Source: Candidatus Poribacteria bacterium
Lineage (GTDB): Bacteria; Poribacteria; WGA-4E; JAJDTR01
DNA length: 64,000 nucleotides
Direction of reading: 5' to 3'
NCBI GenBank assembly: GCA_028820655.1
Contig: JAPPIK010000015.1
Span: forward strand, 7,562-71,561
The notes under the pieces are model-generated. The model saw only the letters and a program-made list of their open reading frames with translations, was not told the DNA's origin and did no database searches. The translations under genes were made by a program, and so were the position numbers. This document shows positions 1-64,000 of this stretch, in pieces. How positions within the stretch are numbered: the first letter of the stretch is position 1; each line of letters begins with the position of its first letter.

Positions 1-348
1 GGCAGAGTCAGCGCTGCCCCGCTGACCGACACGGCTGATGGAGACCGACCATGCAAAGTCGCCGGCGCCGGGATTCGCCGGGTCGCGGTCTCCGGGGTGA
101 AGTTCGGCCGTGCGGTTCCACTTCTTTCCGTCCCACTCGAAGATTATGGCGATGCTGTCCTTTTTGTTGTGCGCCAATATAAATCCTCCGAGGATGAGGG
201 AGTCTCCGATGATATCGACGCACACGTGGCTGTTTGTCGCTCCCTTGTCGACACCAATCAGCTTGACACCCTTTCCGGCAAAGGCAGTTGCCGTCATTAA
301 TCCAAGGATACAGCAGACGAGGATGCGCTTTGGTATCTTCATCATCAT
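1..348 (-). CDS. Secreted FG-GAP-repeat protein, N-terminal part (runs off window edge)
   Basis: Frame read by hand from ATG at 348 (GGAG upstream): MMMKIPKRILVCCILGLMTATAFA signal peptide, then '...IFEWDGKKWNRTAELHPGD...DFAWSVSIS' FG-GAP-like; no stop before position 1. Confidence 0.65.
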   Translation of the reverse strand, partial: MMMKIPKRILVCCILGLMTATAFAGKGVKLIGVDKGATNSHVCVDIIGDSLILGGFILAHNKKDSIAIIFEWDGKKWNRTAELHPGDRDPANPGAGDFAWSVSISRVGQRGSADSA

Positions 349-528
349 GAATCTCCATTCACTGTTGCTGGTCAGGATTGTGCAATTTATTTCGAGCGGC
401 GACGGCTCGATTCCGCGTACATCCGTGTAGCCTGCAACGAATATTGGACGTGGTATTTTTTTGGTGCGACATCTTTCCAAAAATAACCTGGATTGTGATG
501 GCATCGACCAACGATGTTTGCGGCCCAC

Positions 529-647
529 GGGGCTCTCTATGGGATCTCTACCGCGTTCGCTATTCACTCACTTGCTGGATCTCTACCGCGTTCGCTATTC
601 ACTCACTTGCTGGATCTCTACCGCGCTTGATTTCCACTCGCTTGATC
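529..647 (+). repeat. Family A '35-bp patch' repeat, 3 tandem units (period 35) plus a 5' stutter
   Basis: ggatctctaccgcgttcgctattcactcacttgct at 542 and 577 identical; third variant at 612; followed by cctat(a). Confidence 0.9.
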
Positions 648-666
648 CTATAGGATTGTGCGTGAA

Positions 667-699
667 AGAAATCAAGTTTTCAAGAAAAAACTTGATTTC
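667..699. repeat. Palindromic REP-like element AGAAATCAAGTTTTCAAGAAAAAACTTGATTTC (also ~25848-25880, partial ~4260)
   Basis: GAAATCAAGTTTT / AAAACTTGATTTC inverted arms; recurs in the window. Confidence 0.75.
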
Positions 700-956
700 G
701 GTGGTTTCGGGAAAAAACTCGGCTTCTGCGCTTTCGAGATGAGAGCGCACAACTTGGATTAACTCTGAAATTGCGCTTGAAGCCTTAACCGGAGAGGCTT
801 GAAGCGCCACGGGAGTGCGCTAAAGTGCGCGCGTATTTTTCGGTCCACTTATTGAGGAACGCCCAGAAAGCGGGTTAGATAGTATTGATTCCGCTAGGAA
901 TATGCCTCGCTCAATCTGGTTCCCCATCCGGTCTTTACTAGTCTTAGTGAACGCTT

Positions 957-992
957 GGATCCCTATCGCACTCGCTGTCCACTCGCTTGATC
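957..992 (+). repeat. Family A patch unit
   Basis: ggatccctatcgcactcgctgtccactcgcttgatc. Confidence 0.85.
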
Positions 993-1344
993 ACCGCTTT
1001 TCTCTTGAAGCGATATAGTGAAATGAGATGCCAACGGAGCGTCGATTTAAGCGATGTGTTGACATTTCCTGAATTTGAGAATTCCTTTGCTGGAGCGGGT
1101 TCTCAGGATTCGTAGTGCCAACAAAATGCCAAAAAGAAAATAATGTTACACCGCCATGGCGGATGGTACCGTATAATATACCACACAACTGTTAAGTTTT
1201 CAATGTAAAAGTAACGAATTGCGGGCGGGAAGAAAAGTGGAAAATTTCAATCAAGGCACAGTTTTTCAAATCTAACCAAGGAGCGAAAAATGGGTGTCGT
1301 TCGATCATGCGCTATACAGATTGGGCTATGCTGGCGCTTGTAAA

Positions 1345-1545
1345 GGCTGGTGCGCGGGGAGTGGCCACATCACGATTCTATTGACATTGCACTCCGCTGG
1401 AGTGCAGGAATTAGGATCGTCGCCTTCTATAGACATTGGGGAATTCGATCGCAGTCACTTTTCGTTCCCTTGATCGCTCATTATTCATTCGCTTGATTGC
1501 AGTGCGCACCCTACAAGGAATGGTGGGCGGTGCCCACCCTACATA
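1345..1545 (+). repeat. Composite REP cluster: family B hairpin (GACATTGCACTCCGCTGGAGTGCA), family A units, GTAG/CTAC-type REPs
   Basis: 1354-1441 is close to 4068-4155; GCAGTGCGCACCCTAC and GGTGGGCGGTGCCCACCCTAC follow. Confidence 0.85.
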
Positions 1546-1560
1546 TGTGCAAAGGGGAGC

Positions 1561-2586
1561 TTACATAATCGCGGCGAAGGTTTGGCGGACCAACTCCTGC
1601 GTATCGAATTTGGCGCGCGCAGTGACGACAAGCCGTTCGGCTAGTTCATCTTGGTCGACGCTGGTGAGTTGACGCGCTCTACCCGCCCAGTCCGATCGAA
1701 TGCCATTGACGCCTCGATAAGCCCCAGCGATTGCTCCGCCCATGGTGGATATCGTGTCCGCATCGCGTCCAAAGTTGGCGCCGTAGGTCACCATTTTTTC
1801 CACATCCCCTTCGGCGAGACGGAAAAGCGCCAGCGTCATGGGAACCGTCTCCCGCGAGTCACAGGCAAGCCGACGGAAGAAATGCTCCTCGTTGGCGTAC
1901 ACAGTCTGCCGGAACGTCCCGTAATCCTTCGTCTCATCCGCAGTCCCCAATGCCTTGTTAATGAGCTCCAACATCTCCGCGCCGCTCACCGGCACGATGG
2001 CGTCGAGCGCGGCGTTAAGAATGGAGTCAACACTCGCCTCGAGATGGAACGCCGCCGCGACCGATGCGGCAATAGCGGCTGCGCCGTCTTGGCAAAATGA
2101 TACATCGTGGATATGGATGAGGCTTGCCAAGCTGTAGGCTTGCTCCGCCGCTTGCCGCGGGTTACAGGCATTGACAATCCCGACCGGCGCGATACACATG
2201 GCGGAACTTGAACTGGGCATGTTACCCAGCGCCGCCATTCGAGGGATACTGTGGCGGCGCAGTTTAACCGCCGTGTGGAGCACCGACTGGAAGAATTTGT
2301 TCACCTTGTCGCCGAAGATGTCGTCCCAACGGTCGAGCCATACCCTAGCCCAATCGTCATAGGTGGCGTATCCCTCCGTGCGGATAAGCGCCTCCGCCAA
2401 GAGGTATTTCATTACCGTGTCATCGGTGCCGTCGCAATCAAAATCCGCCACCCAGCCGAACCGCTCTTCGATTTCGGTATAGCGCATGTTCTCGGTCGGC
2501 GTCCCGATGGCGTCTCCGATCAAACCGCCTAGCAACGAGCCGAGCGTTTTTTGGAAATAGAGGGTGGTACGTAAAGTCCCAGTCAT
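1561..2586 (-). CDS. ADP-ribosylglycohydrolase family protein
   Basis: GDAIGTPTE, GTDDT and GRDADTISTMGGAIAGA motifs. Confidence 0.92.
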   Translation of the reverse strand: MTGTLRTTLYFQKTLGSLLGGLIGDAIGTPTENMRYTEIEERFGWVADFDCDGTDDTVMKYLLAEALIRTEGYATYDDWARVWLDRWDDIFGDKVNKFFQSVLHTAVKLRRHSIPRMAALGNMPSSSSAMCIAPVGIVNACNPRQAAEQAYSLASLIHIHDVSFCQDGAAAIAASVAAAFHLEASVDSILNAALDAIVPVSGAEMLELINKALGTADETKDYGTFRQTVYANEEHFFRRLACDSRETVPMTLALFRLAEGDVEKMVTYGANFGRDADTISTMGGAIAGAYRGVNGIRSDWAGRARQLTSVDQDELAERLVVTARAKFDTQELVRQTFAAIM

Positions 2587-2605
2587 CTCACTTAATCTCC
2601 CGTCG

Positions 2606-3784
2606 TCAATTCGATTCGTGGGGAAGAAATCCGGAGAACGGTCGCGCGGGCTGTTGTTCGACTTCCGGCAATGGCTCTATAATTCTCTGTTGATCCATCA
2701 ACGCCGCCTCAACCTTAGCAATCCTGGCGCTGAGTTCGGTCAGCGCCGCGTCCTGCTTCCGGATGACCTCTTGCTGCTCCTTGATGGACTCGACCAACAG
2801 GGGAACCAGACGCGCATAGTCCACCGATTTGGCGTCGCGCCCGTTTTGCTCGTATGCCACTACCTCGGGCACCACCTCGCCCACCTCCTCGGCAATCAGC
2901 CCGATGTCGTGCTTTCCATCTTCCCGCCAGTCGAAAGACACGCCGCGCAGTTGCTCCACCTTGTGCAACGCCCCTTCAATGGGTGTGATGTGCGTTTTCC
3001 ATCGTCTCGAGCTGTACGTCGTCCACCCATCAGCGATGGGGTCGGTCTCGGAGGAGCGCTTGACGGTGAGGATGTTCTCTGGGGGTCGGACGCCGATACC
3101 GATGTTGCCATTGGGGAATATGACGTGGGGGCGCGCGTTGTTCGGGACGATGCGCATCGCGTAGACAAGCTCGTTGATCTCCCCGTCGAGCGACATCAGG
3201 GACAGCGTACGAGGTTTCTGGGGCCGGCTGGGCTGCGCCCAGTTTGCACCGATGTTGAGATCGCGCACACCTTGCCCGTAAAAATCGTAATTCCATTGGA
3301 TGATATGGTTCGCCAACGGCACGGTGGTCTGGGTTCGCTGGAACGACATGAACTCATCCTGAATATCGAACTCGTGCCCGGGCTTACCGTTCCCGTTCTC
3401 CCACACCTCGAAGAACAGGGCGTTGTGGTCGGCGATAATCCGCCAGTAGCCGTAATCGGCTCGGTAGCTCTGTTGGTCGCTTTCCTTCAGCCACAGCGCC
3501 GGACCGCCGCTCTCCACCTGCAGCACGTTGCCGTAGATGTGCACCTTGTTTTCCGGCTCCGTCGTCCCGATGCCGAAATTGTCGTTCACTTCGACAATCC
3601 CGGTTGCGCTGATGGTGCCGGGGGTCGTGAATTTCGTTACATGATTGACGGAGGCTTTACCCACGGCCTCGACATTCTGCGGGTGGGCTTTTGAGTCATT
3701 ATTCGGAAACAGGAGGCCCGACAAAATGGCAAACGCCAAAAGCGTCCGAAATGTGATTCGGTGAATTTTAGTTTTTGTGTGCAT
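2606..3784 (-). CDS. Exported protein with C-terminal peptidase S74 intramolecular chaperone (tail-fibre-type) domain
   Basis: GIGTTEP/GNIGIG repeats, YSSRRWKTHI, LRGVSFDW, IGLIAEEV..VVPEVV, VDYARLVPLLVESIKEQQ coiled coil; start set at MHTKT (3784) because the longer ORF runs through repeats. Confidence 0.85.
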   Translation of the reverse strand: MHTKTKIHRITFRTLLAFAILSGLLFPNNDSKAHPQNVEAVGKASVNHVTKFTTPGTISATGIVEVNDNFGIGTTEPENKVHIYGNVLQVESGGPALWLKESDQQSYRADYGYWRIIADHNALFFEVWENGNGKPGHEFDIQDEFMSFQRTQTTVPLANHIIQWNYDFYGQGVRDLNIGANWAQPSRPQKPRTLSLMSLDGEINELVYAMRIVPNNARPHVIFPNGNIGIGVRPPENILTVKRSSETDPIADGWTTYSSRRWKTHITPIEGALHKVEQLRGVSFDWREDGKHDIGLIAEEVGEVVPEVVAYEQNGRDAKSVDYARLVPLLVESIKEQQEVIRKQDAALTELSARIAKVEAALMDQQRIIEPLPEVEQQPARPFSGFLPHESN

Positions 3785-3819
3785 TTTTCTTCTTTTGCCT
3801 TTCCGTTCAAGTAACATTC

Positions 3820-4240
3820 GACATTGCACTCCGCTGGAGTGCAGACGCGGGGTGGAATCGTGTTCTATTGACATTGCACTCCGCTGGAGTGCAGGAATTA
3901 GGTTCGTCGCCATCTACAGACAATGGGGATCTCTATCGCGGAATTTGGTATCGTGCGCGCTATTCGCTTGCTTTATCGCCGGTGCCGCCCTCAAAGGCTG
4001 GTGCGCAGTGCGCACCCTACATATGTACAAAGTCGAGCTTACCGCTGGATTTGCCAATCCAGCAGGAGCGGGGAGTGGGTGCATCACGATTCTATTGACA
4101 TTGCACTCCGCCGGAGTGCAGGAATTAGGTTCGTCGCCATCTACAAACATTGGGGATATCTATGAGATCTCTATGGGAATTCTATCGCGGTCGTAATTCG
4201 CTCCCTTGATTCCATCCTACAACTATTCGCTCGCTTAATC
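3820..4240 (+). repeat. Composite REP cluster (3 family B hairpins, family A units at ~3925-3975 and ~4152-4240, CTAC-type REP)
   Basis: Repeated gacattgcactccgc(t/c)ggagtgca; ggggatctctatcgc...cgcttg. Confidence 0.85.
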
Positions 4241-4395
4241 CTACGGAATTGTGCGAGATAGAAACCAAGTTTTCAAGAAATAGTATAAGAAACGTGTCTC
4301 CATGGCTGTTCTCCTTTCTTTCTCAATAGTGCTTTCCAACTTGCCCCATTAATTATACTATCCGCAAAGCGCTTAGGGGCAATATGCAAGTAGAA

Positions 4396-4459
4396 CATGC
4401 TGCCAGCTTGTTCCAATGCGCTCAATTGAGTCTTTGAACGAGCTAGCGGCACGTTCTAC
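4396..4459. repeat. Inverted pair of GTAG/CTAC REP-like hairpins
   Basis: gtagaacatgctgccagcttgttc ... gaacgagctagcggcacgttctac. Confidence 0.65.
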
Positions 4460-4536
4460 GAGATTAACTGAAAAACTCTTATTTGCAACTGATTAACAGC
4501 ATCAATCGACATACATGCTGAAAGTCTGCTAATTCT

Positions 4537-5442
4537 TTAGTATAATATACCATATTCCGCACCAACCACATTCCCTTTGACATAGGCATCGCGAAAGAGC
4601 GTCTGGCGTTTAGGCGGCATGGATTCGAGCAATTTCGCGTGGGGTTTTGACCGTGTCCACCGTCTGTCAACCGAATTGTACGCATTAAAGACGCAAACAC
4701 GGTCATATTCTTTGTTCGTCCACGGTTGACCGCTGTGGGTGATTCCCTCCGTAAAAATGATGACCGAACCCGCTGGACATGAATAGGTGTCCCAAAGTGC
4801 AGAGTTCGGATCGTGCAGGGATTCTGGCGCACTGAACGCGGACTTATGGCTTCCACTCACAAACAGCGTCCCCCCGTCTCCCTTTTCAACCGGGTTGAAT
4901 TCCCAGACGACGCGGGTGAGCCCCAAATACGCCTTACCCGGAATGCAGTGGTATTCCATGCAGTCACCCGGCAAACGAAACATACCATTGCCGTTGTGCG
5001 GCATGAATGAAAACGGCTTCTTATCTTTGGCTGAACGCAACGCAGGGAAGCTCATCTCCATGCGGAAGCCGTAGCATTCCTCACTCTGTAGATGCGGGCT
5101 CGCTAAAAACTCGTTCGCAAAGCCGACAACGACCGGATGATCAGTGAGGGTTTGCAAAGGACCGCCATACGTCGATCTTTCGTGCTCGGGGATCGATTCT
5201 CGATCATCACGCAGACGATAACAGAACTCGCGCATCTCCTCAATCTCCGATTCCGTCAGGACACCGGGGATCAGAACCCAGCCGTCCTTATCAAGAATGT
5301 ATTTCTGTTCTTGTGTAGGTGGAATGATAGGTCTGCCATCGGCGTTGGTTTGGCTGAAATCCTCTGCCGTGAAATCGAAGGGCTTGCCCAAATCCATGTT
5401 GAAGATTAACGGATTGCCGTAGTTGCTTTCTTTGCTTCCCAT
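4537..5442 (-). CDS. Phytanoyl-CoA dioxygenase (PhyH) family Fe(II)/2OG enzyme
   Basis: DGWVLIPGVLT, GGTLFVSGSHK, CPAGSVIIFTEGITHSG; first His in PHNG. Confidence 0.88.
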   Translation of the reverse strand: MGSKESNYGNPLIFNMDLGKPFDFTAEDFSQTNADGRPIIPPTQEQKYILDKDGWVLIPGVLTESEIEEMREFCYRLRDDRESIPEHERSTYGGPLQTLTDHPVVVGFANEFLASPHLQSEECYGFRMEMSFPALRSAKDKKPFSFMPHNGNGMFRLPGDCMEYHCIPGKAYLGLTRVVWEFNPVEKGDGGTLFVSGSHKSAFSAPESLHDPNSALWDTYSCPAGSVIIFTEGITHSGQPWTNKEYDRVCVFNAYNSVDRRWTRSKPHAKLLESMPPKRQTLFRDAYVKGNVVGAEYGILY

Positions 5443-5974
5443 GATTAGCTCCTTCTATAACGCCGTTAGTTCTCTGTTTTCTGAATTGACGATTGTAGTG
5501 ACGATAAAGTGGTTAAAAGCGAATAAATCTCCAACCACTGTTGAAGATTCACAATTTATTCGCGCACCTGCGACACTTGATGGGTTGTTCGTTTGTCGTA
5601 AGCCACGAAGCGCGGTCCAATTGCAGGAATCGGCACTCTACTTCTTTGGCGGGATTGGGGGAGTTGTTTAGCCCATGACTTAAAGCGAGGTGGCGTTGCT
5701 TGGTCTCAATACGTTGCGCAGTTTATCCCGATCTCATCGGGGCTCCTACTCGACCGCCGCCGGTTGCGGAGCTTTGTTGTGATGGAAGAAGGGAGACTAT
5801 ATTCGCTTTTCTGCTTAAGCCAGCCCCATGTTGTTCTGAGCTTGCCAGCAGGGGAGACAGGATACTTATACCATTTCTCTAAAATGCGAGTGCATTAATT
5901 ACGCGGATCAAGTAAAGATTCTTGAGTGGAGGAAAGTAAGAAGCCTCGTCTCGGCGCAAAGCCAGCAGGGCAAG

Positions 5975-6120
5975 GGGATTTGCTATCGCCATCGCTATTC
6001 ACTCCGTTGATGGATCTCTATCGCACTCCTTGTTCAGTCGCTTGATTCCCGCCTACGATGAACGAGAACGATATGGTTAAGACATCTTATGCACTATTAT
6101 TCAAGCGAAATGGTATTAGC
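5975..6120 (+). repeat. Two family A units inside a REP hairpin plus ~110-bp segment duplicated at 8942-9050
   Basis: caggggcaagg[A][A]tcccgcctac; downstream aacgatatggttaa...ttattcaagcgaaa shared with ~8998-9050. Confidence 0.8.
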
Positions 6121-6423
6121 AGTACCAAACCAGGCAGGAGTCCTGCCAAAAACGGGGTTGTTCGTTAGTCTGCGTTGATTGTTCCCATCGGCATCCATAA
6201 CGTAGATTTCGCTGCGCACCGGTGGATTCCCTGGATGACGTCCACCGGACCCGAAGGCGATCATTGATTCTTCGGGCGCTTGTGCGTTTATAAATAGCAC
6301 AACTACGCTCAACAGTAGCACGCAACTTAGCGCGATAAACGCAAGTTTCTTTTTCGTCGTAAAACCCCTTTTAAAGTTTTGGAAGCAGGATGATGAAGTA
6401 TCACTATATTCGTGAGAATTCAC
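6097..6423 (-). pseudogene. Minimal/internally deleted TolB-like (PD40) protein
   Basis: Signal-like N-terminus, MIAFGS, SEIYVMDADGNNQRRLTNNP, PAW: only about one propeller blade; start uncertain. Confidence 0.6.
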
Positions 6424-6635
6424 ACCGGAACTGGATCCGTACCTGAAGCGTGAAGCGTAACACGTAATAAAGTTAGTTACGCATCACGCATTAAGCATTA
6501 CACATGGTTGATACTCCCCAGTGGCTGGATTTTCTCAAGCATTTAGTGATACTTCAGAAAAACGAACTATCCCTCGATATTGTAGGACTTCTGCCAAGAA
6601 CATCGGATTTATCCTTCTTAGGGTGCACCCCGCCC

Positions 6636-7667
6636 TCACCCGGCCAGATAATCGGCGATTTGTTTGGGGTGTCCATCAAGTGTGGTTTCCATTGCAGCGA
6701 TGACCATAGCAAAACTCTTAATATTATCTTCAATCCTTGTGGCAGAAGGGGTTCGACCATCAAGCCAGTTGAGAAATTCATCAAACAGATACTCATGACC
6801 GGAGCGGGAAATGGCCGGCGCTTCGTATACCTCCGTTTGCTTGCCGACTCGGTGGATGGTCATTTGATTGCCACCGGCGATCTCAACACTTCCGTCTTCA
6901 AACTCGGCGCGATAGTATTCCTTGTACCAGCAGTTGGTAATTCCCGCGGCTGAGCTATTCCCCTCGTAACAGGTGTGAATTCCGTTGTCCATACGCATCA
7001 AATAGAATCCGCTTGAATGATGTTTAAAACTTGACCATTCTGGGTTCCAACCCAAGCCCATCAACGTTTCACAGTCACCACCGGAGAGAAATCGCATCAT
7101 GTCGAAATGGTGTACCGATCCTTCAAAGAGCAATGCGAAGTCCATATCATGGCGCCACGATTTACCCCATGATTCGTAGCGTCGATAATCACAGGCATAC
7201 CGCCCGACGATATGCTGTAGACGTCCCAGACGCTCTTCCTCTCTGATGCGTACCAGCTCCCGCTTGTTGGCCGCATAACGATAGTTTTGGATAATAGCAC
7301 AGGGGAGAGCCGCCTTTTTTACTGCTTCCATCATCGTTTTCGCCGCTTCCAGTGTGTCGGCAATGGGCTTTTCACAGATGACCGGCATTCCATTCTCCAT
7401 AGCTGCCACGGCGGCCGGTGAGTGGAATTGCGGGGGCGTTGCAATCGCACAGAAATCTGCCTTGACTGTGGCACATGCCTCGTTAAAGTCGGTGAACAGG
7501 CTGTTTTTTCCAAGACCGAGTGCTTTCCCCTGATGTTCAAGCACATCCTGTTTCACATCCACTACGCCAACAATCTTCATTCGGTTATTAAATTTTTCCT
7601 TGAGCATATCGATCATGCCCCCTCCCCTGCCGCTCCCGCCAATCACCAAACACGTTTTTATTGCCAT
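6636..7667 (-). CDS. Gfo/Idh/MocA family oxidoreductase
   Basis: IATPPQFH, VICEKP, QNYRY, EGSVHHFD; GGAGG RBS before ATG 7667. Confidence 0.92.
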   Translation of the reverse strand: MAIKTCLVIGGSGRGGGMIDMLKEKFNNRMKIVGVVDVKQDVLEHQGKALGLGKNSLFTDFNEACATVKADFCAIATPPQFHSPAAVAAMENGMPVICEKPIADTLEAAKTMMEAVKKAALPCAIIQNYRYAANKRELVRIREEERLGRLQHIVGRYACDYRRYESWGKSWRHDMDFALLFEGSVHHFDMMRFLSGGDCETLMGLGWNPEWSSFKHHSSGFYLMRMDNGIHTCYEGNSSAAGITNCWYKEYYRAEFEDGSVEIAGGNQMTIHRVGKQTEVYEAPAISRSGHEYLFDEFLNWLDGRTPSATRIEDNIKSFAMVIAAMETTLDGHPKQIADYLAG

Positions 7668-7744
7668 AAGTAACACCTCCATAGAGAAATGCCTGAAGTT
7701 TGGGCGCGGCTGTAAGCCAACGCGTGCCTGCTACTTTTCAAACA

Positions 7745-7856
7745 GGCGCTAATGCGCGGATGAGGGTCACCTCCGCAGGGGGTGTCCGTTCCGTTGCTTG
7801 TTAGTCCGCGCGCCAGCGCCGACGATGGAGTGGACGTGCTGCCGCGGCTGTTGTAT
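7745..7856 (-). repeat. attC-like site downstream of DUF2071 gene
   Basis: Minus strand ATACAAC...GACTAACAAGC...CTCATCCGCGC ATTAGCGCC; direct repeat of 8604-8717. Confidence 0.55.
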
Positions 7857-8588
7857 TGCCAGCCGATCATCGATACGTTGTCCTTTCCTCACAATTACTG
7901 GCGAGCCGCTGGCCACGAAGGCTGAACTGGGCGGGGACGCAAGAACGAGAGCCAATTCAGAACCGCAGAATCCCGTCAAATCACCGATAAGCGTCGTTTC
8001 TGATGCGGTCCATACTTTCCATTGCGGGTATTCAACTTGATATTCAACTGTTCCGCCGTCTCTCTGGGCTGAATAGCCCCAGTAGTGCTCCGTAATGAAC
8101 TCTTCTTGCGAGCCTTTTCTCGGAAGACTCGCATCCCCAGAGAATCGAGCACCGATCGACAGCCAAGCCCCATCATGCCTCCAATGGTACTCTGCGCGCC
8201 CAACGGTCTCGAGTGAGGGGTCGGTCACGGTCGAGCGCGTCGGACAGGCTACGTAGTTCTCGTTGTAGAGCCATCGCGCGATCGAAGCAATCGCCTGCCT
8301 CGGCACGACCTCACGGATGAACACCACACCTCGACGCCAGCCCTCTGGTGCACGAGAACGCACATAGAAACGTAGATTAATCTCCTCGAAATCTCGGTGG
8401 AAAGGTATCGCCAGCCCCCGAACTCTTGTATTCAGAAAGCGAAATGCCACCAAGCTGATGAAGGTCGTACCCTCCCACGCATCGATCTCCGTTCCTCGCG
8501 GCGCATATCTCTGTAATGCCCTTGGCTCAATCGGGAAGTTGAGCATCACCAATCGTTGCCACTCGGCTGTAAGAAAAACCGTACTCAT
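7767..8588 (-). CDS. DUF2071/YqjF family protein
   Basis: FLTAEW..LVMLNF, FEEINLRFYV, RRGVVFI, EEFITEHYWGY; start MSTVFL; C-terminus reads into the repeat. Confidence 0.88.
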   Translation of the reverse strand: MSTVFLTAEWQRLVMLNFPIEPRALQRYAPRGTEIDAWEGTTFISLVAFRFLNTRVRGLAIPFHRDFEEINLRFYVRSRAPEGWRRGVVFIREVVPRQAIASIARWLYNENYVACPTRSTVTDPSLETVGRAEYHWRHDGAWLSIGARFSGDASLPRKGSQEEFITEHYWGYSAQRDGGTVEYQVEYPQWKVWTASETTLIGDLTGFCGSELALVLASPPSSAFVASGSPVIVRKGQRIDDRLAIQQPRQHVHSIVGAGARTNKQRNGHPLRR

Positions 8589-8603
8589 CGCGTATTCTTG
8601 TCC

Positions 8604-8717
8604 GTATAATCCTCGGGTGAGCGTCATCTCCACAGGGCGTGTTCGTTCCATCGCTTGTTAAGCCGCGCGCCAGCGCCGACGATGGAACGGAAGCACATCC
8701 GCGCATGTGTTAGCGCC
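8604..8717 (-). repeat. attC-like site upstream of DUF2071 gene
   Basis: Minus strand GGCGCTAAC...GCTTAACAAGCGATGG...GCTCACCCGAGG ATTATAC; internal stem cgttccatcg/cgatggaacg. Confidence 0.55.
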
Positions 8718-8929
8718 TGCGCGAAATCTATACTTCAGTAGCATATAATCTATCATACGCCAAGTCATGTGCCTATACATACGCTTTCAGGGGAAACGCA
8801 TCTAATTGCAGAAGAGATCTCATGGTGGTAGAACGTGTTGGGTTTCACTCAAATTTTGGCGCGTTCAAGCGAAATAATACCATTTCTCTACATTCGCAGT
8901 ACATTAATAGCGTCAATCAAGTTCTACCA

Positions 8930-9170
8930 AGGCGGGGCAAGGGGATCTCTATCGCACTCCTTGTTCAGTCGCTTGATTCCCGCCTGCGGAATAGGGAAAC
9001 GATATGGTTAAGGCGTCAAATGCACCTTTATTCAAGCGAAACGGTATAAGCACTCGCTTGAGGGATTTCTATCGCAGGATTTTCTATCGCACTCGCTATT
9101 CACTCGTTTGATCTCATTATCCATTCGCTTGAGGGATTTCTATCGCGCTCATTATCCATTCGCTTGATCC
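8930..9170 (+). repeat. Family A in REP hairpin, TolB-gene tail copy, then 4-5 tandem/partial family A units
   Basis: aggcggggcaag[A]tcccgcct; 9051-9169 cactcgcttgagggatttctatcgc... ending gatcctac. Confidence 0.85.
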
Positions 9171-9447
9171 TACAAGATTAGCGATTATTAACAGATTTCC
9201 GTTCAACCCAACCTACGACTGGCCGATTGTCTTGCCTCGTTGTCTTCTCGCTCGTTCTGATTACTGGCATGTTGCTTCCTCCAGTGCAGGTGTATTGAAC
9301 TTCTATTTATTTTGGGGGCGTCAAATCGATTGTCTATTTTAGCGATTGGCACATTCCGGTTCACCACGTGTTGTTGGGGATTCTAGGTGTTGCCATCATC
9401 GTTTCGCTGATTTACCGCATTCCGCAAAGACAGTGGCTGCGAACGAG

Positions 9448-9563
9448 CATGGAACAACTGCTCAGGTTTCGAGCGCCGCCCTGGCGCCAAACCGTATCGC
9501 AACACCTAGCCGTTTAGATAGCAAACTTCTGACCGGCGTCTGTCAGCAAACGGGGGAAAGCGC
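9448..9563 (+). mobile_element. IS1-like transposase 3' tail remnant (homologous to 24292-24407)
   Basis: Encodes [21 protein letters not shown], matching the tail at 24240-24361. Confidence 0.65.
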
Positions 9564-9747
9564 CCATGACGCCGACGCAAACGGCCGGTTGACGCCCACA
9601 GTGCGCTTGAATGCGCGGCAGCGATCGTAAATTCAACCAGGTGCCTAACATCAGGTCAGTTTCAGCATGCTCTCGAATTGCCTGCAGTTAAGGGACACAG
9701 CACCAGCAAAAGGACTCACGACTAATTTCCGTAAGTCCTTGTTTTTA

Positions 9748-9782
9748 TGGTGCACCCAAAAGGATTCGAACCCTCAACCTAC
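9748..9782 (-). other. Orphan tRNA 3' half (tRNA-Arg-like), probable att-site remnant
   Basis: Minus strand GTAGGTTGAGGGTTCGAATCCTTTTGGGTGCACCA (T-arm + acceptor 3' strand + CCA); adjacent hairpin aaggact..acg/cgtaagtcctt at 9710-9740. Confidence 0.75.
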
Positions 9783-10808
9783 ACCGGTACTCAGCAGCGT
9801 CCTCGTCTCGTCCGTCAGCCGGATGAGCGGCGGGGACATGCCCGGCAGCAACACAGAAGGGTCGCTCTCCACATGCGCCAGTGGATGGAGCTTTGTGAGC
9901 GCCGGGTTCGCAGAGTAGTCACGGCGTACACCTTTGTCCTCCCGGGGCTCGTTAAACCAGCACGGTGAAAACTCCACAATGCGTTTCTGCCGCTCAGTGA
10001 GTTCGGCGTCGTTGGTGTCGTACCCGACGTCGTGGTGGTGCATGCCAAAAGGAACATACTTGCAGAAGAGCGTGCGACGCTCGCCGCTCCCCGCCCACGG
10101 AATAGTTCCATGTTTGAGCTTCTCAGTGAACAAAATGCAGTCCCCAGCCTTGGCCTCGACGCGGTGCACCGGCACATCTTCATCCCAATTTGGCAGTTGC
10201 GACGTCCACTCCGTGTCGCACCAGTTCCGCCTCCAGTCGCCGTCAATGTCCAGCAGTTTCCGCTCATTGGCCGGCTTGTGTGTCCCCGCAACACACCCAA
10301 AGCCCCCGTCATCTGGTCCGACGGTCCTCAGTTCATACACACAGGTGATATGAAAGCTGCCCGTGCCTCCGTGGAGCGCCCCGCCTTTGTCCGGGCCGTC
10401 TGTCGGTTTCCGGCCAGGCTTGTAGTGTATATTGTCGTGATCTAGCCGGAACAAGGGGCGAAGCTCTGCCGGCATGTGTGCAGGGGCATGGCCCCACGAC
10501 GGGTCTCCGAGAATCTCTTCCAAGATGGGCAGCATGGTCTCGTTGTCGATCAGGTCCCTGTAGGCTTTGCTCCAGAACCTTCTTCCCACGTAGGTGTTGC
10601 CATGCCGATCCGTTGTCTGGTGAGTGTCGCGCCTCGGGATGGAGAAGCGGAGCTTTTTATCGGTGTCGCCCTTAGACAGCATCTCCTCCAGCTCTTCGAT
10701 GTGCTGATCGTATACTTCATTGAGCTTGTCGAGTTGCTGTTGATTGAGCACGTCGGGCACGACGACATAGCCTTGTCGTGCGAATGTGTCGCGCATTGCG
10801 TCGTCCAT
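9774..10808 (-). CDS. PhyH family Fe(II)/2OG enzyme
   Basis: QGYVVVPDVL, GGFGCVAGTHK, KAGDCILFTEKLKHGT; first His in LHGG. Confidence 0.87.
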   Translation of the reverse strand: MDDAMRDTFARQGYVVVPDVLNQQQLDKLNEVYDQHIEELEEMLSKGDTDKKLRFSIPRRDTHQTTDRHGNTYVGRRFWSKAYRDLIDNETMLPILEEILGDPSWGHAPAHMPAELRPLFRLDHDNIHYKPGRKPTDGPDKGGALHGGTGSFHITCVYELRTVGPDDGGFGCVAGTHKPANERKLLDIDGDWRRNWCDTEWTSQLPNWDEDVPVHRVEAKAGDCILFTEKLKHGTIPWAGSGERRTLFCKYVPFGMHHHDVGYDTNDAELTERQKRIVEFSPCWFNEPREDKGVRRDYSANPALTKLHPLAHVESDPSVLLPGMSPPLIRLTDETRTLLSTGVG

Positions 10809-10971
10809 CTTCTAATCTCCTCTACGTGTAAGAACCAAGTACGTGTTCATAAGTTTGGGTTGATTGAAACTGTTTAGTCCTTTGATTTCTTGCAGAAAAT
10901 GCAGAACAATCACTTTGTTCCTCAGTCGAACGTAAGTCCGCCCATGTACCCAATTATGAGGGACACACCCA

Positions 10972-11095
10972 GTGGGAGGGGCATCTTGCCCCGATGTGGG
11001 AGGGATGTCCTGACGTAATCGGTTTCCGTTGCGTAATTATTAAATGCGTTGATTTATTGTGAACGCGGGAAATCGGGGCAAGATGCCCCTCCCAC
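10972..11095. repeat. REP doublet (REPIN-like inverted pair)
   Basis: gtgggaggggcatcttgccccgat ... atcggggcaagatgcccctcccac, perfect 24-bp inverted repeat. Confidence 0.8.
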
Positions 11096-11187
11096 ATATA
11101 GGATGCCTCCTGCCGATAGTCGGGAGTAATACATGTCAAATCAACTCTGCCACTATTCGTGGCTGAACTAAACAGTTACGGTTAATT

Positions 11188-11373
11188 TTAAGTGATTTGA
11201 AAATCGATGCGATAGTGCTGACCGTAATGTCTGAGGATGTGCTGTATCGAATCGAGTAAGGCTTTGAAATCCGTGTACGCCGCAATAGGCAACCACTGAT
11301 ACTTTATCCGCCGCCACAGAATCTCAATCTTGTTCAGATGCGGACAATACGGTGGAAGATACTTGACAATCAA
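11188..11373 (-). mobile_element. IS630-family transposase C-terminal remnant
   Basis: YLPPYCPHLNKIEILWRRIK matches the LPxYSPELNPIExxW motif. Confidence 0.85.
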
Positions 11374-11720
11374 TCCGCGTTTGATACTGGAAAATCATCG
11401 ATTGTCCCGTCTCTCTTAATTCGACAGATCTTCTCAACGTTTCTGATAATTTTCGGACCAATCAATTCTCCGCCACGACGCTCTTCAAAAAGGTAGAATC
11501 CGGAGAATTCCCAATCCTCATGGAATTCAATGAACAGTTCGAAACGCCTCCCGTGAAGGATCCCTTTGACAATAACCGCTTCGGGCGTATTGTCGCTTTC
11601 AAACGAACGGTTGATATCGACGTCTTCGCTGTTTTCTCTGGTGTTATGAACATAGCCATACGGGTTGATGCACGGCAAGATGAGGAAGTCAAAAACCTGC
11701 AAGAGATCGGTGTTAAGCAA
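11370..11720 (-). pseudogene. M14 metallocarboxypeptidase/desuccinylase-type internal fragment
   Basis: LPCINPYG, RENSEDVDINRSF, FIEFHEDWE; lacks N-terminal HxxE and is cut at the IS630 stub. Confidence 0.75.
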
Positions 11721-12375
11721 GAGTCGGGACTGTCATTTCACTTTTCTGACGCGAACGAACGCGCAATGGGCGGTTATCCCACTGCAAAAGTTGAAGAACT
11801 AAATTGACACCTTGTTTTCGCCCAAATAGCACATGAATCTCGATGTTTATAAATCCCGTTGAATCCGGTTGGCATAAGGGTTTGAACTGTTTGGAATGGT
11901 ACCCTTGTCTGTATATGGACCCTTGGAACCCTTATCACATCTACAAACTGTGAATTATGACGCTCAGATTATGGGTGATTCGAGCAAAAATGGGGTAAAA
12001 GTGCCGTTTATGGGGCGAAAGGTGTCTCAGTCGTTAGCGGTACCATTTGAGCTCTGTCAAGTTCAATAGCCACAAGGGTTTGACCAACTTTTAAAAAGAA
12101 GCAAATTCGCAGCCATTCGGGCGAAATTGAGGTGCAAAACTCGAGCAACTTCAACACGAGGGCTATTGTGTCCCGGAAAACGTGGCATCTGATGCTCTTC
12201 TCGAGCGCGAGCCTGTTGGGAGAAGCAAGCAGGTAAGAAGAATCTATTCTCGATCTATCGGGTTGAGATTTTTCCCACTCTTCCACTTTCTCTTTGCTGC
12301 TACTGAGTGTATCGCCGGACCCAACTGAGATTTGTCAGTCAATCGGGATCTGCCCCTTCGGTTGATCTACTCTAT

Positions 12376-14295
12376 CTACGGATAAAACTGATACATCGTT
12401 CTGTCCAATATCACATTCAAGAGACTCCAAATGCTGCCCATCAAGAAGTCACCAAGGACAAGCCCCAAGAAAAAGGGAATTGCGCGTCGGTAGCTCCGGA
12501 TCCCGCCGTGTTTGAGGATGGCCCATTTCAGAAAAAGGCAAATCAGCATGGGTATCCAGAAGTCCGATATCTGCTGATTTGAAGCCATCACGTAGCCCAG
12601 TGGGTGCAGTGGGAGCCAGAAAAATCTGACGCGCAAATATGTCAACACCCCCATAACACCGAAGCCGACTCCCATAAACAGAACGCCAATCCAATCGGTA
12701 GTGGTCGGGTAGTGAAGCAAATTGGTCAACCGCTCGAAGAATTCTCGGCCATACCGCAAGGCCCATCCGCCGAAGTAGGCGGACTCGGCTCCTTTCTCAT
12801 AATATAGGTGGAGTTGAACCCAAAAGTAACTGATGATGCCGATTCCGGCCGCAATGAGAATGCCCGCAAGCATTCGCCGCGGGCTAATATTGGCTTGTTC
12901 AGCAATCTTAAACGCTTCCAATTGATGAGGCATCTGCTGAGGTCGGTAACCCCTGTTGAAAAAGCAAATTGATAACGTCGTTAAGTTTTGTGGCCCCAGG
13001 CCTCTGGTGCCGAGGATCGTATTCAACACATAACGAGGCGCTTGCCAGGGGTAGCGATGAACGAAGATACCGGCTTCGGTGCGAATACGGGTCGTAATAA
13101 TCGGCGTGATGAGAAAAAGCAAACTGAATATCGAAGCTATCCAGAGCGACATGCCAGCTCTGTGGAGAGCCAGGGTAAAAAGGGAGAGCCCACCAACCAG
13201 CCCCCAAACTGCCGTGCGATAGCGCATCGGCTCATCCGCATCATCGCTTGTTGTCTCTCGTCTGAAAGCATTTTTCAATATGCTTCTGAAATGGTGCCTT
13301 CCCACCCAAAGGAAGAAGATGCAGAGGCCTAAAAATGCGCCGAACGCCTGCTCGTCCTGATAAGGGTAATTCGGAAGTTTGCCAAAACCATAGACGTTCG
13401 CAAGCGCAAGCTGGTTGCGGTAAAGAAAATAGAAGAGGGCGGTTGAAAAGAGTAGGTCAAGCGGCATTAAAAACATAATCCCGATGGCGAATGGATAGAA
13501 AGCAAGCCATACACCGTTATACAGGTTGAACGGCGGATCAAGGAACGAATAATAATCGCGTGTGACCGGGATATGTGGGATGACGGGATAAAGTGTACTG
13601 AGTCCGTTGAACAGACTGATGCCCCCGGCGATGGCAAAGCCAAGCCACATTCCTTTATTACGAAAGAAACCTGAGGTGGGATGAGTCATCTGTAGGGGAA
13701 GTTGGATAATCGGGAAGGTTAATCGCTCGCGGTCTGCCCATTGTCGCCGCAGAATGGTATTCAGACAAAGAAAAATAAAAGCCAGAAGAAGAAACAGCGC
13801 CAACCAGGCGAGTATAACCGGCACCCACACTTTGAGATGATGCTCCAGGTAGAAACTCGACTCGCCTAGATAGTATCCTTTCAGTGCCTTCTGATCATCG
13901 ACAGTCAGCCAACCGGGGATATAAGACCAGAATAGCGTTTTCCATTCATTCTCTTCGGTAGCGAACCAAAAGCCGTGTCCTGAGACAGACAGAACTGCTT
14001 GTAGGACGTCGCCGCCCGCAAGCGTTGTGGCCAAAGAAAGCATCACGTAAAGCAGCAACAATTCATCCCGTCGAAGTGCCATACTTGGCGCAAAGAGATG
14101 GATGAGTCTGCTTATGACAAGAATCCCCATCAGGATGAAAATGACGTTTGACAGCGGCACAACCCAAGTCGGAAAGGTGTAGCGCACCAATTCCATCTCG
14201 ATGAGCATGAAACAGTTAATTGGTGCAACGAGCAGGACGATAAGCAAAACGCGCCAGGTCAGTCCGCGTTGCTTATCCGTTAATTGAGATTCCAT
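12376..14295 (-). CDS. Polytopic membrane protein, DUF6785/DUF6784-like (putative transporter)
   Basis: Many TM segments; LRRQWADRERLTFPI, WLPLHPLGY, PFFLGLVLGDF motifs. Confidence 0.75.
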   Translation of the reverse strand: MESQLTDKQRGLTWRVLLIVLLVAPINCFMLIEMELVRYTFPTWVVPLSNVIFILMGILVISRLIHLFAPSMALRRDELLLLYVMLSLATTLAGGDVLQAVLSVSGHGFWFATEENEWKTLFWSYIPGWLTVDDQKALKGYYLGESSFYLEHHLKVWVPVILAWLALFLLLAFIFLCLNTILRRQWADRERLTFPIIQLPLQMTHPTSGFFRNKGMWLGFAIAGGISLFNGLSTLYPVIPHIPVTRDYYSFLDPPFNLYNGVWLAFYPFAIGIMFLMPLDLLFSTALFYFLYRNQLALANVYGFGKLPNYPYQDEQAFGAFLGLCIFFLWVGRHHFRSILKNAFRRETTSDDADEPMRYRTAVWGLVGGLSLFTLALHRAGMSLWIASIFSLLFLITPIITTRIRTEAGIFVHRYPWQAPRYVLNTILGTRGLGPQNLTTLSICFFNRGYRPQQMPHQLEAFKIAEQANISPRRMLAGILIAAGIGIISYFWVQLHLYYEKGAESAYFGGWALRYGREFFERLTNLLHYPTTTDWIGVLFMGVGFGVMGVLTYLRVRFFWLPLHPLGYVMASNQQISDFWIPMLICLFLKWAILKHGGIRSYRRAIPFFLGLVLGDFLMGSIWSLLNVILDRTMYQFYP

Positions 14296-14539
14296 TTATC
14301 CTTTTTTTTATGCTACGATGAATGCTTGATATCGCGATAGTGCGACTTCTCCTCCAGCTTCAGCGGTTTTTTTGCTAGAAAAAAAGGGGGCATGGTTAGG
14401 TGTTCTTGCGCCCTATCGAATGCGAATCCACGAAGGTAGTGTTTGTCGTGGGCTAGATTTCTAAAATGAAATCCACTGGCAGGTCGTCGGGTGGCGTGTT
14501 TATATATCGGTCGGCAGCTTCTTGAACTCGCTGCAGCTC

Positions 14540-15300
14540 CTCAGAACTGAGGGCGTTTTTCAAAAACCACGCGCTGTGGCTGGGATACCAGTTGCTGGTG
14601 AAGATGTTTTCTGGCAATCGGGCAAAGGTCTTGGCTCAATCCGTTGAGCAGTGGGACGATGTTACGCCTGATGGACTAGCGCCAAGACAAGCCGGTTGAG
14701 TGCAAATGCCCCATTGCTATGGACGAACAACCCGCCGGTTGGCGATACGCAAACCCAACAAGAAAGGTGGCTGCCGTTATGTGGTTCTGGTCATCACCGA
14801 TATGCAAGCCGACCTTTTGACACTGCTAGGGCGTTACGATGCGCGTAGTAGGGTTCCAGAAAGTATGTTCTGCCAGGATAACCAAGGCTTAGCCAAACGA
14901 AAACTGCGAAAACAGAAGTTCGAGGCACAGCAAATGCTTTGTCTGCTTTCCCAACTAGCGCACAATTTGATTCGATGGGTGCAGCGGTGGATACTCGATG
15001 TATTGGAGACCAATCGGCAGATAGAAGCGCATGCCCGGCAAATGCTCAGTCAGCCATTGCCCGACCAAAGTCCAGCTTTGCCAGACATCATCGCACAGAC
15101 AAAAAATCCATCAAGCAACGCGGTATTAAGCGATGGGTCAGACAGATGTTTGCCCTAAGCGGACGGGTCGTCATTAAACGGGGTTCGGTCACCCGTCTGA
15201 TACTCAACGCTGCTTACCCATTGATTGACCGCTTTGTCATAGCATTTGAGACTTTGTCAGGTCCTTATGGTGTCCATGTTTGCATCGGCAAAACCTGGCA
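14540..15300 (+). mobile_element. Degraded DDE transposase (IS1380/IS4-like), frameshifted with stops
   Basis: YDARSRVPESMFCQDNQGL..RKLR.QKFEAQQM..LL.QLAHNLIRW, then a second frame RGIKRWVRQMFALSGRV. Confidence 0.7.
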
Positions 15301-15906
15301 GCTTATCAACCGAGTTGGAACCATTGGAGGGCAATCAAACACAATCATAGCAAAGGCTTAGACGTGTTCAAGCACATGCAAGAATTCGCCGTATTCGGGC
15401 GAAAGTGAGGCCCTAAACTTTAGGCATTTTTGTAATGGTCAACCATATGTTGCGCACCTGCCGATAAATCGTCGGGCTACAATACGGCGCCCGATGAATC
15501 GGACTTCAAGCCCCAAGGGTGCTGTTCCGCAGCTCGATGGCTTCATCACCGATCTGTTTATTCGACTGTGCTATGACTCGAAACAAACTGCAGCGCAGCT
15601 TGTGCGAGGAAGCCTGAGCTGGTTTCACCATAGATGTTCCGCAATGTGCCTTTCGGCAGGTCTTTCTTCGGGTGATGAACAGTCACTCTGCTCGGTTTGT
15701 CGGGATGTTTGTATCGATGATGACTTCCACGAATGTGAACCCATATCCAACCTTACTCTCTTTACCCTTGCGATCACTTGGCGACTTGACATATTCCGAT
15801 AATACACACTGTACACATAGCATGTCAAGTGAGATTTCTTTGGCGTTCAAGGTGTTTGACAATCCGCTCAATCCGAGCTTATCGTTTCGCCAACCCAATT
15901 CGGAGA

Positions 15907-16125
15907 AGACTCGGAACAACTGTTGAATTGGCCTCCCATCTCGCACGAGCGTCACAGGACCATTGGTTTGATACTATGTTTGCGGGTCGATGCCGATGTA
16001 CCGGAAGAAGGAGGCCGCCAGGTCATCCGGCGTGACGCCTTCGTCGACAGGTGCCGAGGCGATGTCATCGGTTTCTCCGTTTGCTTGGCCGACTTGAACA
16101 TCTCCGCCTGCCATCAGTGGAAGGT
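15907..16125 (-). pseudogene. DUF1501-family C-terminal remnant
   Basis: LMAGGDVQVGQANGETDD...VTPDDLAASFFRYIGIDP...DGRPIQQLF, with stop and indel. Confidence 0.7.
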
Positions 16126-16561
16126 ACTTGACTAAATGACTTGGCTCTGCTATACTCATAAAAGTATTTCGATCTTTGACGAGGTACGAGGTTGCCATGT
16201 GCAATGCCTGTATGGCGTAAATCCTTGTGCGTAATCAGAAAACTAAAATTTCTGTCTAAAGGATGGGGGTAGGTACACTCTGATTGGCTGTTCCGTTAGA
16301 GTATATCTCCGCAAGGAGAAATTACGTTATAATCTCGATGACTGTCCCGAAAACTTTCGAGATCTGACTTGTTATCCATATGGAGCAAGGACATCGGGAG
16401 CTATGCGTAAGGAATCGCATGGATTGTGCATTTATATTTCCATATAAATTGCATCTTTTCCATGTAGAAAGGAATGGTCAATATTTACCGTTGTTACCTA
16501 GTTCATAATGCTCTACACAATTAAAAACCATCACGTAGTCATATTAAAGGAGGGTTTCGTG

Positions 16562-17347
16562 ATGAAGAGATTAGCTTTTCTTCTTGCAGCCGCATTGCTT
16601 TTAGCGGTTGTTCCCGTTGTTGGGTTCTCACTAGAGACAGATAACCATACGGTATTGCTCTTTTTGTTAGACGAACGCCATGTCGATGCTGATGGGGTTT
16701 GCTGCAATACTGTCAAAGACCTTTCAGGGTTAGGCAACGATGGAACGATTGAGGGCGAGATCAAAGTGGTTCCGGGGAAGATGAATAACGGTTACGAATT
16801 CGATGGGAATTCATATATCCAGGTTCCAAAATCCAGGGCGCTGGATATCACGCAACACATCACCGTTGAGGCATGGGCGAAACCGGAGCAGTTGGCCGGT
16901 GAGAATTTTATCCTCGATAAGAGGGCGGGTAATCCGCGGTTGGGATATGAGCTTTTCCAGGTTGACAACGTTTTTGGATTCATGATGGCGACCCCCGGAA
17001 AGAAAGCTGTTCTTAACCAAGACGAGCCCGCGCCTATTGGTACGTGGCAATACCATGCCGCTACCTATGACGGTAAGACGATGAAATATTATCGGGATGG
17101 TGAGTTCCTTAAGGAAACGGATCAGATTGGGGACCTTGGCGTTGAAAGTGACCTTTTCATCGGTATTGAAGGTTTCCCGGCTGGGACTAGACACCCCTAT
17201 AAGGGTGTTTTGGACAATATCCGTATTTCGAAGATCGCACGGACAGCAGACGAGATAAAGGAGACGTACAATAAAGTATCACGAATCGCCGCCGTGAATC
17301 CCGATTGGAAGCTCGCCCAAACTTGGGGCTTAATCAAAACCCAATAA
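16562..17347 (+). CDS. Secreted LamG-like jellyroll protein, copy 1
   Basis: AAGGAGG RBS, signal peptide, D.SG.GNDG, ITVEAW, WQYHAATYDG, GVLDNIRIS, C-terminal VNPDWKLAQTWGLIK. Confidence 0.92.
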   Translation: MKRLAFLLAAALLLAVVPVVGFSLETDNHTVLLFLLDERHVDADGVCCNTVKDLSGLGNDGTIEGEIKVVPGKMNNGYEFDGNSYIQVPKSRALDITQHITVEAWAKPEQLAGENFILDKRAGNPRLGYELFQVDNVFGFMMATPGKKAVLNQDEPAPIGTWQYHAATYDGKTMKYYRDGEFLKETDQIGDLGVESDLFIGIEGFPAGTRHPYKGVLDNIRISKIARTADEIKETYNKVSRIAAVNPDWKLAQTWGLIKTQ

Positions 17348-17396
17348 AGAATCCGGGGTAGTCCTTAAGATGTAAGGATGGGTAGTGCGCGGAGAA

Positions 17397-17615
17397 GACT
17401 CGGAACAACTGTTGAATTGGCCTCCCATCTCGCACGAGCGTCTCAGGACCATTGGTTTGATACTTTGTTTGCGGGTCGATGCCGGTGTTCCGGAAGAAGG
17501 ACGCCGCCAGGTCATCCGGCGTGAAGCCTTCGCCGACAGGTGCCGAGGCGATGTCATCGGTTTCTCCGATTGCTTGGCAGGCTTGAACATCTCCGCCTGC
17601 CATCAGTGGAAAATA
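17397..17615 (-). pseudogene. DUF1501-family C-terminal remnant, copy 2
   Basis: LMAGGDVQACQAIGETDD...TPDDLAASFF..GIDP...DGRPIQQLF. Confidence 0.7.
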
Positions 17616-18047
17616 CTTGACTAAATGACTTGGCTCTGCTATACTCATAAAAGTTTTTCGATCTCTGACAAGGTACGAGGTTGCCATGTGCAATACCTGT
17701 ATGGCGTAAAACCTTGTGCGTAATCGGAAAACTAAAATTTCTGTCTATATGGCGGAAATTATCTCTGATTGGCTGTTCCGTTAGAGTATATCTCCGCAAG
17801 GAGAAATTACGTTATGATCTCGATGGCTGTCCCGAAAACTTTCGAGATGAGACTTGATATCCATATGGAGCAAGAACATCGGGAACTATGCGTAAGGAAT
17901 CGCATGGATTGTGCATTTATATTTCCATATAAATTGCATCTATTTCCATGTAGAAAGGAACGGTCAATAATTACCGTTGTTACCTAGTTCATGATGCACT
18001 ACACAATTAAAAACCATCGCGTAGTTATATTAAAGGAGGGTTTCGTG

Positions 18048-18785
18048 ATGAAGAGATTAGCTTTTCTTCTTGCAGTCGCATTGCTTTTAGGGGTTACTCC
18101 CGTTGTTGGATTCTCAGAGACAGTATTGTACTTTCCGTGTGATGACATCCAAGGCGATACTGTCCAAGACCATTCAGGGGCAGGCAACGATGGAACGATT
18201 AACGGCCAGATCAATCTGGTCGCAGGGAAGTTCGGTAACGGTTACGAATTCGATGGGGCATCGATGATCCAGGTTCCAAAATCCGGGACGCTGGATATCA
18301 CGCAAAACATCACCATTGAGGCATGGACGCTGAAACACGAGGCGGGGGCCGAGGAGCAATTTGTCTTCGATAAGAGGGCGGGTGGTCCGCGGTTGGGATA
18401 TGAGTTTGTCCAGATTAACGACGCTTTTGGACCCCATTTTGTCACCCCGCCCGAAGTGAAAGCTATTATTTTGCAAGACGAGCCCGCGCCTCTTGGTACG
18501 TGGCAATACCATGCCGCTACCTATGACGGTAATAAGCTAGTATATTATCTGGATGGTCAGTTCCTTAAGGAAACGGATCAGAGTGGGGACCTTGGCGTTG
18601 AAAGTGACCTTTTCATCGGTGCGGAGAATGGGACCAAAGGGTTCTATGTGGGTGTTTTGGACAATCTCCGTATTTCGAATGTCGTACTGACAGAAGACGA
18701 GATAGCGCAGGCGTTCAATCAAGCTACCGCCGTGAATCCCCAATATAAGCTCGCCCAAACTTGGGGCTCAATCAAAACCCAATAA
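18048..18785 (+). CDS. Secreted LamG-like jellyroll protein, copy 2
   Basis: Same architecture; ends VNPQYKLAQTWGSIKTQ. Confidence 0.92.
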   Translation: MKRLAFLLAVALLLGVTPVVGFSETVLYFPCDDIQGDTVQDHSGAGNDGTINGQINLVAGKFGNGYEFDGASMIQVPKSGTLDITQNITIEAWTLKHEAGAEEQFVFDKRAGGPRLGYEFVQINDAFGPHFVTPPEVKAIILQDEPAPLGTWQYHAATYDGNKLVYYLDGQFLKETDQSGDLGVESDLFIGAENGTKGFYVGVLDNLRISNVVLTEDEIAQAFNQATAVNPQYKLAQTWGSIKTQ

Positions 18786-18793
18786 AGAATCCG

Positions 18794-18840
18794 GTAGTGC
18801 ACTACATTTCCCATCATTACATGTAGTGCACTACCCCATC
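18794..18840. repeat. Palindromic element with two GTAGTGCACTAC 12-mers
   Basis: gtagtgcactacat-N-atgtagtgcactaccccatc. Confidence 0.75.
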
Positions 18841-18854
18841 AGAAAGGGGGCGAA

Positions 18855-20864
18855 GTGGCCCAAGACAGCAAGTCAAATGTGGTACTGGCAGAGATCGATC
18901 TGTCTGAATGCGCGGCAGGCAAAATCCTGGACTATCGCGAGCCGGATAAACGCGTGGAGGAGAAGGTTTTCAAGGGCTGGAACAATGCCCTGGAATGGGG
19001 CCCCAAGCAGGGGAAACGGCCAAGTTCCTATCGGGTGGTTCGGGATGGGGAGGTGCCGGTGCTGGAACATCACAACAAAACCGGGCGCTGCCTTACAACA
19101 GGGGAGCCGCTGTGGGCGGATTACACAGTGGAGGCCTTTGTTCGGCAACTGAACGCGTTTACCCAGCCGAACAATGACGAACCACACGCCATTGTGGGCC
19201 TCTCAGGCCTGATGGTGCGATATCAGGATCTGCGGCGGTATTATATCTTCGCCATAGAGGGATATGAGCGCTTTGTGCTGTATCGCCGTGAGGATGAGGC
19301 ATGGACCATGCTCGCCGATTACCGGGATGGGGTGGACCGAAGTCGGTATTACCACCTGAGGGCGGTGTGCGAAGAAGAGCGGTTGGCGTGCTACGTGGAT
19401 GGAAAGCAAATATTTGTCGCCTATGACGAGAAGTTTCAGACGGGCAAGGTTGGCATCCGGACCAACACGCGCAGCCGGATGTATGGGGTACGGGTTACCG
19501 CGTCGGAGCCCGCCCGGGCGGCATACGCAAGCCGTCAGAGTGCCTATGACCGGGAGGTAGCGGAGGCAGCGGAAAAATACCCGAAGCCGGTGCTGTGGAA
19601 GCGGATCGACGTAAGCGAATACTGGCCTTGCGAGGTGCGGTTGGGAGATTTCCGTGGGGCCGGGAAGAAGGAGATCGTGCTGCAGCAGGAGACGGAATCG
19701 GGCATTCGGGTGGTGTGCCTGGATGCGGAGGGAGAAAAGCAGTGGGATCAGGTGTATGCCGCGGCGGCGGGTTTAGATAAAAAACACAAGGTAGTACACG
19801 ATCTGGATGGGGACGGTGTGGAGGACTTTATTGGGGTCGAAGGGGATCTGCTGCGGATGGTCAGTGGACGGACAGGCGAGGTAACGGCCGAGACAGAACT
19901 GCCAAAGACAGGGCCGTATCGCGGGTATCGGGGAAAGAGCGTGAGGACGTGTTTGCACAAGCTAGGAGCCTTGTGGCCGTGCCGAATTCGCAAGACTGAG
20001 AAGGCGCAGGATCTGATCTTGAGGGATGGCGACGGCGAGGGAACCGGGTACTCCATCTGGGCCTACGATGAGGCCTTGAATCTGCGGTGGCGTCAGGATG
20101 CGCACGAGTCGTGGTATGGGATGTACATGTGGTTCTATGACGTGGACGGGGATGGCCGCGATGAGATCCTGCCGGGGTATCAGCTTTACGATGGGGACGG
20201 GAACCTCCTGTGGCTGATGGAAGGCGCGGAATACATCGAAGATTCAGGGGGGGCCGGGCATATCGATCACGCCGCGTTTGGGGAATTGGACGGCGATGAA
20301 AGCAATGGTCCCGAGATCGGGATTGCCGGCAGCGATCCGGGATTTTTCTTAGTGGATGCGCGCACCGGGGCGCTGTTGAGGCATCACCGGTTTGGACATG
20401 TGCAGGGTATCTATGCGGGGAATTTCCGGCCGGATCTGCCGGGTTTGGAAATGTGGATGGGGAATCGCTGGGAAAACTACGGGATCTTGAATCTGGTGAG
20501 CGGCAAGGGAGATCCGCTGACGCGGTTCGAGCCCGACACAATCAGCCAGGGGGGGCCGCCAGTGAACTGGACTGGCGACGGCGAAGAGCTGCTGTTCCTC
20601 TATTCTTCCAGGGAGGCGTTCGGCTTCTATGACGCGAAGGGCAGAAAGGTGGTGCGCCCGGTATGTGAAGGGCTGCCATTCGAGTGGGCATATGGGTTGA
20701 CCGAGGATGTGGTGGGCGACGTTCGAGATGAAATTGTCTATGCTCACGAGGGGGCCGTTTATATCGTAACGCAAGATCGTCCCTACCCTCCCGGCGAACG
20801 AATTTATGCGCCGGAGCGCAGGTTTGATATTTCGTTGCCGGGCTGGAAGTTGAATGAGGGTTAG
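18855..20864 (+). CDS. Jellyroll (DUF1080-like) domain + DxDGDG beta-propeller, rhamnogalacturonan-lyase-like
   Basis: WADYTVEA...GKVGI N-domain; DLDGDGVED, DVDGDGRDEI, GHVQ...GNFRPDLPGLE, DVVGDVRDEI. Confidence 0.7.
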   Translation: MAQDSKSNVVLAEIDLSECAAGKILDYREPDKRVEEKVFKGWNNALEWGPKQGKRPSSYRVVRDGEVPVLEHHNKTGRCLTTGEPLWADYTVEAFVRQLNAFTQPNNDEPHAIVGLSGLMVRYQDLRRYYIFAIEGYERFVLYRREDEAWTMLADYRDGVDRSRYYHLRAVCEEERLACYVDGKQIFVAYDEKFQTGKVGIRTNTRSRMYGVRVTASEPARAAYASRQSAYDREVAEAAEKYPKPVLWKRIDVSEYWPCEVRLGDFRGAGKKEIVLQQETESGIRVVCLDAEGEKQWDQVYAAAAGLDKKHKVVHDLDGDGVEDFIGVEGDLLRMVSGRTGEVTAETELPKTGPYRGYRGKSVRTCLHKLGALWPCRIRKTEKAQDLILRDGDGEGTGYSIWAYDEALNLRWRQDAHESWYGMYMWFYDVDGDGRDEILPGYQLYDGDGNLLWLMEGAEYIEDSGGAGHIDHAAFGELDGDESNGPEIGIAGSDPGFFLVDARTGALLRHHRFGHVQGIYAGNFRPDLPGLEMWMGNRWENYGILNLVSGKGDPLTRFEPDTISQGGPPVNWTGDGEELLFLYSSREAFGFYDAKGRKVVRPVCEGLPFEWAYGLTEDVVGDVRDEIVYAHEGAVYIVTQDRPYPPGERIYAPERRFDISLPGWKLNEG

Positions 20865-20888
20865 GGTAATCTGGATGATTTCTGTTGA

Positions 20889-20981
20889 CATTTTGTTCAC
20901 TGAGAAGCTCAAACATGGTACAATTCCGTGGGCGGGGAGCGTCGCACGCTCTTCTACAAGTATGTTCCTTTTGGCATGCAC
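20889..20981 (+). pseudogene. ~93-bp fragment of a PhyH gene nearly identical to reverse complement of 10038-10137
   Basis: cattttgttcactgagaagctcaaacatgg...gtatgttccttttggcatgcac with a 6-bp deletion and ~3 substitutions. Confidence 0.85.
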
Positions 20982-21105
20982 GTAGCGCCGTCGCCGGATT
21001 TGATCTTCCGAGCCACTGTAAGATCGAGCCAGAGATGATTTTCCAGATCGATCCGGATCTGGCGCTCAGAATTATCCGCTAACGCGGGCCGCAAATCTAA
21101 CACCA

Positions 21106-21156
21106 ACGCCCTTTGAGAAGCGAACCGATCCGCTTTTCAAAGGGCGTCTTTATTTG
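21106..21156 (+). terminator. Stem-loop, possible intrinsic terminator
   Basis: acgccctttgagaagcg / cgcttttcaaagggcgt followed by ctttattt; lies just before the next start codon. Confidence 0.5.
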
Positions 21157-21164
21157 AAGCAGCT

Positions 21165-22058
21165 ATGTCCGTTCGTTTTGTTTTTTTGACAGACAGTCAT
21201 CACTACCCCGGTGCGCCGAAAGACTACGGGGCGCCGAAGATGCTGACGCAAAGTAGAACCGTTCTGGATGCAATCGTGCCGGCGGTCAATCCTCTCAAAC
21301 CCGACTTCATCGTTCACGGCGGGGACTTTCTATGCGGCGGCAGCTCCTTTGAGTTGCCGCGGACGACTTATCTGCAATCGATTGAGGAGGTCGCAGAGGT
21401 ATTTTCCGGGTTCGAGGCGCCAACATATTACGTTCCGGGCAATCACGACTCAGATGCACAAAGCGGATCTTTTGAACCGTTCGCGGAAAGATTCCCCATC
21501 CCGGAAACAATCGATGTCGTTGATGCGGGGCCTCGTCTTCGACTCGCTCTCGCAAACATCTACCATCAGTGCGACCCTATCGAGGAAGGCAACGGCGTTT
21601 GGACCGACGCGCTTGACAACGGACTCCGTGAAGCAGCGGAACAAGCCTATGCCGATCGATGCGCGATATTGCTGGTACTCCATACATGGGTGCTGCGAGG
21701 CTACGAAGACCAGCCCGGCGTCCTCAGCGGCGCAGACCGTCTGCTGGAAACCGTGAAGGAGAGTCCCGCCATTGTCGCATTGTTCACGGGGCATAAGCAC
21801 ACAAACCGTATCCGGATGTACCGTGATTTCCTGGTCGTTGACACGGCATGCCTAATCGGTTTCCCGATGGGATTTCGGGAGATTCGACTCCAGGACGACG
21901 GATATTTTGTCACGCGGTTCCACCAACTGGATCTGCCAGAGCTTATCCAGGAATCGTACGACCGTTCCAGCGTAGAAACGAACGACGCCTGGCAGGGCGA
22001 GATTCATGATCGGGATACGGAAATCTTCTTGCCAAGACTCAGAGAAATTTGGCGCTAG
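21165..22058 (+). CDS. Calcineurin-like metallophosphoesterase
   Basis: TDSH, HGGD, PGNHD, GHKH motifs. Confidence 0.92.
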   Translation: MSVRFVFLTDSHHYPGAPKDYGAPKMLTQSRTVLDAIVPAVNPLKPDFIVHGGDFLCGGSSFELPRTTYLQSIEEVAEVFSGFEAPTYYVPGNHDSDAQSGSFEPFAERFPIPETIDVVDAGPRLRLALANIYHQCDPIEEGNGVWTDALDNGLREAAEQAYADRCAILLVLHTWVLRGYEDQPGVLSGADRLLETVKESPAIVALFTGHKHTNRIRMYRDFLVVDTACLIGFPMGFREIRLQDDGYFVTRFHQLDLPELIQESYDRSSVETNDAWQGEIHDRDTEIFLPRLREIWR

Positions 22059-22072
22059 AAAAGGAGCAGCGA

Positions 22073-22765
22073 ATGAAAATTCTGGTCACCGGCGCCGCCG
22101 GTCGGGTGGGCTCGGCCGTTGTAAAAGGTTTGAAAGACAGGTATTCTCTGCGGGGTTTTGACCGCGTCCCGACGCCCGAACTCGAAGACGCAGTCGTTGG
22201 GGATATCACTGACTTCGATGGCGTCCTTATAGCCACGCGGGACATGGAGGCAGTGATTCACCTCGCGGGCAATCCGTCGAGCGGGGCGCCCTGGGAGGAG
22301 ATACTCCCGAACAATTTCATCGGCACATACAATGTCTTTGAAGCGGCGCGGCAAAACGGCGTGCGACGAATCGCTTTCGCCAGTCGGGCCGGGCTGCTTG
22401 CGCCCTATCCCCAAGACGTCATGCGGACGGTTGATATGACGCCGCGACCGGAGACCTACTATTCGATCAGCAAGGTGTTTGGGGAAAGTCTGGGGTATAT
22501 GTACTCCGCGCGATTCGACATGGAATTTGTGGCGGTTCGGATTGGCAGTTTCAACCACGACGGTGACCTTCCCACACACCCGCATCAACTCAGTCACGGT
22601 GACGCGGCTCGTGTGTTCGAGCATGCTCTCACGCATCCCGGCGTGAAGTTCGAGGTTGTGTTTGGGGTTTCAGACAGTACCTGGCCGCTTTACGATTTAG
22701 AACACGGACGGCGCGTTATCAACTATCACCCGCAGGATAAGTCGGAGGCGGAGCCCGAGATTTGA
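22073..22765 (+). CDS. NAD-dependent epimerase/dehydratase (uronate dehydrogenase-like)
   Basis: TGAAGRVG, HLAG, YSISK, RIGS; AAGGAG RBS. Confidence 0.88.
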   Translation: MKILVTGAAGRVGSAVVKGLKDRYSLRGFDRVPTPELEDAVVGDITDFDGVLIATRDMEAVIHLAGNPSSGAPWEEILPNNFIGTYNVFEAARQNGVRRIAFASRAGLLAPYPQDVMRTVDMTPRPETYYSISKVFGESLGYMYSARFDMEFVAVRIGSFNHDGDLPTHPHQLSHGDAARVFEHALTHPGVKFEVVFGVSDSTWPLYDLEHGRRVINYHPQDKSEAEPEI

Positions 22766-22922
22766 CACCAGGCATCATCGGCGCGTTGGGGAAAAGGAGT
22801 TGCTATGGACATTCTGATCATCGGCGCACACGATACATGGGCCGGATTGTCGTGCAGAGGCTGTTGGCTGACCTTTAAGTCGTTTCTGTTGATATAGAGA
22901 CTATCGTGGAGGAATTAGAGCC

Positions 22923-23930
22923 GTGACTGAACCCATTATAAAGACCACCGTGGTTGGCAGCTATCCTATACCGGCATGGCTGGCGGCCATGCCGTCAACG
23001 CCTAATCTTCATGACGCTATTCTGGTGGTGCTCAAGACGCAGGAATTAGCCGGTCTTGATCTACTGGCCGATGGCGAACTATCGCGCTTTAATATTATGC
23101 ACCCCGAAACCAATGGTATGATTGACTATTTCATCGGTCCTATGGCCGGCATCAGCACACATTTGAGCCGAGAGGAATTGAGTACGTTTCGAACTCAGTC
23201 CGGCATGGCTTTTCGAGCACAACCGGCCGGCGTGGTACGAGACAGGATTGGGGAAGGGTTACTCAATTTGCCGGCCGCGTGGCAACTCGTTAAACCGTTA
23301 ACCGGCCATCCCCTCAAGTTTACGCTGACCTCACCGTATATGCTGGCCAAGACTCTGCTCGACCAGCATTACCACGACCTGCCAACCCTAACAAACGAGA
23401 TTGCTGAGGTGCTGCGCCGGCAAGTAGCCGAAATTGACGCTACGGTGATACAGATTGACGAAGCCAATTTAACTGGGCATCCCGAAGATGCAAGCTGGGC
23501 CTATAAACCTATCAATCATGTCCTCAATGCCGTCCAAGGCCAAAAGGGATTGCATTTATGCTTTGGAAACTACGGTGGACAAACCATTCAGCAAGGCTTC
23601 TGGCGTAATCTGCTGCCATTTCTCAATAATCTCGACGTCGATCACCTGATTCTTGAGTTTGCCCGTCGAGGCTTCGACGAGTTAGAGCTTTTCTGCGACT
23701 TACGCCAGGACATTGGCCTGGGAGTCGGCGTTATAGACATCAAGGATAATGAAGTCGAGACCGTTGACGAAGTGGCTAAGAGCATTGAAAAGGCCGTCAA
23801 GGTGCTTGGTGCAGAGCGGGTGCGTTGGGTTCACCCAGACTGCGGCTTCTGGATGTTACCGCGTAGCGTTGCCGACAAAAAAATGGAGAGCTTAGTTCGA
23901 GGCCGAGATCAATTTTTGGGGCGCATATGA
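22923..23930 (+). CDS. Cobalamin-independent methionine synthase II family protein
   Basis: VVGSYP, DGELSR, QIDEA, HLCFGN, PDCG. Confidence 0.88.
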
Positions 23931-24239
23931 CTATTTCACTTCTGGTTCTTGATCCGTACATTCTTAATATGAAAACGCGGATGCCGTTTCGCTACGGAAT
24001 TGCCGTGATGACAGCGCTGCCCTGTCTATTTGTCCGTTTGACCGTGGAGATCGATGGTCAACCTGTTTATGGATTTTCATCTGATGGCTTAGCCCCTAAG
24101 TGGTTCACCAAGGATCCGGAGAGTCATTATCGTGATGATATTGCCGATATGCTGCGCGTTGTGCAACAAGCCTTCCGGCACGGACAGGAGATGGGAGGCA
24201 CTGATACAATATTTGCCTTGTGGCGAGGTATTTATGACC
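23927..24239 (+). pseudogene. 5' part of an enolase-superfamily-like protein, fused in frame to an IS tail
   Basis: RMPFRYG...LAPKWFTK N-terminus, then abrupt switch to transposase sequence. Confidence 0.6.
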
Positions 24240-24407
24240 GGCAACAGCGTACCCCAGCAATGGCCGCTGGCATCACCGACTATCTGTGGACCATAGAACA
24301 ACTGCTCAGGTTTCGCGCGCCACCTTGGCGGAAAACTATATCCCAAAACCTAGCAGTCTAGATGCAAAGCTCACTGATGGGAGTCTGTCCCAAAACGGGG
24401 AAAGTGC
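24240..24407 (+). mobile_element. IS1-like transposase C-terminal remnant
   Basis: [20 protein letters not shown] is the characteristic IS1-like tail motif. Confidence 0.75.
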
Positions 24408-24800
24408 GCGTGGTAGAGAAGCCCAGTCACCTGAGCTTCTCCCCAGTTCGAACCCATCGTGCCCGATTCAGGCAATGGGCTCAAGACAGAATGGTTCGCC
24501 TCGAAAGGCTATCCTTCTCACGTTTGTCGCCGTTATTCATTGAGGTTCTGATGACCTCATAACGTGTCGATGAAAAGGGGCATTCTGCCCAGCGTCCTTC
24601 CCTCTGCGAGCATTACTTCGCTTCTCCGGTACTATGACCCATCCGACAACCTGACAATCATCTTGGCTTCCTCGCTTTTACACTTGTTAGCCAATACTCA
24701 AAATTCGGAGAATTGTCAGGTTCTCCCACGTTTACCTAAGCTCGACTTTGTACAAAAGTACAAAGGCTGGGTTGTAGCGAGAACCGTACAACACCAAGCC

Positions 24801-24892
24801 CGTAGACGGGAATCAAGCGAGCGGATAGCGAGTGATCAAGTGACCGAATAGGGAACGCGATAGAACTCCCATAGAGATCCCCTTGCCCCGTC
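24801..24892 (-). repeat. Family A (stutter + 2 parts) inside REP hairpin
   Basis: Minus strand gacggggcaag[gggatctctatgggagttctatcgc...cgcttgat]tcccgtctac. Confidence 0.85.
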
Positions 24893-25269
24893 GTGATGGT
24901 ACCGGAAGCCACTACCGACTTTTTCACAGATTAACCAAAAGAGCCAGATGGTTAAAATCTCACCCGCTTTTCTTCAACGCTTAATTGACATCGATTGTTA
25001 TCCCACTTAAATGTACAAAGTCGAGCTTAGCGCTTCCGACGGGAGTATGACAATCGAGTAGCTGAGGGCAAAATCGACTTTACGGGAGTCATACACCACC
25101 ACATTTTCCACTTGACGCCATCACGAATTTCGGGCACATTAGGGGCAAAAACATCACCTTCGGCGCTTGGGTAGCGAAGACAGGCGACAATGTCGTTGTC
25201 TTGGCGCATGCGCTCCCCTCAATCTCGGATTCGGATCGGGGGCATGTGTCAATGATATTGCAGGCGATT

Positions 25270-25625
25270 TCGACGCGTTGCCATTCCTCGTGAAACCGAT
25301 CGGATTGAGCGTGACAAAGTTCGGGCAGGTTAAACGCACTGCGGTGCTCCAAAACTTCCCAAACCCGTTTTACCCGGAGACCTGTTTACCGTATCGATTG
25401 GCGGTCGATGCACCCGTGACCTTTCGCATCAAAAACCTGCGGGGGCAACTTGTCGGTGAGTGGAATGTCGGGGTCCAAAAAGCGGGGCGCTATCTGACGC
25501 GAGAAACCGCCGCCTATCGGAACGGCAAAGACGGAGTCGGAGAGACGGTTTCCAGCGGCGTCTATTACCACATGCTCTAATCCGGCTCGTTCCAAGCCAC
25601 ACCCAGAATGCTCCTTGTGGAATAG
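25270..25625 (+). pseudogene. C-terminal sorting-type (T9SS/FlgD-like) domain remnant
   Basis: LQNFPNPFYPETCLPYRLA...GETVSSGVYYHML*SGSFQATPRMLLVE*, internal stop at 25578-25580. Confidence 0.8.
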
Positions 25626-25708
25626 GACGGAGAAGATTTGCGATTTTGCCCCAAGCGGAGGTAGTTATTGGTTTATTTTCCGAAAAAATATGGTTAGTGT
25701 TGGGTGCC

Positions 25709-25798
25709 GGTGCGGTTGGAAGGGATCTCTATGGGATCTCTATCGCGGTCACTAACCGTTCCCTTGATCACTCGCTATCCACTCGCTTGATCACCTAC
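25709..25798 (+). repeat. Family A inside REP GGTGCGGTTGGAA(ACCG)CACCTAC
   Basis: ggtgcggttggaa[A units]cacctac, right arm partly missing. Confidence 0.85.
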
Positions 25799-25947
25799 GG
25801 GGTTGCAGGAATACCAATGCTCGGTTTCGGGGCGCGGTGCGAGAGAAAGAAATCAAGTTTTCAAGAAAAAACTTGATTTCGACGGTTTCGGCGTTCTAAA
25901 GACATTCGGATTTTCTGAACAATCTCCATCAAGTATGGAGGAGGGTA

Positions 25948-26793
25948 ATGCTTGATAAACGCCATCTTCAACATTTGATAACCGGCGAACAGCTTCAACA
26001 CTTCGATGAACAGGGTTATCTCATCCTGGAGGACGTTCTTCCGCAGGCCCTCGTGAAGGAACTCGAAGTACCCGTCGATCAGATTCATCAGGAATATCTG
26101 GATGAAAAAGGTCCGACGGCGCGGCATAGCAATTTCTTCTATCGCGATTTTCTCGGCAGGGATCCGCTGTTCGTCGACCTGCTGGATTGGTACAAGACCT
26201 TCCCGAAAGTTTGGGGAATTCTCGGATGGAACATCTACTCGTATCATTCCCACTTAATCGTGACGCCGCCGGGAAGCCCGGCGGAAGTCGATGATGTCGG
26301 GCTGCTTCGCTGGCATCAGGACAGTGGGCGCCTCACCAAAGACATGAAGATTCATCCCCCGCCGCGAATGGCATTTAAAATAGTGTACTGGCTGTCCGAT
26401 TGCTCGGAACCGGGACGAGGAAATTTCTATATTGTTCCCGGAAGCCACCTTCGTGACACGATCAATAAACCCACCGACGGCTCTCTTCCCGAAGGCGCGA
26501 TGCCGGTCTGTTGCAAGCCGGGCGATGCGGTCTTCTTTGACGGACGGTTATGGCATTGTCGTAACAGCAACGAATCGGATATTACGCGGAAAGGGCTATT
26601 CATCGGATACGCTTTTCGGTGGATGCGCGCTATGGATCACATTACGATTCCTCCAGAGATTTTCGACAGATGCGACCCAATCCGTCAACAACTGCTGGGC
26701 TATGCGGCGAGACCGGGAGGCCGCTTTTCAGGGCAGGACAAGGATTCTCCGCTCAAAGTTTGGCTCGAAGAACACGGGGTTTTCATAGAGTAG
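25948..26793 (+). CDS. PhyH family dioxygenase (EctD-like fold)
   Basis: WHQD, VPGSH, PGDAVFFD..LWH; GGAG RBS. Confidence 0.92.
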   Translation: MLDKRHLQHLITGEQLQHFDEQGYLILEDVLPQALVKELEVPVDQIHQEYLDEKGPTARHSNFFYRDFLGRDPLFVDLLDWYKTFPKVWGILGWNIYSYHSHLIVTPPGSPAEVDDVGLLRWHQDSGRLTKDMKIHPPPRMAFKIVYWLSDCSEPGRGNFYIVPGSHLRDTINKPTDGSLPEGAMPVCCKPGDAVFFDGRLWHCRNSNESDITRKGLFIGYAFRWMRAMDHITIPPEIFDRCDPIRQQLLGYAARPGGRFSGQDKDSPLKVWLEEHGVFIE

Positions 26794-27374
26794 ACAAGTG
26801 ATGACAAACCACACATTTCATTGTGCCATCCATTTAGATAGACAACTTTCCGACATCGCTCTTTGCAGGTACGGTGACATTGCTGATTAGATGTGCGCAA
26901 GTTGCGACCCATTCCCGTAAATTGGGCTTCTAACCCGACACTCCTTTAGAATGCATCGCAAACCGGGGCGGCGTACATTAATTCGACGAAATCTGCTCGC
27001 AGTGGATTGACAAATTCACGGCACACATGCGCATACGGCTTGGATCTTCCTAGCCAAACCGAGCAGGACCACAATTTACACTCGGAAAATCTCAAATCCT
27101 ACTGTTAACAAAAGGTAGCAACGTGGGTAGAATAACTATACTTTTTGATGCCTTCGCGAGGGACGCCTTTGGTGATGTGGCAAACCTGGCGCCGTCTGAC
27201 AATATGCTCACGGTAACTATCTTGTGGCGTCAACTGTCGATTGAATATCTCATTCCCTGAATCAAGCACTGGCTCCGATGTTCCTTGATGGGCCTGGGAC
27301 ACATAGTTTGGCTGTACCCTGATAACCGCTGTCAAGTTGACTCTTCTTCCCTTCCGCAACTTGGAACTTTTAGA

Positions 27375-27403
27375 TTGACAACTTAACATGTATGTGGTAT
27401 ATT
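27375..27403 (+). promoter_or_regulatory. Near-consensus sigma70 promoter with no obvious downstream gene
   Basis: TTGACA-17-TATATT with extended TG; spacer resembles that at 37318-37347. Confidence 0.55.
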
Positions 27404-27584
27404 TTAACATAGTCACCCCATGGCGACCGAACTTTTTTTTCTGTTGGCATCTTGTTAGCATCACGATTGCTGAAAACCCGCTCCTGCAAAGGGATTCTCC
27501 ATCTTAAAGAATGCTAACACGCCGCTTAAATCAGCGTTCCGTTAGCATCTCTTAACCACTAAGTCGCTTCAAGGAGAAAATTCG

Positions 27585-27955
27585 GGGATCAAGCGAGTGG
27601 ATAGATCAAGTGACTGAATAAGGAACGCGATAGAAATCCAGCAAGTGAGTGAATAGCGAACGATCAAGAGAATGAATAATGACTGTGGGAGCGATTTCCG
27701 AATCGCGATAGCCCTCTGTAGGAGCGATCTCCAGGTCGCGATTCAGCAGTCGTAGGGTGGGCACCGCCCACCAGCCTCTAAAAGCCCCGGAGGGGATCAA
27801 ACGAGCGGATAGCGAGTGATCAAGTGACCGGATAGGATCAAACGAGTGAATAACGAGTGCGATAGAAATCTTCGTGCGATAGAAATCCCATAGAGATCTT
27901 GAAGGTGTATGGAAACGCCAAGACCCCGTGTTCCAAAGCCCCAGCGGGGCGAAAG
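27585..27955 (-). repeat. REP cluster with two family A arrays on the minus strand
   Basis: gatcaagcgagtggatagatc...; GTAGGAGCGATCTCC, GTAGGGTGGGCACCGCCCACC and CCCC.GGGG hairpins. Confidence 0.85.
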
Positions 27956-28691
27956 GTACGTAGTAGATTGCAATTAACACCTGAACTAACGCCGTATAAG
28001 TGACCAAAAATGGCTTTGCTGCAATTTTTCAAACAGGCTCTTAACGGCAGACAAAATGCCTGTTTCATTGCGAAAACGAGAAATCGAATGGTTTCCAGAA
28101 AACGTTCACAGGCTTCGAGATATTCTGGCCAGATTAAGTTTGTAGCCCGCCCTCACCGGTGAAAAGCGGACTGATTTAACTGAAATAGTGAAATAGTTGG
28201 TGAAAAAAGTGAAAAAACTATAGACAACCTTAGTTGCCGCCTGTGTCCGACAGGGCGCAGAAAACGAGTTTTTTCCCACGTGGACGCATGAGATTGACGA
28301 AAATGATCTCAATTTACACATAATTCACCCACGTGGAAAAAAATCGGATTCTTTCTTATAGGTAGCAACTTGCGTTAGACATCTTTCCTGATTGTCCCGA
28401 ACTGCTGCCGATTGAAAATCTATCGACTGTGCATTGCGCCCTTGGTCCCTCAACACCGTGAACAATTTCTGATACGATTGACATTATTTTGGAAAGATTT
28501 TTAATCGATTCACGTGTGTTTCGGACGAATGGTATAGGTCCAATTCTCTAATTTGACAATGGGTTTCTGGCGGATGGTATGAGTCGAAATGGCGATTCGG
28601 AGATCGCTCCTACCGGGTAATGCATCGCACAACCGTGTACGTCCCAACAGATCTGCTGAAACCACGAATGATCGACAACTAAAGACTTATC

Positions 28692-29858
28692 ATGAAGATA
28701 AAAGAGATAAAAGCTGTTAAGTTGAATGTGCCTCCCCGAACAGGGAATCTGACACCCCAAAGGCGACCATCTTGGGCGGAGCACTCCGAGGTCGCCAACC
28801 CGATGTCAAAATATCCCAAATACAAACGCCGCCGCTCCAGTTGGATGCCGAAATGGGGCAGCGTCTTCGTGAAAGTCACCGCCGAGGACGGTACATGGGG
28901 ACTTGGACAAACTACGTTCGGCAGACCCGTGGCTGCGATCATCGATGACCACTTTGCCCCGAAGCTGGCGAGCGAAGACTGCTTCGCGGTCGAAAAGATC
29001 TGGGATATGATGTTCCGAATGTCTAAGCCCTACGGCTCACAGGGGTTAACCAGTTGCGCGATGAGCGGTATCGACCTCGCCCTGTGGGATCTCATCGGCA
29101 GAATAAAGAACCAACCGGTTTACCAACTATTGGGCGGTCCCGTCCGCGACAGTCTCTTTGCATACGCAACGGGCAACGACACGGATTGGCAGATCGAACT
29201 CGGTTTCAAAGCGGTGAAGTTAGCGTGTCCCTATGGGCCGGTGGATGGGCTTTGGGGATTGAAGGAGAATGAAAAGCTGGTCGCCAAAACACGGGAGTTG
29301 GTCGGCGACGATGTCGAAATTATGTTGGATTGCTACATGGCGTTTGACGTCGACTACACCATCCGCTTGGCACAGCGGCTCAAACCGTACCGGTTGAAGT
29401 GGATCGAGGAATTTCTAATCCCGGAAGATATCGATGGACACGCCAAGGTTCGGGACGCCGTGAATTGGGTTTCTCTCGCAGGAGGGGAGCACCTCTATAC
29501 CCGTTGGCCCTTCAAACAGATTATCGAGAAGGGGTGTCTGGATATCCTTCAGCCCGATATTTTCTGGGTTGGGGGCATCACGGAATGCGTCAAGATTTGT
29601 CACATGGCGGATGCCGCCGGACTCACCGTCATCTTTCACGGCGGCGGCGGAAACCAATACGGACTCCATCTCTCGGCGGCCATGCCTAACACCCCTTGGG
29701 TGGAATACTTTCTCGGCTCCGCCCCGGGCGTGCCTATGGAAGAATCAAAATCTATTGACGGAGAATCCATTCCTGAAGATAGTTACATTGCGCCGAATGA
29801 CGGGCCCGGCTTCGGATTAGAGATTAAGGAGGAGTGGATTGTGCCGTTTTGGGATTAA
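28692..29858 (+). CDS. Mandelate racemase/enolase family, L-rhamnonate dehydratase (RhmD)-like
   Basis: ANPMSKYPKY...SSW, DLALWDL, KLACPYGP, MLDCYM, WIEE, GEH, QPD. Confidence 0.85.
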   Translation: MKIKEIKAVKLNVPPRTGNLTPQRRPSWAEHSEVANPMSKYPKYKRRRSSWMPKWGSVFVKVTAEDGTWGLGQTTFGRPVAAIIDDHFAPKLASEDCFAVEKIWDMMFRMSKPYGSQGLTSCAMSGIDLALWDLIGRIKNQPVYQLLGGPVRDSLFAYATGNDTDWQIELGFKAVKLACPYGPVDGLWGLKENEKLVAKTRELVGDDVEIMLDCYMAFDVDYTIRLAQRLKPYRLKWIEEFLIPEDIDGHAKVRDAVNWVSLAGGEHLYTRWPFKQIIEKGCLDILQPDIFWVGGITECVKICHMADAAGLTVIFHGGGGNQYGLHLSAAMPNTPWVEYFLGSAPGVPMEESKSIDGESIPEDSYIAPNDGPGFGLEIKEEWIVPFWD

Positions 29859-30084
29859 CGCGGCAATCTTACGGTGCGGCTCTCCACTTTGTAAAATCGT
29901 CGGAAGCGCCAAATAAACTGTCATTGAGGACTGCTACATTCTTAGTTCGACTTTGTATATCTGCAGCATGAGGACGATTGAGTGGACAAATCAAGAATTC
30001 AAGCAACTGGCACTTCATCTCGTTTTAACGGTTCCTGATAGAGAGTCGTTACCGCAACGTTCTGCGGCCGAGGAGTCTTGTCAA

Positions 30085-31251
30085 ATGAAAATCACAAACG
30101 TTGAAGCGATCCCCAGCGCCTCGCCCGCGACGAATCTTCGCGGCGCGCGAAGCAACTACGTCTACGTCAAGGTTTCGACAGACGAGGGTATTACCGGATG
30201 GGGGGAGTCAACATGCGGACCGTTGTCTGTCGCGAATGTGGTTGAGGAAATCGGAGCGACGCTCGTCGGGGAGGAGGCGTTCCGCATCGAGCAAAATTGG
30301 CAGCGTCTCTACCACCTCTACCACAACGTGCGCGGCGGCGTGATTCAGATGGCGGCGATCAGCGGGATAGAGATCGCCCTTTGGGACATCAAAGGCAAGG
30401 CGCTCGGCGTTCCCGTGTGGGAACTGTTGGGCGGTCAGATGCGCGATCGAATCTGGACATATGGGCGCTTTGACGGGGATACGCCCGAGTTGGCGGTGGA
30501 GAGGGCGCTGCGGGAGGTTGAAACGGGCTTGACCGCGCTGAAGGGCGACCCCTTCGGTCACCAGGGGCTGTTCATCACGCCGGAGGCGGAACGGGACGCC
30601 ATCGCAAAGGTGAAGGCTGTTCGGGAGGCGGTCGGAGATGATGTCGAGTTGCTGGTCGAAGTTCACGGCCGGCTTACACCAGCTTCGGCAATCCGCATCG
30701 GCAATCTCCTTGAAGAGTTCCGCCCGTTCGTGTATGAAGAACCGGTTCCGCCCCAAAATGTGGATGCGATGGCGAAAGTCGCCGAAGCCGTGAATATTCC
30801 GCTCGCAACCGGAGAGCGGCTTTATACGAAATGGGGGTTCGTCGAGCTCCTTGAAAAGCAGGTCGTGGCGATGATCCAGCCGGACGTTTGCCACGCCGGC
30901 GGAATCTCCGAGTTGAAGAAAATCGCTGCGATGGCCGAGGCGTATTACGTCGGCATTCAACCCCACAACCCCTACGGTCCTATCAACACGATGGCGGCGC
31001 TGCAGGTCGATGTGTGCACGCCGAATTTCATGATTCAAGAGGGTGGTCACGCGCCTTGGTTTGAGCAAGTCGTCGTCGGGGGGTTCCCACGCCAGAGGGA
31101 GGGCTATTTCGATGTCCCCACCGCGCCCGGGATCGGGGTTGAAATGGACGAGAAAGTGCTGCGCGCAAATCCGCCGGTAGAGACGCGCACGCCCGAGGGC
31201 TATCTCCGCGGGGCGCCGTGGCAGTCTAAGCAGGGGAACCGTTGGATTTGA
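30085..31251 (+). CDS. Mandelate racemase/enolase family, galactonate dehydratase-like
   Basis: IEIALWDIKGK, EVHGR, YEEP, TGERL, QPD, PHNP; start MKITNV. Confidence 0.88.
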   Translation: MKITNVEAIPSASPATNLRGARSNYVYVKVSTDEGITGWGESTCGPLSVANVVEEIGATLVGEEAFRIEQNWQRLYHLYHNVRGGVIQMAAISGIEIALWDIKGKALGVPVWELLGGQMRDRIWTYGRFDGDTPELAVERALREVETGLTALKGDPFGHQGLFITPEAERDAIAKVKAVREAVGDDVELLVEVHGRLTPASAIRIGNLLEEFRPFVYEEPVPPQNVDAMAKVAEAVNIPLATGERLYTKWGFVELLEKQVVAMIQPDVCHAGGISELKKIAAMAEAYYVGIQPHNPYGPINTMAALQVDVCTPNFMIQEGGHAPWFEQVVVGGFPRQREGYFDVPTAPGIGVEMDEKVLRANPPVETRTPEGYLRGAPWQSKQGNRWI

Positions 31252-31353
31252 ATCATCAAGTACCGTGGGTTTCTATCTAAGGAACACCTGTAATTTTGAG
31301 ACGCCGGTTCTTTATCAATCTCGCGAAAAGAAAGGACGAGATACAGCGACGTT

Positions 31354-32214
31354 ATGGTAAAGCTCACGCCCGACGACATTCGATTCTTTAGAGATGAGGG
31401 TTATGTCATCAAACGCAAGGTCATGGACGAGGATTTGATGACGCAGGCACGCGATAGACTGTGGGACAAACCGCCTCCCGGCATCGACCGAAACGACCCG
31501 AACACGTGGCGCGGCCCGATTCAAGCGCCGGAAGACAGGAAAAAACTGCCACGATCTGCCGAGATAGACTACACGTTTGACGGTTGGGCTTTGCCCAATC
31601 CGCCGTCGCACAACGATGAATATTCCACCGTGGATGGCACTTCCTGGAAATACCGGACGATCGGCACCGAGGACTTCTTGGTGCGAATGATTCTCACGGA
31701 TGTATCCATCTGGGGGATGGCTGAACAGTTGCTCGGCAATGGAAGTCTTGCCGTTCCGGCACGCACCCGCGGCATCTATTGCCGCTTTCCCCAACCTGAC
31801 ATTCCCGTGGAACCTCTCAAACCGCATATCGACGGCCATGAATTCCATTTGGGCGTGCTTGGGTTCATCGATGACGTGCCGGCAAACGGCGGCGGGTTCA
31901 CCATTTGGCCAAAGAGCCACCGCGTTTTCTATTATCAGCATCTCACGCAGTATGGAGGGGACAAGGCTGACACGTACGATGAACACTACGACTTACTCAA
32001 GGGACAAACAGTCATCGAGTGCTGCGGGGAAGCGGGGGACATTGTTTTCTTTCATCACAGACTGGCACACGCGGGAAACCCGCCGAACTATTCTCTCAAG
32101 ATTCGCAAAGCTATCATTGGCGACCTGATTAAAAAGGATCTCAAAGAGAAGCTGGATGAGCCTCCCTGCGATGACATGTGGCGAGATTGGCCCGGGATAG
32201 CGACAGACGGATAG
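31354..32214 (+). CDS. PhyH family dioxygenase, tandem paralog 1
   Basis: PHID, GGFTIWPKSH, AGDIVFFHHRLAH. Confidence 0.9.
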   Translation: MVKLTPDDIRFFRDEGYVIKRKVMDEDLMTQARDRLWDKPPPGIDRNDPNTWRGPIQAPEDRKKLPRSAEIDYTFDGWALPNPPSHNDEYSTVDGTSWKYRTIGTEDFLVRMILTDVSIWGMAEQLLGNGSLAVPARTRGIYCRFPQPDIPVEPLKPHIDGHEFHLGVLGFIDDVPANGGGFTIWPKSHRVFYYQHLTQYGGDKADTYDEHYDLLKGQTVIECCGEAGDIVFFHHRLAHAGNPPNYSLKIRKAIIGDLIKKDLKEKLDEPPCDDMWRDWPGIATDG

Positions 32215-32245
32215 TCCAGAATAAAGGATAGGATACAGCGACGTT

Positions 32246-33106
32246 ATGGGTAAACTCACGCCCGATGAAATCCGGTTCTTTCGAGACGAAGGTTATGTCA
32301 TCAAACGCAAGGTCATGGACGAGAGTTTGATGGCGCGGGCGCGCGAAAGACTGTGGGACAACCCTCCGCCCGGCATTGAGCGAAACGACCCGAGTACGTG
32401 GCGCGGCCCGATTCAAGCGCCTGAAAATAGCCAGAAACTCCCACGATCACCCGAGACGGACTATTTGTTTGACGGTTGGACCATACCCAATCCTCCGTCG
32501 CATAACGATCAATATGGCGCCGTGGACGGCATTTGCTGGAGATATCGGACACTCGGCACGGAAAAATTCTTGGTGCAGATGCTTCTCACGGATGCATCTA
32601 TCTGGGGGATGGCTGAACAGTTGCTAGGAACGGGATGGCTTGCGGCGCCAAGCCGCACGCGTGGTATCTATTGCCGGTTTCCGCAGGGGGGTATTCCGGT
32701 TGAACCCCTCAAACCGCATACCGACGGCCACGAATTCCATTTGGGCGTGGTCGGGTTTATAGATGACGTGCCTCCGAACGGCGGCGGATTTACCATCTAT
32801 CCAAGGAGCCACCGCGACTTCTATTATCAGCATATAACGCACTATGGACGGGAAAAGACCGATACTTACGATGAGTACTATGATCTGCTCAAGGAACAGA
32901 GAGCCACCGAGTGCTATGGGGAAGCGGGGGATATTGTACTTTTTCATCACAGACTGGCACATGCGGGAAATCCGCCCAACCATTCTCTCCAAATTCGCAA
33001 AGCCGCGTTAGGGGATCTGGTGAGAAAGGACCTCAGGGATAAGCTGGATGAACCGCCCTGCGAGAACATGTGGCGAGACTGGCCCGGGATACCGGCAGAT
33101 GGATAG
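32246..33106 (+). CDS. PhyH family dioxygenase, tandem paralog 2
   Basis: PHTD, same length and collinear with paralog 1; many synonymous differences. Confidence 0.9.
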   Translation: MGKLTPDEIRFFRDEGYVIKRKVMDESLMARARERLWDNPPPGIERNDPSTWRGPIQAPENSQKLPRSPETDYLFDGWTIPNPPSHNDQYGAVDGICWRYRTLGTEKFLVQMLLTDASIWGMAEQLLGTGWLAAPSRTRGIYCRFPQGGIPVEPLKPHTDGHEFHLGVVGFIDDVPPNGGGFTIYPRSHRDFYYQHITHYGREKTDTYDEYYDLLKEQRATECYGEAGDIVLFHHRLAHAGNPPNHSLQIRKAALGDLVRKDLRDKLDEPPCENMWRDWPGIPADG

Positions 33107-33109
33107 TGG

Positions 33110-33665
33110 AGATTGGAAGGGGGGAAAGTAGTGGCCAGTGACCAGTGGGGAAGGGAAGAAGACAGGAAGAATGGAAGGGGGAAATGCAGTGACCAGTGCC
33201 TAGTGGCCAGTGGGAACGAGGGAAAACGGGGAGACCGGTAACGGGACAGGAGGAGGGATTGTCTGAATGACGGATTACGGGGATCTCTACCGCGCTCGCT
33301 ATTCACTCGCTTGCTGGATTACACGGATTGGGAAGGATCGGCGGCGGCGAGGGGTGGAACCGAGGATTTGATGGCGGTTTGTCCTGCAGATTAGCCGGAC
33401 ACACGGCACTCCGCTGGAGTGAAAACCTTCTACGACGGAACACCTTCTCAAAGCCTGTCATATATCAAAAGACGAGTGTAACTTGCTGAATGAGTTATAC
33501 CGACAGGGATAATGGCGTGCTATCAAGTAACACTTATTCAGAGCTAGCCATAGAACGAAATATGAGTGACTCTTGATGATGCACTATACACATTGGGGAT
33601 CTCTATCGCATTCACTACTCGCTCATTTGATCTATCCGCTCAGTTGATCCCATGCCGGGGCTTAA
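33110..33665 (+). repeat. Repeat cluster: purine-rich short tandem motifs, family A in GGATTACAC repeat, family B, family A in CTATACAC..GGGGCT element
   Basis: agtggccagtgaccagt; cggattac[A]ggattacacggatt; ctatacacatt[A]cccatgccggggct. Confidence 0.8.
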
Positions 33666-33992
33666 GTGAGCGGGCAACGACGTTGCTATATACCTTTCGC
33701 GCCACTGGTGCTTCCGAAGGCTGGTGCGCAAGAGGTTCTCAATCACCCTTTTATTCAATCGGTCAGTCGCACGCTATAAAGTAGGCAGAATAACCCAACT
33801 CAACAATGACCTCCAACTCAACCTAAACCGCTTGCGGTATTAATCAATTTTGTTCAAACTAATATGGTTGCATTTTTTTCTCGAGTCCAACCTCTCCAAG
33901 TTTTCTCAAGAAAGTCTCATTGTTCATAGCAAAAAAGATAAGACTGGATCATAAGAGTTACCAATCGAGTTTCAAGACTACTCATCTACAAT

Positions 33993-34292
33993 CTAGTCAT
34001 ATGGATTTGACATTATGACATTGTAGATTATAGCATTCTTGTAAACACAAGTGGAGAAATCATCAACTACCCACCCCAACTTTGCCCACTTGTTTATCTT
34101 GGTTCTGAGTCTTTCAGGAAAATGCCTATTGGCATTTGGTACAATTATGTCATTGCTAGATATTATCTCTATGTGCCCCACAACCCTGTATTCCTCTGTA
34201 TTGCTTTCCGATTGTGAGAAAATCTCTTGGTTGAAAAGAAAACAGGCTATCAGTACCAAAGCCACCGTGATTGCTAACGCAACTCTCTTCAT
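33993..34292 (-). CDS. Small exported hypothetical protein
   Basis: Signal-like N-terminus, GGAGG RBS, lower GC. Confidence 0.65.
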   Translation of the reverse strand: MKRVALAITVALVLIACFLFNQEIFSQSESNTEEYRVVGHIEIISSNDIIVPNANRHFPERLRTKINKWAKLGWVVDDFSTCVYKNAIIYNVIMSNPYD

Positions 34293-34419
34293 GATCTGCC
34301 TCCATTTTAGGTCAATGGTTTATTGAGAAGTTTTCAATTCCTCCCCAACCCTTAAAGGTATGGTGAGCGACGGCCACCCTAACATATGTACAAAGTCGAA
34401 CTCAGTTAACTAAACCTAC

Positions 34420-34830
34420 CCTCTGACATTGCACTCCTCTGGAGTGAAAACCCTTCTACGAAGGAACACCTTCTCAAAGCCTGTCATAGATTCAAAGACG
34501 TAGTGTTACTTGCTGAAAGAATCATTCCGAGAGGGATAATGGGGTGCTACGAAGTAACACTCGACATTGCCGGGATCTCTATCGCGGTCGTAATCCACTC
34601 CCTTGATCCGCTGGAGTGCAGGAATTGGGTTCGTCGCCTTTTTCGGAAATTTGGGATCTCTATCGCAGAATTTGCTATCGCGCGCACAATTCGCTTGCTT
34701 GATCTCTATATTTAGTCGCTTGATTGCGCCTTACAAGGAATGGTGGGCAGGGGATTCGCTATCGCGCTCGCTAATCACTCGTTTGATTTCACCCTACAAC
34801 TTATCAGTCGCTTGATCCGCCGGAGTGCAT
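34420..34830 (+). repeat. Dense REP cluster with four family A insertions
   Basis: gacattgc[A]tccgctggagtgca; ggtgggcag[A]caccctac; others at ~34653-34725 and ~34800-34817. Confidence 0.88.
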
Positions 34831-34972
34831 GAGATGGAAAATCTCTGCCAAAGTTGACCAAGGCGCTAAAAACAAGAGTTACTTGCCTGAAAGAATCATT
34901 CCAAAAGAATTGTTGGAGTGCTCTCAAACGTAGGGGAACGCGCTTTTGCGGGGTTTGTCGAAGCGACCGCGG

Positions 34973-36031
34973 TCATTGTTTTTGGTCGGGGAACGGCTTG
35001 CGAATATCGTAACGCCCCTCCTCGAGAATCGGAAGTGTGCCGTCTGCCACCATTAACTCCAGCGGCGATTCTCTTGTTTCGAGCGGCATGGTGACCACGT
35101 TCTTGATGCGCAGCGACTCGTATATCGCCATCAGGATTTCCATGGTGTACCGCGCCTGGCGACCGCTGCTCCGGTGCTCGGGAACCTTGCCCTCCATCCA
35201 ATCCGTCAACTCTTGGTACTGGTTGGTCTCCTCAGGGGGCGGCTGAATCGTTTGCCATCCGTTCGCCTTCTCGTTCCAGAGCAGAATCTGGCCGTCTTCG
35301 CCCTCCGTGATTCTGCCTTCGGTGCCGGATATGTGGGGTATAGGCGCGCTCGGTTCGGGAAGGTCGCTCTCGTAAAGACCCCGAGTGCCGCCCTCAAAGC
35401 AGATCAAGCCCATGCACAGATCCTCGCAGCGGCTCCGGCGCTCCTACCGGTCGGTAGTGCGCGAGGTTTGCCCAATCACCCAAAGCGTCTCCGGGTCGGA
35501 CAGAATGTAGCGCCACCTATCAACGGCATGAGTGCCTATGTTGAGCAATCCCGCCTTCGGCTTTGACCGACTATAGACCAGCGTCGGTTGGCCGATGGCG
35601 CCGTCAGCCACAAGCCGCCGGATTTCGGTGCGCGGCGGGGTGAACCGTGATTGATGCCCGATTGCGAGTTTCGCGCCTTTGCGTTCGCACGCTTCAATCA
35701 TGTCATCGGCTTCGCCCAGCGAGGCCGCCATCGGTTTCTCACCGATGATGCCTTTGATTCCCGCGTTCGCCGCCGCGATGGTAATCTCCGCCCGAACCCC
35801 CTGCCATGTCGGTATGCTGACAATGTCGAGATCCTCGTTTCTAAACATCTCGTTATAGTCGGTATAGACGGCGGGAATGGAAAACTCTTCGGCAACCTTC
35901 CGTGCCACCTCTTCGTTGACATCCGCCGCCGCGACAAGCTCAGCTCCCGGATGATCTGTCCAAGCGAGTGAATGGTGGCGTCCCATGCCTCCGCAGCCCA
36001 CCACTCCGACGCGGTACGTTTTTCCCATCAC
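34973..36031 (-). pseudogene. Gfo/Idh/MocA oxidoreductase split by one in-frame TAG at 35444-35446
   Basis: GCGGMG, GEKPMA, GHQSRF; ...TTDR*ERRSRCEDLCMG... continues in the same frame. Confidence 0.85.
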
Positions 36032-36134
36032 TATGTTCCTCCTTCGTTAAACGCCTTAGAGCATGTTTGAATAATCAGTAGCAAAGCCATTTTTTTCACT
36101 TATAGGAAGTTTTTTCATGTATTTATTGTTGTCT

Positions 36135-36350
36135 GTCACCTACCTGTGGGATCTCTACCGCGCTCGCTATCCACTCGCTTGCTGGATCTCTATCGCACTC
36201 GTTATCCACTCGCTTGATCCCCGCTGGGGCTTGGTGCACGGGGCTTTGGGCGTTTCTATACACCTTCAAGATCTCTATCGCACTCACTATCCGTTCGCTT
36301 GATCCCCTCTGGGGCTTTTAGGGGCCGGTGCGCAGTGCGCACCCTACAAA
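36135..36350 (+). repeat. REP cluster with family A insertions (2 units + 1 unit)
   Basis: acctacctgt[A][A]ccccgctggggct; ctatacacctt[A]cccctctggggct; GGTGCGCAGTGCGCACCCTAC intact. Confidence 0.88.
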
Positions 36351-36543
36351 ATGTACTTTTCAAACAGGCTCTTAATTTGGCTAGTACTCATGTTTCCCGT
36401 TGACACGTTAATTCACGATTCTCTAGAGACAGCGGAATTTGGCGTAATCCGGTCAGGTGTTACAATAGAGGCTGCCCGTTGTTCATCCTCTCTGTTCTGA
36501 AGACAAAATCGGGGTTAAGCGGGATCGGGCGGGTTGTGTCGTC

Positions 36544-37215
36544 TTATTCGGGTAGAATGCACTCGGCCGAATCGTTTTTCGGCTGATTGACCCGACGTGA
36601 AACCGCGTATGCCGTCATCTCCTCCGCAGGATACGGCGCAAGAAGGTGATTCAGTTCGGCAGGTGTCTGTTCGGTGGGATTCAACCACTGTGCATAATTT
36701 TCTTCATCCAGAATGACGGGCATCCGGTGGTGAATCCGCTCCAACATCTCGTTGGGCGGGCAGGTGATGATTGTGCAAGACAGCAGGCTAGTATCTTCTC
36801 CCGCTTGCCGCCAGGATTCCCAAAGCCCGGCGAACGCGAAGGGTTTCTCGGATGCCATCCGGATATAGTAGGGCGTTTTCGGTCCCCGATCCGTCTCCCG
36901 CCGCCACTCATAATAGCCGTCCGCCAAGACGAGACAACGCCGGCGTTTGTATGCTGTTCGGAAGGACGGTTTCTCGGCGAGAGTCTCAGATCTCGCATTG
37001 ATCATTCGAGAACCGATCTTCGGGTCTTTAGCCCAAGAAGGGATCAAACCCCACCGAAAAAAATCTATTCTGTTCTCGCCGTTGTTCGGGGCTACCGCGA
37101 CGCCTTGGGTCGGCGCGATATTGTAGCGCGGCGAAAAGTCGTCGGGAATTTCGAATCCGGGCAGAGTTTCTGCCAAGCTGGCAGGCGTCGCTGCGAGCGT
37201 GTAGCGGCCGCACAT
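36544..37215 (-). CDS. SOS response-associated peptidase (SRAP/HMCES/YedK family)
   Basis: MCGRY, PRYNIAPTQ, WGLIPSW, INARSET, HHRMPVIL. Confidence 0.96.
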   Translation of the reverse strand: MCGRYTLAATPASLAETLPGFEIPDDFSPRYNIAPTQGVAVAPNNGENRIDFFRWGLIPSWAKDPKIGSRMINARSETLAEKPSFRTAYKRRRCLVLADGYYEWRRETDRGPKTPYYIRMASEKPFAFAGLWESWRQAGEDTSLLSCTIITCPPNEMLERIHHRMPVILDEENYAQWLNPTEQTPAELNHLLAPYPAEEMTAYAVSRRVNQPKNDSAECILPE

Positions 37216-37317
37216 AAGCATCTCCGTTACGGTTGGATTATTTTCTGTTTTTTTGGCTCATCTATCGCCGGAGGATTTCATTATAGCACATCCAAAAATT
37301 CATGCCGATTTTTTTTC

Positions 37318-37347
37318 TTGACTAACTTAACATATGTGTGGTATTGT
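37318..37347 (+). promoter_or_regulatory. Putative promoter/operator for imuB-dnaE2
   Basis: TTGACT-18-TATTGT with near-palindrome AACATATGTG in spacer. Confidence 0.5.
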
Positions 37348-37413
37348 GTCTTATTATTGGTTGGGGTGGAGGAAAACAACCCTATTTACACATGCTTAAA
37401 GCGGAGATTGGTT

Positions 37414-38199
37414 ATGTTCGCGTGCCTGCTCGTCGACAATTGTGACGAGTTCTCTATTCAAGTCGGCGAGTTGCTGGCTTTCTATTCATCAAAATGGGAA
37501 CTTGGGGATGGCGGCGTCATTTATACCGATTTCGACAGTATCGGTGATCGAATCAAAGTCTTGATTTATGAACTGGAACTTCGAGAGATACAGGTCCGTA
37601 TAGGCGTTGCTCCGACGCGCTTCACCAGCTTCGTCGCCGCCCACGCCGCCGCCCTTGAAACGCCTCTCTTCATATCACCGGCGCAGCTCGAAGCCTTCTT
37701 GGTGGACCAAAGCGTTTCATATCTCCCAATCTCCGGCGAGAACCGAGAACGGTTGGAGATGTTAGGGCTGCGGACATTAGGTCAGGTTGCACGCATTGAT
37801 GTCCGCGAACTTGTCAATCAGTTCGGACGGGAGGGCCAATTCATGTCGGAATTGGCGCGGGGAATAGATTCGACGCCGCTGCCATCCCAACGGCCATCCA
37901 TTGGCGCAGACAGAGCGGCTTGGCAGTTGGGCGTCTGGGACGATCCGGAACATGTCAAACCTCACAGACGACCTGTCCCGATAGCCGTCATCCTTGACGA
38001 CAGGGGATATCCACAGGCGCGTCTTATCGATGGCATGGAACTCTTCATTACGGATATTGTCGACCTCTGGACAATCGAGAATCAGTGGTGGACGGAGCAG
38101 AAAACAAGCTGTGAATACTTCGAGGTGGTTGAATTGGGGGCAGAATCAACTTCCATACTCTGCCACGATCTTGACCATGGCGAATGGTACATGCACTAA
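37414..38199 (+). CDS. imuB: Short ImuB-like inactive Y-family polymerase with C-terminal Trp-rich (DUF6504-like) domain
   Basis: MFACL, RIGVAPTRFTS..AA, LE.LGLRTLGQVA, FGREG..LARGID; tail W.IENQWW...EYFEV...L.HD...GEW; directly upstream of dnaE2. Confidence 0.7.
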   Translation: MFACLLVDNCDEFSIQVGELLAFYSSKWELGDGGVIYTDFDSIGDRIKVLIYELELREIQVRIGVAPTRFTSFVAAHAAALETPLFISPAQLEAFLVDQSVSYLPISGENRERLEMLGLRTLGQVARIDVRELVNQFGREGQFMSELARGIDSTPLPSQRPSIGADRAAWQLGVWDDPEHVKPHRRPVPIAVILDDRGYPQARLIDGMELFITDIVDLWTIENQWWTEQKTSCEYFEVVELGAESTSILCHDLDHGEWYMH

Positions 38200-38210
38200 G
38201 ATGGGACTTT

Positions 38211-41200
38211 ATGGAATACGCAGAACTTCACTGTCACAGTCATTACTCTTTCCTGAATGGGGCATCCGGTCCCGACGAGCTCGTGGAACAAGCGGTTAAG
38301 CTGGGGTTGAAGGGCCTGGCACTGACGGATGACGACGGGCTTTACGGCGTTATACCCTTCGTAAGAATATGCGAAGAACTCGGGTTGCCATATTGCGTCG
38401 GAGCATCAATTACAGTAGGACAGGATGACACGGAATTGGAGCCGCAGACGGGGCAACACGATGACGATCACATTGTTCTGCTGTGTCAGAACCTGACCGG
38501 CTATCACAATCTGTCGCAACTGATTACCCGCGCCCGGCACGCTCGTCCAAAGGGCGAAGCCAGAACGACGCTTGATGCAATCAACGAACTGTCGGAGGGA
38601 TTGATATGCCTCGTGGGCGGGCGGGATGGCAACATCCCGAAGCTGGTGCAAGATGATCAGGTTGGAAGAGCAAGCGCCGAAATCGAACCTTACCGCGAAA
38701 TCTTCGGCACGAATAGGCTCTATGTCGAACTCGTCAATCACCGTGAACCCGGCGATTTTGCCCGGTGTCGAAAATTGTATAAATTGGCATCCGAATCGGG
38801 CTTGGAATGTGTTGCCACAAACGGCGTTCGCTACGCCAGCCGGGATAAAGCCACGCTATACGACGTGTTGCGGTGCATCGCCCACAAAGTGACGCTGGAC
38901 AAATCCGACGCCATCCGTCCGCAAAACCACCAGCGCTATCTCAAAAATGCTGACGCCATGGGAATACTGTTTGCCGAAATACCGAACGCGATAAAGAACA
39001 CGTCCCTTATTCTCGATCAGTGTCAGCTCGACTTGGATTTTACCGAGTACCGATTTCCCGATTTCTCGACGCCGGAAGGGCATACCGATGAATCCTATCT
39101 GATAACCCTCTGCGACGAACAACTCACCAAAAAGTACGAAGTAGTAACCGTAGAAGTCAAGGAGAGACTCAAGGAGGAGTTAAATCTCATCCTGCGATTG
39201 GACCTGGCGGGTTACTTCCTCGTGGTCTGGGATATTGTGGCGTTCGCACGGTCACGGCGGATCCCCGTTCAGGGCAGGGGTTCCGCAGCGAATTCGTTGG
39301 TGGCGTATCTGCTTGATATTACGCCTGTTGACCCGATTGCGCACAATCTGTTTTTCGGGCGATTTCTGAATGACGAGAAAAGCACCATCCCGGACATCGA
39401 TCTTGACTTCGCCGCCTCGCGGAACGCGCACCTCGCCGACAGGGAAGATGTCATCCAGTATGTCTACGAGAAGTACGGCTTCGATTATGTTGCATTGGCA
39501 TGCACCTTCATTACTTATCGAGTGCGGGGGGCGATCCGGGAAGTGGGAAAAGTATTCGGCGTTCCCAATCGTATTTTAGACAGGATGTCGCGCTTGGCAG
39601 AGAGCCGGAACGTGTCCTCCGCTTTTGATAAGATCGATGAAGTGGAAGAATTTGCGTCCTACGCCAGCCGCCCGATCTGGAAACACTTTCGCGAGCATGT
39701 CGAAGCGATTATCGGAACGCCTCGCCACCTATCGATGCATCCCGGCGGTATGGTGGTTACTTCCTGCAACCTCTCAACGCTCGTGCCGCTCGAACCTGCG
39801 CGTATGGAAGGCCGGCGCGTCTGCCAGTGGGATAAGGATATGATTGAGGACGCAGGCCTCATCAAAGTGGATCTCCTCGGTTTGGGGATGCTTGCCGTGG
39901 TGCGGGAAACCGTTGACTTGATTGCCGATGCCCACGGCGTTGACATTGACCTCGCCGCCCTCCCGTCCGGCGACCCAAACGTCTATGATATGCTGGCGGT
40001 TTCTGATGTTATCGGCGTGTTCCAAGTCGAATCTCGCGTACAAATGTCCACTTTGCCGCGCATCAAGCCGCGATCGATCGCCGAACTGGCGATCCAAATA
40101 GCGCTTATCCGACCGGGCCCGATCCAGGGAAACATGGTGTCGCCCTACCTCCTACGGAGAGCGAACAGAGAGGCGGTTCGATATCCGCACCCGCAACTTG
40201 AGAGTATTCTCAAGGAGACCTTGGGAGTCATCCTCTTTCAGGAACAAGTGCTCCAAGTCGTCTGTTGCATCGCCGGATATTCGCCAGGTCAAGCGGAGAA
40301 CCTCAGACGCAATTTGAACAAGACTCCGTCTAAGAAAGCGGTTGCCGAAATGCAAAGCGCATTTGTCGCATCAGCCATGCAGAACGGCGTGTCACGCCCC
40401 GACGCCACGAAGATCTTCGGCTATGTCGCAGGATTTGCGGGATACGGGTTTTGCAAGTCTCACGCACTCTCGTTTGCACATCTCGTTTATCAAGCCGCTT
40501 GGCTGAAATGTTATTATCCCGACGCTTTTCTTGCGGCGCTCCTGAACAATCAACCGCTCGGCTTTTATCCGACCGATGTGCTCATTAACGATGCAAAACG
40601 CCGATCCATTCGAATCTTGCCTGTAGACGTGAACCAAAGCGAGGCGCGTTGTACTGTCGAAAGCAAGGGAGCGGTGCGTTTGAGCCTTACTTGCGTTAAA
40701 GGACTCAGTTTAGCCAAAGCTCAACGGGTGGAAGCCGCTCGCCGCACGGGGGAATTTGTCTCCATAGAGGATTTCGTTCGGCGCACGGAACTCGATTGTG
40801 CGACGATTGAACGGTTGGTTGCCGCCGGCGCCTGCGACGGTTACAACCTGCCCCGACGAAAGCTTCTCTGGCAGCTCTGGATACTTGATCGATGGCGCGA
40901 ACACAACCTCGCCATCGAACCGGAACTTGCGTGTCCGGATCTTCCGGAACTGAACGCGTGGGAGGAACTTAATTGGGAATACGCCGCACAGGATTGTTCG
41001 GCACGCGCTCATCCCATGCAACTCATGCGGGCGAGGCTCAAAAGCTACGTATGTCCGAGTGATAAATTGAAGGGGCTGAGGGATGGGGTCAGGGTAACCG
41101 TGGCCGGGCTTGTGGTGTGCCTGCAACGGCCGCCCACCGCGAAGGGGTTCGCCTTTCTAGTGGTAGAGGACGAGGACAGCTTAATTAACGTGGTTATTAC

Positions 41201-41333
41201 TCCACAAATCTATGAGCGTTTTCGTTCGATCTTCAGACTTTCGCGCTTTGTGTATGTGCGCGGTTTTGTGCAGCGGAAAGACGGAATAATTCATGTGAAA
41301 GCCCAATCGTTTGAACGGTTGGATTGGGACTAA
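38211..41333 (+). CDS. dnaE2: Error-prone DNA polymerase III alpha DnaE2
   Basis: YAELHCHSHYSFL.GAS, QGRGSAANS, PDIDLDF, QWDKD, FQVESR, YGFCKSH, QRPPTAKG. Confidence 0.95.
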   Translation: MEYAELHCHSHYSFLNGASGPDELVEQAVKLGLKGLALTDDDGLYGVIPFVRICEELGLPYCVGASITVGQDDTELEPQTGQHDDDHIVLLCQNLTGYHNLSQLITRARHARPKGEARTTLDAINELSEGLICLVGGRDGNIPKLVQDDQVGRASAEIEPYREIFGTNRLYVELVNHREPGDFARCRKLYKLASESGLECVATNGVRYASRDKATLYDVLRCIAHKVTLDKSDAIRPQNHQRYLKNADAMGILFAEIPNAIKNTSLILDQCQLDLDFTEYRFPDFSTPEGHTDESYLITLCDEQLTKKYEVVTVEVKERLKEELNLILRLDLAGYFLVVWDIVAFARSRRIPVQGRGSAANSLVAYLLDITPVDPIAHNLFFGRFLNDEKSTIPDIDLDFAASRNAHLADREDVIQYVYEKYGFDYVALACTFITYRVRGAIREVGKVFGVPNRILDRMSRLAESRNVSSAFDKIDEVEEFASYASRPIWKHFREHVEAIIGTPRHLSMHPGGMVVTSCNLSTLVPLEPARMEGRRVCQWDKDMIEDAGLIKVDLLGLGMLAVVRETVDLIADAHGVDIDLAALPSGDPNVYDMLAVSDVIGVFQVESRVQMSTLPRIKPRSIAELAIQIALIRPGPIQGNMVSPYLLRRANREAVRYPHPQLESILKETLGVILFQEQVLQVVCCIAGYSPGQAENLRRNLNKTPSKKAVAEMQSAFVASAMQNGVSRPDATKIFGYVAGFAGYGFCKSHALSFAHLVYQAAWLKCYYPDAFLAALLNNQPLGFYPTDVLINDAKRRSIRILPVDVNQSEARCTVESKGAVRLSLTCVKGLSLAKAQRVEAARRTGEFVSIEDFVRRTELDCATIERLVAAGACDGYNLPRRKLLWQLWILDRWREHNLAIEPELACPDLPELNAWEELNWEYAAQDCSARAHPMQLMRARLKSYVCPSDKLKGLRDGVRVTVAGLVVCLQRPPTAKGFAFLVVEDEDSLINVVITPQIYERFRSIFRLSRFVYVRGFVQRKDGIIHVKAQSFERLDWD

Positions 41334-41482
41334 TGCCGCCTTATCGGCACGAAAATAGAATCGACACTTTGTGAAAATGTCACTTTGAATGTGAGCAACC
41401 AGCGAGAGTGTTTCACCGTCTCGCGACTTATGTGCATTAAGCTTGCTATGAAAACCACTTGGGCTCTCCGGTGTGACGCGCT

Positions 41483-42277
41483 TCACCTTCCGCGCATAAC
41501 GCCGAAAATGCCTAAAGCGCCGAGCAATGAAAGATTCGGAAATAGCAGGGGTGCAAACGCGGGGGCGCCGTAGAGAAAACTATCCTTAACGCTTGGCGCG
41601 GAAACTTGCAGATTAGCCGAAACGTGCCAACAAAAACCGACAATCCCCGTTACGCAGTTCAGAGCCAAAATCGCCAAGCAGAGCTTAAGAAACGACACGT
41701 TGTGCGGTTGCACAATCGCGGTTACTAGGAAGCCGACAGCCATTGCGCTAGTGTATACGGGAATCCACTCTCCCCAATTGAAAAAACCGTTCTGTGCGTG
41801 GTCGCAAAGTGAAAGGAGAAAGTTGCCGAGAAATCCGACGAACGCCATGACCAGTATCCACCTGCCCCATTCCGCCGAGTCCGCTTCAACCGTATGATGC
41901 ATGATTAACAGCAAGCCAATCCCTGCATAGGAAAGCGGCGCGATGAACGGTGCGGTATAAACAAGACTCTTGACGGTGAGATCGGAGAAAAACTGGCTTT
42001 CGAGATGAAACAGCATGCCGCCGATGCCGATGAATACGGAGACCCAGCCAACACCGCGACCGACGCAACGTTTCATCCGATCCTGTCCGCGAAATAGTGT
42101 CAACAATAACAATAGTGGGGCGGCAAGCGAAAATATCAGTGGTATCCATTCCGCACGATGCGCAAAACTGTTGACTGAATGTGCTATGAAAACGTCAAGT
42201 GCGAGAAATGATAGGTTGATGATGACGAAAAGTTCAAGCAGCACCGCTCGGTTGTATAGCCAATTACGGTTTTGCAT
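41483..42277 (-). CDS. Integral membrane protein with internal duplication, partner of the cytochrome
   Basis: Repeated H..N.F...EWIP and Y.AP..APL motifs; overlaps cytochrome stop. Confidence 0.75.
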   Translation of the reverse strand: MQNRNWLYNRAVLLELFVIINLSFLALDVFIAHSVNSFAHRAEWIPLIFSLAAPLLLLLTLFRGQDRMKRCVGRGVGWVSVFIGIGGMLFHLESQFFSDLTVKSLVYTAPFIAPLSYAGIGLLLIMHHTVEADSAEWGRWILVMAFVGFLGNFLLSLCDHAQNGFFNWGEWIPVYTSAMAVGFLVTAIVQPHNVSFLKLCLAILALNCVTGIVGFCWHVSANLQVSAPSVKDSFLYGAPAFAPLLFPNLSLLGALGIFGVMRGR

Positions 42278-43499
42278 GGTTTTTCCGTAGTTGCGCCGCA
42301 ATCTCCCTCATTTCAGTGATTTTTACCAGCAGTTCGTAATTCCCGTGCCACTGCACGAAGTCTGCGCCGCCCATGAATGCTCCGTGTTTCGCGGTCCGTC
42401 CATAGTAGTGCCACAAGTCAAAATAGAGAAACTCGATTGATTCATCGAATGCTTCCTCGGTAAGCAATCCCTCTTCTCGGAGCGCAGACATCAACGCTTT
42501 TGCTTCGGCAATCTTCGCGTTGGTGTCCACAATCACCCCTTCAGCCTCTTGATAGAATCGATCGACGTGTGATTGCGCGTGACACTTCAGACAAACCTCT
42601 TTCATGGCTGTCTGTCCCTGGTGATAGCTCGGCCGCTTCTCCGAGACCGGGGCGAACAACCAATAAGATAACCGTTCCGTGGTGTCGTGGGTCACCTTCA
42701 AGCCTTCCAGCCCGCTAAGGTGGCAGGTCGCACAGGTCGGGACGGACATGTCTGCGGTGGTTAGCCGCTTGGGGTCGGCTCCAAGATTCATCTCGCGTTT
42801 CTGCGCATTGTATAGCGCACCGTGCTTCGATTCGTGGAAAATCTCAATTTGGGAGTGGTCCGGTCCCATGTGGCACTGTCCGCAGGTCTCAGGTTCTCGT
42901 GCGAGCGCCACGGACGCGCTGTGCCGCGCGTGGCAATGTGTGCATGTTCCTATAGATTCGTCAGCGTTCGGCTTGCCGATGTCATGACACCCAAGACAAC
43001 CGACATTGATGGCGCTTTCCCCCTCTTTCCGTCCGAGTCGATTCTCGGGACGATCCACCGCTCCGGCGTGGTACGTCTCGGCAAATTCAATTTGCTCCAC
43101 GGTAAAATCCTGTACCCCTCGAACCGCCGCCCACGCTGGCGCGCCATGGCGGCTTCTGATGAACTGGTTATATTCCGTTGCGTGGCACTGACTACAATTC
43201 TTCGCGGTCAGATCTTTGGTGATAGTGAATCCGTTATGCACGCGCTGTTCCTGCCCCTCCAACGCTTGGTGGCAATCAAGGCAGTTGATACCTTTTTCCG
43301 CATGAAGGCTCCTCTCGAATTGATGCACCACTGCGGACGTTTCCCGGCGGTGGCAGGTCGCACATTTGCCGGTTGCTCTCACAAATTCCGGGCTCGGCTG
43401 TTCCGTTTCGTGACCGGGGCGATTCGCGTTAAAAATCAATGCGGCGACAATCAGGGCGGTACCCAAGAATACAGAGATAAAGATAGATTTGAATGACAT
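42264..43499 (-). CDS. Octaheme cytochrome c, hydroxylamine oxidoreductase (HAO) family
   Basis: Eight CxxCH (CATCH, CLDCH, CSQCH, CLGCH, CTHCH, CGQCH, CATCH, CLKCH); CHMGPDH, ESKHG; N-terminal anchor. Confidence 0.9.
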   Translation of the reverse strand: MSFKSIFISVFLGTALIVAALIFNANRPGHETEQPSPEFVRATGKCATCHRRETSAVVHQFERSLHAEKGINCLDCHQALEGQEQRVHNGFTITKDLTAKNCSQCHATEYNQFIRSRHGAPAWAAVRGVQDFTVEQIEFAETYHAGAVDRPENRLGRKEGESAINVGCLGCHDIGKPNADESIGTCTHCHARHSASVALAREPETCGQCHMGPDHSQIEIFHESKHGALYNAQKREMNLGADPKRLTTADMSVPTCATCHLSGLEGLKVTHDTTERLSYWLFAPVSEKRPSYHQGQTAMKEVCLKCHAQSHVDRFYQEAEGVIVDTNAKIAEAKALMSALREEGLLTEEAFDESIEFLYFDLWHYYGRTAKHGAFMGGADFVQWHGNYELLVKITEMREIAAQLRKNHAKP

Positions 43500-43522
43500 T
43501 TTGATTTTGTCCCGTTTCTTTT

Positions 43523-45475
43523 TCAGTCCCCACGCTTCAACGCCGAATAGATTAAATTGCAAGCATCACCTCGGGTCAGATCCTGACTCATGCCGACACC
43601 CAATGATCGGCAAAGTTGCTCTCCCGCCTGCCGGTTGGGGGACAAACCGCAGTCGACAAGCTGGCTGCAAAAGTCGCCCGCTTCAACAGAGCCTTCGGTA
43701 TCAACCTGTTTCTGCAGCGCGGCGGCTAGCGAACGAGCATCAAGATTACCGCTGAGCAACTCGCCTGCCCCTTTTGCCCAAGTGCGTGCCGTTGCGGCAT
43801 CCAAATCATCCTCGGGATTCGCGTCGTAGGAAGGGAAAAACCCCTTGGTTCCCAAGTATTGTATCGCCGGAATCCACGCCTCGGGACCGGCAATATCAAT
43901 ATCGTTAAAGAAGGACAGCGAGATCCGGCTATCAGCCAACTCCATCTGCAACCGATTTACATCGATGGCGGCGGGCGGAACGTTTTGTTGCTTTGCCATG
44001 ACTATGGCGTGAGCGGCAGATTCGCCGATATTCATCCAGGTAGGTTCTAGGCGAACCGTGCCCCAGGCAACATGGGTGGAAGATACGCAGCCGGGGATGA
44101 GCAGATTATCGATATCTTTTGGGAGCAGGGCTCGGTAAGAAAGCTGGCCGGGGAAAGTGTGCCAATTGAGCACAAGTTTTCCCTCTTCGATGGCGCCTTT
44201 GGCTTTCTCGTTGGTGCAGCCGTGGGTATCCATGTACCACTCGGTAAACGCGATGCTGTCGCCAAAGAACGGCGCCCGGTCGTAGCCGGCGCAGAGGCTG
44301 GCGTCGTGCTGAGTGAACATGTAGCGGCCCTCCAGTCTCCGTGACTCCCGAACGTAAATCTCATGGGGAACGTGCCCGTTCTCCGGGAACTCATCCTTCG
44401 CGAATCCCAAGCCCCGCCAACGCTCCCGCACCTTTTCGTCCACGGATGGATCGTTCCGAAGGAAATGAAAGATTTGGAAAGTAGCCTTCAGGTGCTCGTC
44501 CATTACCTTCCGCCGCACACTCCAATCCCCCTCCGGGTAGGCGCTTTGCGAGCCCAAAATTTGGGGCCGATTCCAGCCCCATTTCCTATTCGGAAGCGGA
44601 CCGTTCACCGAGCTCCAGCCGAAGGTTTTCAAATACTCCGGATCGTAACCCTCCGGACATTCCGGGATATACTGATTCTCGGGATCCTCGGAGAGCACCA
44701 TACGATAGTTATACGCCTGCACGACGCCGTCGCCCGCTCCGGTACTTTGATCCAAAACCCTGAGGATGCGGTATCCCAATTGCCGTAGATTGAGATTCTC
44801 CCTTATTCGCCTGGCGCGGGGATCCACGTAATCTGCGTCGTCATCGGCGCCGCCCAATTTCTCCATGAAAATGTGACCTGCATGGGGTTCGTCAAACTCA
44901 TCCCTCGATTCTCGCCCAACCCGATAGGAGGTTCCGGATACAGCCATCAAATCCCCTTCGTAACTACAATCGGCGAACGCGTCGGCAGCGACTTTGTACC
45001 TCTTGCCGCCATCCATCTCGGCAAGGGTAACCGACTTGACCGCCCGCCCGCCACGGATGGCTTCCACCGGATATACATTGAAGATTACCCGGATGTTCGA
45101 TTCCGCCTCCACCATCCCCGTAACCATCGATTGGAATACGCTTGCCTCATACCTCCCGTTGCTATGATACGTGGCCGGCGTGTCCGGAGGAGCCGGAAGA
45201 GAATTGCGATAATCCCGCGAATCTTCGCCGTATTTCTCCTTGTAGTAGTCGAACAGCCCCCAGCGAAGCTCGTCATAGACAGGACTACGCCTGCCCTCAT
45301 AAAGCGTATCCCAGAGGCTGAGACCGTTTGCAGGCAGTCCGCCCAGCACCGGCGTGTGATTGGAGAGAATAACCTCCAGTCCTTCCCGAGCAGCCGTGAT
45401 GGCGCAGGCAATCCCGCCCGGATTGCCGCCAACCACGAGAAGGTCACAATTCAGGCGCACATTAGCATCAGGCAT
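43523..45475 (-). CDS. FAD-dependent oxidoreductase (xanthan-lyase-associated type)
   Basis: VVGGNPGG, DCSYEGDL, VQAYNYR, YVRESRR, RLEPTWM. Confidence 0.88.
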   Translation of the reverse strand: MPDANVRLNCDLLVVGGNPGGIACAITAAREGLEVILSNHTPVLGGLPANGLSLWDTLYEGRRSPVYDELRWGLFDYYKEKYGEDSRDYRNSLPAPPDTPATYHSNGRYEASVFQSMVTGMVEAESNIRVIFNVYPVEAIRGGRAVKSVTLAEMDGGKRYKVAADAFADCSYEGDLMAVSGTSYRVGRESRDEFDEPHAGHIFMEKLGGADDDADYVDPRARRIRENLNLRQLGYRILRVLDQSTGAGDGVVQAYNYRMVLSEDPENQYIPECPEGYDPEYLKTFGWSSVNGPLPNRKWGWNRPQILGSQSAYPEGDWSVRRKVMDEHLKATFQIFHFLRNDPSVDEKVRERWRGLGFAKDEFPENGHVPHEIYVRESRRLEGRYMFTQHDASLCAGYDRAPFFGDSIAFTEWYMDTHGCTNEKAKGAIEEGKLVLNWHTFPGQLSYRALLPKDIDNLLIPGCVSSTHVAWGTVRLEPTWMNIGESAAHAIVMAKQQNVPPAAIDVNRLQMELADSRISLSFFNDIDIAGPEAWIPAIQYLGTKGFFPSYDANPEDDLDAATARTWAKGAGELLSGNLDARSLAAALQKQVDTEGSVEAGDFCSQLVDCGLSPNRQAGEQLCRSLGVGMSQDLTRGDACNLIYSALKRGD

Positions 45476-45653
45476 AGTATTCTCCGTAATGGGTCCGAGG
45501 ACAGCCGACCTACATTGGCGTTTTGAGGCGGTAGTCCAGCCGCGGCGGGAGTGTCCGGTGCGATGTCAATCGCGCCGATTCTATCAACTAAAGCCACCTG
45601 CGTCAATATCATCCAGCATCAGGTTTCCGGGGCGACACAAGAAAACGATCAAC

Positions 45654-45686
45654 AAAAAAGGCACCTAGAAAAAACTAGGTGCCTTT
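45654..45686 (-). terminator. Intrinsic terminator downstream of tRNAs
   Basis: aaaggcacctag / ctaggtgccttt stem with a T-run on the minus strand. Confidence 0.8.
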
Positions 45687-45754
45687 GGTCTGTGTCCGCC
45701 AGGTTCAGGGGGTTCAATTTTTAGGTGTCGAGTATCAAACTACACAAGAGACAA

Positions 45755-45826
45755 TAGCGCTACGGGGAATCGAACCCCGGTTTGATGGCTGAGAACCACC
45801 CGTCCTAACCCCTAGACGATAGCGCC
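45755..45826 (-). tRNA. tRNA-Glu (CTC)
   Basis: GGCGCTATCGTCTAG...GGTGG TT CTC AG CCATC...GGTTCGATTCC...TAGCGCTA; CCA not encoded. Confidence 0.95.
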
Positions 45827-45830
45827 CAAT

Positions 45831-45904
45831 TGGCTGCCCGGGAAGGACTCGAACCTTCGCAACATGGTCCAGAGCCATGCGTCCTGCCATTAGACGACCG
45901 GGCA
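45831..45904 (-). tRNA. tRNA-Gln (CTG)
   Basis: TGCCCGGTCGTCTAATGG...CATGG CT CTG GA CCATG...GGTTCGAGTCC...CCGGGCAGCCA. Confidence 0.95.
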
Positions 45905-45924
45905 ACACTAGATATGTTTATTAT

Positions 45925-45953
45925 ATTATAGCAAAATACACGCTCTCTGTCAA
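45925..45953 (-). promoter_or_regulatory. Consensus sigma70 promoter of the tRNA operon
   Basis: TTGACA-17-TATAAT on minus strand, ~20 bp before tRNA-Gln. Confidence 0.9.
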
Positions 45954-46104
45954 GTGTTTGAATCGCACAATCGACAACGACTCCGGAATACTTGAAAGTC
46001 TTGAATCATCAAAGCCCCGAATTCCCTTCTAATTCAGCCGATGTGTCCGAGACAGAGCAGACCTTTCGCCCCGCTTGGGCTTGGTAATGAAAGCGTCCAT
46101 TGAT

Positions 46105-46166
46105 TCTATACACCTTCAGGATCTCTATCGCGCTCACTATCCGTTCACTTGATCCCCGCTGGGACT
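46105..46166 (+). repeat. Family A inside CTATACACC..CCCCGCTGGG element
   Basis: ctatacaccttca[ggatctctatcgcgctcactatccgttcacttgat]ccccgctgggact. Confidence 0.85.
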
Positions 46167-46405
46167 ATAGAGCGTAAAACTAATGAAGCAAGAAACAGCC
46201 GCCGTGGTTATTGTTATCGTGAAGGCGACTGAAAGATTTCAGATGCGTTTCCCCCGAGGATTCCACACTTGACGATGGGGACAGAACTCGGCTATAGTGT
46301 CTATCAGATTGCGTCCCTGCCCCAAACAACATCATGGTCCTCTCCCTGCTGCAACTTATCGCCATCCGCTGATGACTCTGCGAATCATAACGGTAGGAAT
46401 AGACA

Positions 46406-47707
46406 GTGAGCGGCAATCCGAAACCGAACATCATCTTTATACTCGCGGACGATCACGGCTACGGCGACATCTCCGCCCACAACGGACCGGGAATTCAAAC
46501 TCCCCACCTCGATGGCATCCGCTCACGCGGAATGCGGCTCAACCGGTTCTACGCGAATTCGACGGTATGTTCCCCGAGCCGCGCATCGTTGCTGACCGGC
46601 CGCTACCCGGACCGCGTCGGCGTGCCGGGCGTGATTCGCCAGACGGTAGAGGATAGCTGGGGCTATTTCGACCCCAATGCCGTTACGCTGCCCGACATGC
46701 TTCGCCGAGCAGGATATGAAACGCTCCACATCGGCAAGTGGCACCTCGGGCTGGAAGATGAAAACCACCCGTGCGAACGCGGGTTCGACGAGTACCACGG
46801 CTTCATTGACGACATGATGGACGACTACTGGACGCATCGCCGCATGGGAAAGAACGGTATGCACCACAACCGGGAGGTCATTGACCCGATAGGACATGCC
46901 ACCGATCTGTTCACCGACTGGGCGATTGACCGCATTCGGGATCGAGAAGGCGCCGAAACGCCGTTCTTTATGTATCTTGCCTACAATGCGCCTCACGGAC
47001 CTATTCAACCGCCGGAGGAATGGGTGAGAACCGTCCGCGAGCGGGAACCGGAGCTTGACGAGAAGCGCATCCGCTACAATGCGCTGGTCGAACATCTGGA
47101 TGACGGGGTGGGGCGCGTGATGGGGGCGCTGGACGAAACTGGACTGGCGGAGAACACCATCGTGATCTACACGTCGGACAACGGGGGCTTGTTGGCAGAC
47201 GGCGCCTATAACGGTCCATTACGAGGCGGCAAGACCGACATGTACGAGGGAGGCATCCGCGTCCCCTGCTTCGTTCAATGGTCGAACCGTATCGAACCTA
47301 ACTGCGAGTCGGATCAAATTGTCATGCTCATGGACTTCTTCCCGACGTTATGCGAGATTGCCGGCGTTGAAGTGGCTCACACGATCGAAGGGCGTTCCAT
47401 TCTTCCTTTGCTGATCGGGGGTGAGGTGGACTTCTCGGACCGCGTTTACTACTGGGTGCGGCGCGAAGGATTTTTTTCGCAGCGCCGCTATGTCGGGAAC
47501 GACTATCATGCGATTCGCAGGGGTGATGTGAAACTGCTGCACAACGATGCCTTCTCCCCGCTTGAGCTGTTTGACCTGGCTGAAGACGAGCGGGAAACGA
47601 CAGACCTGTCAGGTACAAACGATACGGACATGAACGATCTCTGCCGCCTCATACAAGCGCACATTCGACAAGCGGGAGCCGTCCCTTGGCAGAAGAAAAG
47701 CGAATAA
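46406..47707 (+). CDS. Sulfatase (Cys-type, arylsulfatase-like)
   Basis: PNIIFILADD, CSPSRASLLTG, GKWHLG, SDNG, YEGGIRVP. Confidence 0.95.
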   Translation: MSGNPKPNIIFILADDHGYGDISAHNGPGIQTPHLDGIRSRGMRLNRFYANSTVCSPSRASLLTGRYPDRVGVPGVIRQTVEDSWGYFDPNAVTLPDMLRRAGYETLHIGKWHLGLEDENHPCERGFDEYHGFIDDMMDDYWTHRRMGKNGMHHNREVIDPIGHATDLFTDWAIDRIRDREGAETPFFMYLAYNAPHGPIQPPEEWVRTVREREPELDEKRIRYNALVEHLDDGVGRVMGALDETGLAENTIVIYTSDNGGLLADGAYNGPLRGGKTDMYEGGIRVPCFVQWSNRIEPNCESDQIVMLMDFFPTLCEIAGVEVAHTIEGRSILPLLIGGEVDFSDRVYYWVRREGFFSQRRYVGNDYHAIRRGDVKLLHNDAFSPLELFDLAEDERETTDLSGTNDTDMNDLCRLIQAHIRQAGAVPWQKKSE

Positions 47708-47761
47708 GCGGCATCGGCGTGACGGAAAATCCTATGAGATGGTGATTTTCCTTCGCCCGAC

Positions 47762-47784
47762 GGGTTAGGGGACCCAACCCCTAC
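47762..47784 (+). repeat. Intact CTAC-type REP hairpin
   Basis: gggttaggggacccaacccctac. Confidence 0.6.
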
Positions 47785-47932
47785 GGAAGTGGTGCATGGC
47801 ACGATTTGATTGGGCGCAACGTTTTGCTCAATCGTAAGGGCGGAATTGCCCGCCCTGAAGAGTTTAATTGGCTCCATTTATGTGCCGCGAATAGAGAAAC
47901 TTGGGAAAAGCATCCATCAAGAGAGGCGGAGC

Positions 47933-48784
47933 ATGAACACCAGTCCAATCATATCCGGCGAACCATTCGGGGTGGAAAAATCACGGGCGATTGTCCAACA
48001 ATTGCACCGTGACGGTTTCGCCCATATCCGCGGTGTGCTGACCTCGGAAGAAGTCAGCGCCTTACGCGCAAAAACCGACGAACTTTTTGCCGACCCTGCC
48101 CTCTTCGACAGAACCAATCCGGAACTCGCCGACCCGAGATATATCCAGTTGGGAAGGCACCAAGAATCGGGGGAGGAACTCCCGTTTATTTTGAGAAATA
48201 CCATTGAGCTCGCCCCAATCTTTCGAGACATGCTCCTTCGGGAGCCGATTCTCAGCATAGCGGAAGCGGTGGTAGGGGGAGACCCCAAGTTCTGCGGGCA
48301 GAATGTCCTGCGGAATCTTCCCGGAGTGGCAATTGAACGATGGCATGTTGACGGGCAGGTTCATTTTCCGCTGCCTGAGAACGTCTCTCGCCACGACCCG
48401 CGGATTCGGATGCCGGTCATGTGGTTTACCGTCCAGATGGCGCTGACCGACATCACCTCAATCGAGCAGGGACCAACGCAATACGTTCCCGGCAGCCACT
48501 ATTCCGGCCGCAATCCTAATGACCAAGACCACCCGGAGTTTGAAGGCAGGGGTCCGGTGTCGATTTTCTGCAAAGCCGGCGACATCTACCTGCAAGACCC
48601 CCAATGCTGGCACCGAGGAGCGCCCAATCTATCCAATGATACTCGCTATATATTGCAATCACAGTACGCCGCCGATTGGGCATATTGGCGTTTTAGTTTA
48701 TGCAATCGCGTCCCTGTTCCCGAGGATGCACTGCACACCGCCAGCGATCGGCTGCTGAGCCTTTTGGGCAGAAGCCGTCCATAA
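47933..48784 (+). CDS. PhyH family dioxygenase
   Basis: WHVD, GPTQYVPGSH, AGDIYL...WHRG; start MNTSP. Confidence 0.9.
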   Translation: MNTSPIISGEPFGVEKSRAIVQQLHRDGFAHIRGVLTSEEVSALRAKTDELFADPALFDRTNPELADPRYIQLGRHQESGEELPFILRNTIELAPIFRDMLLREPILSIAEAVVGGDPKFCGQNVLRNLPGVAIERWHVDGQVHFPLPENVSRHDPRIRMPVMWFTVQMALTDITSIEQGPTQYVPGSHYSGRNPNDQDHPEFEGRGPVSIFCKAGDIYLQDPQCWHRGAPNLSNDTRYILQSQYAADWAYWRFSLCNRVPVPEDALHTASDRLLSLLGRSRP

Positions 48785-49025
48785 CCTCGTAAAACGCAAG
48801 AAAATTACGACAGCGAATGACGCAGTGATAGAAAGTCGCCTCTCCCTTACTGTGTTCCTCACTGAACGCCCTGCAAATCGGGGCAATCCATTGGATAAAA
48901 CGAGTGAAAAATGAGTACGATAGTAGATCCTACGCGATAGCTTGTCCTGATTTACACGCTCTATCGGCTTCGGCATTTCGTTGCGTGGATTTTTACTGAA
49001 CATCAAGCGAACGAATAATGAGCCG

Positions 49026-49074
49026 GATTTGCTATCGCCTTCGCTTTTCGCTCAGTTGAGCGATAGAGGTCCCC
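49026..49074. repeat. Family A unit fused head-on to an inverted partial unit
   Basis: gatttgctatcgccttcgcttttcgctcagttga + gcgatagaggtcccc (reverse complement ggggacctctatcgc). Confidence 0.7.
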
Positions 49075-49169
49075 TGGTCACTTTATTTCTCTCGCTACAA
49101 AAACCGAATCAAATACGGTGACCGCCCCACCTCCAAGCCTTCTGGTGCTGTCTTCCCCGGAACGCACTC

Positions 49170-50396
49170 CTACCCGCCACCGGGAATCGGAAACCACAGT
49201 CCTCCCGTTTTAACCGCCAATGCTTTATCCAGCGTCCTATTCACGCCGATGACGTCCAATTTAATACCCGCGCCTCGGCATTGGCGCAACACCTCCGTAA
49301 TAGGATACGAGCCCTTCGTGGATTCGTCAGTGACGAGAACAAACCTCCGGTCGGCGTTGGATCGGAATTTAACGCGTTGGATAGACTTTACAATCGCGTC
49401 ATACGCTCGCTCATCGCCGCCGCGTTGAATGACATGCGACTCTAACAGGTATTCATACTTGGCATAATCCTTCGTCTGGGGAAACACGATGGTGTCGCGA
49501 TCAAGGTACTTGAAGGTAATAATCCCCAAGGTGAAGTTGACCTCTTTCTCTTGAAAAACATCCACCATACGTCTAAGCTGCCCTCCCACCGCACGGATGT
49601 TGTCCTCCATGCTGCCGCTGGCATCCAACAGAAAAACAATATCCACGGGTGAAGATCTCGTCCCGCCCGCGACGCTTTCCGCTATTCCCTCCAGCGCCGC
49701 CCCGATCTGTTCTTCGCGGCTTGCGGGAGGCGTGTGTTCAGCCGCTGTCTCGGACTCTTTTTCCGTCGGTTGAGATGAATCGCGTTTTAGCCCAACCTCT
49801 CGCGCCTGCGGCGAATGAACCACTATTCCGGCGGGCGACCCACTCGATTCCTCTAGCAACGGTTCCATCCTCGAATGGTTTGATAACAGGGCATCGGACA
49901 GATCAAGTTTCGCGTCCGTGCTCAGTGTTTGAGAGGTGAGCGGGGTTAGCTGCGCGATGTGCTTTACGCGGTCGGCTGCGGGCCGCGATTGGGCTGTGGG
50001 CCGGATTAGGGTAGGGTCGGGCGGCTTGCGGTGTTGCGGCGTGGACGCGCTAACCATTTTCCTTGCGCTCGAGATGTGGAAATGGGGGAGGTCCACAAGC
50101 TCAATCGGCGCCATCATAATCGGCTCCGGGATCGGAGGAGGGCGGTACCACTCCGGGAGACGAACATTCATGGCGGCAAGAACCAGGATGTGCAAAAGCA
50201 GCGAGACGATGAATGAAACGCGCGTACGCCGTTGACGCTTAGGTCGTGTGTCGAGCACATTGGTTTTGGCGTTGATTTCAGCCCATTGAGCGTATTGGTG
50301 CCGGAGCAGTGTCTTTCCGGTGACACACATTACAGGGGTTCCACCTTGCACAGCCTGAATTTTTCTAGTGTTCTTTATTGTTCTGCGCGTAACCAT
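49170..50396 (-). CDS. Membrane-anchored von Willebrand factor A domain protein
   Basis: TM SLLLH, low-complexity linker, DIVFLLDASGSM MIDAS, LVTDE; start uncertain. Confidence 0.85.
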   Translation of the reverse strand: MVTRRTIKNTRKIQAVQGGTPVMCVTGKTLLRHQYAQWAEINAKTNVLDTRPKRQRRTRVSFIVSLLLHILVLAAMNVRLPEWYRPPPIPEPIMMAPIELVDLPHFHISSARKMVSASTPQHRKPPDPTLIRPTAQSRPAADRVKHIAQLTPLTSQTLSTDAKLDLSDALLSNHSRMEPLLEESSGSPAGIVVHSPQAREVGLKRDSSQPTEKESETAAEHTPPASREEQIGAALEGIAESVAGGTRSSPVDIVFLLDASGSMEDNIRAVGGQLRRMVDVFQEKEVNFTLGIITFKYLDRDTIVFPQTKDYAKYEYLLESHVIQRGGDERAYDAIVKSIQRVKFRSNADRRFVLVTDESTKGSYPITEVLRQCRGAGIKLDVIGVNRTLDKALAVKTGGLWFPIPGGG

Positions 50397-50490
50397 AGGA
50401 CAGCCCAAGTTGCTACTTACAGGATTTCAGACAGGCATCATCGTTATTTCTTTTGAAATGAGTCCATTAATCGCGGAGATTTTGTGAGGC

Positions 50491-50590
50491 AAGGGATTTG
50501 ATATGGGAACCCTATCGCGCACGTTAGCCATTCGCTTGTTCTGTCGGTAGTCTGCGCATCACATGCACAATCTAACAGATTGTGCTACAA
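50491..50590 (+). repeat. Family A with stutter plus REP GCACAATCTAACAGATTGTGCTAC
   Basis: gggatttgatatgggaaccctatcgc...cgcttg; REP repeated at ~53993-54016. Confidence 0.75.
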
Positions 50591-50612
50591 TGGTGGCAAC
50601 GTAGGTTAGATT

Positions 50613-52670
50613 TCACTGCAAATGCTTATCCATCCATTCGACAATACGGTTCAGCCGGTGTATACGCAAGTCCGGAGGACCGCTGCGGGACAAATCGTGG
50701 CTCGCCTCCGGCGGATAACGAACGAACTCAACCTCGCGTTTGAGCCGTTTCAGGGCGATAAACAACTGTTCAGCCTGCTCAATCGGGCATCGCAGATCGC
50801 CCTCGCTGTGGAGAATTAGCAGGGGCGTACTTATATTTTGAACGTGGCTCAACGGTGACAGTTTCCAGTAGAACGTCGGATCTTCCCACACCTCCGACGA
50901 GAAGTAGGTGCGGTCGCCCATCAGTTGCACATCGCACGTTCCCGCCATGCTTATCATGTTTGTGACGCTGCGCTGTGTCACGGCGGCTTTGAACCGGTCG
51001 GTATGGCTGACAATCCAATTCGTCATGAATCCGCCGTAGCTGCCTCCGGTTACGCCCAACCGTTCGGAATCGACGTAGCCTTGGTCGATGACATAATCAA
51101 CCGCCGCCATGAGATCGTCGAAGTCCGGACCGCCCCAATCCCCTCGAATTGCAGCCGCATACGTCTCTCCGTAACCTTTACTGCCGCGCGGGTTGGTGTA
51201 AATTACGACATAGCCTCGGGCTGCAAGGAACTGGAATTCATGAAAAAAGGCGTTGCCGTATTGTGTGTGGGGACCTCCATGGATCTCAAGAATCAACGGA
51301 TATTTCTGTTGGGGGTCGAAATCGGGAGGTTTGACAATCCAGCCATGAATCTTTCCCCCATCGTACGTGTCAAACCAAATCTCCTCGGCGTCGGACAGAG
51401 CCAATTCGGCATTCCACTCACGATTCACGTCAGTCAGCCGCACCGGTGTGTTCCCCTCGGCATCCCCAATAGGGAGCAGATAAACATCCCCGGGTTCAGT
51501 GAAACTCCCGATTTGTAGCACAAGCCTGGTCGTCTCGCTATCCGCGGAGAATGCGCACACATCGATTGCGCCTTGCGTCAACTGTCGAGGCTCGCCGCCG
51601 TTGCGATTCACGGCGTAGAGATGGCAACTTCCTTGATCGCTAACGAGGAAAAACAGACGGGCGCCGTCCGCACTCCAAATTAGGGATACCGCACCGACGT
51701 CGGATTCGGACGTATCGCCAAGCGTGTGGTGCCCGACGGGCCGGTCAATGCCGACGGTCAGGTCTTGCGCCTCCCCACTTTCCACCGATACGACCCGTAG
51801 ATGCGGATCGGACACACCCCAGATTTCGTCCGGACGGTCGTGTCCGATGCAAGCAATTTCCGCGCCATCGGGGGACCAAACAGGGTTTTGCATGTGCCCG
51901 GACTGTTTCGTCACTCGCCGCGCTGCCCCGCCATCGGAAGGAATCAGCCACAGATCCTGATAACCTGGCGTCAGGTCCCCATCCTCGGTGCGATTTGAAA
52001 CGAAAGCGATGGTTCGTCCATCGGGGGACCATGCGGGGGAGCGGTCGTCGTAATCCTCGGAGGTGAGTTGATTCACGTGCCCCGTTTCTACGCATACGGT
52101 CTGTAAATGCCACCGTTCGCCGCCGTTGTATCCGGCGCCGTCCTCCCGGTAGCCGGCTCGGCGGATGACGCGGGGTGGGTAAGACCCGTGTTCCTCTTCG
52201 CGGGCGTCGCGCTCCTCTTTCCGATCCGCGGGAGGAATTGCGCGGAACGCGAAGGCAATCTTCGTCCCGTCGGGCGACCACGCCAGCGAAGCTAGGCTCC
52301 CTTCCTCCAGTTGCCCCAACTGTTCCGCTTCTCCGCCATCCACGGGAATGAGCCAAATCTGGGAAGAATCGCTCCGGTCGGAGATAAAGGCGATACGCCG
52401 TCCGTCGGGTGACCAACGCGGCGAGATGTCGCCGTAATCGCCCACGGTGAAACGACGAGGTTCGCCGCCGTCTGTGGGCACAAGCCAGAGATTGGAGAAA
52501 TATCTGTTCTTTTCCGGGTTTATCCACCGCAAGACAAATGCCACGAGTGTCCCGTCAGGCGATAGTTGGGGTCCGGAAACAAAGCGCATAGTGAGAAGAT
52601 CTTCAGCGCTTATCTTGCGGGGTTTTGTTGCCATCATGACCCTCTCTTCTGTGTGTTTGCTCTCTGACAT
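50613..52670 (-). CDS. S9 family peptidase (acylaminoacyl/dipeptidyl peptidase)
   Basis: WSPDG propeller repeats, IHGGP, GGSYGG, D-LRCP, SHDLSR; alternative start 52637. Confidence 0.95.
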   Translation of the reverse strand: MSESKHTEERVMMATKPRKISAEDLLTMRFVSGPQLSPDGTLVAFVLRWINPEKNRYFSNLWLVPTDGGEPRRFTVGDYGDISPRWSPDGRRIAFISDRSDSSQIWLIPVDGGEAEQLGQLEEGSLASLAWSPDGTKIAFAFRAIPPADRKEERDAREEEHGSYPPRVIRRAGYREDGAGYNGGERWHLQTVCVETGHVNQLTSEDYDDRSPAWSPDGRTIAFVSNRTEDGDLTPGYQDLWLIPSDGGAARRVTKQSGHMQNPVWSPDGAEIACIGHDRPDEIWGVSDPHLRVVSVESGEAQDLTVGIDRPVGHHTLGDTSESDVGAVSLIWSADGARLFFLVSDQGSCHLYAVNRNGGEPRQLTQGAIDVCAFSADSETTRLVLQIGSFTEPGDVYLLPIGDAEGNTPVRLTDVNREWNAELALSDAEEIWFDTYDGGKIHGWIVKPPDFDPQQKYPLILEIHGGPHTQYGNAFFHEFQFLAARGYVVIYTNPRGSKGYGETYAAAIRGDWGGPDFDDLMAAVDYVIDQGYVDSERLGVTGGSYGGFMTNWIVSHTDRFKAAVTQRSVTNMISMAGTCDVQLMGDRTYFSSEVWEDPTFYWKLSPLSHVQNISTPLLILHSEGDLRCPIEQAEQLFIALKRLKREVEFVRYPPEASHDLSRSGPPDLRIHRLNRIVEWMDKHLQ

Positions 52671-52986
52671 TCCATCGCCGAGAGTTTCATATGTCCTTCG
52701 TGTGTATGGATGATAACATATGCGAGGGTACAAATAAAGCATGGCTAACACGTTGGTTGGGTTGAACGTCGCCGGTGAATACTACCGAGCTTTCCAGGTA
52801 GCTATCGAGGGTTAAACTCGCCTGGCGTCTCCCGAATCTAGTGGAACCCATCTTGATACTCATCTTCCGCATAATAGTCTCGTGTAATCTCGAATTTTCA
52901 CATCCTAGATTTTAGGGCATATCTCCACGAACGGGCAAAAATCACCTAGATACTTCCGCGAGTCCGATCGATTAACCGATTTTCCC

Positions 52987-53725
52987 TATCAAGTAACACT
53001 TTTTCAAAACCAATCTTAGAGAAGGAAATCTGAACCACAATCTGTTAGATTGTGATCCGCAAGCTAACAGTTTGCGGTACAAGAGTGTTGCTTGCTGAAT
53101 GAATTATTCCGACAGGGATAATGGGGCGCGCTCAAGTAACACTCGACATTGCACTCCTCTATCAAGTAACACTTTTTCAAAACCAATCTTAGAGAAGGAA
53201 ATCTGTACCACAATCTGTTAGATTGTGATCCGCAAACTAACAGTTTACGGTACAAGCGTGTTGGTTGCTGAATGAATTATTCCGACAGGGTTGATGGCGT
53301 GCTATCAAGTAACACTCGACATTGCACTCCGCTGGAGTGCAGACGCGAGGAGTAATCGTGTACTATTGACATTTCACTCCGCTGGAGTGAAAACCAGACC
53401 ACGAAGGAACACTTTTACGGCCAGTCATAGAGCGAAAAATTAATGTGACCCGCTGATGGATTGTGATCGCAAACTAACAGTTTGCGGTACAAGAGTGTTG
53501 GTTGCTGAATGAATTATTCCGACAGGGATAATGGGGCGCGCTCAAGTAACACTCGACATTGCACTCCTCTGGAGTGCAGACGCGAGGAGGAATCGTGTTC
53601 TATTGACATCTCGCTCCGCCGGAGTGAAAAACATGCCGGTAAGGAACGTTATTGCAGAGCCTGTCACGGAGCGAAGAAGGCGTGTTACTTGCTGAAAGAA
53701 TTATACCGACAGGGATAATGGCACG
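52987..53725 (+). repeat. Nested ~172-bp tandem repeats built from REP-like hairpins and family B
   Basis: 52987-53158 is close to 53159-53330, partial third copy ~53460-53580; related to 33400-33535 and 34425-34570. Confidence 0.85.
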
Positions 53726-54061
53726 CTGTCAATCATGATGCGGGATAGATCGCCTGAGAAATTAAACTTTTGGGTGCTCAATAATGCGGAAGATAAGTAA
53801 CGATTGACGCATGGTTTAATTCGGATGTTGGGTTTCACTAAGTCTTTTTATTCAATAGCATGGTTTAGAAACAGAACGATGATTAGCATTGGGAAGCGAT
53901 CATGTTTAAACGTCCAACCCAACCTACACTGCTGTGGATTCTCTTGTTCCACACCCCGCAATCTGTTATACTACGCGAGTTGCAATTTACAAGCACAATC
54001 TAACAGATTGTGCTACAAAGGCGGCAACATAACTTATACAAATTCAAAGCGGAGAAGAGTA

Positions 54062-54673
54062 TTGGCAGATAGAAAATCAACAAATATTACGTGGTATGAG
54101 GCGACAATTACGCGGGAAGACAGAGAACAGCTTCTCGATCAAAAAGGCTGTGTGCTCTGGTTCACCGGGCTGTCCGCTTCCGGCAAATCCACCCTGGCGC
54201 ACGAGGTGGAAAACGCACTGCACGGACGCGGTCGGCTGACCTACGTGCTCGACGGCGATAACGTCCGCCACGGACTGAACAATAACCTCGGATTCTCGCC
54301 GGAGGATCGGGAGGAGAATATTCGCCGCATCGGAGAGGTATCGAAACTGTTCGCGGATTCCGGCGTCATCGTGATAACGGCGTTCATCTCGCCCTATCGC
54401 GGCGACCGGGACAAAGCGCGGGAATTGGTTGAAGACGGTCGTTTTTTTGAGGTTTTTGTCGACTGTCCGTTGGAGGTGTGTGAGGAACGGGATCCGAAGG
54501 GTTTGTACAAGAAAGCGCGGGCGGGCGAAATCCCGGAGTTTACGGGAATCAGCGCGCCCTACGAAGAACCGGACAGCCCCGAACTCACGGTGAACACGGC
54601 AGAGCTAACACTTGAACAGTGCGGTGAGAGGGTTGTCAAGATTCTTGAAGACAGGGGATTGATTCCCGGATAA
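54062..54673 (+). CDS. cysC: Adenylyl-sulfate kinase
   Basis: [43 protein letters not shown]; TTG start after GGAG. Confidence 0.96.
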
Positions 54674-54718
54674 TCAACGCCTCAAACTCTACGGAAACAG
54701 GGGCGGCAATCGTAGCCC

Positions 54719-55348
54719 CTACCATTTCTGAAATAGCGTCACATTCTTTCGCGGAAACTCCACCTTCCATCCATACCGTCCTGCGATCCATACCATGGTT
54801 TCACGCGTATAGAAACACACATGCGTCGGTTCACGGTGGTACCACCAACCCGCGAAATTCACTTCCGGCTCCAACATCTCGGTCATGATCCCTAGCCAAC
54901 CGCCGCTTCGCAGCAGTGCGTCCAGTCGTTGAAACTCCTTTCCCGGTCGATAGAAATGTTCGACCGTCTCCGTGCACGTGATGAAATCGAATTCGCGTTC
55001 AAGCGGATCGGGGCAGGGCGCGAAGAAGGGGTCGTAGAGGCTCATCCGGAATCCCTGCTCCTCAAGCATCACGGAGAGCGTCGGTCCCGGTCCCGAGCCG
55101 AAGTCGAGTCCTTCGGCGTCGGGGGCCAACTTGGGAATAAGGTGGGCGCTCAAACGGCTGAGGAACTCACGGTAGCGTGCGTCGTCAGGACTGTTCTCGT
55201 GGAGTTTATAGCGGGCAAGTTCGGCATCCCCGTCCAAATAATGTTCCGATGACAGGAAGGTTAGTTGGCAGGCACGGCAGCGCCAGTAGTGCTTTTCGTC
55301 AACGGTTGCGAAATCTCGGACGTGCTCCGAGAGGCAGAGCGGGCACAT
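54719..55348 (-). CDS. Class I SAM methyltransferase with N-terminal zinc ribbon
   Basis: CPLC...CRAC, LDFGSGPGP, YDPFF, EPTHVCFY. Confidence 0.92.
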   Translation of the reverse strand: MCPLCLSEHVRDFATVDEKHYWRCRACQLTFLSSEHYLDGDAELARYKLHENSPDDARYREFLSRLSAHLIPKLAPDAEGLDFGSGPGPTLSVMLEEQGFRMSLYDPFFAPCPDPLEREFDFITCTETVEHFYRPGKEFQRLDALLRSGGWLGIMTEMLEPEVNFAGWWYHREPTHVCFYTRETMVWIAGRYGWKVEFPRKNVTLFQKW

Positions 55349-55350
55349 GT

Positions 55351-56085
55351 CTAACCGAGGTTGCCGATTTGCGTTTGAACCCAAAGCGCGACTTTGGTCA
55401 CCATAACGCTGGTTGCCTCGTCGCTAAAAACATGGTCAGCACCCGCAAGTTCAATCAACTCTTTTGGCTGGTTGGCGATCTCTAATATCTCGCGCGATTC
55501 AGCTATCGGCACAACGTCATCCTCGGTACCGTGAACGAGCAGCCAAGGAACCGTAATCCGCGAGGCGCGATTCACCACGCTGTCGATCTGTGCCATGTCA
55601 TCCATATAGGCACTTGAAAGCGGACATTCCGGTTTGTCCCACATTAAACCTTCATCGGGCGTTTCGCCGCCGAATTCGGTTTGAGCGAAGGTCTTGGTGT
55701 GAACCATGCCGGCTAGTGAAACCAGCAACTTAATCCGACTGTCACGACTCGCGCGCAGAACGCCTACGGCGCCGCCCATGCTGTGACCGGCGTAGCAGAC
55801 CGAGTAGCCGCTCAAAGCATCGAGTACGGACCCGAGATCCTCAACTTCCTTCGAGATTGTCGAGTCAACAAATCTCCCTTCGGAGTCTCCGTTTCCCGAG
55901 AAGGAGAAGCGCAGCACGGGGATACCGGAAGCGGCCAACCCGTTCGCCAGTGCAACGACAAAAGGACGGTCCTTGTTGCCGGTGACGCCGTGCCCCAGCA
56001 CCACAATGTGCTTGGAATCTCCTTCCCCTTGATGAAAACTGTAATCAAGTCGTTCGCCATGTGAATTTCTTATATCACCGAACAT
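55351..56085 (-). CDS. Alpha/beta hydrolase
   Basis: HG, FSGNGDSEG, GHSMGG, HGTEDDVV, GADH. Confidence 0.92.
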   Translation of the reverse strand: MFGDIRNSHGERLDYSFHQGEGDSKHIVVLGHGVTGNKDRPFVVALANGLAASGIPVLRFSFSGNGDSEGRFVDSTISKEVEDLGSVLDALSGYSVCYAGHSMGGAVGVLRASRDSRIKLLVSLAGMVHTKTFAQTEFGGETPDEGLMWDKPECPLSSAYMDDMAQIDSVVNRASRITVPWLLVHGTEDDVVPIAESREILEIANQPKELIELAGADHVFSDEATSVMVTKVALWVQTQIGNLG

Positions 56086-56343
56086 AGATTTCCTCGAATC
56101 GAAAATTATTGCAGATAGAAACAACCGACGCTTTGGCTATCGCCGGTTACGTGTGATTAGATGTTGGGTTTCGCTAGACATGTGAGGTTTCTCGCAAAAC
56201 CGAACACCGAAAACGAAAGGAATTGCCCGGTGTGCTTCACGGTTGCCGTTCAACCCAACCTACGTACCTGAGTATACGCTAGGGTATGTTGACATTTATG
56301 TAAGGTGTGTCCATAATTCGCCCATAAGTCTCTATTTTAGAGG

Positions 56344-56408
56344 AGAGGTAAGATCTCTACCGGTCTTCTATCGCGCTCGCGTTCCACTCGCTTGATCCCA
56401 ACCTCTAC
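56344..56408 (+). repeat. Family A inside REP AGAGGT..CCCAACCTCTAC
   Basis: agaggtaa[gatctctaccggtcttctatcgcgctcgcgttccactcgcttgat]cccaacctctac. Confidence 0.82.
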
Positions 56409-56581
56409 GGAAATTGACCCAATGTAGGGGCGGTCATTGTGGTTACCCCTACATACTGCCTCAAGTGAATCAATATTTGCTCAATTTTCAGATGTCAACA
56501 GAACCTAGATTATTCTCGATATTTGTGCTATTATTTAGTTTGGAGAGTATAAGTGACTCTCAACAACAAAGGAGACTTTCG

Positions 56582-56839
56582 ATGGACACATTAAAGAAAT
56601 TCGGGATTTGGGCGGCAATTGCGGTAGCGATAGTTACTGTTATCTCGTTTTGGCGTGATGTTCCGACTCAATCCGAAATGAACACGGGATTTGGTCTAAT
56701 TCGAGCCGATATTCAGGCACTACGCCAAGAGTTAACGCGTATAGAATCTGGTATTCAGACGAATACTCAAAACCACATAAACCATCTAGAACACCATGGC
56801 GAAAAAGTCTCAGTGGTGCGCGAATCCCAAGACAAGTGA
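56582..56839 (+). CDS. Small membrane-anchored coiled-coil protein
   Basis: AAGGAG RBS, one TM, heptad-like C-terminus. Confidence 0.7.
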   Translation: MDTLKKFGIWAAIAVAIVTVISFWRDVPTQSEMNTGFGLIRADIQALRQELTRIESGIQTNTQNHINHLEHHGEKVSVVRESQDK

Positions 56840-57041
56840 TTCTGTACGCCCAATGCTCCAATGAAACTTTGGGGTTCCAAGAGGGTAAAACACAATAGGT
56901 GCGACGGAATCGGAACTAAGGATTTGGGAGTTGCGTGATAATTTACCGGTTGGGACTCGCGAAGGGAGATAGCGCAAAAAACCTCCCGACTTGCCCTGCA
57001 ACAGGGGCAAGCCAAGAGGTATCTGTTTCAAACAGGTGTGC

Positions 57042-59348
57042 CTACCTACTACCGTTGCCGTTGCTCTTCAGCGCATTGACAATCTTCTCCGGCTTAATCG
57101 GCAGGTCGTTGATTCGTACACCGGTGGCATCGGTAACCGCGTTGGCAAAGGTGGCTAACGTTGGCGTGAGGGAGGGCTCGCCGACCCCTTTGGCGCCGTA
57201 AGGTCCGTTGGGAGCGGGCACTTCCACGATGACACTCTCTATCCTGGGAATATCCGCCGATGTCGGGACGCGGTAATCAACGAAACCGGGATTCACATTT
57301 CCCTTCTCGTCGTACTGCATCTCCTCCATCATCGACCAAGCGTATCCCTGAACGACTCCGCCTTCAATCTGCCCTTCAACGGCTATCGGATTAATCGCAA
57401 AACCCACATCCTGCGAGGCGACCGTCTTGAGAACTTTGGTGGTCCCCGTTTCCGGGTTGACCTCGACTTTGGCGATCTGAACCGCCACGGCGGGGGCGCT
57501 CAGTTTTCCCGATAGCGACCCCTTGCCGACAATCGGACCGCCGGTCGTGCTCAAGCTGTATGCCGCCAACTCGCCAAGTGAAAGCGATTTGGGCGCATCC
57601 CCGTTTGTCAAAGACACTTTTCCATCTTTGAGTTCCACATTTGCGATGTCCGTGTTCAACCGTTGCGACGCTAGCTCCAGTAGCCGCTGGCGGGCGTCCT
57701 CGGCTGCCAGTTTCGCGGTGTTGCCCATGGTGAAAGTGACAACGCTTCCGCCCGAGCCGGTATTGTACGGCGCCGAATTGGTGTCGCCGCGAGTGATGGA
57801 CACCTGATCATAAGGCACCGTAAGCACTTCGGCGGCAATCTGCGCCATCGCCGTGTCTGTTCCGGTGATGTCCATCGATCCGTGGAACAGTCGAATGCTT
57901 CCGTCTTCATGAACGGAGACGTATACCGCACCCGGTCCGCACCCGTTTGTCCAATCGCCGACCGCAACGCCCCATCCCTGATTCGGTTCCTTCTTACGGT
58001 TCCACCAGTCAACGGCATCCGCCGCCGCTTGGAGGGTTTCTTTGTAACCCACTATCGGCTCGATAGCACCTGCGGGAACCTGGTCGCCCTCCTCCCTCAT
58101 GTTCTTCATGCGGAGGTCTACGGGATCCATGCCGATGATATCCGCGATTTCATCGAGCTGGGATTCACCCGCGAAAATGGCCTGCGGGGCTCCCGGCGCG
58201 CGGTACGATGTGGTACCGGACTTGTTGGTGTGTACCGCGTAAGCATCCATCTGAAGGTGCGGGAACTTGTATACGCCGCGAATACGAATGGTGTTGGCAA
58301 TGGGGCCGCCGGCGACCGAGCCGCAATCCCAGAAGGCGAGGGCTTTGCGAGCAACCAGCGTTCCGTCATTCATCGCGCCGGTCTTGAGTTTGATGATGCA
58401 GCCGGCACCCGGTCTCCCGTCAAGAAACTCCTCTTCGCGCGTCAACTGCGCCTTGACGGGACGTCCCGTTTTTTGCGATAGGATCACGGCCGGCACGTGT
58501 GTGGCTTGGATATTGAAGCGTCCACCGAAGCCGCCGCCCATGGTCACACCGACGACGTTGATGTCACTGAGCGGAATACCGAGCACACCGGCAATCCCGG
58601 AACGAATGGCGAAATGACCTTGAGTGCTCGCCCAAACCGTGAGTTTTCCGGAAGGCTCCGCGTGGGCGACGGACACATGCGGCTCCATGTACACCTGATG
58701 AACGCGCGGGATGGTATACGTACCTTCGACGACGATATCGGACTCGGCAAACCCCTTTTCCGCATCGCCCGCGGATTCATGGGTCTCGCCTGCAACATTG
58801 TAGTAAATCTCGTCGTCAAGTCCTTCCAACTCGGTATTCAATCTATCGATCTCGGCGCTGTTGTCCTCGTCCGTCACTTTAGAAAGCTTCTTAAGTTGCC
58901 TCGTAATGACGCGCCTTCTCGGTCCGTCCTTAGTTTTGTCGTTGAGCAGATTTGGTGAATCGGGCTTGATAGACTCCATCACATCCTGCACGACGGTCAG
59001 CGGCTCGTATTCGACTTTGACGAGGTCCGCCGCTTCCTCCGCGATGTCCGGATCGGTTGCGGCAACCGCGCCTAGCGCCTCGCCGTAATACAGCACCTTA
59101 TCCTTCGCAAACACCGCCCGACCGGTCGGGATATCGTCCTGCGTGATAATCGCGTGAACCCCGGGTAACTTCTCAGCCTCGCTCGTATCAATGCCGACGA
59201 TTTTGGCGTGAACTTCGGTGCTACGGAAAATCCTTGCGTGGAGCATTCCGGGAAAGTTGATATCCGCTCCGTATTTTGCCGCGCCGGTCACCTTTTCGAG
59301 GGCGTCAACTCTTGGTAGCCGTTTTCCAACAACTGCATGTTCTGACAT
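57042..59348 (-). CDS. Xanthine dehydrogenase family molybdopterin-binding subunit
   Basis: KVTGAAKY, YMEP, GGGFGG, YRAPG, GQIEGG, AKGVGE. Confidence 0.95.
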   Translation of the reverse strand: MSEHAVVGKRLPRVDALEKVTGAAKYGADINFPGMLHARIFRSTEVHAKIVGIDTSEAEKLPGVHAIITQDDIPTGRAVFAKDKVLYYGEALGAVAATDPDIAEEAADLVKVEYEPLTVVQDVMESIKPDSPNLLNDKTKDGPRRRVITRQLKKLSKVTDEDNSAEIDRLNTELEGLDDEIYYNVAGETHESAGDAEKGFAESDIVVEGTYTIPRVHQVYMEPHVSVAHAEPSGKLTVWASTQGHFAIRSGIAGVLGIPLSDINVVGVTMGGGFGGRFNIQATHVPAVILSQKTGRPVKAQLTREEEFLDGRPGAGCIIKLKTGAMNDGTLVARKALAFWDCGSVAGGPIANTIRIRGVYKFPHLQMDAYAVHTNKSGTTSYRAPGAPQAIFAGESQLDEIADIIGMDPVDLRMKNMREEGDQVPAGAIEPIVGYKETLQAAADAVDWWNRKKEPNQGWGVAVGDWTNGCGPGAVYVSVHEDGSIRLFHGSMDITGTDTAMAQIAAEVLTVPYDQVSITRGDTNSAPYNTGSGGSVVTFTMGNTAKLAAEDARQRLLELASQRLNTDIANVELKDGKVSLTNGDAPKSLSLGELAAYSLSTTGGPIVGKGSLSGKLSAPAVAVQIAKVEVNPETGTTKVLKTVASQDVGFAINPIAVEGQIEGGVVQGYAWSMMEEMQYDEKGNVNPGFVDYRVPTSADIPRIESVIVEVPAPNGPYGAKGVGEPSLTPTLATFANAVTDATGVRINDLPIKPEKIVNALKSNGNGSR

Positions 59349-59471
59349 GGCGCTCCTACCTTCTCTAATTGAATGAGTCAAGGAAACTATTTCGTTCGTG
59401 GTAGTGTAAAGGCTCTGTTAAACGGAAGTGCAATACTCGTGAGTCAATACTGTCAGCAACGGTGCCTTGCG

Positions 59472-59666
59472 CTACAGACTCGCGACCGCATCTTGCAACT
59501 TGCCGCGTCCCAAAGCAACATTACATCGCTTACACGTATTGATGGTTTTGTCACCAATCTCGCGGCTGTAAAGCACCTTAACACCGGTTCTGTTGCATAC
59601 CGGGCAGGTGCCTCTGCCACTGTTATATTCCGAACGGATGCCGTGTCCTCTATGGGTTTTAGCCAT
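59472..59666 (-). CDS. Small basic zinc-finger protein (CxxC...CxxC)
   Basis: MAKTHRGHGIR...GRGTCPVCNRTGVK...CKRC; AGGAG RBS. Confidence 0.75.
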   Translation of the reverse strand: MAKTHRGHGIRSEYNSGRGTCPVCNRTGVKVLYSREIGDKTINTCKRCNVALGRGKLQDAVASL

Positions 59667-59692
59667 TCTCATCTCCTACTTTCGTATCGTGA

Positions 59693-60172
59693 TTAAGCAT
59701 TTGCGCGCATTGTTTCCGCCGCGCTCAGGACAGCCTCGACTATTTTCGTGTACCCGGTGCACCGGCAGATGTTTCCGCCAAGTGCGTGCCTCATTTCGTC
59801 TTCCGGTATATCAAGATTGTCGTCGAGGAGCGCTTTGGCCGCCATGATGAAGCCGGGAGTACAGAAACCGCACTGGTATCCACCCGTCTCCAAAAAGGCT
59901 TGCTGAACCGGGTGCAATTGGTCGGGGCTGGAAATCCCTTCGATTGTCGTAACCTCTTTACCGTTTGCGCTGACCGCAAGCAGCATGCACGATGTGACCG
60001 GTTCGCCATCAACAATTACCGTGCAAGCGCCGCAATCGCCGGTGCTGCACCCCTCTTTTGTCCCAGTCAACCCGATTGTATCCCGAATGACCGCCAACAA
60101 GGTTTTGCGGGGCTCGACAAACAACTCCTGCAAATCACCATTGATGGTGAAACTTATCGGATGTTTCCTCAT
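59693..60172 (-). CDS. (2Fe-2S)-binding subunit (CoxS/XdhC-like)
   Basis: GCSTGDCGACTV, QCGFCTPG, CRCTGY. Confidence 0.96.
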   Translation of the reverse strand: MRKHPISFTINGDLQELFVEPRKTLLAVIRDTIGLTGTKEGCSTGDCGACTVIVDGEPVTSCMLLAVSANGKEVTTIEGISSPDQLHPVQQAFLETGGYQCGFCTPGFIMAAKALLDDNLDIPEDEMRHALGGNICRCTGYTKIVEAVLSAAETMRANA

Positions 60173-60190
60173 ATTTGCGCGGTTCCTTTT

Positions 60191-61057
60191 CTATACTTGT
60201 GCTCGTGCCACAGCGGTCGTCGCGGTTTCCTTGGTTAAAGCCGCCACTATCTCTCGTCGATGCTCGGCAGTGCACCGCAAATCCGAAATCGGACTCGATT
60301 GCCCCGCCGCCGCTCCCGCCGCTTGCCGCAAAACCTCGCCGCTGAGGGAACTGCCGGTTATGATTGCCTCGGCGTCCGTCGCGCGAATCGGTTTTGGCGC
60401 CACAGCCGCCAACCCAATCTTTGTGTCTGTGACGGTGCCGTTACTCAGACTTACGGAGGTAGCCACCCCGACAAAGGCGAGGTCCATCACTTGCCGAATT
60501 TTGTGTTTCAGGTACTGCGACCCCGAATTCGCGGAACGCGCTGGCATTGAAAAACCGGTAAGGATTTCGCCCGTCCGGAGCACCGTTTGCCCGGGGCCGA
60601 GGTAGAAATCCGCAATCGGAACCGACCGTTCAACCTCACCGCCGGCGATTTTGACCTGCGCATCCAGCACCAGTAACGCGGCGGCGGTATCCGCGGCAGG
60701 GGAACCGTGAGCGATGTTCCCACCAAGCGTTGCCAGATTGCGTATCTGGATGGATCCGACCTCCTCCGCCCCTTCTGCAAGCGCGGTATAACGCTCGCGC
60801 ACGATCGATGACCGTTCGATGGCTCGCATCTTCGTCATGGCGCCAACCCACAAACCGTCGCAGTCATCGTATGTGATTCCTTCTATGCCGGGGACGTGCT
60901 CCAAGCTAATTACGTAGCCGGGAGTCAGTGTCCGATCTTTCATCCCGATAATCAGGTCGGTTCCCCCACCCAAGAGTTCGGCTTCGCCGCCGTACCGAGT
61001 AAGCAGGGCGGATGCCTCGGCAAACGTCTTGGGTTCAAAATACTCAAAGTTTCTCAA
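60191..61057 (-). CDS. FAD-binding subunit (CoxM/XdhB-like)
   Basis: FEYFEP, GGGTDL, QIRNLATLGGN..SPAAD; TTG start after GGAGG. Confidence 0.95.
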   Translation of the reverse strand: MRNFEYFEPKTFAEASALLTRYGGEAELLGGGTDLIIGMKDRTLTPGYVISLEHVPGIEGITYDDCDGLWVGAMTKMRAIERSSIVRERYTALAEGAEEVGSIQIRNLATLGGNIAHGSPAADTAAALLVLDAQVKIAGGEVERSVPIADFYLGPGQTVLRTGEILTGFSMPARSANSGSQYLKHKIRQVMDLAFVGVATSVSLSNGTVTDTKIGLAAVAPKPIRATDAEAIITGSSLSGEVLRQAAGAAAGQSSPISDLRCTAEHRREIVAALTKETATTAVARAQV

Positions 61058-61322
61058 AATACATCCTCCATCAACATCTAAAACAACCCTCGCCTCACAA
61101 GACTTCAATCATGGTATGAATGCTACTATGAACTCGTAAAGAATACCAAATCTGGTTGGGCTTGTCAACATAATATGGGGAGGAGACAAGGTTAGCCGCA
61201 CCTGACGCCGGGAAATCGACGGTCATCAAATCGTCGTTTTCCTCTCTTTTATGAAATCCTTTCCGTTGCACGTCTTGTTGGGTTTAGGTAGGAAGCGCAT
61301 CACCTCGTCCCATGCAAGTGAA

Positions 61323-62498
61323 CTAACGCCGCGCATGCTGTGATTCCGTAGGAGCACGATATTCAACAGACAAATGCGGGGTTTCCAGACGTGCATTTCC
61401 CTGAAGGCGCGAGGCCAAGCAACTCTCCAATACACCGCTCACCAACAGGGTGCGCTCCGCCGGATACGGGGCGGCACCTGTTTCAAACAACTCCTCGATC
61501 TTGGATATAAGACACGCGGAATAGGTGACGTTGGGGGTCGGTGTTAGGAAAAACTGCGTTGACACCGGCACTCGCTCATCCTTAAGCCGCGCAGCAAAAC
61601 AGTAATCCCTCACTGCGCCATTGAGCATCAGCAGGGTCGCCTTCAATCCGTCGTTGTATTCAATGAAATAGGCAGACGGATTTTCGACGAGTCGCTGTAT
61701 CTCACCGCTACGGAGAAGGTGCTGCGTTCTACCGTCTTCGAGTGTCAAGCCGCACGGCGTGTCGCTTCGAGAGAGCGCGGCTTCCAAAAGTTCGTGCGAC
61801 CAAGCGCCTTTCTCGCCTGCTTCCCAAACAGCATCGCCGTCGATCAGTTGCACCGCGGCGACACCGGTTTCTCCACCCTTCCGGCGTTCCACCATGCACT
61901 GCATCGCCTCCAAGGCGTGATAATCCATCGGATCGGACCCGCCAACACCTACCATGAGCGCCTCTTCTATCTCGCACTTCAACGGCAACTCGACATCGGG
62001 CAACCGCCAGGTGACGGGCAACGACGAGCCTGCCAACAAGCCAAAGCCAAGGCGATGCGCATCGTCCACCATCTCTTTCGCTTTCTCAAAACTGTAGGAG
62101 AGGTGTTTGTCGTTATAGATGGGGGCGGCACGTCCGTCTGCCTCAAAAACCTCGACGCACTCCTTGAAAAATTCATACCGCGGATAAAGCACCTGGTTTT
62201 TGTCGTTGTGTGGATAGTCGCCGTGCTCCGCGATGAGGAGAATTGCGTCCACATCGAGTTTATCGCCGCCACACCGGAGCGCCTCGGCGATAGTCGGATA
62301 GACGGAAAACCCAAATTCTCTCGCGCGGTCAATACTCTGGTCGCCCTCCGGCTTCTGATCGACGTAGAGAGACACAATTTTCATATCCGGGCGATGCCAT
62401 CTCCCCTCAACGGGATAGCCAACGAGAAAACGGTCGGCGAAATGCTGTGCGTGCGATAAGTACCGATAGACGGTCGCGATGACGGCGATTCGAATCAT
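61323..62498 (-). CDS. Hypothetical oxidoreductase-like protein (Rossmann-like), paralog B
   Basis: SHAQH, EHGDYP, NDKHLS, AGSSLPVTWR, YHALE. Confidence 0.8.
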   Translation of the reverse strand: MIRIAVIATVYRYLSHAQHFADRFLVGYPVEGRWHRPDMKIVSLYVDQKPEGDQSIDRAREFGFSVYPTIAEALRCGGDKLDVDAILLIAEHGDYPHNDKNQVLYPRYEFFKECVEVFEADGRAAPIYNDKHLSYSFEKAKEMVDDAHRLGFGLLAGSSLPVTWRLPDVELPLKCEIEEALMVGVGGSDPMDYHALEAMQCMVERRKGGETGVAAVQLIDGDAVWEAGEKGAWSHELLEAALSRSDTPCGLTLEDGRTQHLLRSGEIQRLVENPSAYFIEYNDGLKATLLMLNGAVRDYCFAARLKDERVPVSTQFFLTPTPNVTYSACLISKIEELFETGAAPYPAERTLLVSGVLESCLASRLQGNARLETPHLSVEYRAPTESQHARR

Positions 62499-62502
62499 AA
62501 AC

Positions 62503-63696
62503 TCATGTTCTCCAGAAGGTTGACGATTCAGTCGGTTGATAGGCGATCTCCAAATGGGGCGTTTCCTGCTTGGCGCCTTCGGCAGCGAGACTATCAACGC
62601 CTGCCGCAACAAGCCCCGTCGTCAACAGTGTGCGTTCAACCGGATAGGTTGCCTCGCCGGTCAGAAACATCTTCTCGATTTTGTTAACCAGCGGCGAGAA
62701 GAAGTTCGCCAACGTCGTCCGCCCGGGCGGCATCGGGAGATACATCTGCGTCGAAAGAATCTGGCTGTCGGCGCCAATATAGGCGGCGAAATTGAAATCC
62801 TGCACCAACCCGTTCATTAAAATCATGGTAGACTTGAGTCCGTCGCGATGCTCATATCGGTAGGCTATCGGGTCCTTCACGATCTCCTTCAACTCGTCAA
62901 GGTTTGGAAACGGGTTGTTAAACCCATGGCGCGACGGCGTGAGGGTATGACTCCGGCAGAGCGCCGCTTCAAACAGTTCTCGCGACCAGAGCTTCGTGTG
63001 ATGTGCTTCCCAAAAGGCGTCGCCGCGGTACGCTTGCAGCCATTTCACGCCGCTTTCCCCGCCTTCGCGACGCTCCACCATACACTGGGTGGTTTCCAGC
63101 GCATGGAAGTCATAGCTATCCACACCGCCGTAGCCGACGCACACCGCTTCCGATACGGGCACACCGAGCGGCATATCGATTGAGGGTGTGCGCCAGGTAA
63201 CAGGCAGCGACGATCCCGCCATGAAAGCGAAGCCCATGGATTGAGAGATGTCGTACATTTCACGCGCCCACTCCCAGTTCCATGAGAGATGTTTGTCGTT
63301 AAATGTCGGTACGCCGCGTCCGCTTTTTTCGTAGACTTCGGTAACCTGTTTGAAGTGTTCATATCGGGGATAGAGGCGTTGTCCCTTCTCGTTGGTGGGA
63401 TATTCGCCGTGTTCGCCGATAAGGAGAACACCATCGACGGCGAGTTCCGCGCCGCCGAGGGTTAGCGCTTCGGCAATCGTCGGATAAGCTTTAAGCGATG
63501 GAAAGCGTTCCAACCGTTCGCGGCTCAGGTCGTTGTCTTTGACCTGTTCCACATAGAGAGAGACGAGATCCATCGGCGGGTGATGATGCCGGCTGTTCCA
63601 CCCGTAGCCCTCCAAGAATCGATCGACGATGTGCTGGGTATGCGAGTATTTGTGGTAAATGGTCGCGATGGCGACGATTTTAGGTCGTTTTTCCAT
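62503..63696 (-). CDS. Hypothetical oxidoreductase-like protein (Rossmann-like), paralog A
   Basis: SHTQH, EHGEYP, NDKHLS, AGSSLPVTWR, FHALE. Confidence 0.8.
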   Translation of the reverse strand: MEKRPKIVAIATIYHKYSHTQHIVDRFLEGYGWNSRHHHPPMDLVSLYVEQVKDNDLSRERLERFPSLKAYPTIAEALTLGGAELAVDGVLLIGEHGEYPTNEKGQRLYPRYEHFKQVTEVYEKSGRGVPTFNDKHLSWNWEWAREMYDISQSMGFAFMAGSSLPVTWRTPSIDMPLGVPVSEAVCVGYGGVDSYDFHALETTQCMVERREGGESGVKWLQAYRGDAFWEAHHTKLWSRELFEAALCRSHTLTPSRHGFNNPFPNLDELKEIVKDPIAYRYEHRDGLKSTMILMNGLVQDFNFAAYIGADSQILSTQMYLPMPPGRTTLANFFSPLVNKIEKMFLTGEATYPVERTLLTTGLVAAGVDSLAAEGAKQETPHLEIAYQPTESSTFWRT

Positions 63697-63703
63697 TGAT
63701 TGG

Positions 63704-63727
63704 TCGCGACCGGGAGGTCGCTCCTAC
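63704..63727 (+). repeat. Intact CTAC-type REP hairpin
   Basis: tcgcgaccgggaggtcgctcctac; relatives at ~28591-28613 and ~27718-27741. Confidence 0.7.
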
Positions 63728-64000
63728 CAAACTCTCGGTTATCGTTTGAATTTGTGTCGCAGTTTATGCGTTACGACTCGAAACTTGCTTCGAAGCTAGT
63801 CGTAGCTTGGCATCGTGCATGATTCTTGCTCGTGATTGGAGTGTGCCAAATAATGCGATATTCTGCGAATATAACTTTGACCCCTTTCCTCGAAGCGCCG
63901 AAGAGACTGCAGAAAAACCGCGTCAAGCGCGATTAAAGAACATCGCCCAGATGGGCTCATTTGCCACCCAAGACGGTGCTGCAAAGGGACAAGACAAATT

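Follow-up and report, generated by a model that had tools for sequence, protein, structure and literature searches.

A 37-nucleotide hairpin-forming repeat lodged within REP hairpins of sponge-symbiont Poribacteria behaves like a very small mobile element

The window, a stretch of 64,000 nucleotides on contig C52 of a 95% complete Candidatus Poribacteria MAG, contains two tRNA genes, which were its only matches in Rfam 15 at gathering score, and many copies of a short repeat, here called the unit, which had no Rfam match. Unless stated otherwise, the copies read on the plus strand, and the strand that folds is the opposite one. A three-unit array with a 35-nt period (541..647) consists of a TTGCT/CTACC variant, its first two members being identical, and is followed by a single unit (957..992) and by a unit joined at 23-nt spacing to a second hairpin module and abutting the REP 3' half GCAGTGCGCACCCTAC (1439..1497). 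Intact REPs of the type that hosts units occur at 1522..1542 (GGTGGGC-GGT-GCCCACC-CTAC) and 4000..4020 (GGTGCGC-AGT-GCGCACC-CTAC). A degenerate nested unit, in which a unit head precedes a second unit, is found at 3926..3976 (repeat family D18), and the unit at 4175..4211 has two extra 11-nt heads ahead of it, starting at 4152. Two units lie in the REP GGCGGGGCAAG/ATGC/CCCGCCTAC (5977..6047), and a single unit shows the same junction and REP type at 8942..8978. The segment 9062..9172 (D18) holds a unit within a unit (inner copy 9077-9112) and a further unit (9133-9169). On the minus strand, a nested pair lies in the REP GGGGCAAG...CCCGTCTAC (24811..24870), two clusters of nested and tandem units (27604-27662 and 27795-27870, together 27604..27870; D20) have intact REPs between them, and a degenerate unit is present at 48890..48923 (D20).

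Back on the plus strand, a unit within a unit, with the order head-head-CGC-hairpin-hairpin, lies in the REP GGTGCGGTTGGAA...ACCTAC (25722..25794). A TTGCT-variant unit sits in a GGATTAC-type short repeat (33280..33316), another unit is followed by a second hairpin module (33596..33632), and a third splits the hairpin GACATTGCACTCCGCTGGAGTGCA (34572..34608). Further copies are a unit within a unit (34653..34723, inner copy 34668-34704; D18), a unit in the REP GGTGGGCAG...CACCCTAC (34752..34787) and a TTGCT-variant unit together with a canonical one (36148..36219). The unit at 36270..36304 resides in a longer repeat, CTATACACCTTC...CCCCTCTGGGGC, and is also present in the sister species G001; the same host type carries a unit beside the two tRNA genes (46119..46154). 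The place of the unit at 49026..49059 is also filled in genome G003, a degenerate unit lies at 50505..50538, and a unit occupies the hairpin AGAGGT...AACCTCTAC at 56362..56397, where G001 has a longer array. All places singled out by the original prediction (34563, 34742, 25709, 8931, 5966, 24801, 56344, 36256, 46106 and ~27900) are organised as it described.

That prediction had counted about 24 loci of a 35-bp unit, all of them intergenic. The repeat family is real, and its copies are more numerous: a profile derived from 20 of the copies in the window gave 32 matches in 22 clusters in the window (E<=0.01) and 1071 matches in the whole 5.88-Mb genome, 1036 of them ungapped, with 854 distinct sequences. 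The 36-letter consensus proposed beforehand was found at 4 places in the window with at most 3 mismatches, where none was expected from 100 shuffles, and repeat grouping of the window placed 26 same-strand copies of 40 nt in family D1 and 7 opposite-strand copies in D20. According to the profile the unit is 37 nt long rather than 35, the copies ranging from 35 to 37 nt. It has a sharp 3' border; conservation is just 57-79% at the first three letters and at most 48% at the letters preceding the unit (positions -3 to 0). The ends read GGGATC... and ...TTGATy without inversion beyond GATC, and the absence of terminal inverted repeats and of target duplication was confirmed at the unit borders and at empty sites. 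As written, the modules follow each other as an 11-nt head GGGATCTCTAT, CGC, a 17-nt hairpin and the tail TTGATy. An exclusively intergenic location holds within the window; genome-wide, when ORFs of at least 120 aa (82% of the genome) were considered, 183 of the 1071 units lie wholly inside an ORF and 842 do not overlap any.

The description of the unit as non-palindromic proved misleading, because it contains a covarying hairpin. The stems of the 17-nt module vary in sequence, and four covarying base pairs, two on either side of a tandem G.A, give rise to a small hairpin, extended by a 3-pair outer stem, on the complement of the written strand. Among the 854 distinct copies, the three pairs with the highest mutual information were 19-27, 16-30 and 15-31. 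Pair 15-31 is standard in 777 copies on the complement and in 577 on the written strand, and pair 20-26 in 805 and 482 copies, respectively. For a set of 84 units drawn from 5 genomes, the proportion of cells that were paired was 97.0% as compared with 81.3% in shuffles, and changes on both sides were observed in 107 cells as compared with 19.1; none of 500 shuffles attained either value. The covariation score of the hairpin was 0.564, whereas slid controls gave at most 0.114, and RNAalifold independently recovered the identical four pairs. The folded strand, which is also the GTAG-bearing strand of the host REPs, carries GATCAA before the hairpin and GCGATAGAGATCCC after it; the covarying stems include G.U pairs on the sense strand, and the unpaired bases are conserved. 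The stability of the hairpin is unremarkable (z-scores from -1.75 to +0.31 in six folds).

Units were found in GTAG-type REPs with five or more types of stem, in two other hairpin repeats, in the CGC of other units and in non-REP hosts that include short heptamer-like repeats, and they enter host hairpins in one fixed orientation. Within the stretch 0-9 nt downstream, CTAC was present for 188 of 500 solo units but for only 124 of 4000 intergenic sites chosen at random; on the other side of the unit it was present in just 6 of the 500. The claim that the unit interrupts other repeats, chiefly GTAG/CTAC REP hairpins, is supported, the REP tag standing beside units far more often than in the random intergenic background. 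For 495 of 809 full units, the flanks were found joined elsewhere in the genome, that is, as empty sites. Exact flanks of 9+9 nt were joined elsewhere for 165 of the 500 solo units, giving 91 distinct flank pairs, and in 86 of these 91 the host stretch replaced by the unit measured 2-5 nt, in agreement with the earlier observation that several host bases are lost. The replaced letters end in GC in 57 of 89 cases, and the right junction is more constant than the left. The suggestion that the unit disables REPs was not supported; 5-6 pairs of the host REP stem are usually left after entry. The 91 distinct flank pairs with empty sites also indicate that the unit is not simply a piece of a single longer element.

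Extra heads and extra hairpins occur together in 59 of the 809 units (about 19 expected if independent), and the stems of inner and outer hairpins of nested units are unrelated. The variant CTACCGC...TTGCT, which has a 35-nt period, lands immediately ahead of GG, very often with another unit's head coming next: GG follows 96 of 105 TTGCT-ended units as compared with 37 of 827 ending in TTGAT, and the head of the next unit follows directly in 59 of 105 and 8 of 827, respectively. Tandem arrays therefore result from the preference of this variant. In one host type, units differ from each other by compensatory stem changes while the junction is identical. A total of 418 distinct 29-nt cores were counted among the 809 units, and the commonest, with 29 copies, was found between 17 different 7+7 flank pairs, a sign of recent copying.

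Orthologous sites were compared with G001, where the REP occupied at 5977-6047 is intact and the place of 36148-36219 consists only of CG. Empty orthologous sites exist, in support of the original prediction; both differences are unpolarised comparisons of two genomes. The REP junction of the 5977 type carries, depending on the genome, no unit, one unit with other stems, or two units. This REP lies within a 252-nt repeat whose other copies are about 80% identical and whose own presence varies among other strains (joint 5865 to 6118). The copies at this REP type in genomes G007 and G008 may be paralogous copies of the 252-nt repeat, so that some of the polymorphism could be due to gene conversion among such copies. 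In addition, RAYT genes flanked by the 5977-type REP exist, and six copies with flanks near-identical over 30 nt show that a unit can be resident in a longer repeat that amplifies whole, an observation that runs counter to independent movement of those copies. Such data would be expected if the unit were immobile, a few old insertions inside REP- or MITE-like composites having been spread by the RAYT or transposase of the composite while gene conversion shuffled filled and empty states and unit sequences. We regard this explanation as unlikely, as it does not sit well with 91 different flank pairs that have matching empty sites, with one 29-nt core in up to 17 unrelated flank pairs, with units nested in units and units in non-REP hosts, with a sharp 3' border across which no donor flank is carried over, or with junction homology that amounts to just 7-11 nt per side in a bare REP.

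The unit pattern was detected in all 10 genomes of genus g1 (600-1303 matches each) and in all 4 genomes of genus g4 (about 210 each), both being genera of sponge-symbiont Poribacteria. Outside g1 and g4 it was detected in hardly any of the 176 genomes of the phylum, with no match in about 155 of them, and a reversed-pattern control gave no match. Units do lie at some contig ends (for example C34:112, C52:146 and C29:56), as an artefact of assembly, adapters or chimeras might; breaks at repeats are, however, expected in short-read assemblies, and we consider the chance of such an origin negligible. An adapter or chimera origin is ruled out by the compensatory changes among the 854 distinct copies, by the 600-1303 matches in each of nine other g1 assemblies, several of them single-contig, and by sponge-metagenome contigs from three independent studies that cover the window region.

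Candidate enzymes were sought in the genome and across the phylum. Seven matches to Y1_Tnp, RAYT-like genes among them, and two to IS110 were obtained in the genome, none of them on contig C52, so that the statement that the window holds no candidate enzyme stands. Of the 7 Y1_Tnp genes, 4 have units no more than 1.5 kb away, where about 0.6 would be expected from unit density alone; the tagged repeats flanking those genes are GTAG REPs. The RAYT-like clade is present in 115 of the 176 phylum genomes whereas units are in two genera, and it was not found in G007, a genome with 890 unit matches. Another Y1 clade occurs in just 2 of the 10 g1 genomes, and the IS110-family gene that was tested across the phylum in 6 of the 10 g1 and none of the 4 g4 genomes. 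The distribution of the units is therefore not followed by that of any of the RAYT, Y1 or IS110 groups tested, and no enzyme was found.

The Pfam family RVT_1 had no match in the 95% complete genome, which argues against the RT-like patching suggested by the original prediction. In a repair patch of this kind, a hairpin extruded on single-stranded DNA would be cut and its end trimmed by a few bases, extended on a fixed template (an RNA via a reverse transcriptase, or another unit copy via a DNA polymerase) and ligated. Base loss at every site, its variable extent of 2-5 nt and the steadier right junction do resemble trimming of one end, the sites are at hairpins, and reiterated heads and 35-nt arrays could reflect template slippage. 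Nevertheless, nesting accounts for most reiterated heads and tails, given the unrelated inner and outer stems, and arbitrary genomic templates should often bring donor flank along, but the 3' border is sharp. The fixed orientation to the REP (188 versus 6) and the distinct behaviour of the end variant both suggest recognition of the unit itself, and we judge the repair patch to be quite unlikely.

Of 516 units, 353 have their folded strand in the sense orientation relative to both neighbouring genes, whereas intact GTAG hairpins are sense for both in just 94 of 178 cases; where the neighbours and the local gene majority disagree, the folded strand follows the neighbours in 72 cases versus 50. 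This strand preference, together with conserved unpaired bases and stems that covary with G.U pairs on the sense strand, would fit a selected cis-acting element, a putative protein-binding RNA or DNA hairpin for message stability, processing or termination, whose abundance would reflect function and not selfish spread. As the whole explanation this is very improbable: arrival inside REP arms and inside other units and the polymorphism of none, one or two units are left unexplained, one third of the units are antisense to their neighbours, and Rfam has no match for the unit. A cis-acting role is compatible with mobility and is no alternative to it.

SDR1-8 of Nostoc punctiforme and other Nostocaceae are reportedly 21-27 nt in length. 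Papers that cite Elhai et al. (2008, Genome Res 18:1484) describe SDRs as very small nested structured repeats confined to Nostocaceae, and state that SDR5 is positioned in GCGATCGC after its third letter and before its fourth. The Poribacteria genome shows no enrichment of HIP1 (126 copies as compared with about 90 expected). SDRs and the unit, likened here by description, are both very small, dispersed and intergenic, show compensatory structure, lodge in other repeats and in their own copies, are placed precisely at short motifs and are limited to a narrow clade. They differ in length (35-37 versus 21-27 nt), in the organisms (Poribacteria versus Nostocaceae), in the hosts, which for the unit are GTAG-type REP hairpins, and in the replacement of 2-5 host bases by the unit as opposed to a clean split by SDRs. 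To call the system undescribed was too strong, as the SDR kind is known; our literature searches turned up no account of such repeats that target REPs, replace a few host bases or occur in Poribacteria.

At 37 nt and 1071 copies, the unit conforms to the description of REPs as extragenic imperfect palindromes of 20-40 nt in high copy. REP/REPIN sequences with their RAYTs are likewise short, structured and extragenic, number in the hundreds and have a strand-specific hairpin tolerant of G.T/G.U, and RAYT-like genes are present in the unit's genome. The REP literature also describes compensatory changes among REP stem subfamilies, and Di Nocera et al. (2013, section 7) mention that REPs can themselves sit inside other palindromes. 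However, the unit lacks the 5' GTAG/CGTC tag at the hairpin foot, only the CTACC variant reading GGTAG, 3' of the hairpin; its stem has no more than 2+2 pairs about the tandem G.A and the 3-pair outer stem, and it sits inside REPs without a fixed arrangement beside RAYT genes. Neither the terminal inverted repeats nor the target duplication of MITEs were observed, and host bases are lost.

Elements of the IS200/IS605 type carry hairpins close to both ends, enter DNA on the 3' side of a fixed motif of four or five nucleotides without removing target bases, and display a strong lagging-strand bias. The unit shares with them strand specificity and the lack of terminal inverted repeats and target duplication, and recognition of folded single-stranded DNA may be common to both. 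It differs in having a single hairpin and no fixed upstream motif and in the loss of 2-5 bases, which HUH transposons such as IS608 are not known to cause and which counts against the HUH-like reading given below; its bias by GC skew is also weak (178 of 420 units have the G-rich strand as their folded strand), unlike that of IS200/IS605. IS1397 and IS110/IS1111-family elements such as IS621 also prefer REP hairpins, but are gene-bearing and at least 1 kb in size as compared with 37 nt. In the BIME mosaics of Escherichia coli, REPs alternate with fixed linker motifs, and these too are intergenic mosaics of few short modules; the linkers lie between REPs, whereas the unit is lodged within the stem-loop of the REP or within another unit, and orthologous sites may carry it or lack it.

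Taken together, the unit is probably a very small, non-autonomous, strand-specific insertion module. Its behaviour is like that of a mobile DNA element, which would be among the smallest known, with a mechanism that we infer from its sites and structure, and on the best reading its nearest relatives in kind would be the cyanobacterial SDRs. Copies are written at or beside hairpins in a single orientation, the incoming unit taking the place of 2-5 host bases, usually ending in G or GC, without duplication. A protein supplied in trans might recognise the folded single strand, cut and rejoin, and would be HUH/Y1-like because the unpaired bases are conserved, the 3' edge is sharp, insertion is strand-specific, and inverted ends and duplication are lacking. 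We tentatively consider it possible that a machinery writes a folded single strand of 35-37 nt into G/GC sites at or beside hairpins in exchange for 2-5 bases, as a cut-and-replace transposition without a known enzyme family, and this process may be identical to the mover of the cyanobacterial SDRs.

To our knowledge, very small mobile repeats had been described in one cyanobacterial family only, and a second, unrelated lineage now provides an even clearer case, with about a thousand copies per genome, a known folding strand, defined targets (REP hairpins and the CGC of the unit), a small footprint of replaced bases and an end variant that behaves differently. As fourteen filled genomes stand against about 155 without the pattern, the enzyme question can be approached by phyletic profiling, and biochemical tests can draw on the many empty and filled sites as substrates. 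For the annotation and assembly of sponge-symbiont genomes, the finding is a warning that the repeat breaks short-read contigs. REPs are commonly regarded as parasites or as targets for IS elements of kilobase size, yet they can be colonised by an element of 37 nt, and the cut-and-replace process, if it is also what moves the SDRs, would be a general and overlooked rewriting of bacterial intergenic DNA.

The window corresponds to C52:7562-71561 in a genome (5.88 Mb in 61 contigs) with a G+C content of 51%. The nearest relatives of a 1049-aa protein encoded in the window are from Candidatus Poribacteria (82–88% identity), and the window region is present in contigs of sponge metagenomes. HIP1 (GCGATCGC) is not enriched in this genome (126 copies versus about 90 expected) and therefore, as the protein relatives also indicate, a cyanobacterial origin was ruled out. 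The consensus of the repeat unit given in the original prediction matched the window four times with at most 3 mismatches, versus no match in 100 shuffles, and grouping of repeats within the window yielded 26 unit copies on one strand plus 7 in the opposite orientation. A profile built from 20 window copies detected 32 units in 22 clusters in the window and, at a cut-off of E<=0.01, 1071 units in the whole genome, 1036 of them ungapped and 854 distinct. Only 183 of the 1071 units lie wholly inside ORFs of at least 120 aa, which occupy 82% of the genome. Every locus named originally was inspected and all agree with their description, and the analysis both confirms and extends the original observation. 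The structural description was right overall, apart from the strand: the unit is a hairpin element that had been read from the wrong one. The metagenome runs, all four of them available as contigs, are broken at units, and therefore they neither confirm nor deny polymorphism at the level of units, and segments without cover carry no meaning. The RNA-library run X15 likewise covers the window region as contigs, and coverage there is no sign of transcription.

In the position table the 37-nt unit reads GGGATCTCTATCGC-NN-TC-NN-TATyC-NN-TC-NN-TTGATy, and its 3' border is the sharper one, with conservation reaching background within one letter there and within three letters on the 5' side. The variable dinucleotides covary, the three top-ranking mutual-information pairs being 19-27, 16-30, and 15-31. 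In the pair tables, A.C and C.A combinations occur often when the written strand is read and turn into G.U on the complement. Standard pairing at 15-31 holds for 777 of 854 copies if the complement is read versus 577 on the written strand, and for pair 20-26 the corresponding numbers are 805 and 482. On the complement, which is the folded strand, an outer stem of three pairs (AUC/GAU) is followed by an AA/GC internal loop, and further inside by two pairs, a tandem G.A/A.G, another two pairs, and G-R-A-U-A as the 5-nt loop. Using an alignment of 84 units (80 distinct rows) taken from five genomes and 500 shuffles, 97.0% of the cells were found paired versus 81.3% in shuffled alignments, 107 cells had changed on both sides versus 19.1, and the covariation score was 0.564 versus 0.237, with slid controls reaching at most 0.114; none of the 500 shuffles attained any of these three values, which apply to RNA and single-stranded DNA without distinguishing them. 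Unguided RNAalifold predicted the same four inner pairs. Units from genus g4, the second unit-bearing genus, have the same frame with other dominant stems (CT..AG, CC..GG). The thermodynamic stability of the hairpin was not significant in six folds (z-scores from -1.75 to +0.31). This lack of unusual stability, combined with invariant unpaired letters, suggests that the hairpin is bound by a partner and does not act as a helix on its own.

The 9-mers flanking 495 of 809 full-length units are found joined elsewhere in the genome with 0–14 nt between them. When the analysis was restricted to 500 solo units, which have no adjacent unit module, and to exact 9+9 flanks at the borders, an empty counterpart was obtained for 165 units representing 91 distinct flank pairs. 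The main hosts are REP hairpins tagged with GTAG/CTAC and having the stems GGTGCGC, GGTGGGC, GGCGGGGC, GGTGCGGT, or GCGACC/GCGATT. Units also occupy the hairpins GCACTCC-GC-TGGAGTGC and GCCCC-TCT-GGGGC, other units, and a small number of short heptamer-like repeats. The piece that is present in the empty form and absent from the filled form measures 2–5 nt in 86 of the 91 flank pairs. Its last two letters are GC in 57 of 89 cases and AC in 9, its border being uncertain by one letter because position 37 of the unit is C or T; if the unit is taken as 36 nt, the replaced pieces end in G instead of GC. Insertions show neither target duplication nor inverted ends. The preference for REPs holds against random intergenic sites: CTAC occurs 0–9 nt downstream of 188/500 solo units versus 124/4000 such sites. 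On the opposite side it occurs in only 6 of the 500 units, and from this one-sidedness it follows that the orientation of the unit relative to the REP is fixed, the folded strand being the GTAG strand. Two other ways of parsing the junctions, a host GC kept as part of the CGC of the unit and a circularly permuted element recombining at a GC core, were rejected. Hosts in which CAC is replaced still have units with CGC or CGT, and the module order that would be predicted disagrees with the order found.

Among the 809 full-length units, 59 show the pattern head-head-CGC-hairpin-hairpin, whereas independence of extra heads (108) from extra hairpins (142) would predict about 19. This pattern is a unit inserted into another unit, the CGC of which it replaces; it is not a duplication, because the stems of the inner and the outer hairpin are unrelated. 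Such nesting explains why 11-nt heads recur and where the 23-nt spacing comes from. In a variant with CTACCGC/TTGCT, GG follows in 96/105 cases versus 37/827 for TTGAT units, and the head of another unit follows in 59/105 versus 8/827. The variant forms 35-nt tandem arrays, for instance at 541-647 of the window, and either uses a target of its own, located before GG, or carries an altered 3' end that is not processed, so that it travels with the next unit. A few TTGCT-type units are located within short heptamer-like repeats (AGTGGTC/AGTGATT, GGATTAC) on contigs including C37 and C45, which recalls the heptamer hosts reportedly used by small dispersed repeats (SDRs) of cyanobacteria. Arrays of period 7 are rare (29 in this genome) and were rejected as the main host, just 3 of 1071 units lying within 30 nt of one. 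Other tandem repeats of the window are copies of a 173-nt repeat at 52986-53568, which contain the hairpin ACATTGCACTCCGCTGGAGTGCAG as well as a 69-nt module that recurs at 33475 and 34502, and a duplication of about 1.3 kb at 15901-18620 (84–96% identity) with two ORFs (16508-17347 and 17991-18785).

Empty orthologous sites in relatives, proposed originally as a check, were found in G001, a sister species, for two loci. At 5977-6047 the window contains two units within GGCGGGGCAAG...CCCGCCTAC, and the counterpart in G001 is an intact REP with ATGC in a region that runs on into the same flanking genes. At 36148-36219, where the window again has two units, G001 has CG, adjoining an orthologous gene. 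Copies of the first REP site always have the same junction, with no unit in G001 and G008, one in G007 (with different stems), and two in the window; those of G007 and G008 may be paralogous copies of a 252-nt repeat. Three other arrays show size differences of 55–109 nt between relatives. Identical 29-nt unit cores recur in numerous contexts that are unrelated to each other, the commonest core being present in 29 copies across 17 flank pairs, and the copy-number spectrum of cores consists of a few abundant variants and 327 singletons. Within one host type, junctions are identical and units differ by compensatory changes in their stems. Taken together, empty and filled sites, the spread of identical cores, and constant junctions are better explained by precise insertions that recur from a set of active copies than by a single old insertion with subsequent drift. 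The orthology scan of four relatives located both anchors for only 20 array-genome pairs, and because most flanks are themselves repeats, the polymorphic loci counted are a minimum. Among 30 loci of G012 searched for unit positions common to genera g1 (that of the window) and g4, five had syntenic flanks in the window's genome, three of these five being unit-free there, and the sole candidate for a common position did not align. We lean towards the view that the unit is independently mobile, and it seems rather doubtful that truly new cut-and-replace machinery moves it. The 252-nt repeat itself (5866-6117) has terminal inverted repeats ATACCATTTC...GAAATGGTAT and a central GGCGGGGC-type REP. 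Contigs of sequencing runs X3 and X4 have CG instead of this repeat; in G004 it is inverted, and other copies of about 80% identity exist in the same genome and in relatives. In these respects it resembles a polymorphic MITE.

Of 516 units lying between co-oriented genes, 353 have their folded strand on the sense strand of both neighbors; intact GTAG hairpins have no such orientation bias (94/178). Where the neighbors conflict with the local gene majority, units side with the neighbors, 72 to 50. A bias with respect to the replication strand, as deduced from GC skew, was weak (178/420), and the counts therefore point to transcription rather than replication as what orients the units. Such a link could arise because the non-template strand is accessible when displaced, or from selection at the RNA level. 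A unit is also located about 215 nt upstream, on their strand, of two adjacent tRNA genes on the minus strand (45755-45904).

As had been stated originally, the window encodes no candidate enzyme. Between the two explanations offered at that time, a minimal REP-parasitic element is the better one; the other, patching of breaks by a reverse transcriptase, is left without its enzyme, as RVT_1 had no match anywhere in the genome. Y1_Tnp had seven matches, three of which belong to a RAYT-like clade that is spread over 115 of 176 genomes of the phylum and was not found in the unit-bearing G007. A second Y1 clade (contig C28) occurs in 37/176 genomes and in only 2/10 of genus g1, and when 25 Y1 proteins of five genomes were clustered, no clade proved to be confined to unit-bearing genera. 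An IS110 gene (C31) was present in 7/176 genomes, including 6/10 of g1 and 0/4 of g4. Units are found about 50–200 nt from the ORF ends of both IS110-family genes, C31:72263-73468 and C23:363-1769, and for the C31 gene this closeness is best explained by common REP-rich neighborhoods. Seven other copies of the C31 gene were found, and four (G004, G006, G124, G009) have in-frame stops. The RAYT-like Y1 genes L134 (G001) and L124 (G021) have REPs of the type GTAG-GCGGGGCA-TCT-TGCCCCGC on both sides, and this arrangement is a classic REPtron for the GGCGGGGC-type family of host REPs. The expected co-occurrence with an enzyme thus failed for all candidates tested (RVT_1, RAYT/Y1 clades, IS110), and units track none of them. 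Either the sequence is specific to the lineage and a widespread enzyme, for example RAYT, acts on it, or the enzyme belongs to a family outside those searched.

The 176 genomes were scanned with a 29-letter pattern, allowing one mismatch, and with the reversed pattern as a control, which gave no match in any genome. All 10 genomes of g1 contained 600–1303 matches each, and all four of g4, which belongs to another family, contained 206–212 each; seven other genomes had at most 19, and the remaining 155 had none. The small numbers of matches sit on few small contigs of fragmented bins. In G057, G125, and G146 units are on one to four small contigs, as if contigs of unit-bearing Poribacteria living alongside had been mis-binned, and in G010 they are on six contigs, three of which have imperfect matches; in all four genomes mis-binned contigs or relics are likely. 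Units of g4 retain CTATCGC-hairpin-TTGATC with a different head (GAAGA- or AAAA-CTATCGC), and REP-like hosts are seen again. A search for a transfer vector gave no pattern match in IMG/VR, and JGI metagenome contigs had six single matches, about the chance level for 21 fixed bases.

In a limited collection of literature on REPs of Poribacteria and of works citing SDRs, nothing similar was found. The nearest described repeats are the SDRs of Nostocaceae (Elhai et al., 2008), which reportedly are also very small, structured, nested, located within other repeats, placed precisely in a short motif, and confined to one clade. The Poribacteria units differ in being longer, in belonging to another phylum, in targeting REP hairpins, and in replacing a few bases. 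Unlike REPs, the unit lacks the defining REP tag, unlike MITEs it has neither inverted ends nor a duplication, and unlike IS200/IS605 elements it has neither a fixed target nor clean insertion. The family is filed as very small mobile repeats, a kind already known, which in these Poribacteria takes a different form.

What the first reader, a model, noticed from the sequence alone, without database searches (positions are those of the whole stretch)
16562..18785. Tandem LamG genes with near-frozen silent sites but ~35% amino-acid divergence
Seen: the upstream non-coding DNA of the two units is ~95% identical, and conserved residues almost always use identical codons. Yet the proteins are only ~65% identical by hand alignment, with whole-codon swaps (gag/aac, atg/ttc, aat/ggt, aat/gca, tat/atg) and in-frame indels. 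The few silent changes sit next to replacements. The PhyH pair at 31354/32246 shows the opposite, normal pattern. Changes are not adenine-restricted, so this is not classical DGR output. Inference: very strong diversifying selection, micro-gene-conversion among a large LamG family, or an unknown targeted diversification mechanism for a secreted lectin-like repertoire.
Basis: partly seen in the sequence, partly recalled or inferred. Interest (0 to 1): 0.8.

Follow-up and report, generated by a model that had tools for sequence, protein, structure and literature searches.

The report
Fast-diverging tandem lectin-like gene pair
Two neighbouring genes for small secreted lectin-like proteins in a sponge-associated bacterium differ at a third of their amino acids while their silent sites and upstream DNA stay almost identical, which points to strong selection for difference plus DNA exchange between the copies, not a new mutation machine.

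Summary
LamG-A (16562-17347) and LamG-B (18048-18785) share 162 of 243 aligned residues. Of those 162 codons, 154 are identical. Another 81 codons are replaced and there are six in-frame indels. dN/dS is 2.0-3.1 by four methods, and omega=1 is rejected (p=0.0004). Of 33 other LamG paralogue pairs in the same genome, 32 have omega 0.32 or less.

The pair is stable in six closely related Poribacteria genomes. This argues against ongoing hypermutation. The changes are not adenine-restricted, no reverse transcriptase was found, and no donor patches exist in the genome.

The upstream repeats have no fixed A/B difference and 8 shared polymorphisms, so the copies exchange DNA. Database proteins include a third type and A/B/C mosaics, some on megabase contigs.

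Replacements recur at the same codons, and stepwise intermediates survive in other genomes.

Verdict: diversifying selection on a fixed subset of codons, with gene conversion or recombination erasing neutral divergence. This is a new bacterial member of a known evolutionary pattern. The scan has noted the shared Poribacteria C-terminal tail before, on other DNA.

The parts
15909..16561 (+). Upstream repeat, copy 1: promoter-like site plus a leader of about 400 nt for LamG-A. It carries a remnant of a DUF1501 gene on the minus strand.
   Evidence: Aligns with 17398-18047 at 93.8% identity. Across genomes there is no fixed A/B difference in 538 columns, and 8 polymorphisms are shared.
16128..16156 (+). 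Sigma-70-like promoter match (TTGACT, 17 nt spacer, TG-extended TATACT) about 400 nt upstream of the LamG-A start.
   Evidence: This is a consensus match only; the total number of sites in the region does not exceed the shuffles.
16562..17347 (+). LamG-A: Sec signal peptide, Laminin_G_3 jelly-roll domain and the Poribacteria-type C-terminal tail (261 aa).
   Evidence: Pfam PF13385, 77 bits against a 27.6 cut-off. AlphaFold2 model with pLDDT 87.8. Orthologues 96-97% identical in 5 other genomes.
17398..18047 (+). Upstream repeat, copy 2: promoter-like site plus the leader of LamG-B.
   Evidence: The 415-nt stretch 17646-18060 folds with z=-4.35. A contig from an RNA library spans 17327-18518.
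17402..17603 (-). C-terminal remnant of a DUF1501 gene inside the repeat. The equivalent stretch in copy 1 is about 15913-16114 by alignment.
   Evidence: PF07394 profile positions 321-390 of 390, E=1.1e-9, on the ORF 17334-17693; alignment.
17617..17645 (+). Sigma-70-like promoter match, the duplicate of the site at 16128-16156.
18048..18785 (+). LamG-B: same architecture as LamG-A, 245 aa.
   Evidence: Pfam PF13385, 72.9 bits. Orthologues 91.5-96.7% identical in 6 other genomes.

Best explanation
LamG-A and LamG-B are tandem paralogues of a small secreted lectin-like protein. A third, C type exists in other strains. The host is a sponge-associated Candidatus Poribacteria bacterium.

A fixed subset of roughly 80-110 codons is driven apart by recurrent positive (diversifying) selection acting on ordinary point substitutions and small indels. 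Homologous exchange between the copies and between strains (interlocus gene conversion and recombination at the conserved blocks) keeps the promoter/leader region identical, and probably the signal peptide and conserved blocks too. Neutral divergence therefore stays close to zero.

The result is a gene pair with about 33% replaced residues, almost frozen silent sites, and naturally occurring A/B/C mosaics.

Shown here: the codon pattern, omega above 1, stability of the two types across genomes, recurrence at the same codons, exchange in the flank, and mosaic proteins.

Inferred: that conversion also homogenises silent sites inside the coding region, and that the selective agent is a binding partner (host matrix or glycan, host recognition, or phage).
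For: Selection:
- omega is 2.04, 2.01, 2.71 and 3.07 by four methods, and 2.61 in my GY94 fit with omega=1 rejected (p=0.0004).
- omega rises to 3.7-4.0 (NG86) when codons within 3-5 of an indel are dropped.
- The same pattern holds in all 6 genomes that carry both copies (omega 1.9-2.6 by NG86; 95-98% identical codons at same-residue sites).
- 8 silent-only codons among 89 changed codons, against 22.5% expected (p=0.0007).
- Fixed A/B differences are 82.5 replacement / 10.5 silent, against 48 / 20 within types (p=0.004).
- Within-type omega is 0.81 (A) and 0.92 (B), against 0.15 for the gene just downstream in the same genomes.

Same codons again and again:
- 31 of 79 A/B-different codons also vary within a type, against 9 of 164 A/B-same codons (odds ratio 11, p=2e-10).
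- 14 of 46 multi-base codons have an on-path intermediate codon in another genome.

Point-mutation origin: replaced codons exceed the minimal mutational path by 16 changes, against 51.7 expected for independent codons. Eight old paralogue pairs run at 0.48-0.88 of their expectation.

Exchange:
- In the upstream repeats, 538 columns of 9 copies show 0 fixed A/B differences and 8 shared polymorphisms. Between-type distance is 0.043, against 0.053 and 0.027 within types. The tree mixes A and B copies.
- Third positions of the 155 always-conserved codons have 3 fixed differences. Positions 1+2 have 72 fixed differences in 486 columns.
- Mosaic proteins switch type inside conserved blocks. They include a C/B mosaic on a 666-kb contig and an A/B hybrid cluster with 3 members from two sources.

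Outlier status: among 33 other LamG pairs in this genome, 31 have dS of 0.57 up to saturation and 32 have omega 0.32 or less. The one pair with equally low dS (0.076) is 96% identical in protein, with omega 0.26.
Against: - Inside the coding region the longest identical runs are only 40, 37, 28, 24, 22 and 22 nt. This is short for RecA-type exchange.
- Direct signs of conversion inside the genes are thin: 2 shared polymorphisms in 729 ungapped columns.
- The six genomes are close kin (dS 0.013-0.058 at the neighbouring gene), so they are not independent replicates. The 'within-type' variation is between genomes, not true polymorphism.
- All omega estimates ignore recombination and multi-nucleotide mutations.
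- Replaced sites are not confined to loops (31 of 96 strand residues; 51 of 121 loop residues counting gaps). They are as hydrophobic as the conserved sites (0.51 against 0.48). No i/i+2 periodicity was detected. A surface-only arms race is therefore not shown.
- Several mosaics sit on contigs of 1.2-5 kb and could be assembly chimeras across the repeat.
- No DNA of the C type could be obtained.
Confidence: 0.6

Rival explanations
1. Recent duplication followed by one short burst of adaptive point substitutions (neofunctionalisation). There is no conversion inside the coding region, and silent sites are alike simply because the copies are young. Exchange is limited to the long, nearly identical upstream repeat.
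For: - Replaced codons lie close to minimal mutational paths (16 excess changes against 51.7 expected), and on-path intermediates exist.
- Identical runs in the coding region are 40 nt or shorter.
- Another LamG pair with similar dS (0.076) shows that duplications of this age exist in the genome.
Against: - Both types are already fixed in six genomes. Yet A/B silent distance at conserved codons (0.031) is no larger than between-genome dS at the neighbouring gene (0.013-0.058). The stem would need about 82 replacement changes against about 3-10 silent ones.
- Silent divergence falls off with distance from replaced codons, which a plain burst does not predict.
- Mosaic proteins show that coding segments do move.
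- Within-type omega is still 0.8-0.9, so this is not a single burst.
Confidence: 0.22
2. No positive selection. The protein is weakly constrained (true omega about 1), and clustered multi-nucleotide mutations, indel-associated mutation and alignment error near indels inflate dN/dS.
For: - Silent differences cluster in and beside replaced codons and near indels: silent-only codons drop from 8 to 3 when codons within 3 of an indel are removed.
- 38 of the 81 replaced codons have 2-3 changes.
- Within-type omega is about 0.8-0.9.
- Replaced sites include strand and hydrophobic positions.
Against: - The codon-level count, which treats each codon as one event, still gives only 9% silent-only codons against 22.5% expected (p=0.0007).
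- omega rises, not falls, when indel neighbourhoods are removed.
- 162 of 243 codons are untouched, so constraint is strong at the remaining sites.
- All 13 gene copies keep open frames.
- One-step intermediates argue for serial single changes.
Confidence: 0.08
3. Patchwise micro-gene-conversion from the roughly 50 other LamG paralogues of the genome writes foreign codons into A or B.
For: - The genome holds 55 LamG-like matches, many in tandem arrays.
- Silent changes ride with replacements.
Against: - blastn (word 11) finds nothing except the two units themselves.
- Exact k-mers of the two genes occur outside the locus at chance level: k=14, 72 against 59.8 expected; k=16, 1 against 3.8; k=18, 0 against 0.2.
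- The other paralogues are at most about 32% identical.
- Replaced codons are much closer to each other than independent codons would be.
Confidence: 0.02
4. A dedicated targeted mutagenesis system (DGR-like or unknown) rewrites chosen codons.
For: Codon-scale interleaving of replaced and untouched codons, and multi-base codon swaps.
Against: - No RVT_1 match in the 95%-complete genome, and no template repeat.
- Changes involve all bases and span the whole gene, with indels.
- The A and B types are 92-97% identical in protein across genomes. They also recur with 2-9 differences per roughly 500 nt in contigs of four runs from four studies. There is therefore no ongoing hypervariation.
Confidence: 0.03

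Closest known systems
Duplicated genes under interlocus gene conversion with selection-maintained 'peaks of divergence' (Innan; Teshima and Innan 2008; human red/green opsins). I read passages of the review PMC3924837.
   Same: Neighbouring paralogues. Flanks and unselected sites are kept alike by exchange, and divergence survives only where selection favours difference. Paralogues can be as close or closer than their age implies.
   Different: This case is bacterial. About 80 codons and six indels are spread over the whole gene rather than one or two sites. Divergent and identical codons alternate on a scale of a few bases. Conversion is shown here only for the flank.
Helicobacter pylori bab adhesin paralogues (babA/babB/babC) and similar mosaic surface-protein genes. 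For the papers I saw only the search listing and the starts of abstracts; the rest is recalled.
   Same: Lectin-like host-binding proteins of a host-associated bacterium whose paralogues exchange segments and form chimeras.
   Different: As recalled, the bab loci are dispersed, differ in one block rather than codon by codon, and show phase variation. Here the copies are tandem and no switching within a strain was seen.
Diversity-generating retroelement (DGR) target genes
   Same: A ligand-binding scaffold with identical scaffold codons and variable codons in between.
   Different: No reverse transcriptase, no template repeat, no adenine specificity. Variation spans the whole gene, includes indels, and is stably inherited.
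'Accelerated evolution' of secreted animal toxin paralogues, such as conotoxins and snake venom PLA2 (recalled from memory, not checked here)
   Same: Signal peptide and non-coding parts are nearly identical, the mature protein is hyperdivergent, and dN exceeds dS.
   Different: Those are eukaryotic multi-exon genes. Nothing here indicates toxin function. The fold matches are generic ConA/LamG jelly rolls at 12-20% identity.
Other stand-alone LamG (Laminin_G_3) proteins of Poribacteria with the shared C-terminal tail
   Same: Same domain, Sec signal, size and C-terminal tail. Often in tandem arrays.
   Different: 31 of the 33 other pairs in this genome are old (dS of 0.57 or more) and 32 have omega 0.32 or less. 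The A/B pair is the full-length exception.

Membership tests
Laminin_G_3 / ConA-like lectin-glucanase superfamily (PF13385) | Match to the Pfam model above its gathering score | tested here: met
   77.0 and 72.9 bits against a 27.6 cut-off, covering profile positions 2-151 of 151.
Laminin_G_3 / ConA-like lectin-glucanase superfamily (PF13385) | Beta-sandwich jelly-roll fold | tested here: met
   AlphaFold2 model with pLDDT 87.8 and pTM 0.82, all-beta core. Foldseek matches to jelly-roll domains at E about 1e-13, including 5hon_A with TM 0.79 normalised to the target.
Laminin_G_3 / ConA-like lectin-glucanase superfamily (PF13385) | Carbohydrate or protein ligand binding | not testable with these tools
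DGR variable protein | Reverse transcriptase encoded in the genome | tested here: not met
   PF00078 gives 0 matches in G000 (95% complete). The control genomes did give matches.
DGR variable protein | Template repeat whose adenines correspond to the variable bases | tested here: not met
   No third copy by blastn. Of 135 differences, only 44 (copy A) or 34 (copy B) involve an A.
Paralogues under interlocus gene conversion with selection-maintained divergence | Polymorphisms shared between paralogous positions and no fixed differences in unselected DNA | tested here: met
   In the upstream repeats, 0 fixed differences and 8 shared polymorphisms in 538 columns of 9 copies. Four copies with rearranged upstream DNA were dropped. 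The tree mixes A and B.
Paralogues under interlocus gene conversion with selection-maintained divergence | Duplication older than the species splits, but silent divergence no larger than between species | tested here: met
   Both types are present in 6 genomes. A/B distance at third positions of conserved codons is 0.031, against dS 0.013-0.058 at the neighbouring gene.
Paralogues under interlocus gene conversion with selection-maintained divergence | Divergence peaks carry an excess of replacement changes | tested here: met
   omega 2.0-3.1, likelihood-ratio p=0.0004, McDonald-Kreitman-type p=0.004.
Paralogues under interlocus gene conversion with selection-maintained divergence | Conversion tracts demonstrable inside the coding region | tested here: inconclusive
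   Only 2 shared polymorphisms in 729 ungapped coding columns.
Cassette-type antigenic variation (pilE/pilS, vlsE kind) | Silent donor cassettes in the same genome | tested here: not met
   No further nucleotide copy and no donor k-mers.
Cassette-type antigenic variation (pilE/pilS, vlsE kind) | Many variants of the expressed gene within one population | tested here: inconclusive
   The laid runs are contigs, which drop rare variants. The contigs show only the A and B forms.
Poribacteria C-terminal tail proteins (scan-internal, undescribed tag) | C-terminal K-L-A-x-T-W-G-x-I-K-like tail within the last 26 residues | tested here: met
   Both A and B carry it. 50 of 55 LamG-like matches in G000 match the pattern W[GAS]x[ILVM]K.

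The most novel reading that the evidence does not exclude
The A, B and C forms are segment types of a recombination-shuffled repertoire. Conserved blocks act as crossover points, so that strains of this sponge symbiont assemble different combinations of variable segments of a tail-tagged surface or secreted lectin. This would be an antigenic-variation-like system at population level, driven by an arms race with the host's recognition machinery or with phages. The conserved, structured 400-nt leader might be part of its control. A truly codon-targeted mutagenic mechanism remains possible only at about 3%.
Probability: 0.25. Interest if true: 0.65.

Novelty: new member of a known kind. Interest (0 to 1): 0.45.

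Why it matters
Poribacteria are uncultivated and dominant sponge symbionts, and almost nothing is known about which of their proteins meet the host or its viruses.

This pair stands out against 32 of 33 other LamG pairs in the same genome, so it is a concrete candidate for a molecule under an ongoing conflict or under divergence in ligand specificity. It also gives a clean bacterial example of paralogues that diverge under selection while exchange erases neutral differences, a pattern documented mostly in eukaryotes.

The finding is directly testable. The two proteins are small, their variable positions are known, and natural mosaics exist.

It does not reveal a new diversification mechanism.

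Tried and rejected
- Scan of metagenome contigs with the close-family alignment. The chosen patterns were too generic: 597 stretches matched and only 1 unrelated locus at 33% identity came back. No DNA of the C type or of the mosaics was obtained.
- Scan of genome contigs. It did supply the organism name.
- Order-wide search with P0005 (159 genomes). The C type is not in any species representative. One outgroup at 52% identity (G043) was found but not used further.
- Rfam search on 15500-19000: no match at E of 0.1 or less.
- Surface mapping. The structure tool returns no coordinates, so only secondary structure could be used. Replaced sites are not enriched in loops, and i/i+2 periodicity in strands is not significant (p=0.40).
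- Read laying. All four runs are contigs, so read-level polymorphism, transcript ends and expression level cannot be read. Stretches without cover mean nothing. The RNA-library contigs over A and B are only a weak hint of transcription.
- Assembly artefact. Rejected, because the tandem pair lies in single-contig genomes G003 and G005.
- Frameshift-compensated stretches as a source of amino-acid divergence. Rejected, because the differences are true substitutions spread over all three codon positions.
- The search of earlier findings by place returned nothing.
- Paper supplements were not consulted (closed). None bears on a claim made here.
Full report
WHAT IS THERE

The window lies in a 5.9-Mb, 61-contig genome. 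Near-identical loci in public records are titled Candidatus Poribacteria MAGs. The sequencing runs that hold the stretch are mostly labelled sponge metagenomes.

Two + strand genes lie at 16562-17347 (LamG-A, 261 aa) and 18048-18785 (LamG-B, 245 aa). Both encode a Sec-type signal peptide, a Laminin_G_3 domain (77 and 73 bits against a 27.6 cut-off) and a short C-terminal tail. An AlphaFold2 model of A is a confident jelly roll (pLDDT 87.8). Its fold matches are generic ConA/LamG-like domains at 12-20% identity.

Each gene is preceded by a repeat of about 650 nt (15909-16561 and 17398-18047). The repeat contains a minus-strand C-terminal remnant of a DUF1501 gene. It also contains a promoter-like site with an extended -10 element about 400 nt upstream of the start codon. 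The tandem unit is 1489 nt long.

- The upstream repeats are 93.8% identical (41 differences in 656 columns).
- The proteins share 162 of 243 aligned residues, with six in-frame indels totalling 20 codons.
- Of the 162 same-residue codons, 154 are identical. Of the 158 degenerate ones, 150 are identical against 56.5 expected for independent codon choice.
- 81 codons are replaced, with 1, 2 or 3 base changes in 43, 31 and 7 of them.
- Differences fall 56/43/36 on codon positions 1/2/3.
- Silent-type third-position differences are 12/65 inside replaced codons, 7/78 in adjacent codons and 1/80 further away (p=0.002).
- Replaced codons are clustered: 99 runs against 125.5 +/- 7.8 in shuffles.

dN/dS

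- Estimates are 2.04 (NG86, bootstrap 95% interval 1.34-3.57, 0 of 2000 replicates at or below 1), 2.01 (LWL85), 2.71 (YN00) and 3.07 (ML).
- My own GY94 fit gives omega 2.61 and rejects omega=1 (2dlnL=12.6, p=0.0004).
- A count that treats each codon as one event finds 8 silent-only codons among 89 changed codons, against 22.5% expected (p=0.0007).
- Removing codons within 3 or 5 of an indel raises omega to 4.0 and 3.7 (NG86), because most silent differences sit near indels.

IT IS AN OUTLIER IN ITS OWN FAMILY

The genome has 55 LamG-like matches. Thirty-four pairs are at least 45% identical in protein, and the A/B pair is one of them.

- Of the other 33 pairs, 31 have dS from 0.57 to saturation.
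- 32 of the 33 have omega 0.32 or less.
- Identical codons make up 33-79% of same-residue sites in those 31 pairs.
- The pair on contig C28 has the same low dS (0.076) but is 96% identical in protein, with omega 0.26. That is what a young duplicate normally looks like here.
- One fragmentary pair on C39 (88 aligned codons) has omega 1.17.

THE TWO TYPES ARE STABLE, NOT HYPERMUTATING

- Both copies are present in five other genomes of the genus (G001, G003, G005, G007, G009). G004 has B at a contig end.
- A orthologues are 96-97% identical in protein and B orthologues 91.5-96.7%.
- The A/B pattern repeats in all six genomes that carry both copies.
- Three more divergent genomes of the genus lack the locus by protein and by DNA search. 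Their neighbouring DUF6785 gene is only 77% identical in nucleotides.
- Contigs of four runs from four studies, two of them RNA libraries, carry the A-specific and B-specific parts with 2-9 differences per roughly 500 nt and no joints.
- No RVT_1 reverse transcriptase is found in the genome.
- No third nucleotide copy exists.
- Exact k-mers of the two genes occur elsewhere at chance level.

These results remove a DGR, cassette donors and the wider LamG family as sources of the differences.

HOW THE DIFFERENCES AROSE

Replaced codons lie near minimal mutational paths, with 16 excess changes against 51.7 expected for independent codons. Eight old paralogue pairs run at 0.48-0.88 of their expectation.

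Fourteen of the 46 multi-base codons have an on-path intermediate in another genome. An example is ATG, TTG, TTC, which reads Met, Leu, Phe.

Amino-acid variation within a type falls on the codons that separate the types: 31 of 79 against 9 of 164 (odds ratio 11). Within-type omega is 0.81 and 0.92, against 0.15 for the adjacent RGL11-like gene in the same genomes.

Fixed A/B differences are 82.5 replacement to 10.5 silent, against 48 to 20 within types (p=0.004).

Together these results point to recurrent substitution by ordinary point mutation at a fixed subset of codons, under positive selection.

WHY SILENT SITES LOOK FROZEN

I compared upstream repeats across genomes using 9 copies and 538 columns. 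Four copies with rearranged or inserted upstream DNA were dropped. There is no fixed A/B difference, and 8 polymorphisms are shared between A and B copies. Between-type distance (0.043) is no larger than within-type distance (0.053 and 0.027). The tree mixes A and B copies. With all 13 copies and 163 columns there are again 0 fixed differences. The copies therefore exchange DNA.

In the coding region, third positions of the 155 always-conserved codons have 3 fixed differences, against 72 fixed differences in the 486 first and second positions. The A/B silent distance there (0.031) does not exceed between-genome dS at the neighbouring gene (0.013-0.058). Yet the A/B split predates those genomes.

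This fits the known model of duplicated genes under interlocus gene conversion, in which divergence persists only where selection favours it (passages of PMC3924837). There are caveats. Identical runs inside the genes are at most 40 nt, and only 2 shared polymorphisms are seen in the coding columns. Conversion inside the genes is therefore inferred, not shown. A young duplication with a sharp adaptive burst remains a serious rival.

MOSAICS IN NATURE

A protein search found 13 close relatives at 48-97% identity. Recoding them as A-like, B-like or other at each A/B-different column shows:

- a third C type with 10 distinct members, most on contigs of 0.5-6 Mb;
- clean mosaics that switch type inside conserved blocks. 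These are C/B (P0177, 666-kb contig), A/B (P0002 cluster, 3 members from two sources), B/C (P0008), B/A/C (P0004), and C forms with alternative tails.

Mosaics on contigs of 1-5 kb could be assembly chimeras across the repeat. Those on long contigs are unlikely to be.

More distant relatives at 50-57% identity match A at 20-24 of the A/B-different columns, B at 29-34 and neither at 41-47. Both copies are therefore derived, and these positions vary across the whole subfamily.

WHAT REMAINS OPEN

Replaced positions are not confined to loops or to polar residues. No coordinates were available for a surface map. The ligand, the selective agent and the role of the tail are unknown. The six genomes are close relatives and do not count as independent tests.

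VERDICT

The selection reading is supported. The donor-family and targeted-mechanism readings are not. This is a new bacterial member of a known evolutionary pattern. It is of moderate interest as a candidate host- or phage-interaction locus in an uncultivated sponge symbiont.

Noticed in passing
window 17294-17347 and 18732-18785; own genome contigs C2, C15, C27, C28, C57, C60 and others: 50 of 55 LamG-like matches in the genome end in the same short tail (about AV-x-P-x-x-K-L-A-T-T-W-G-x-I-K-x(1-4)-stop), although their LamG bodies are only 22-32% identical. Many sit in tandem arrays, for example nine in a row on C15 at 221.7-230.3 kb. Earlier notes of this scan describe the same tail as a Poribacteria-wide, undescribed C-terminal tag.
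   Followed up: partly
window 16157-16561 and 17646-18047: A leader of about 400 nt lies between the promoter-like site and each start codon. The B leader (17646-18060) folds far better than shuffles (-120.7 kcal/mol, z=-4.35, 0 of 100 shuffles as good). There is no Rfam match. A contig from an RNA library spans 17327-18518. It could be a cis-regulatory RNA. Covariation was not tested.
   Followed up: partly
window 17402-17603 (minus strand) and about 15913-16114: Each tandem unit carries a C-terminal remnant of a DUF1501 gene (profile positions 321-390 of 390). The duplication therefore copied an already truncated neighbour.
   Followed up: no
window 14700-15361: Two overlapping ORFs with a weak DDE transposase match (PF13701, 22 bits, below the cut-off). 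This is probably a decayed insertion sequence just upstream of the pair. The upstream DNA of LamG-A differs between genomes from about here.
   Followed up: no
loci L013, L014 and L015 (genomes G001, G009, G007), leader of LamG-A: An insertion of about 200 nt sits at the same spot in the A leader of three genomes. It is absent from G000, G003, G005 and from all B leaders. G007 has a further insertion. It may be a small mobile element.
   Followed up: no
own genome, contig C39 39074-39439 and 43996-44169: A second LamG pair shows the unusual pattern, but it is fragmentary: 88 aligned codons, 45 of 52 same-residue codons identical, dS 0.22, dN 0.25, omega 1.17.
   Followed up: no
window 18855-20864: The gene just downstream of LamG-B combines weak matches to 3-keto-disaccharide hydrolase/DUF6250, FG-GAP and the rhamnogalacturonan lyase family 11 C-terminal domain. 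It is 98-99% conserved in the six sister genomes. Like the LamG pair, it has no match in G002, G006 and G008.
   Followed up: partly
window 18518, run X17: The deepest RNA-library contig (1353 nt, depth 248) follows the B leader and the first 470 nt of LamG-B. At a conserved block it then continues for 155 nt with unrelated sequence. This is either a chimeric contig or yet another 3' variant.
   Followed up: no
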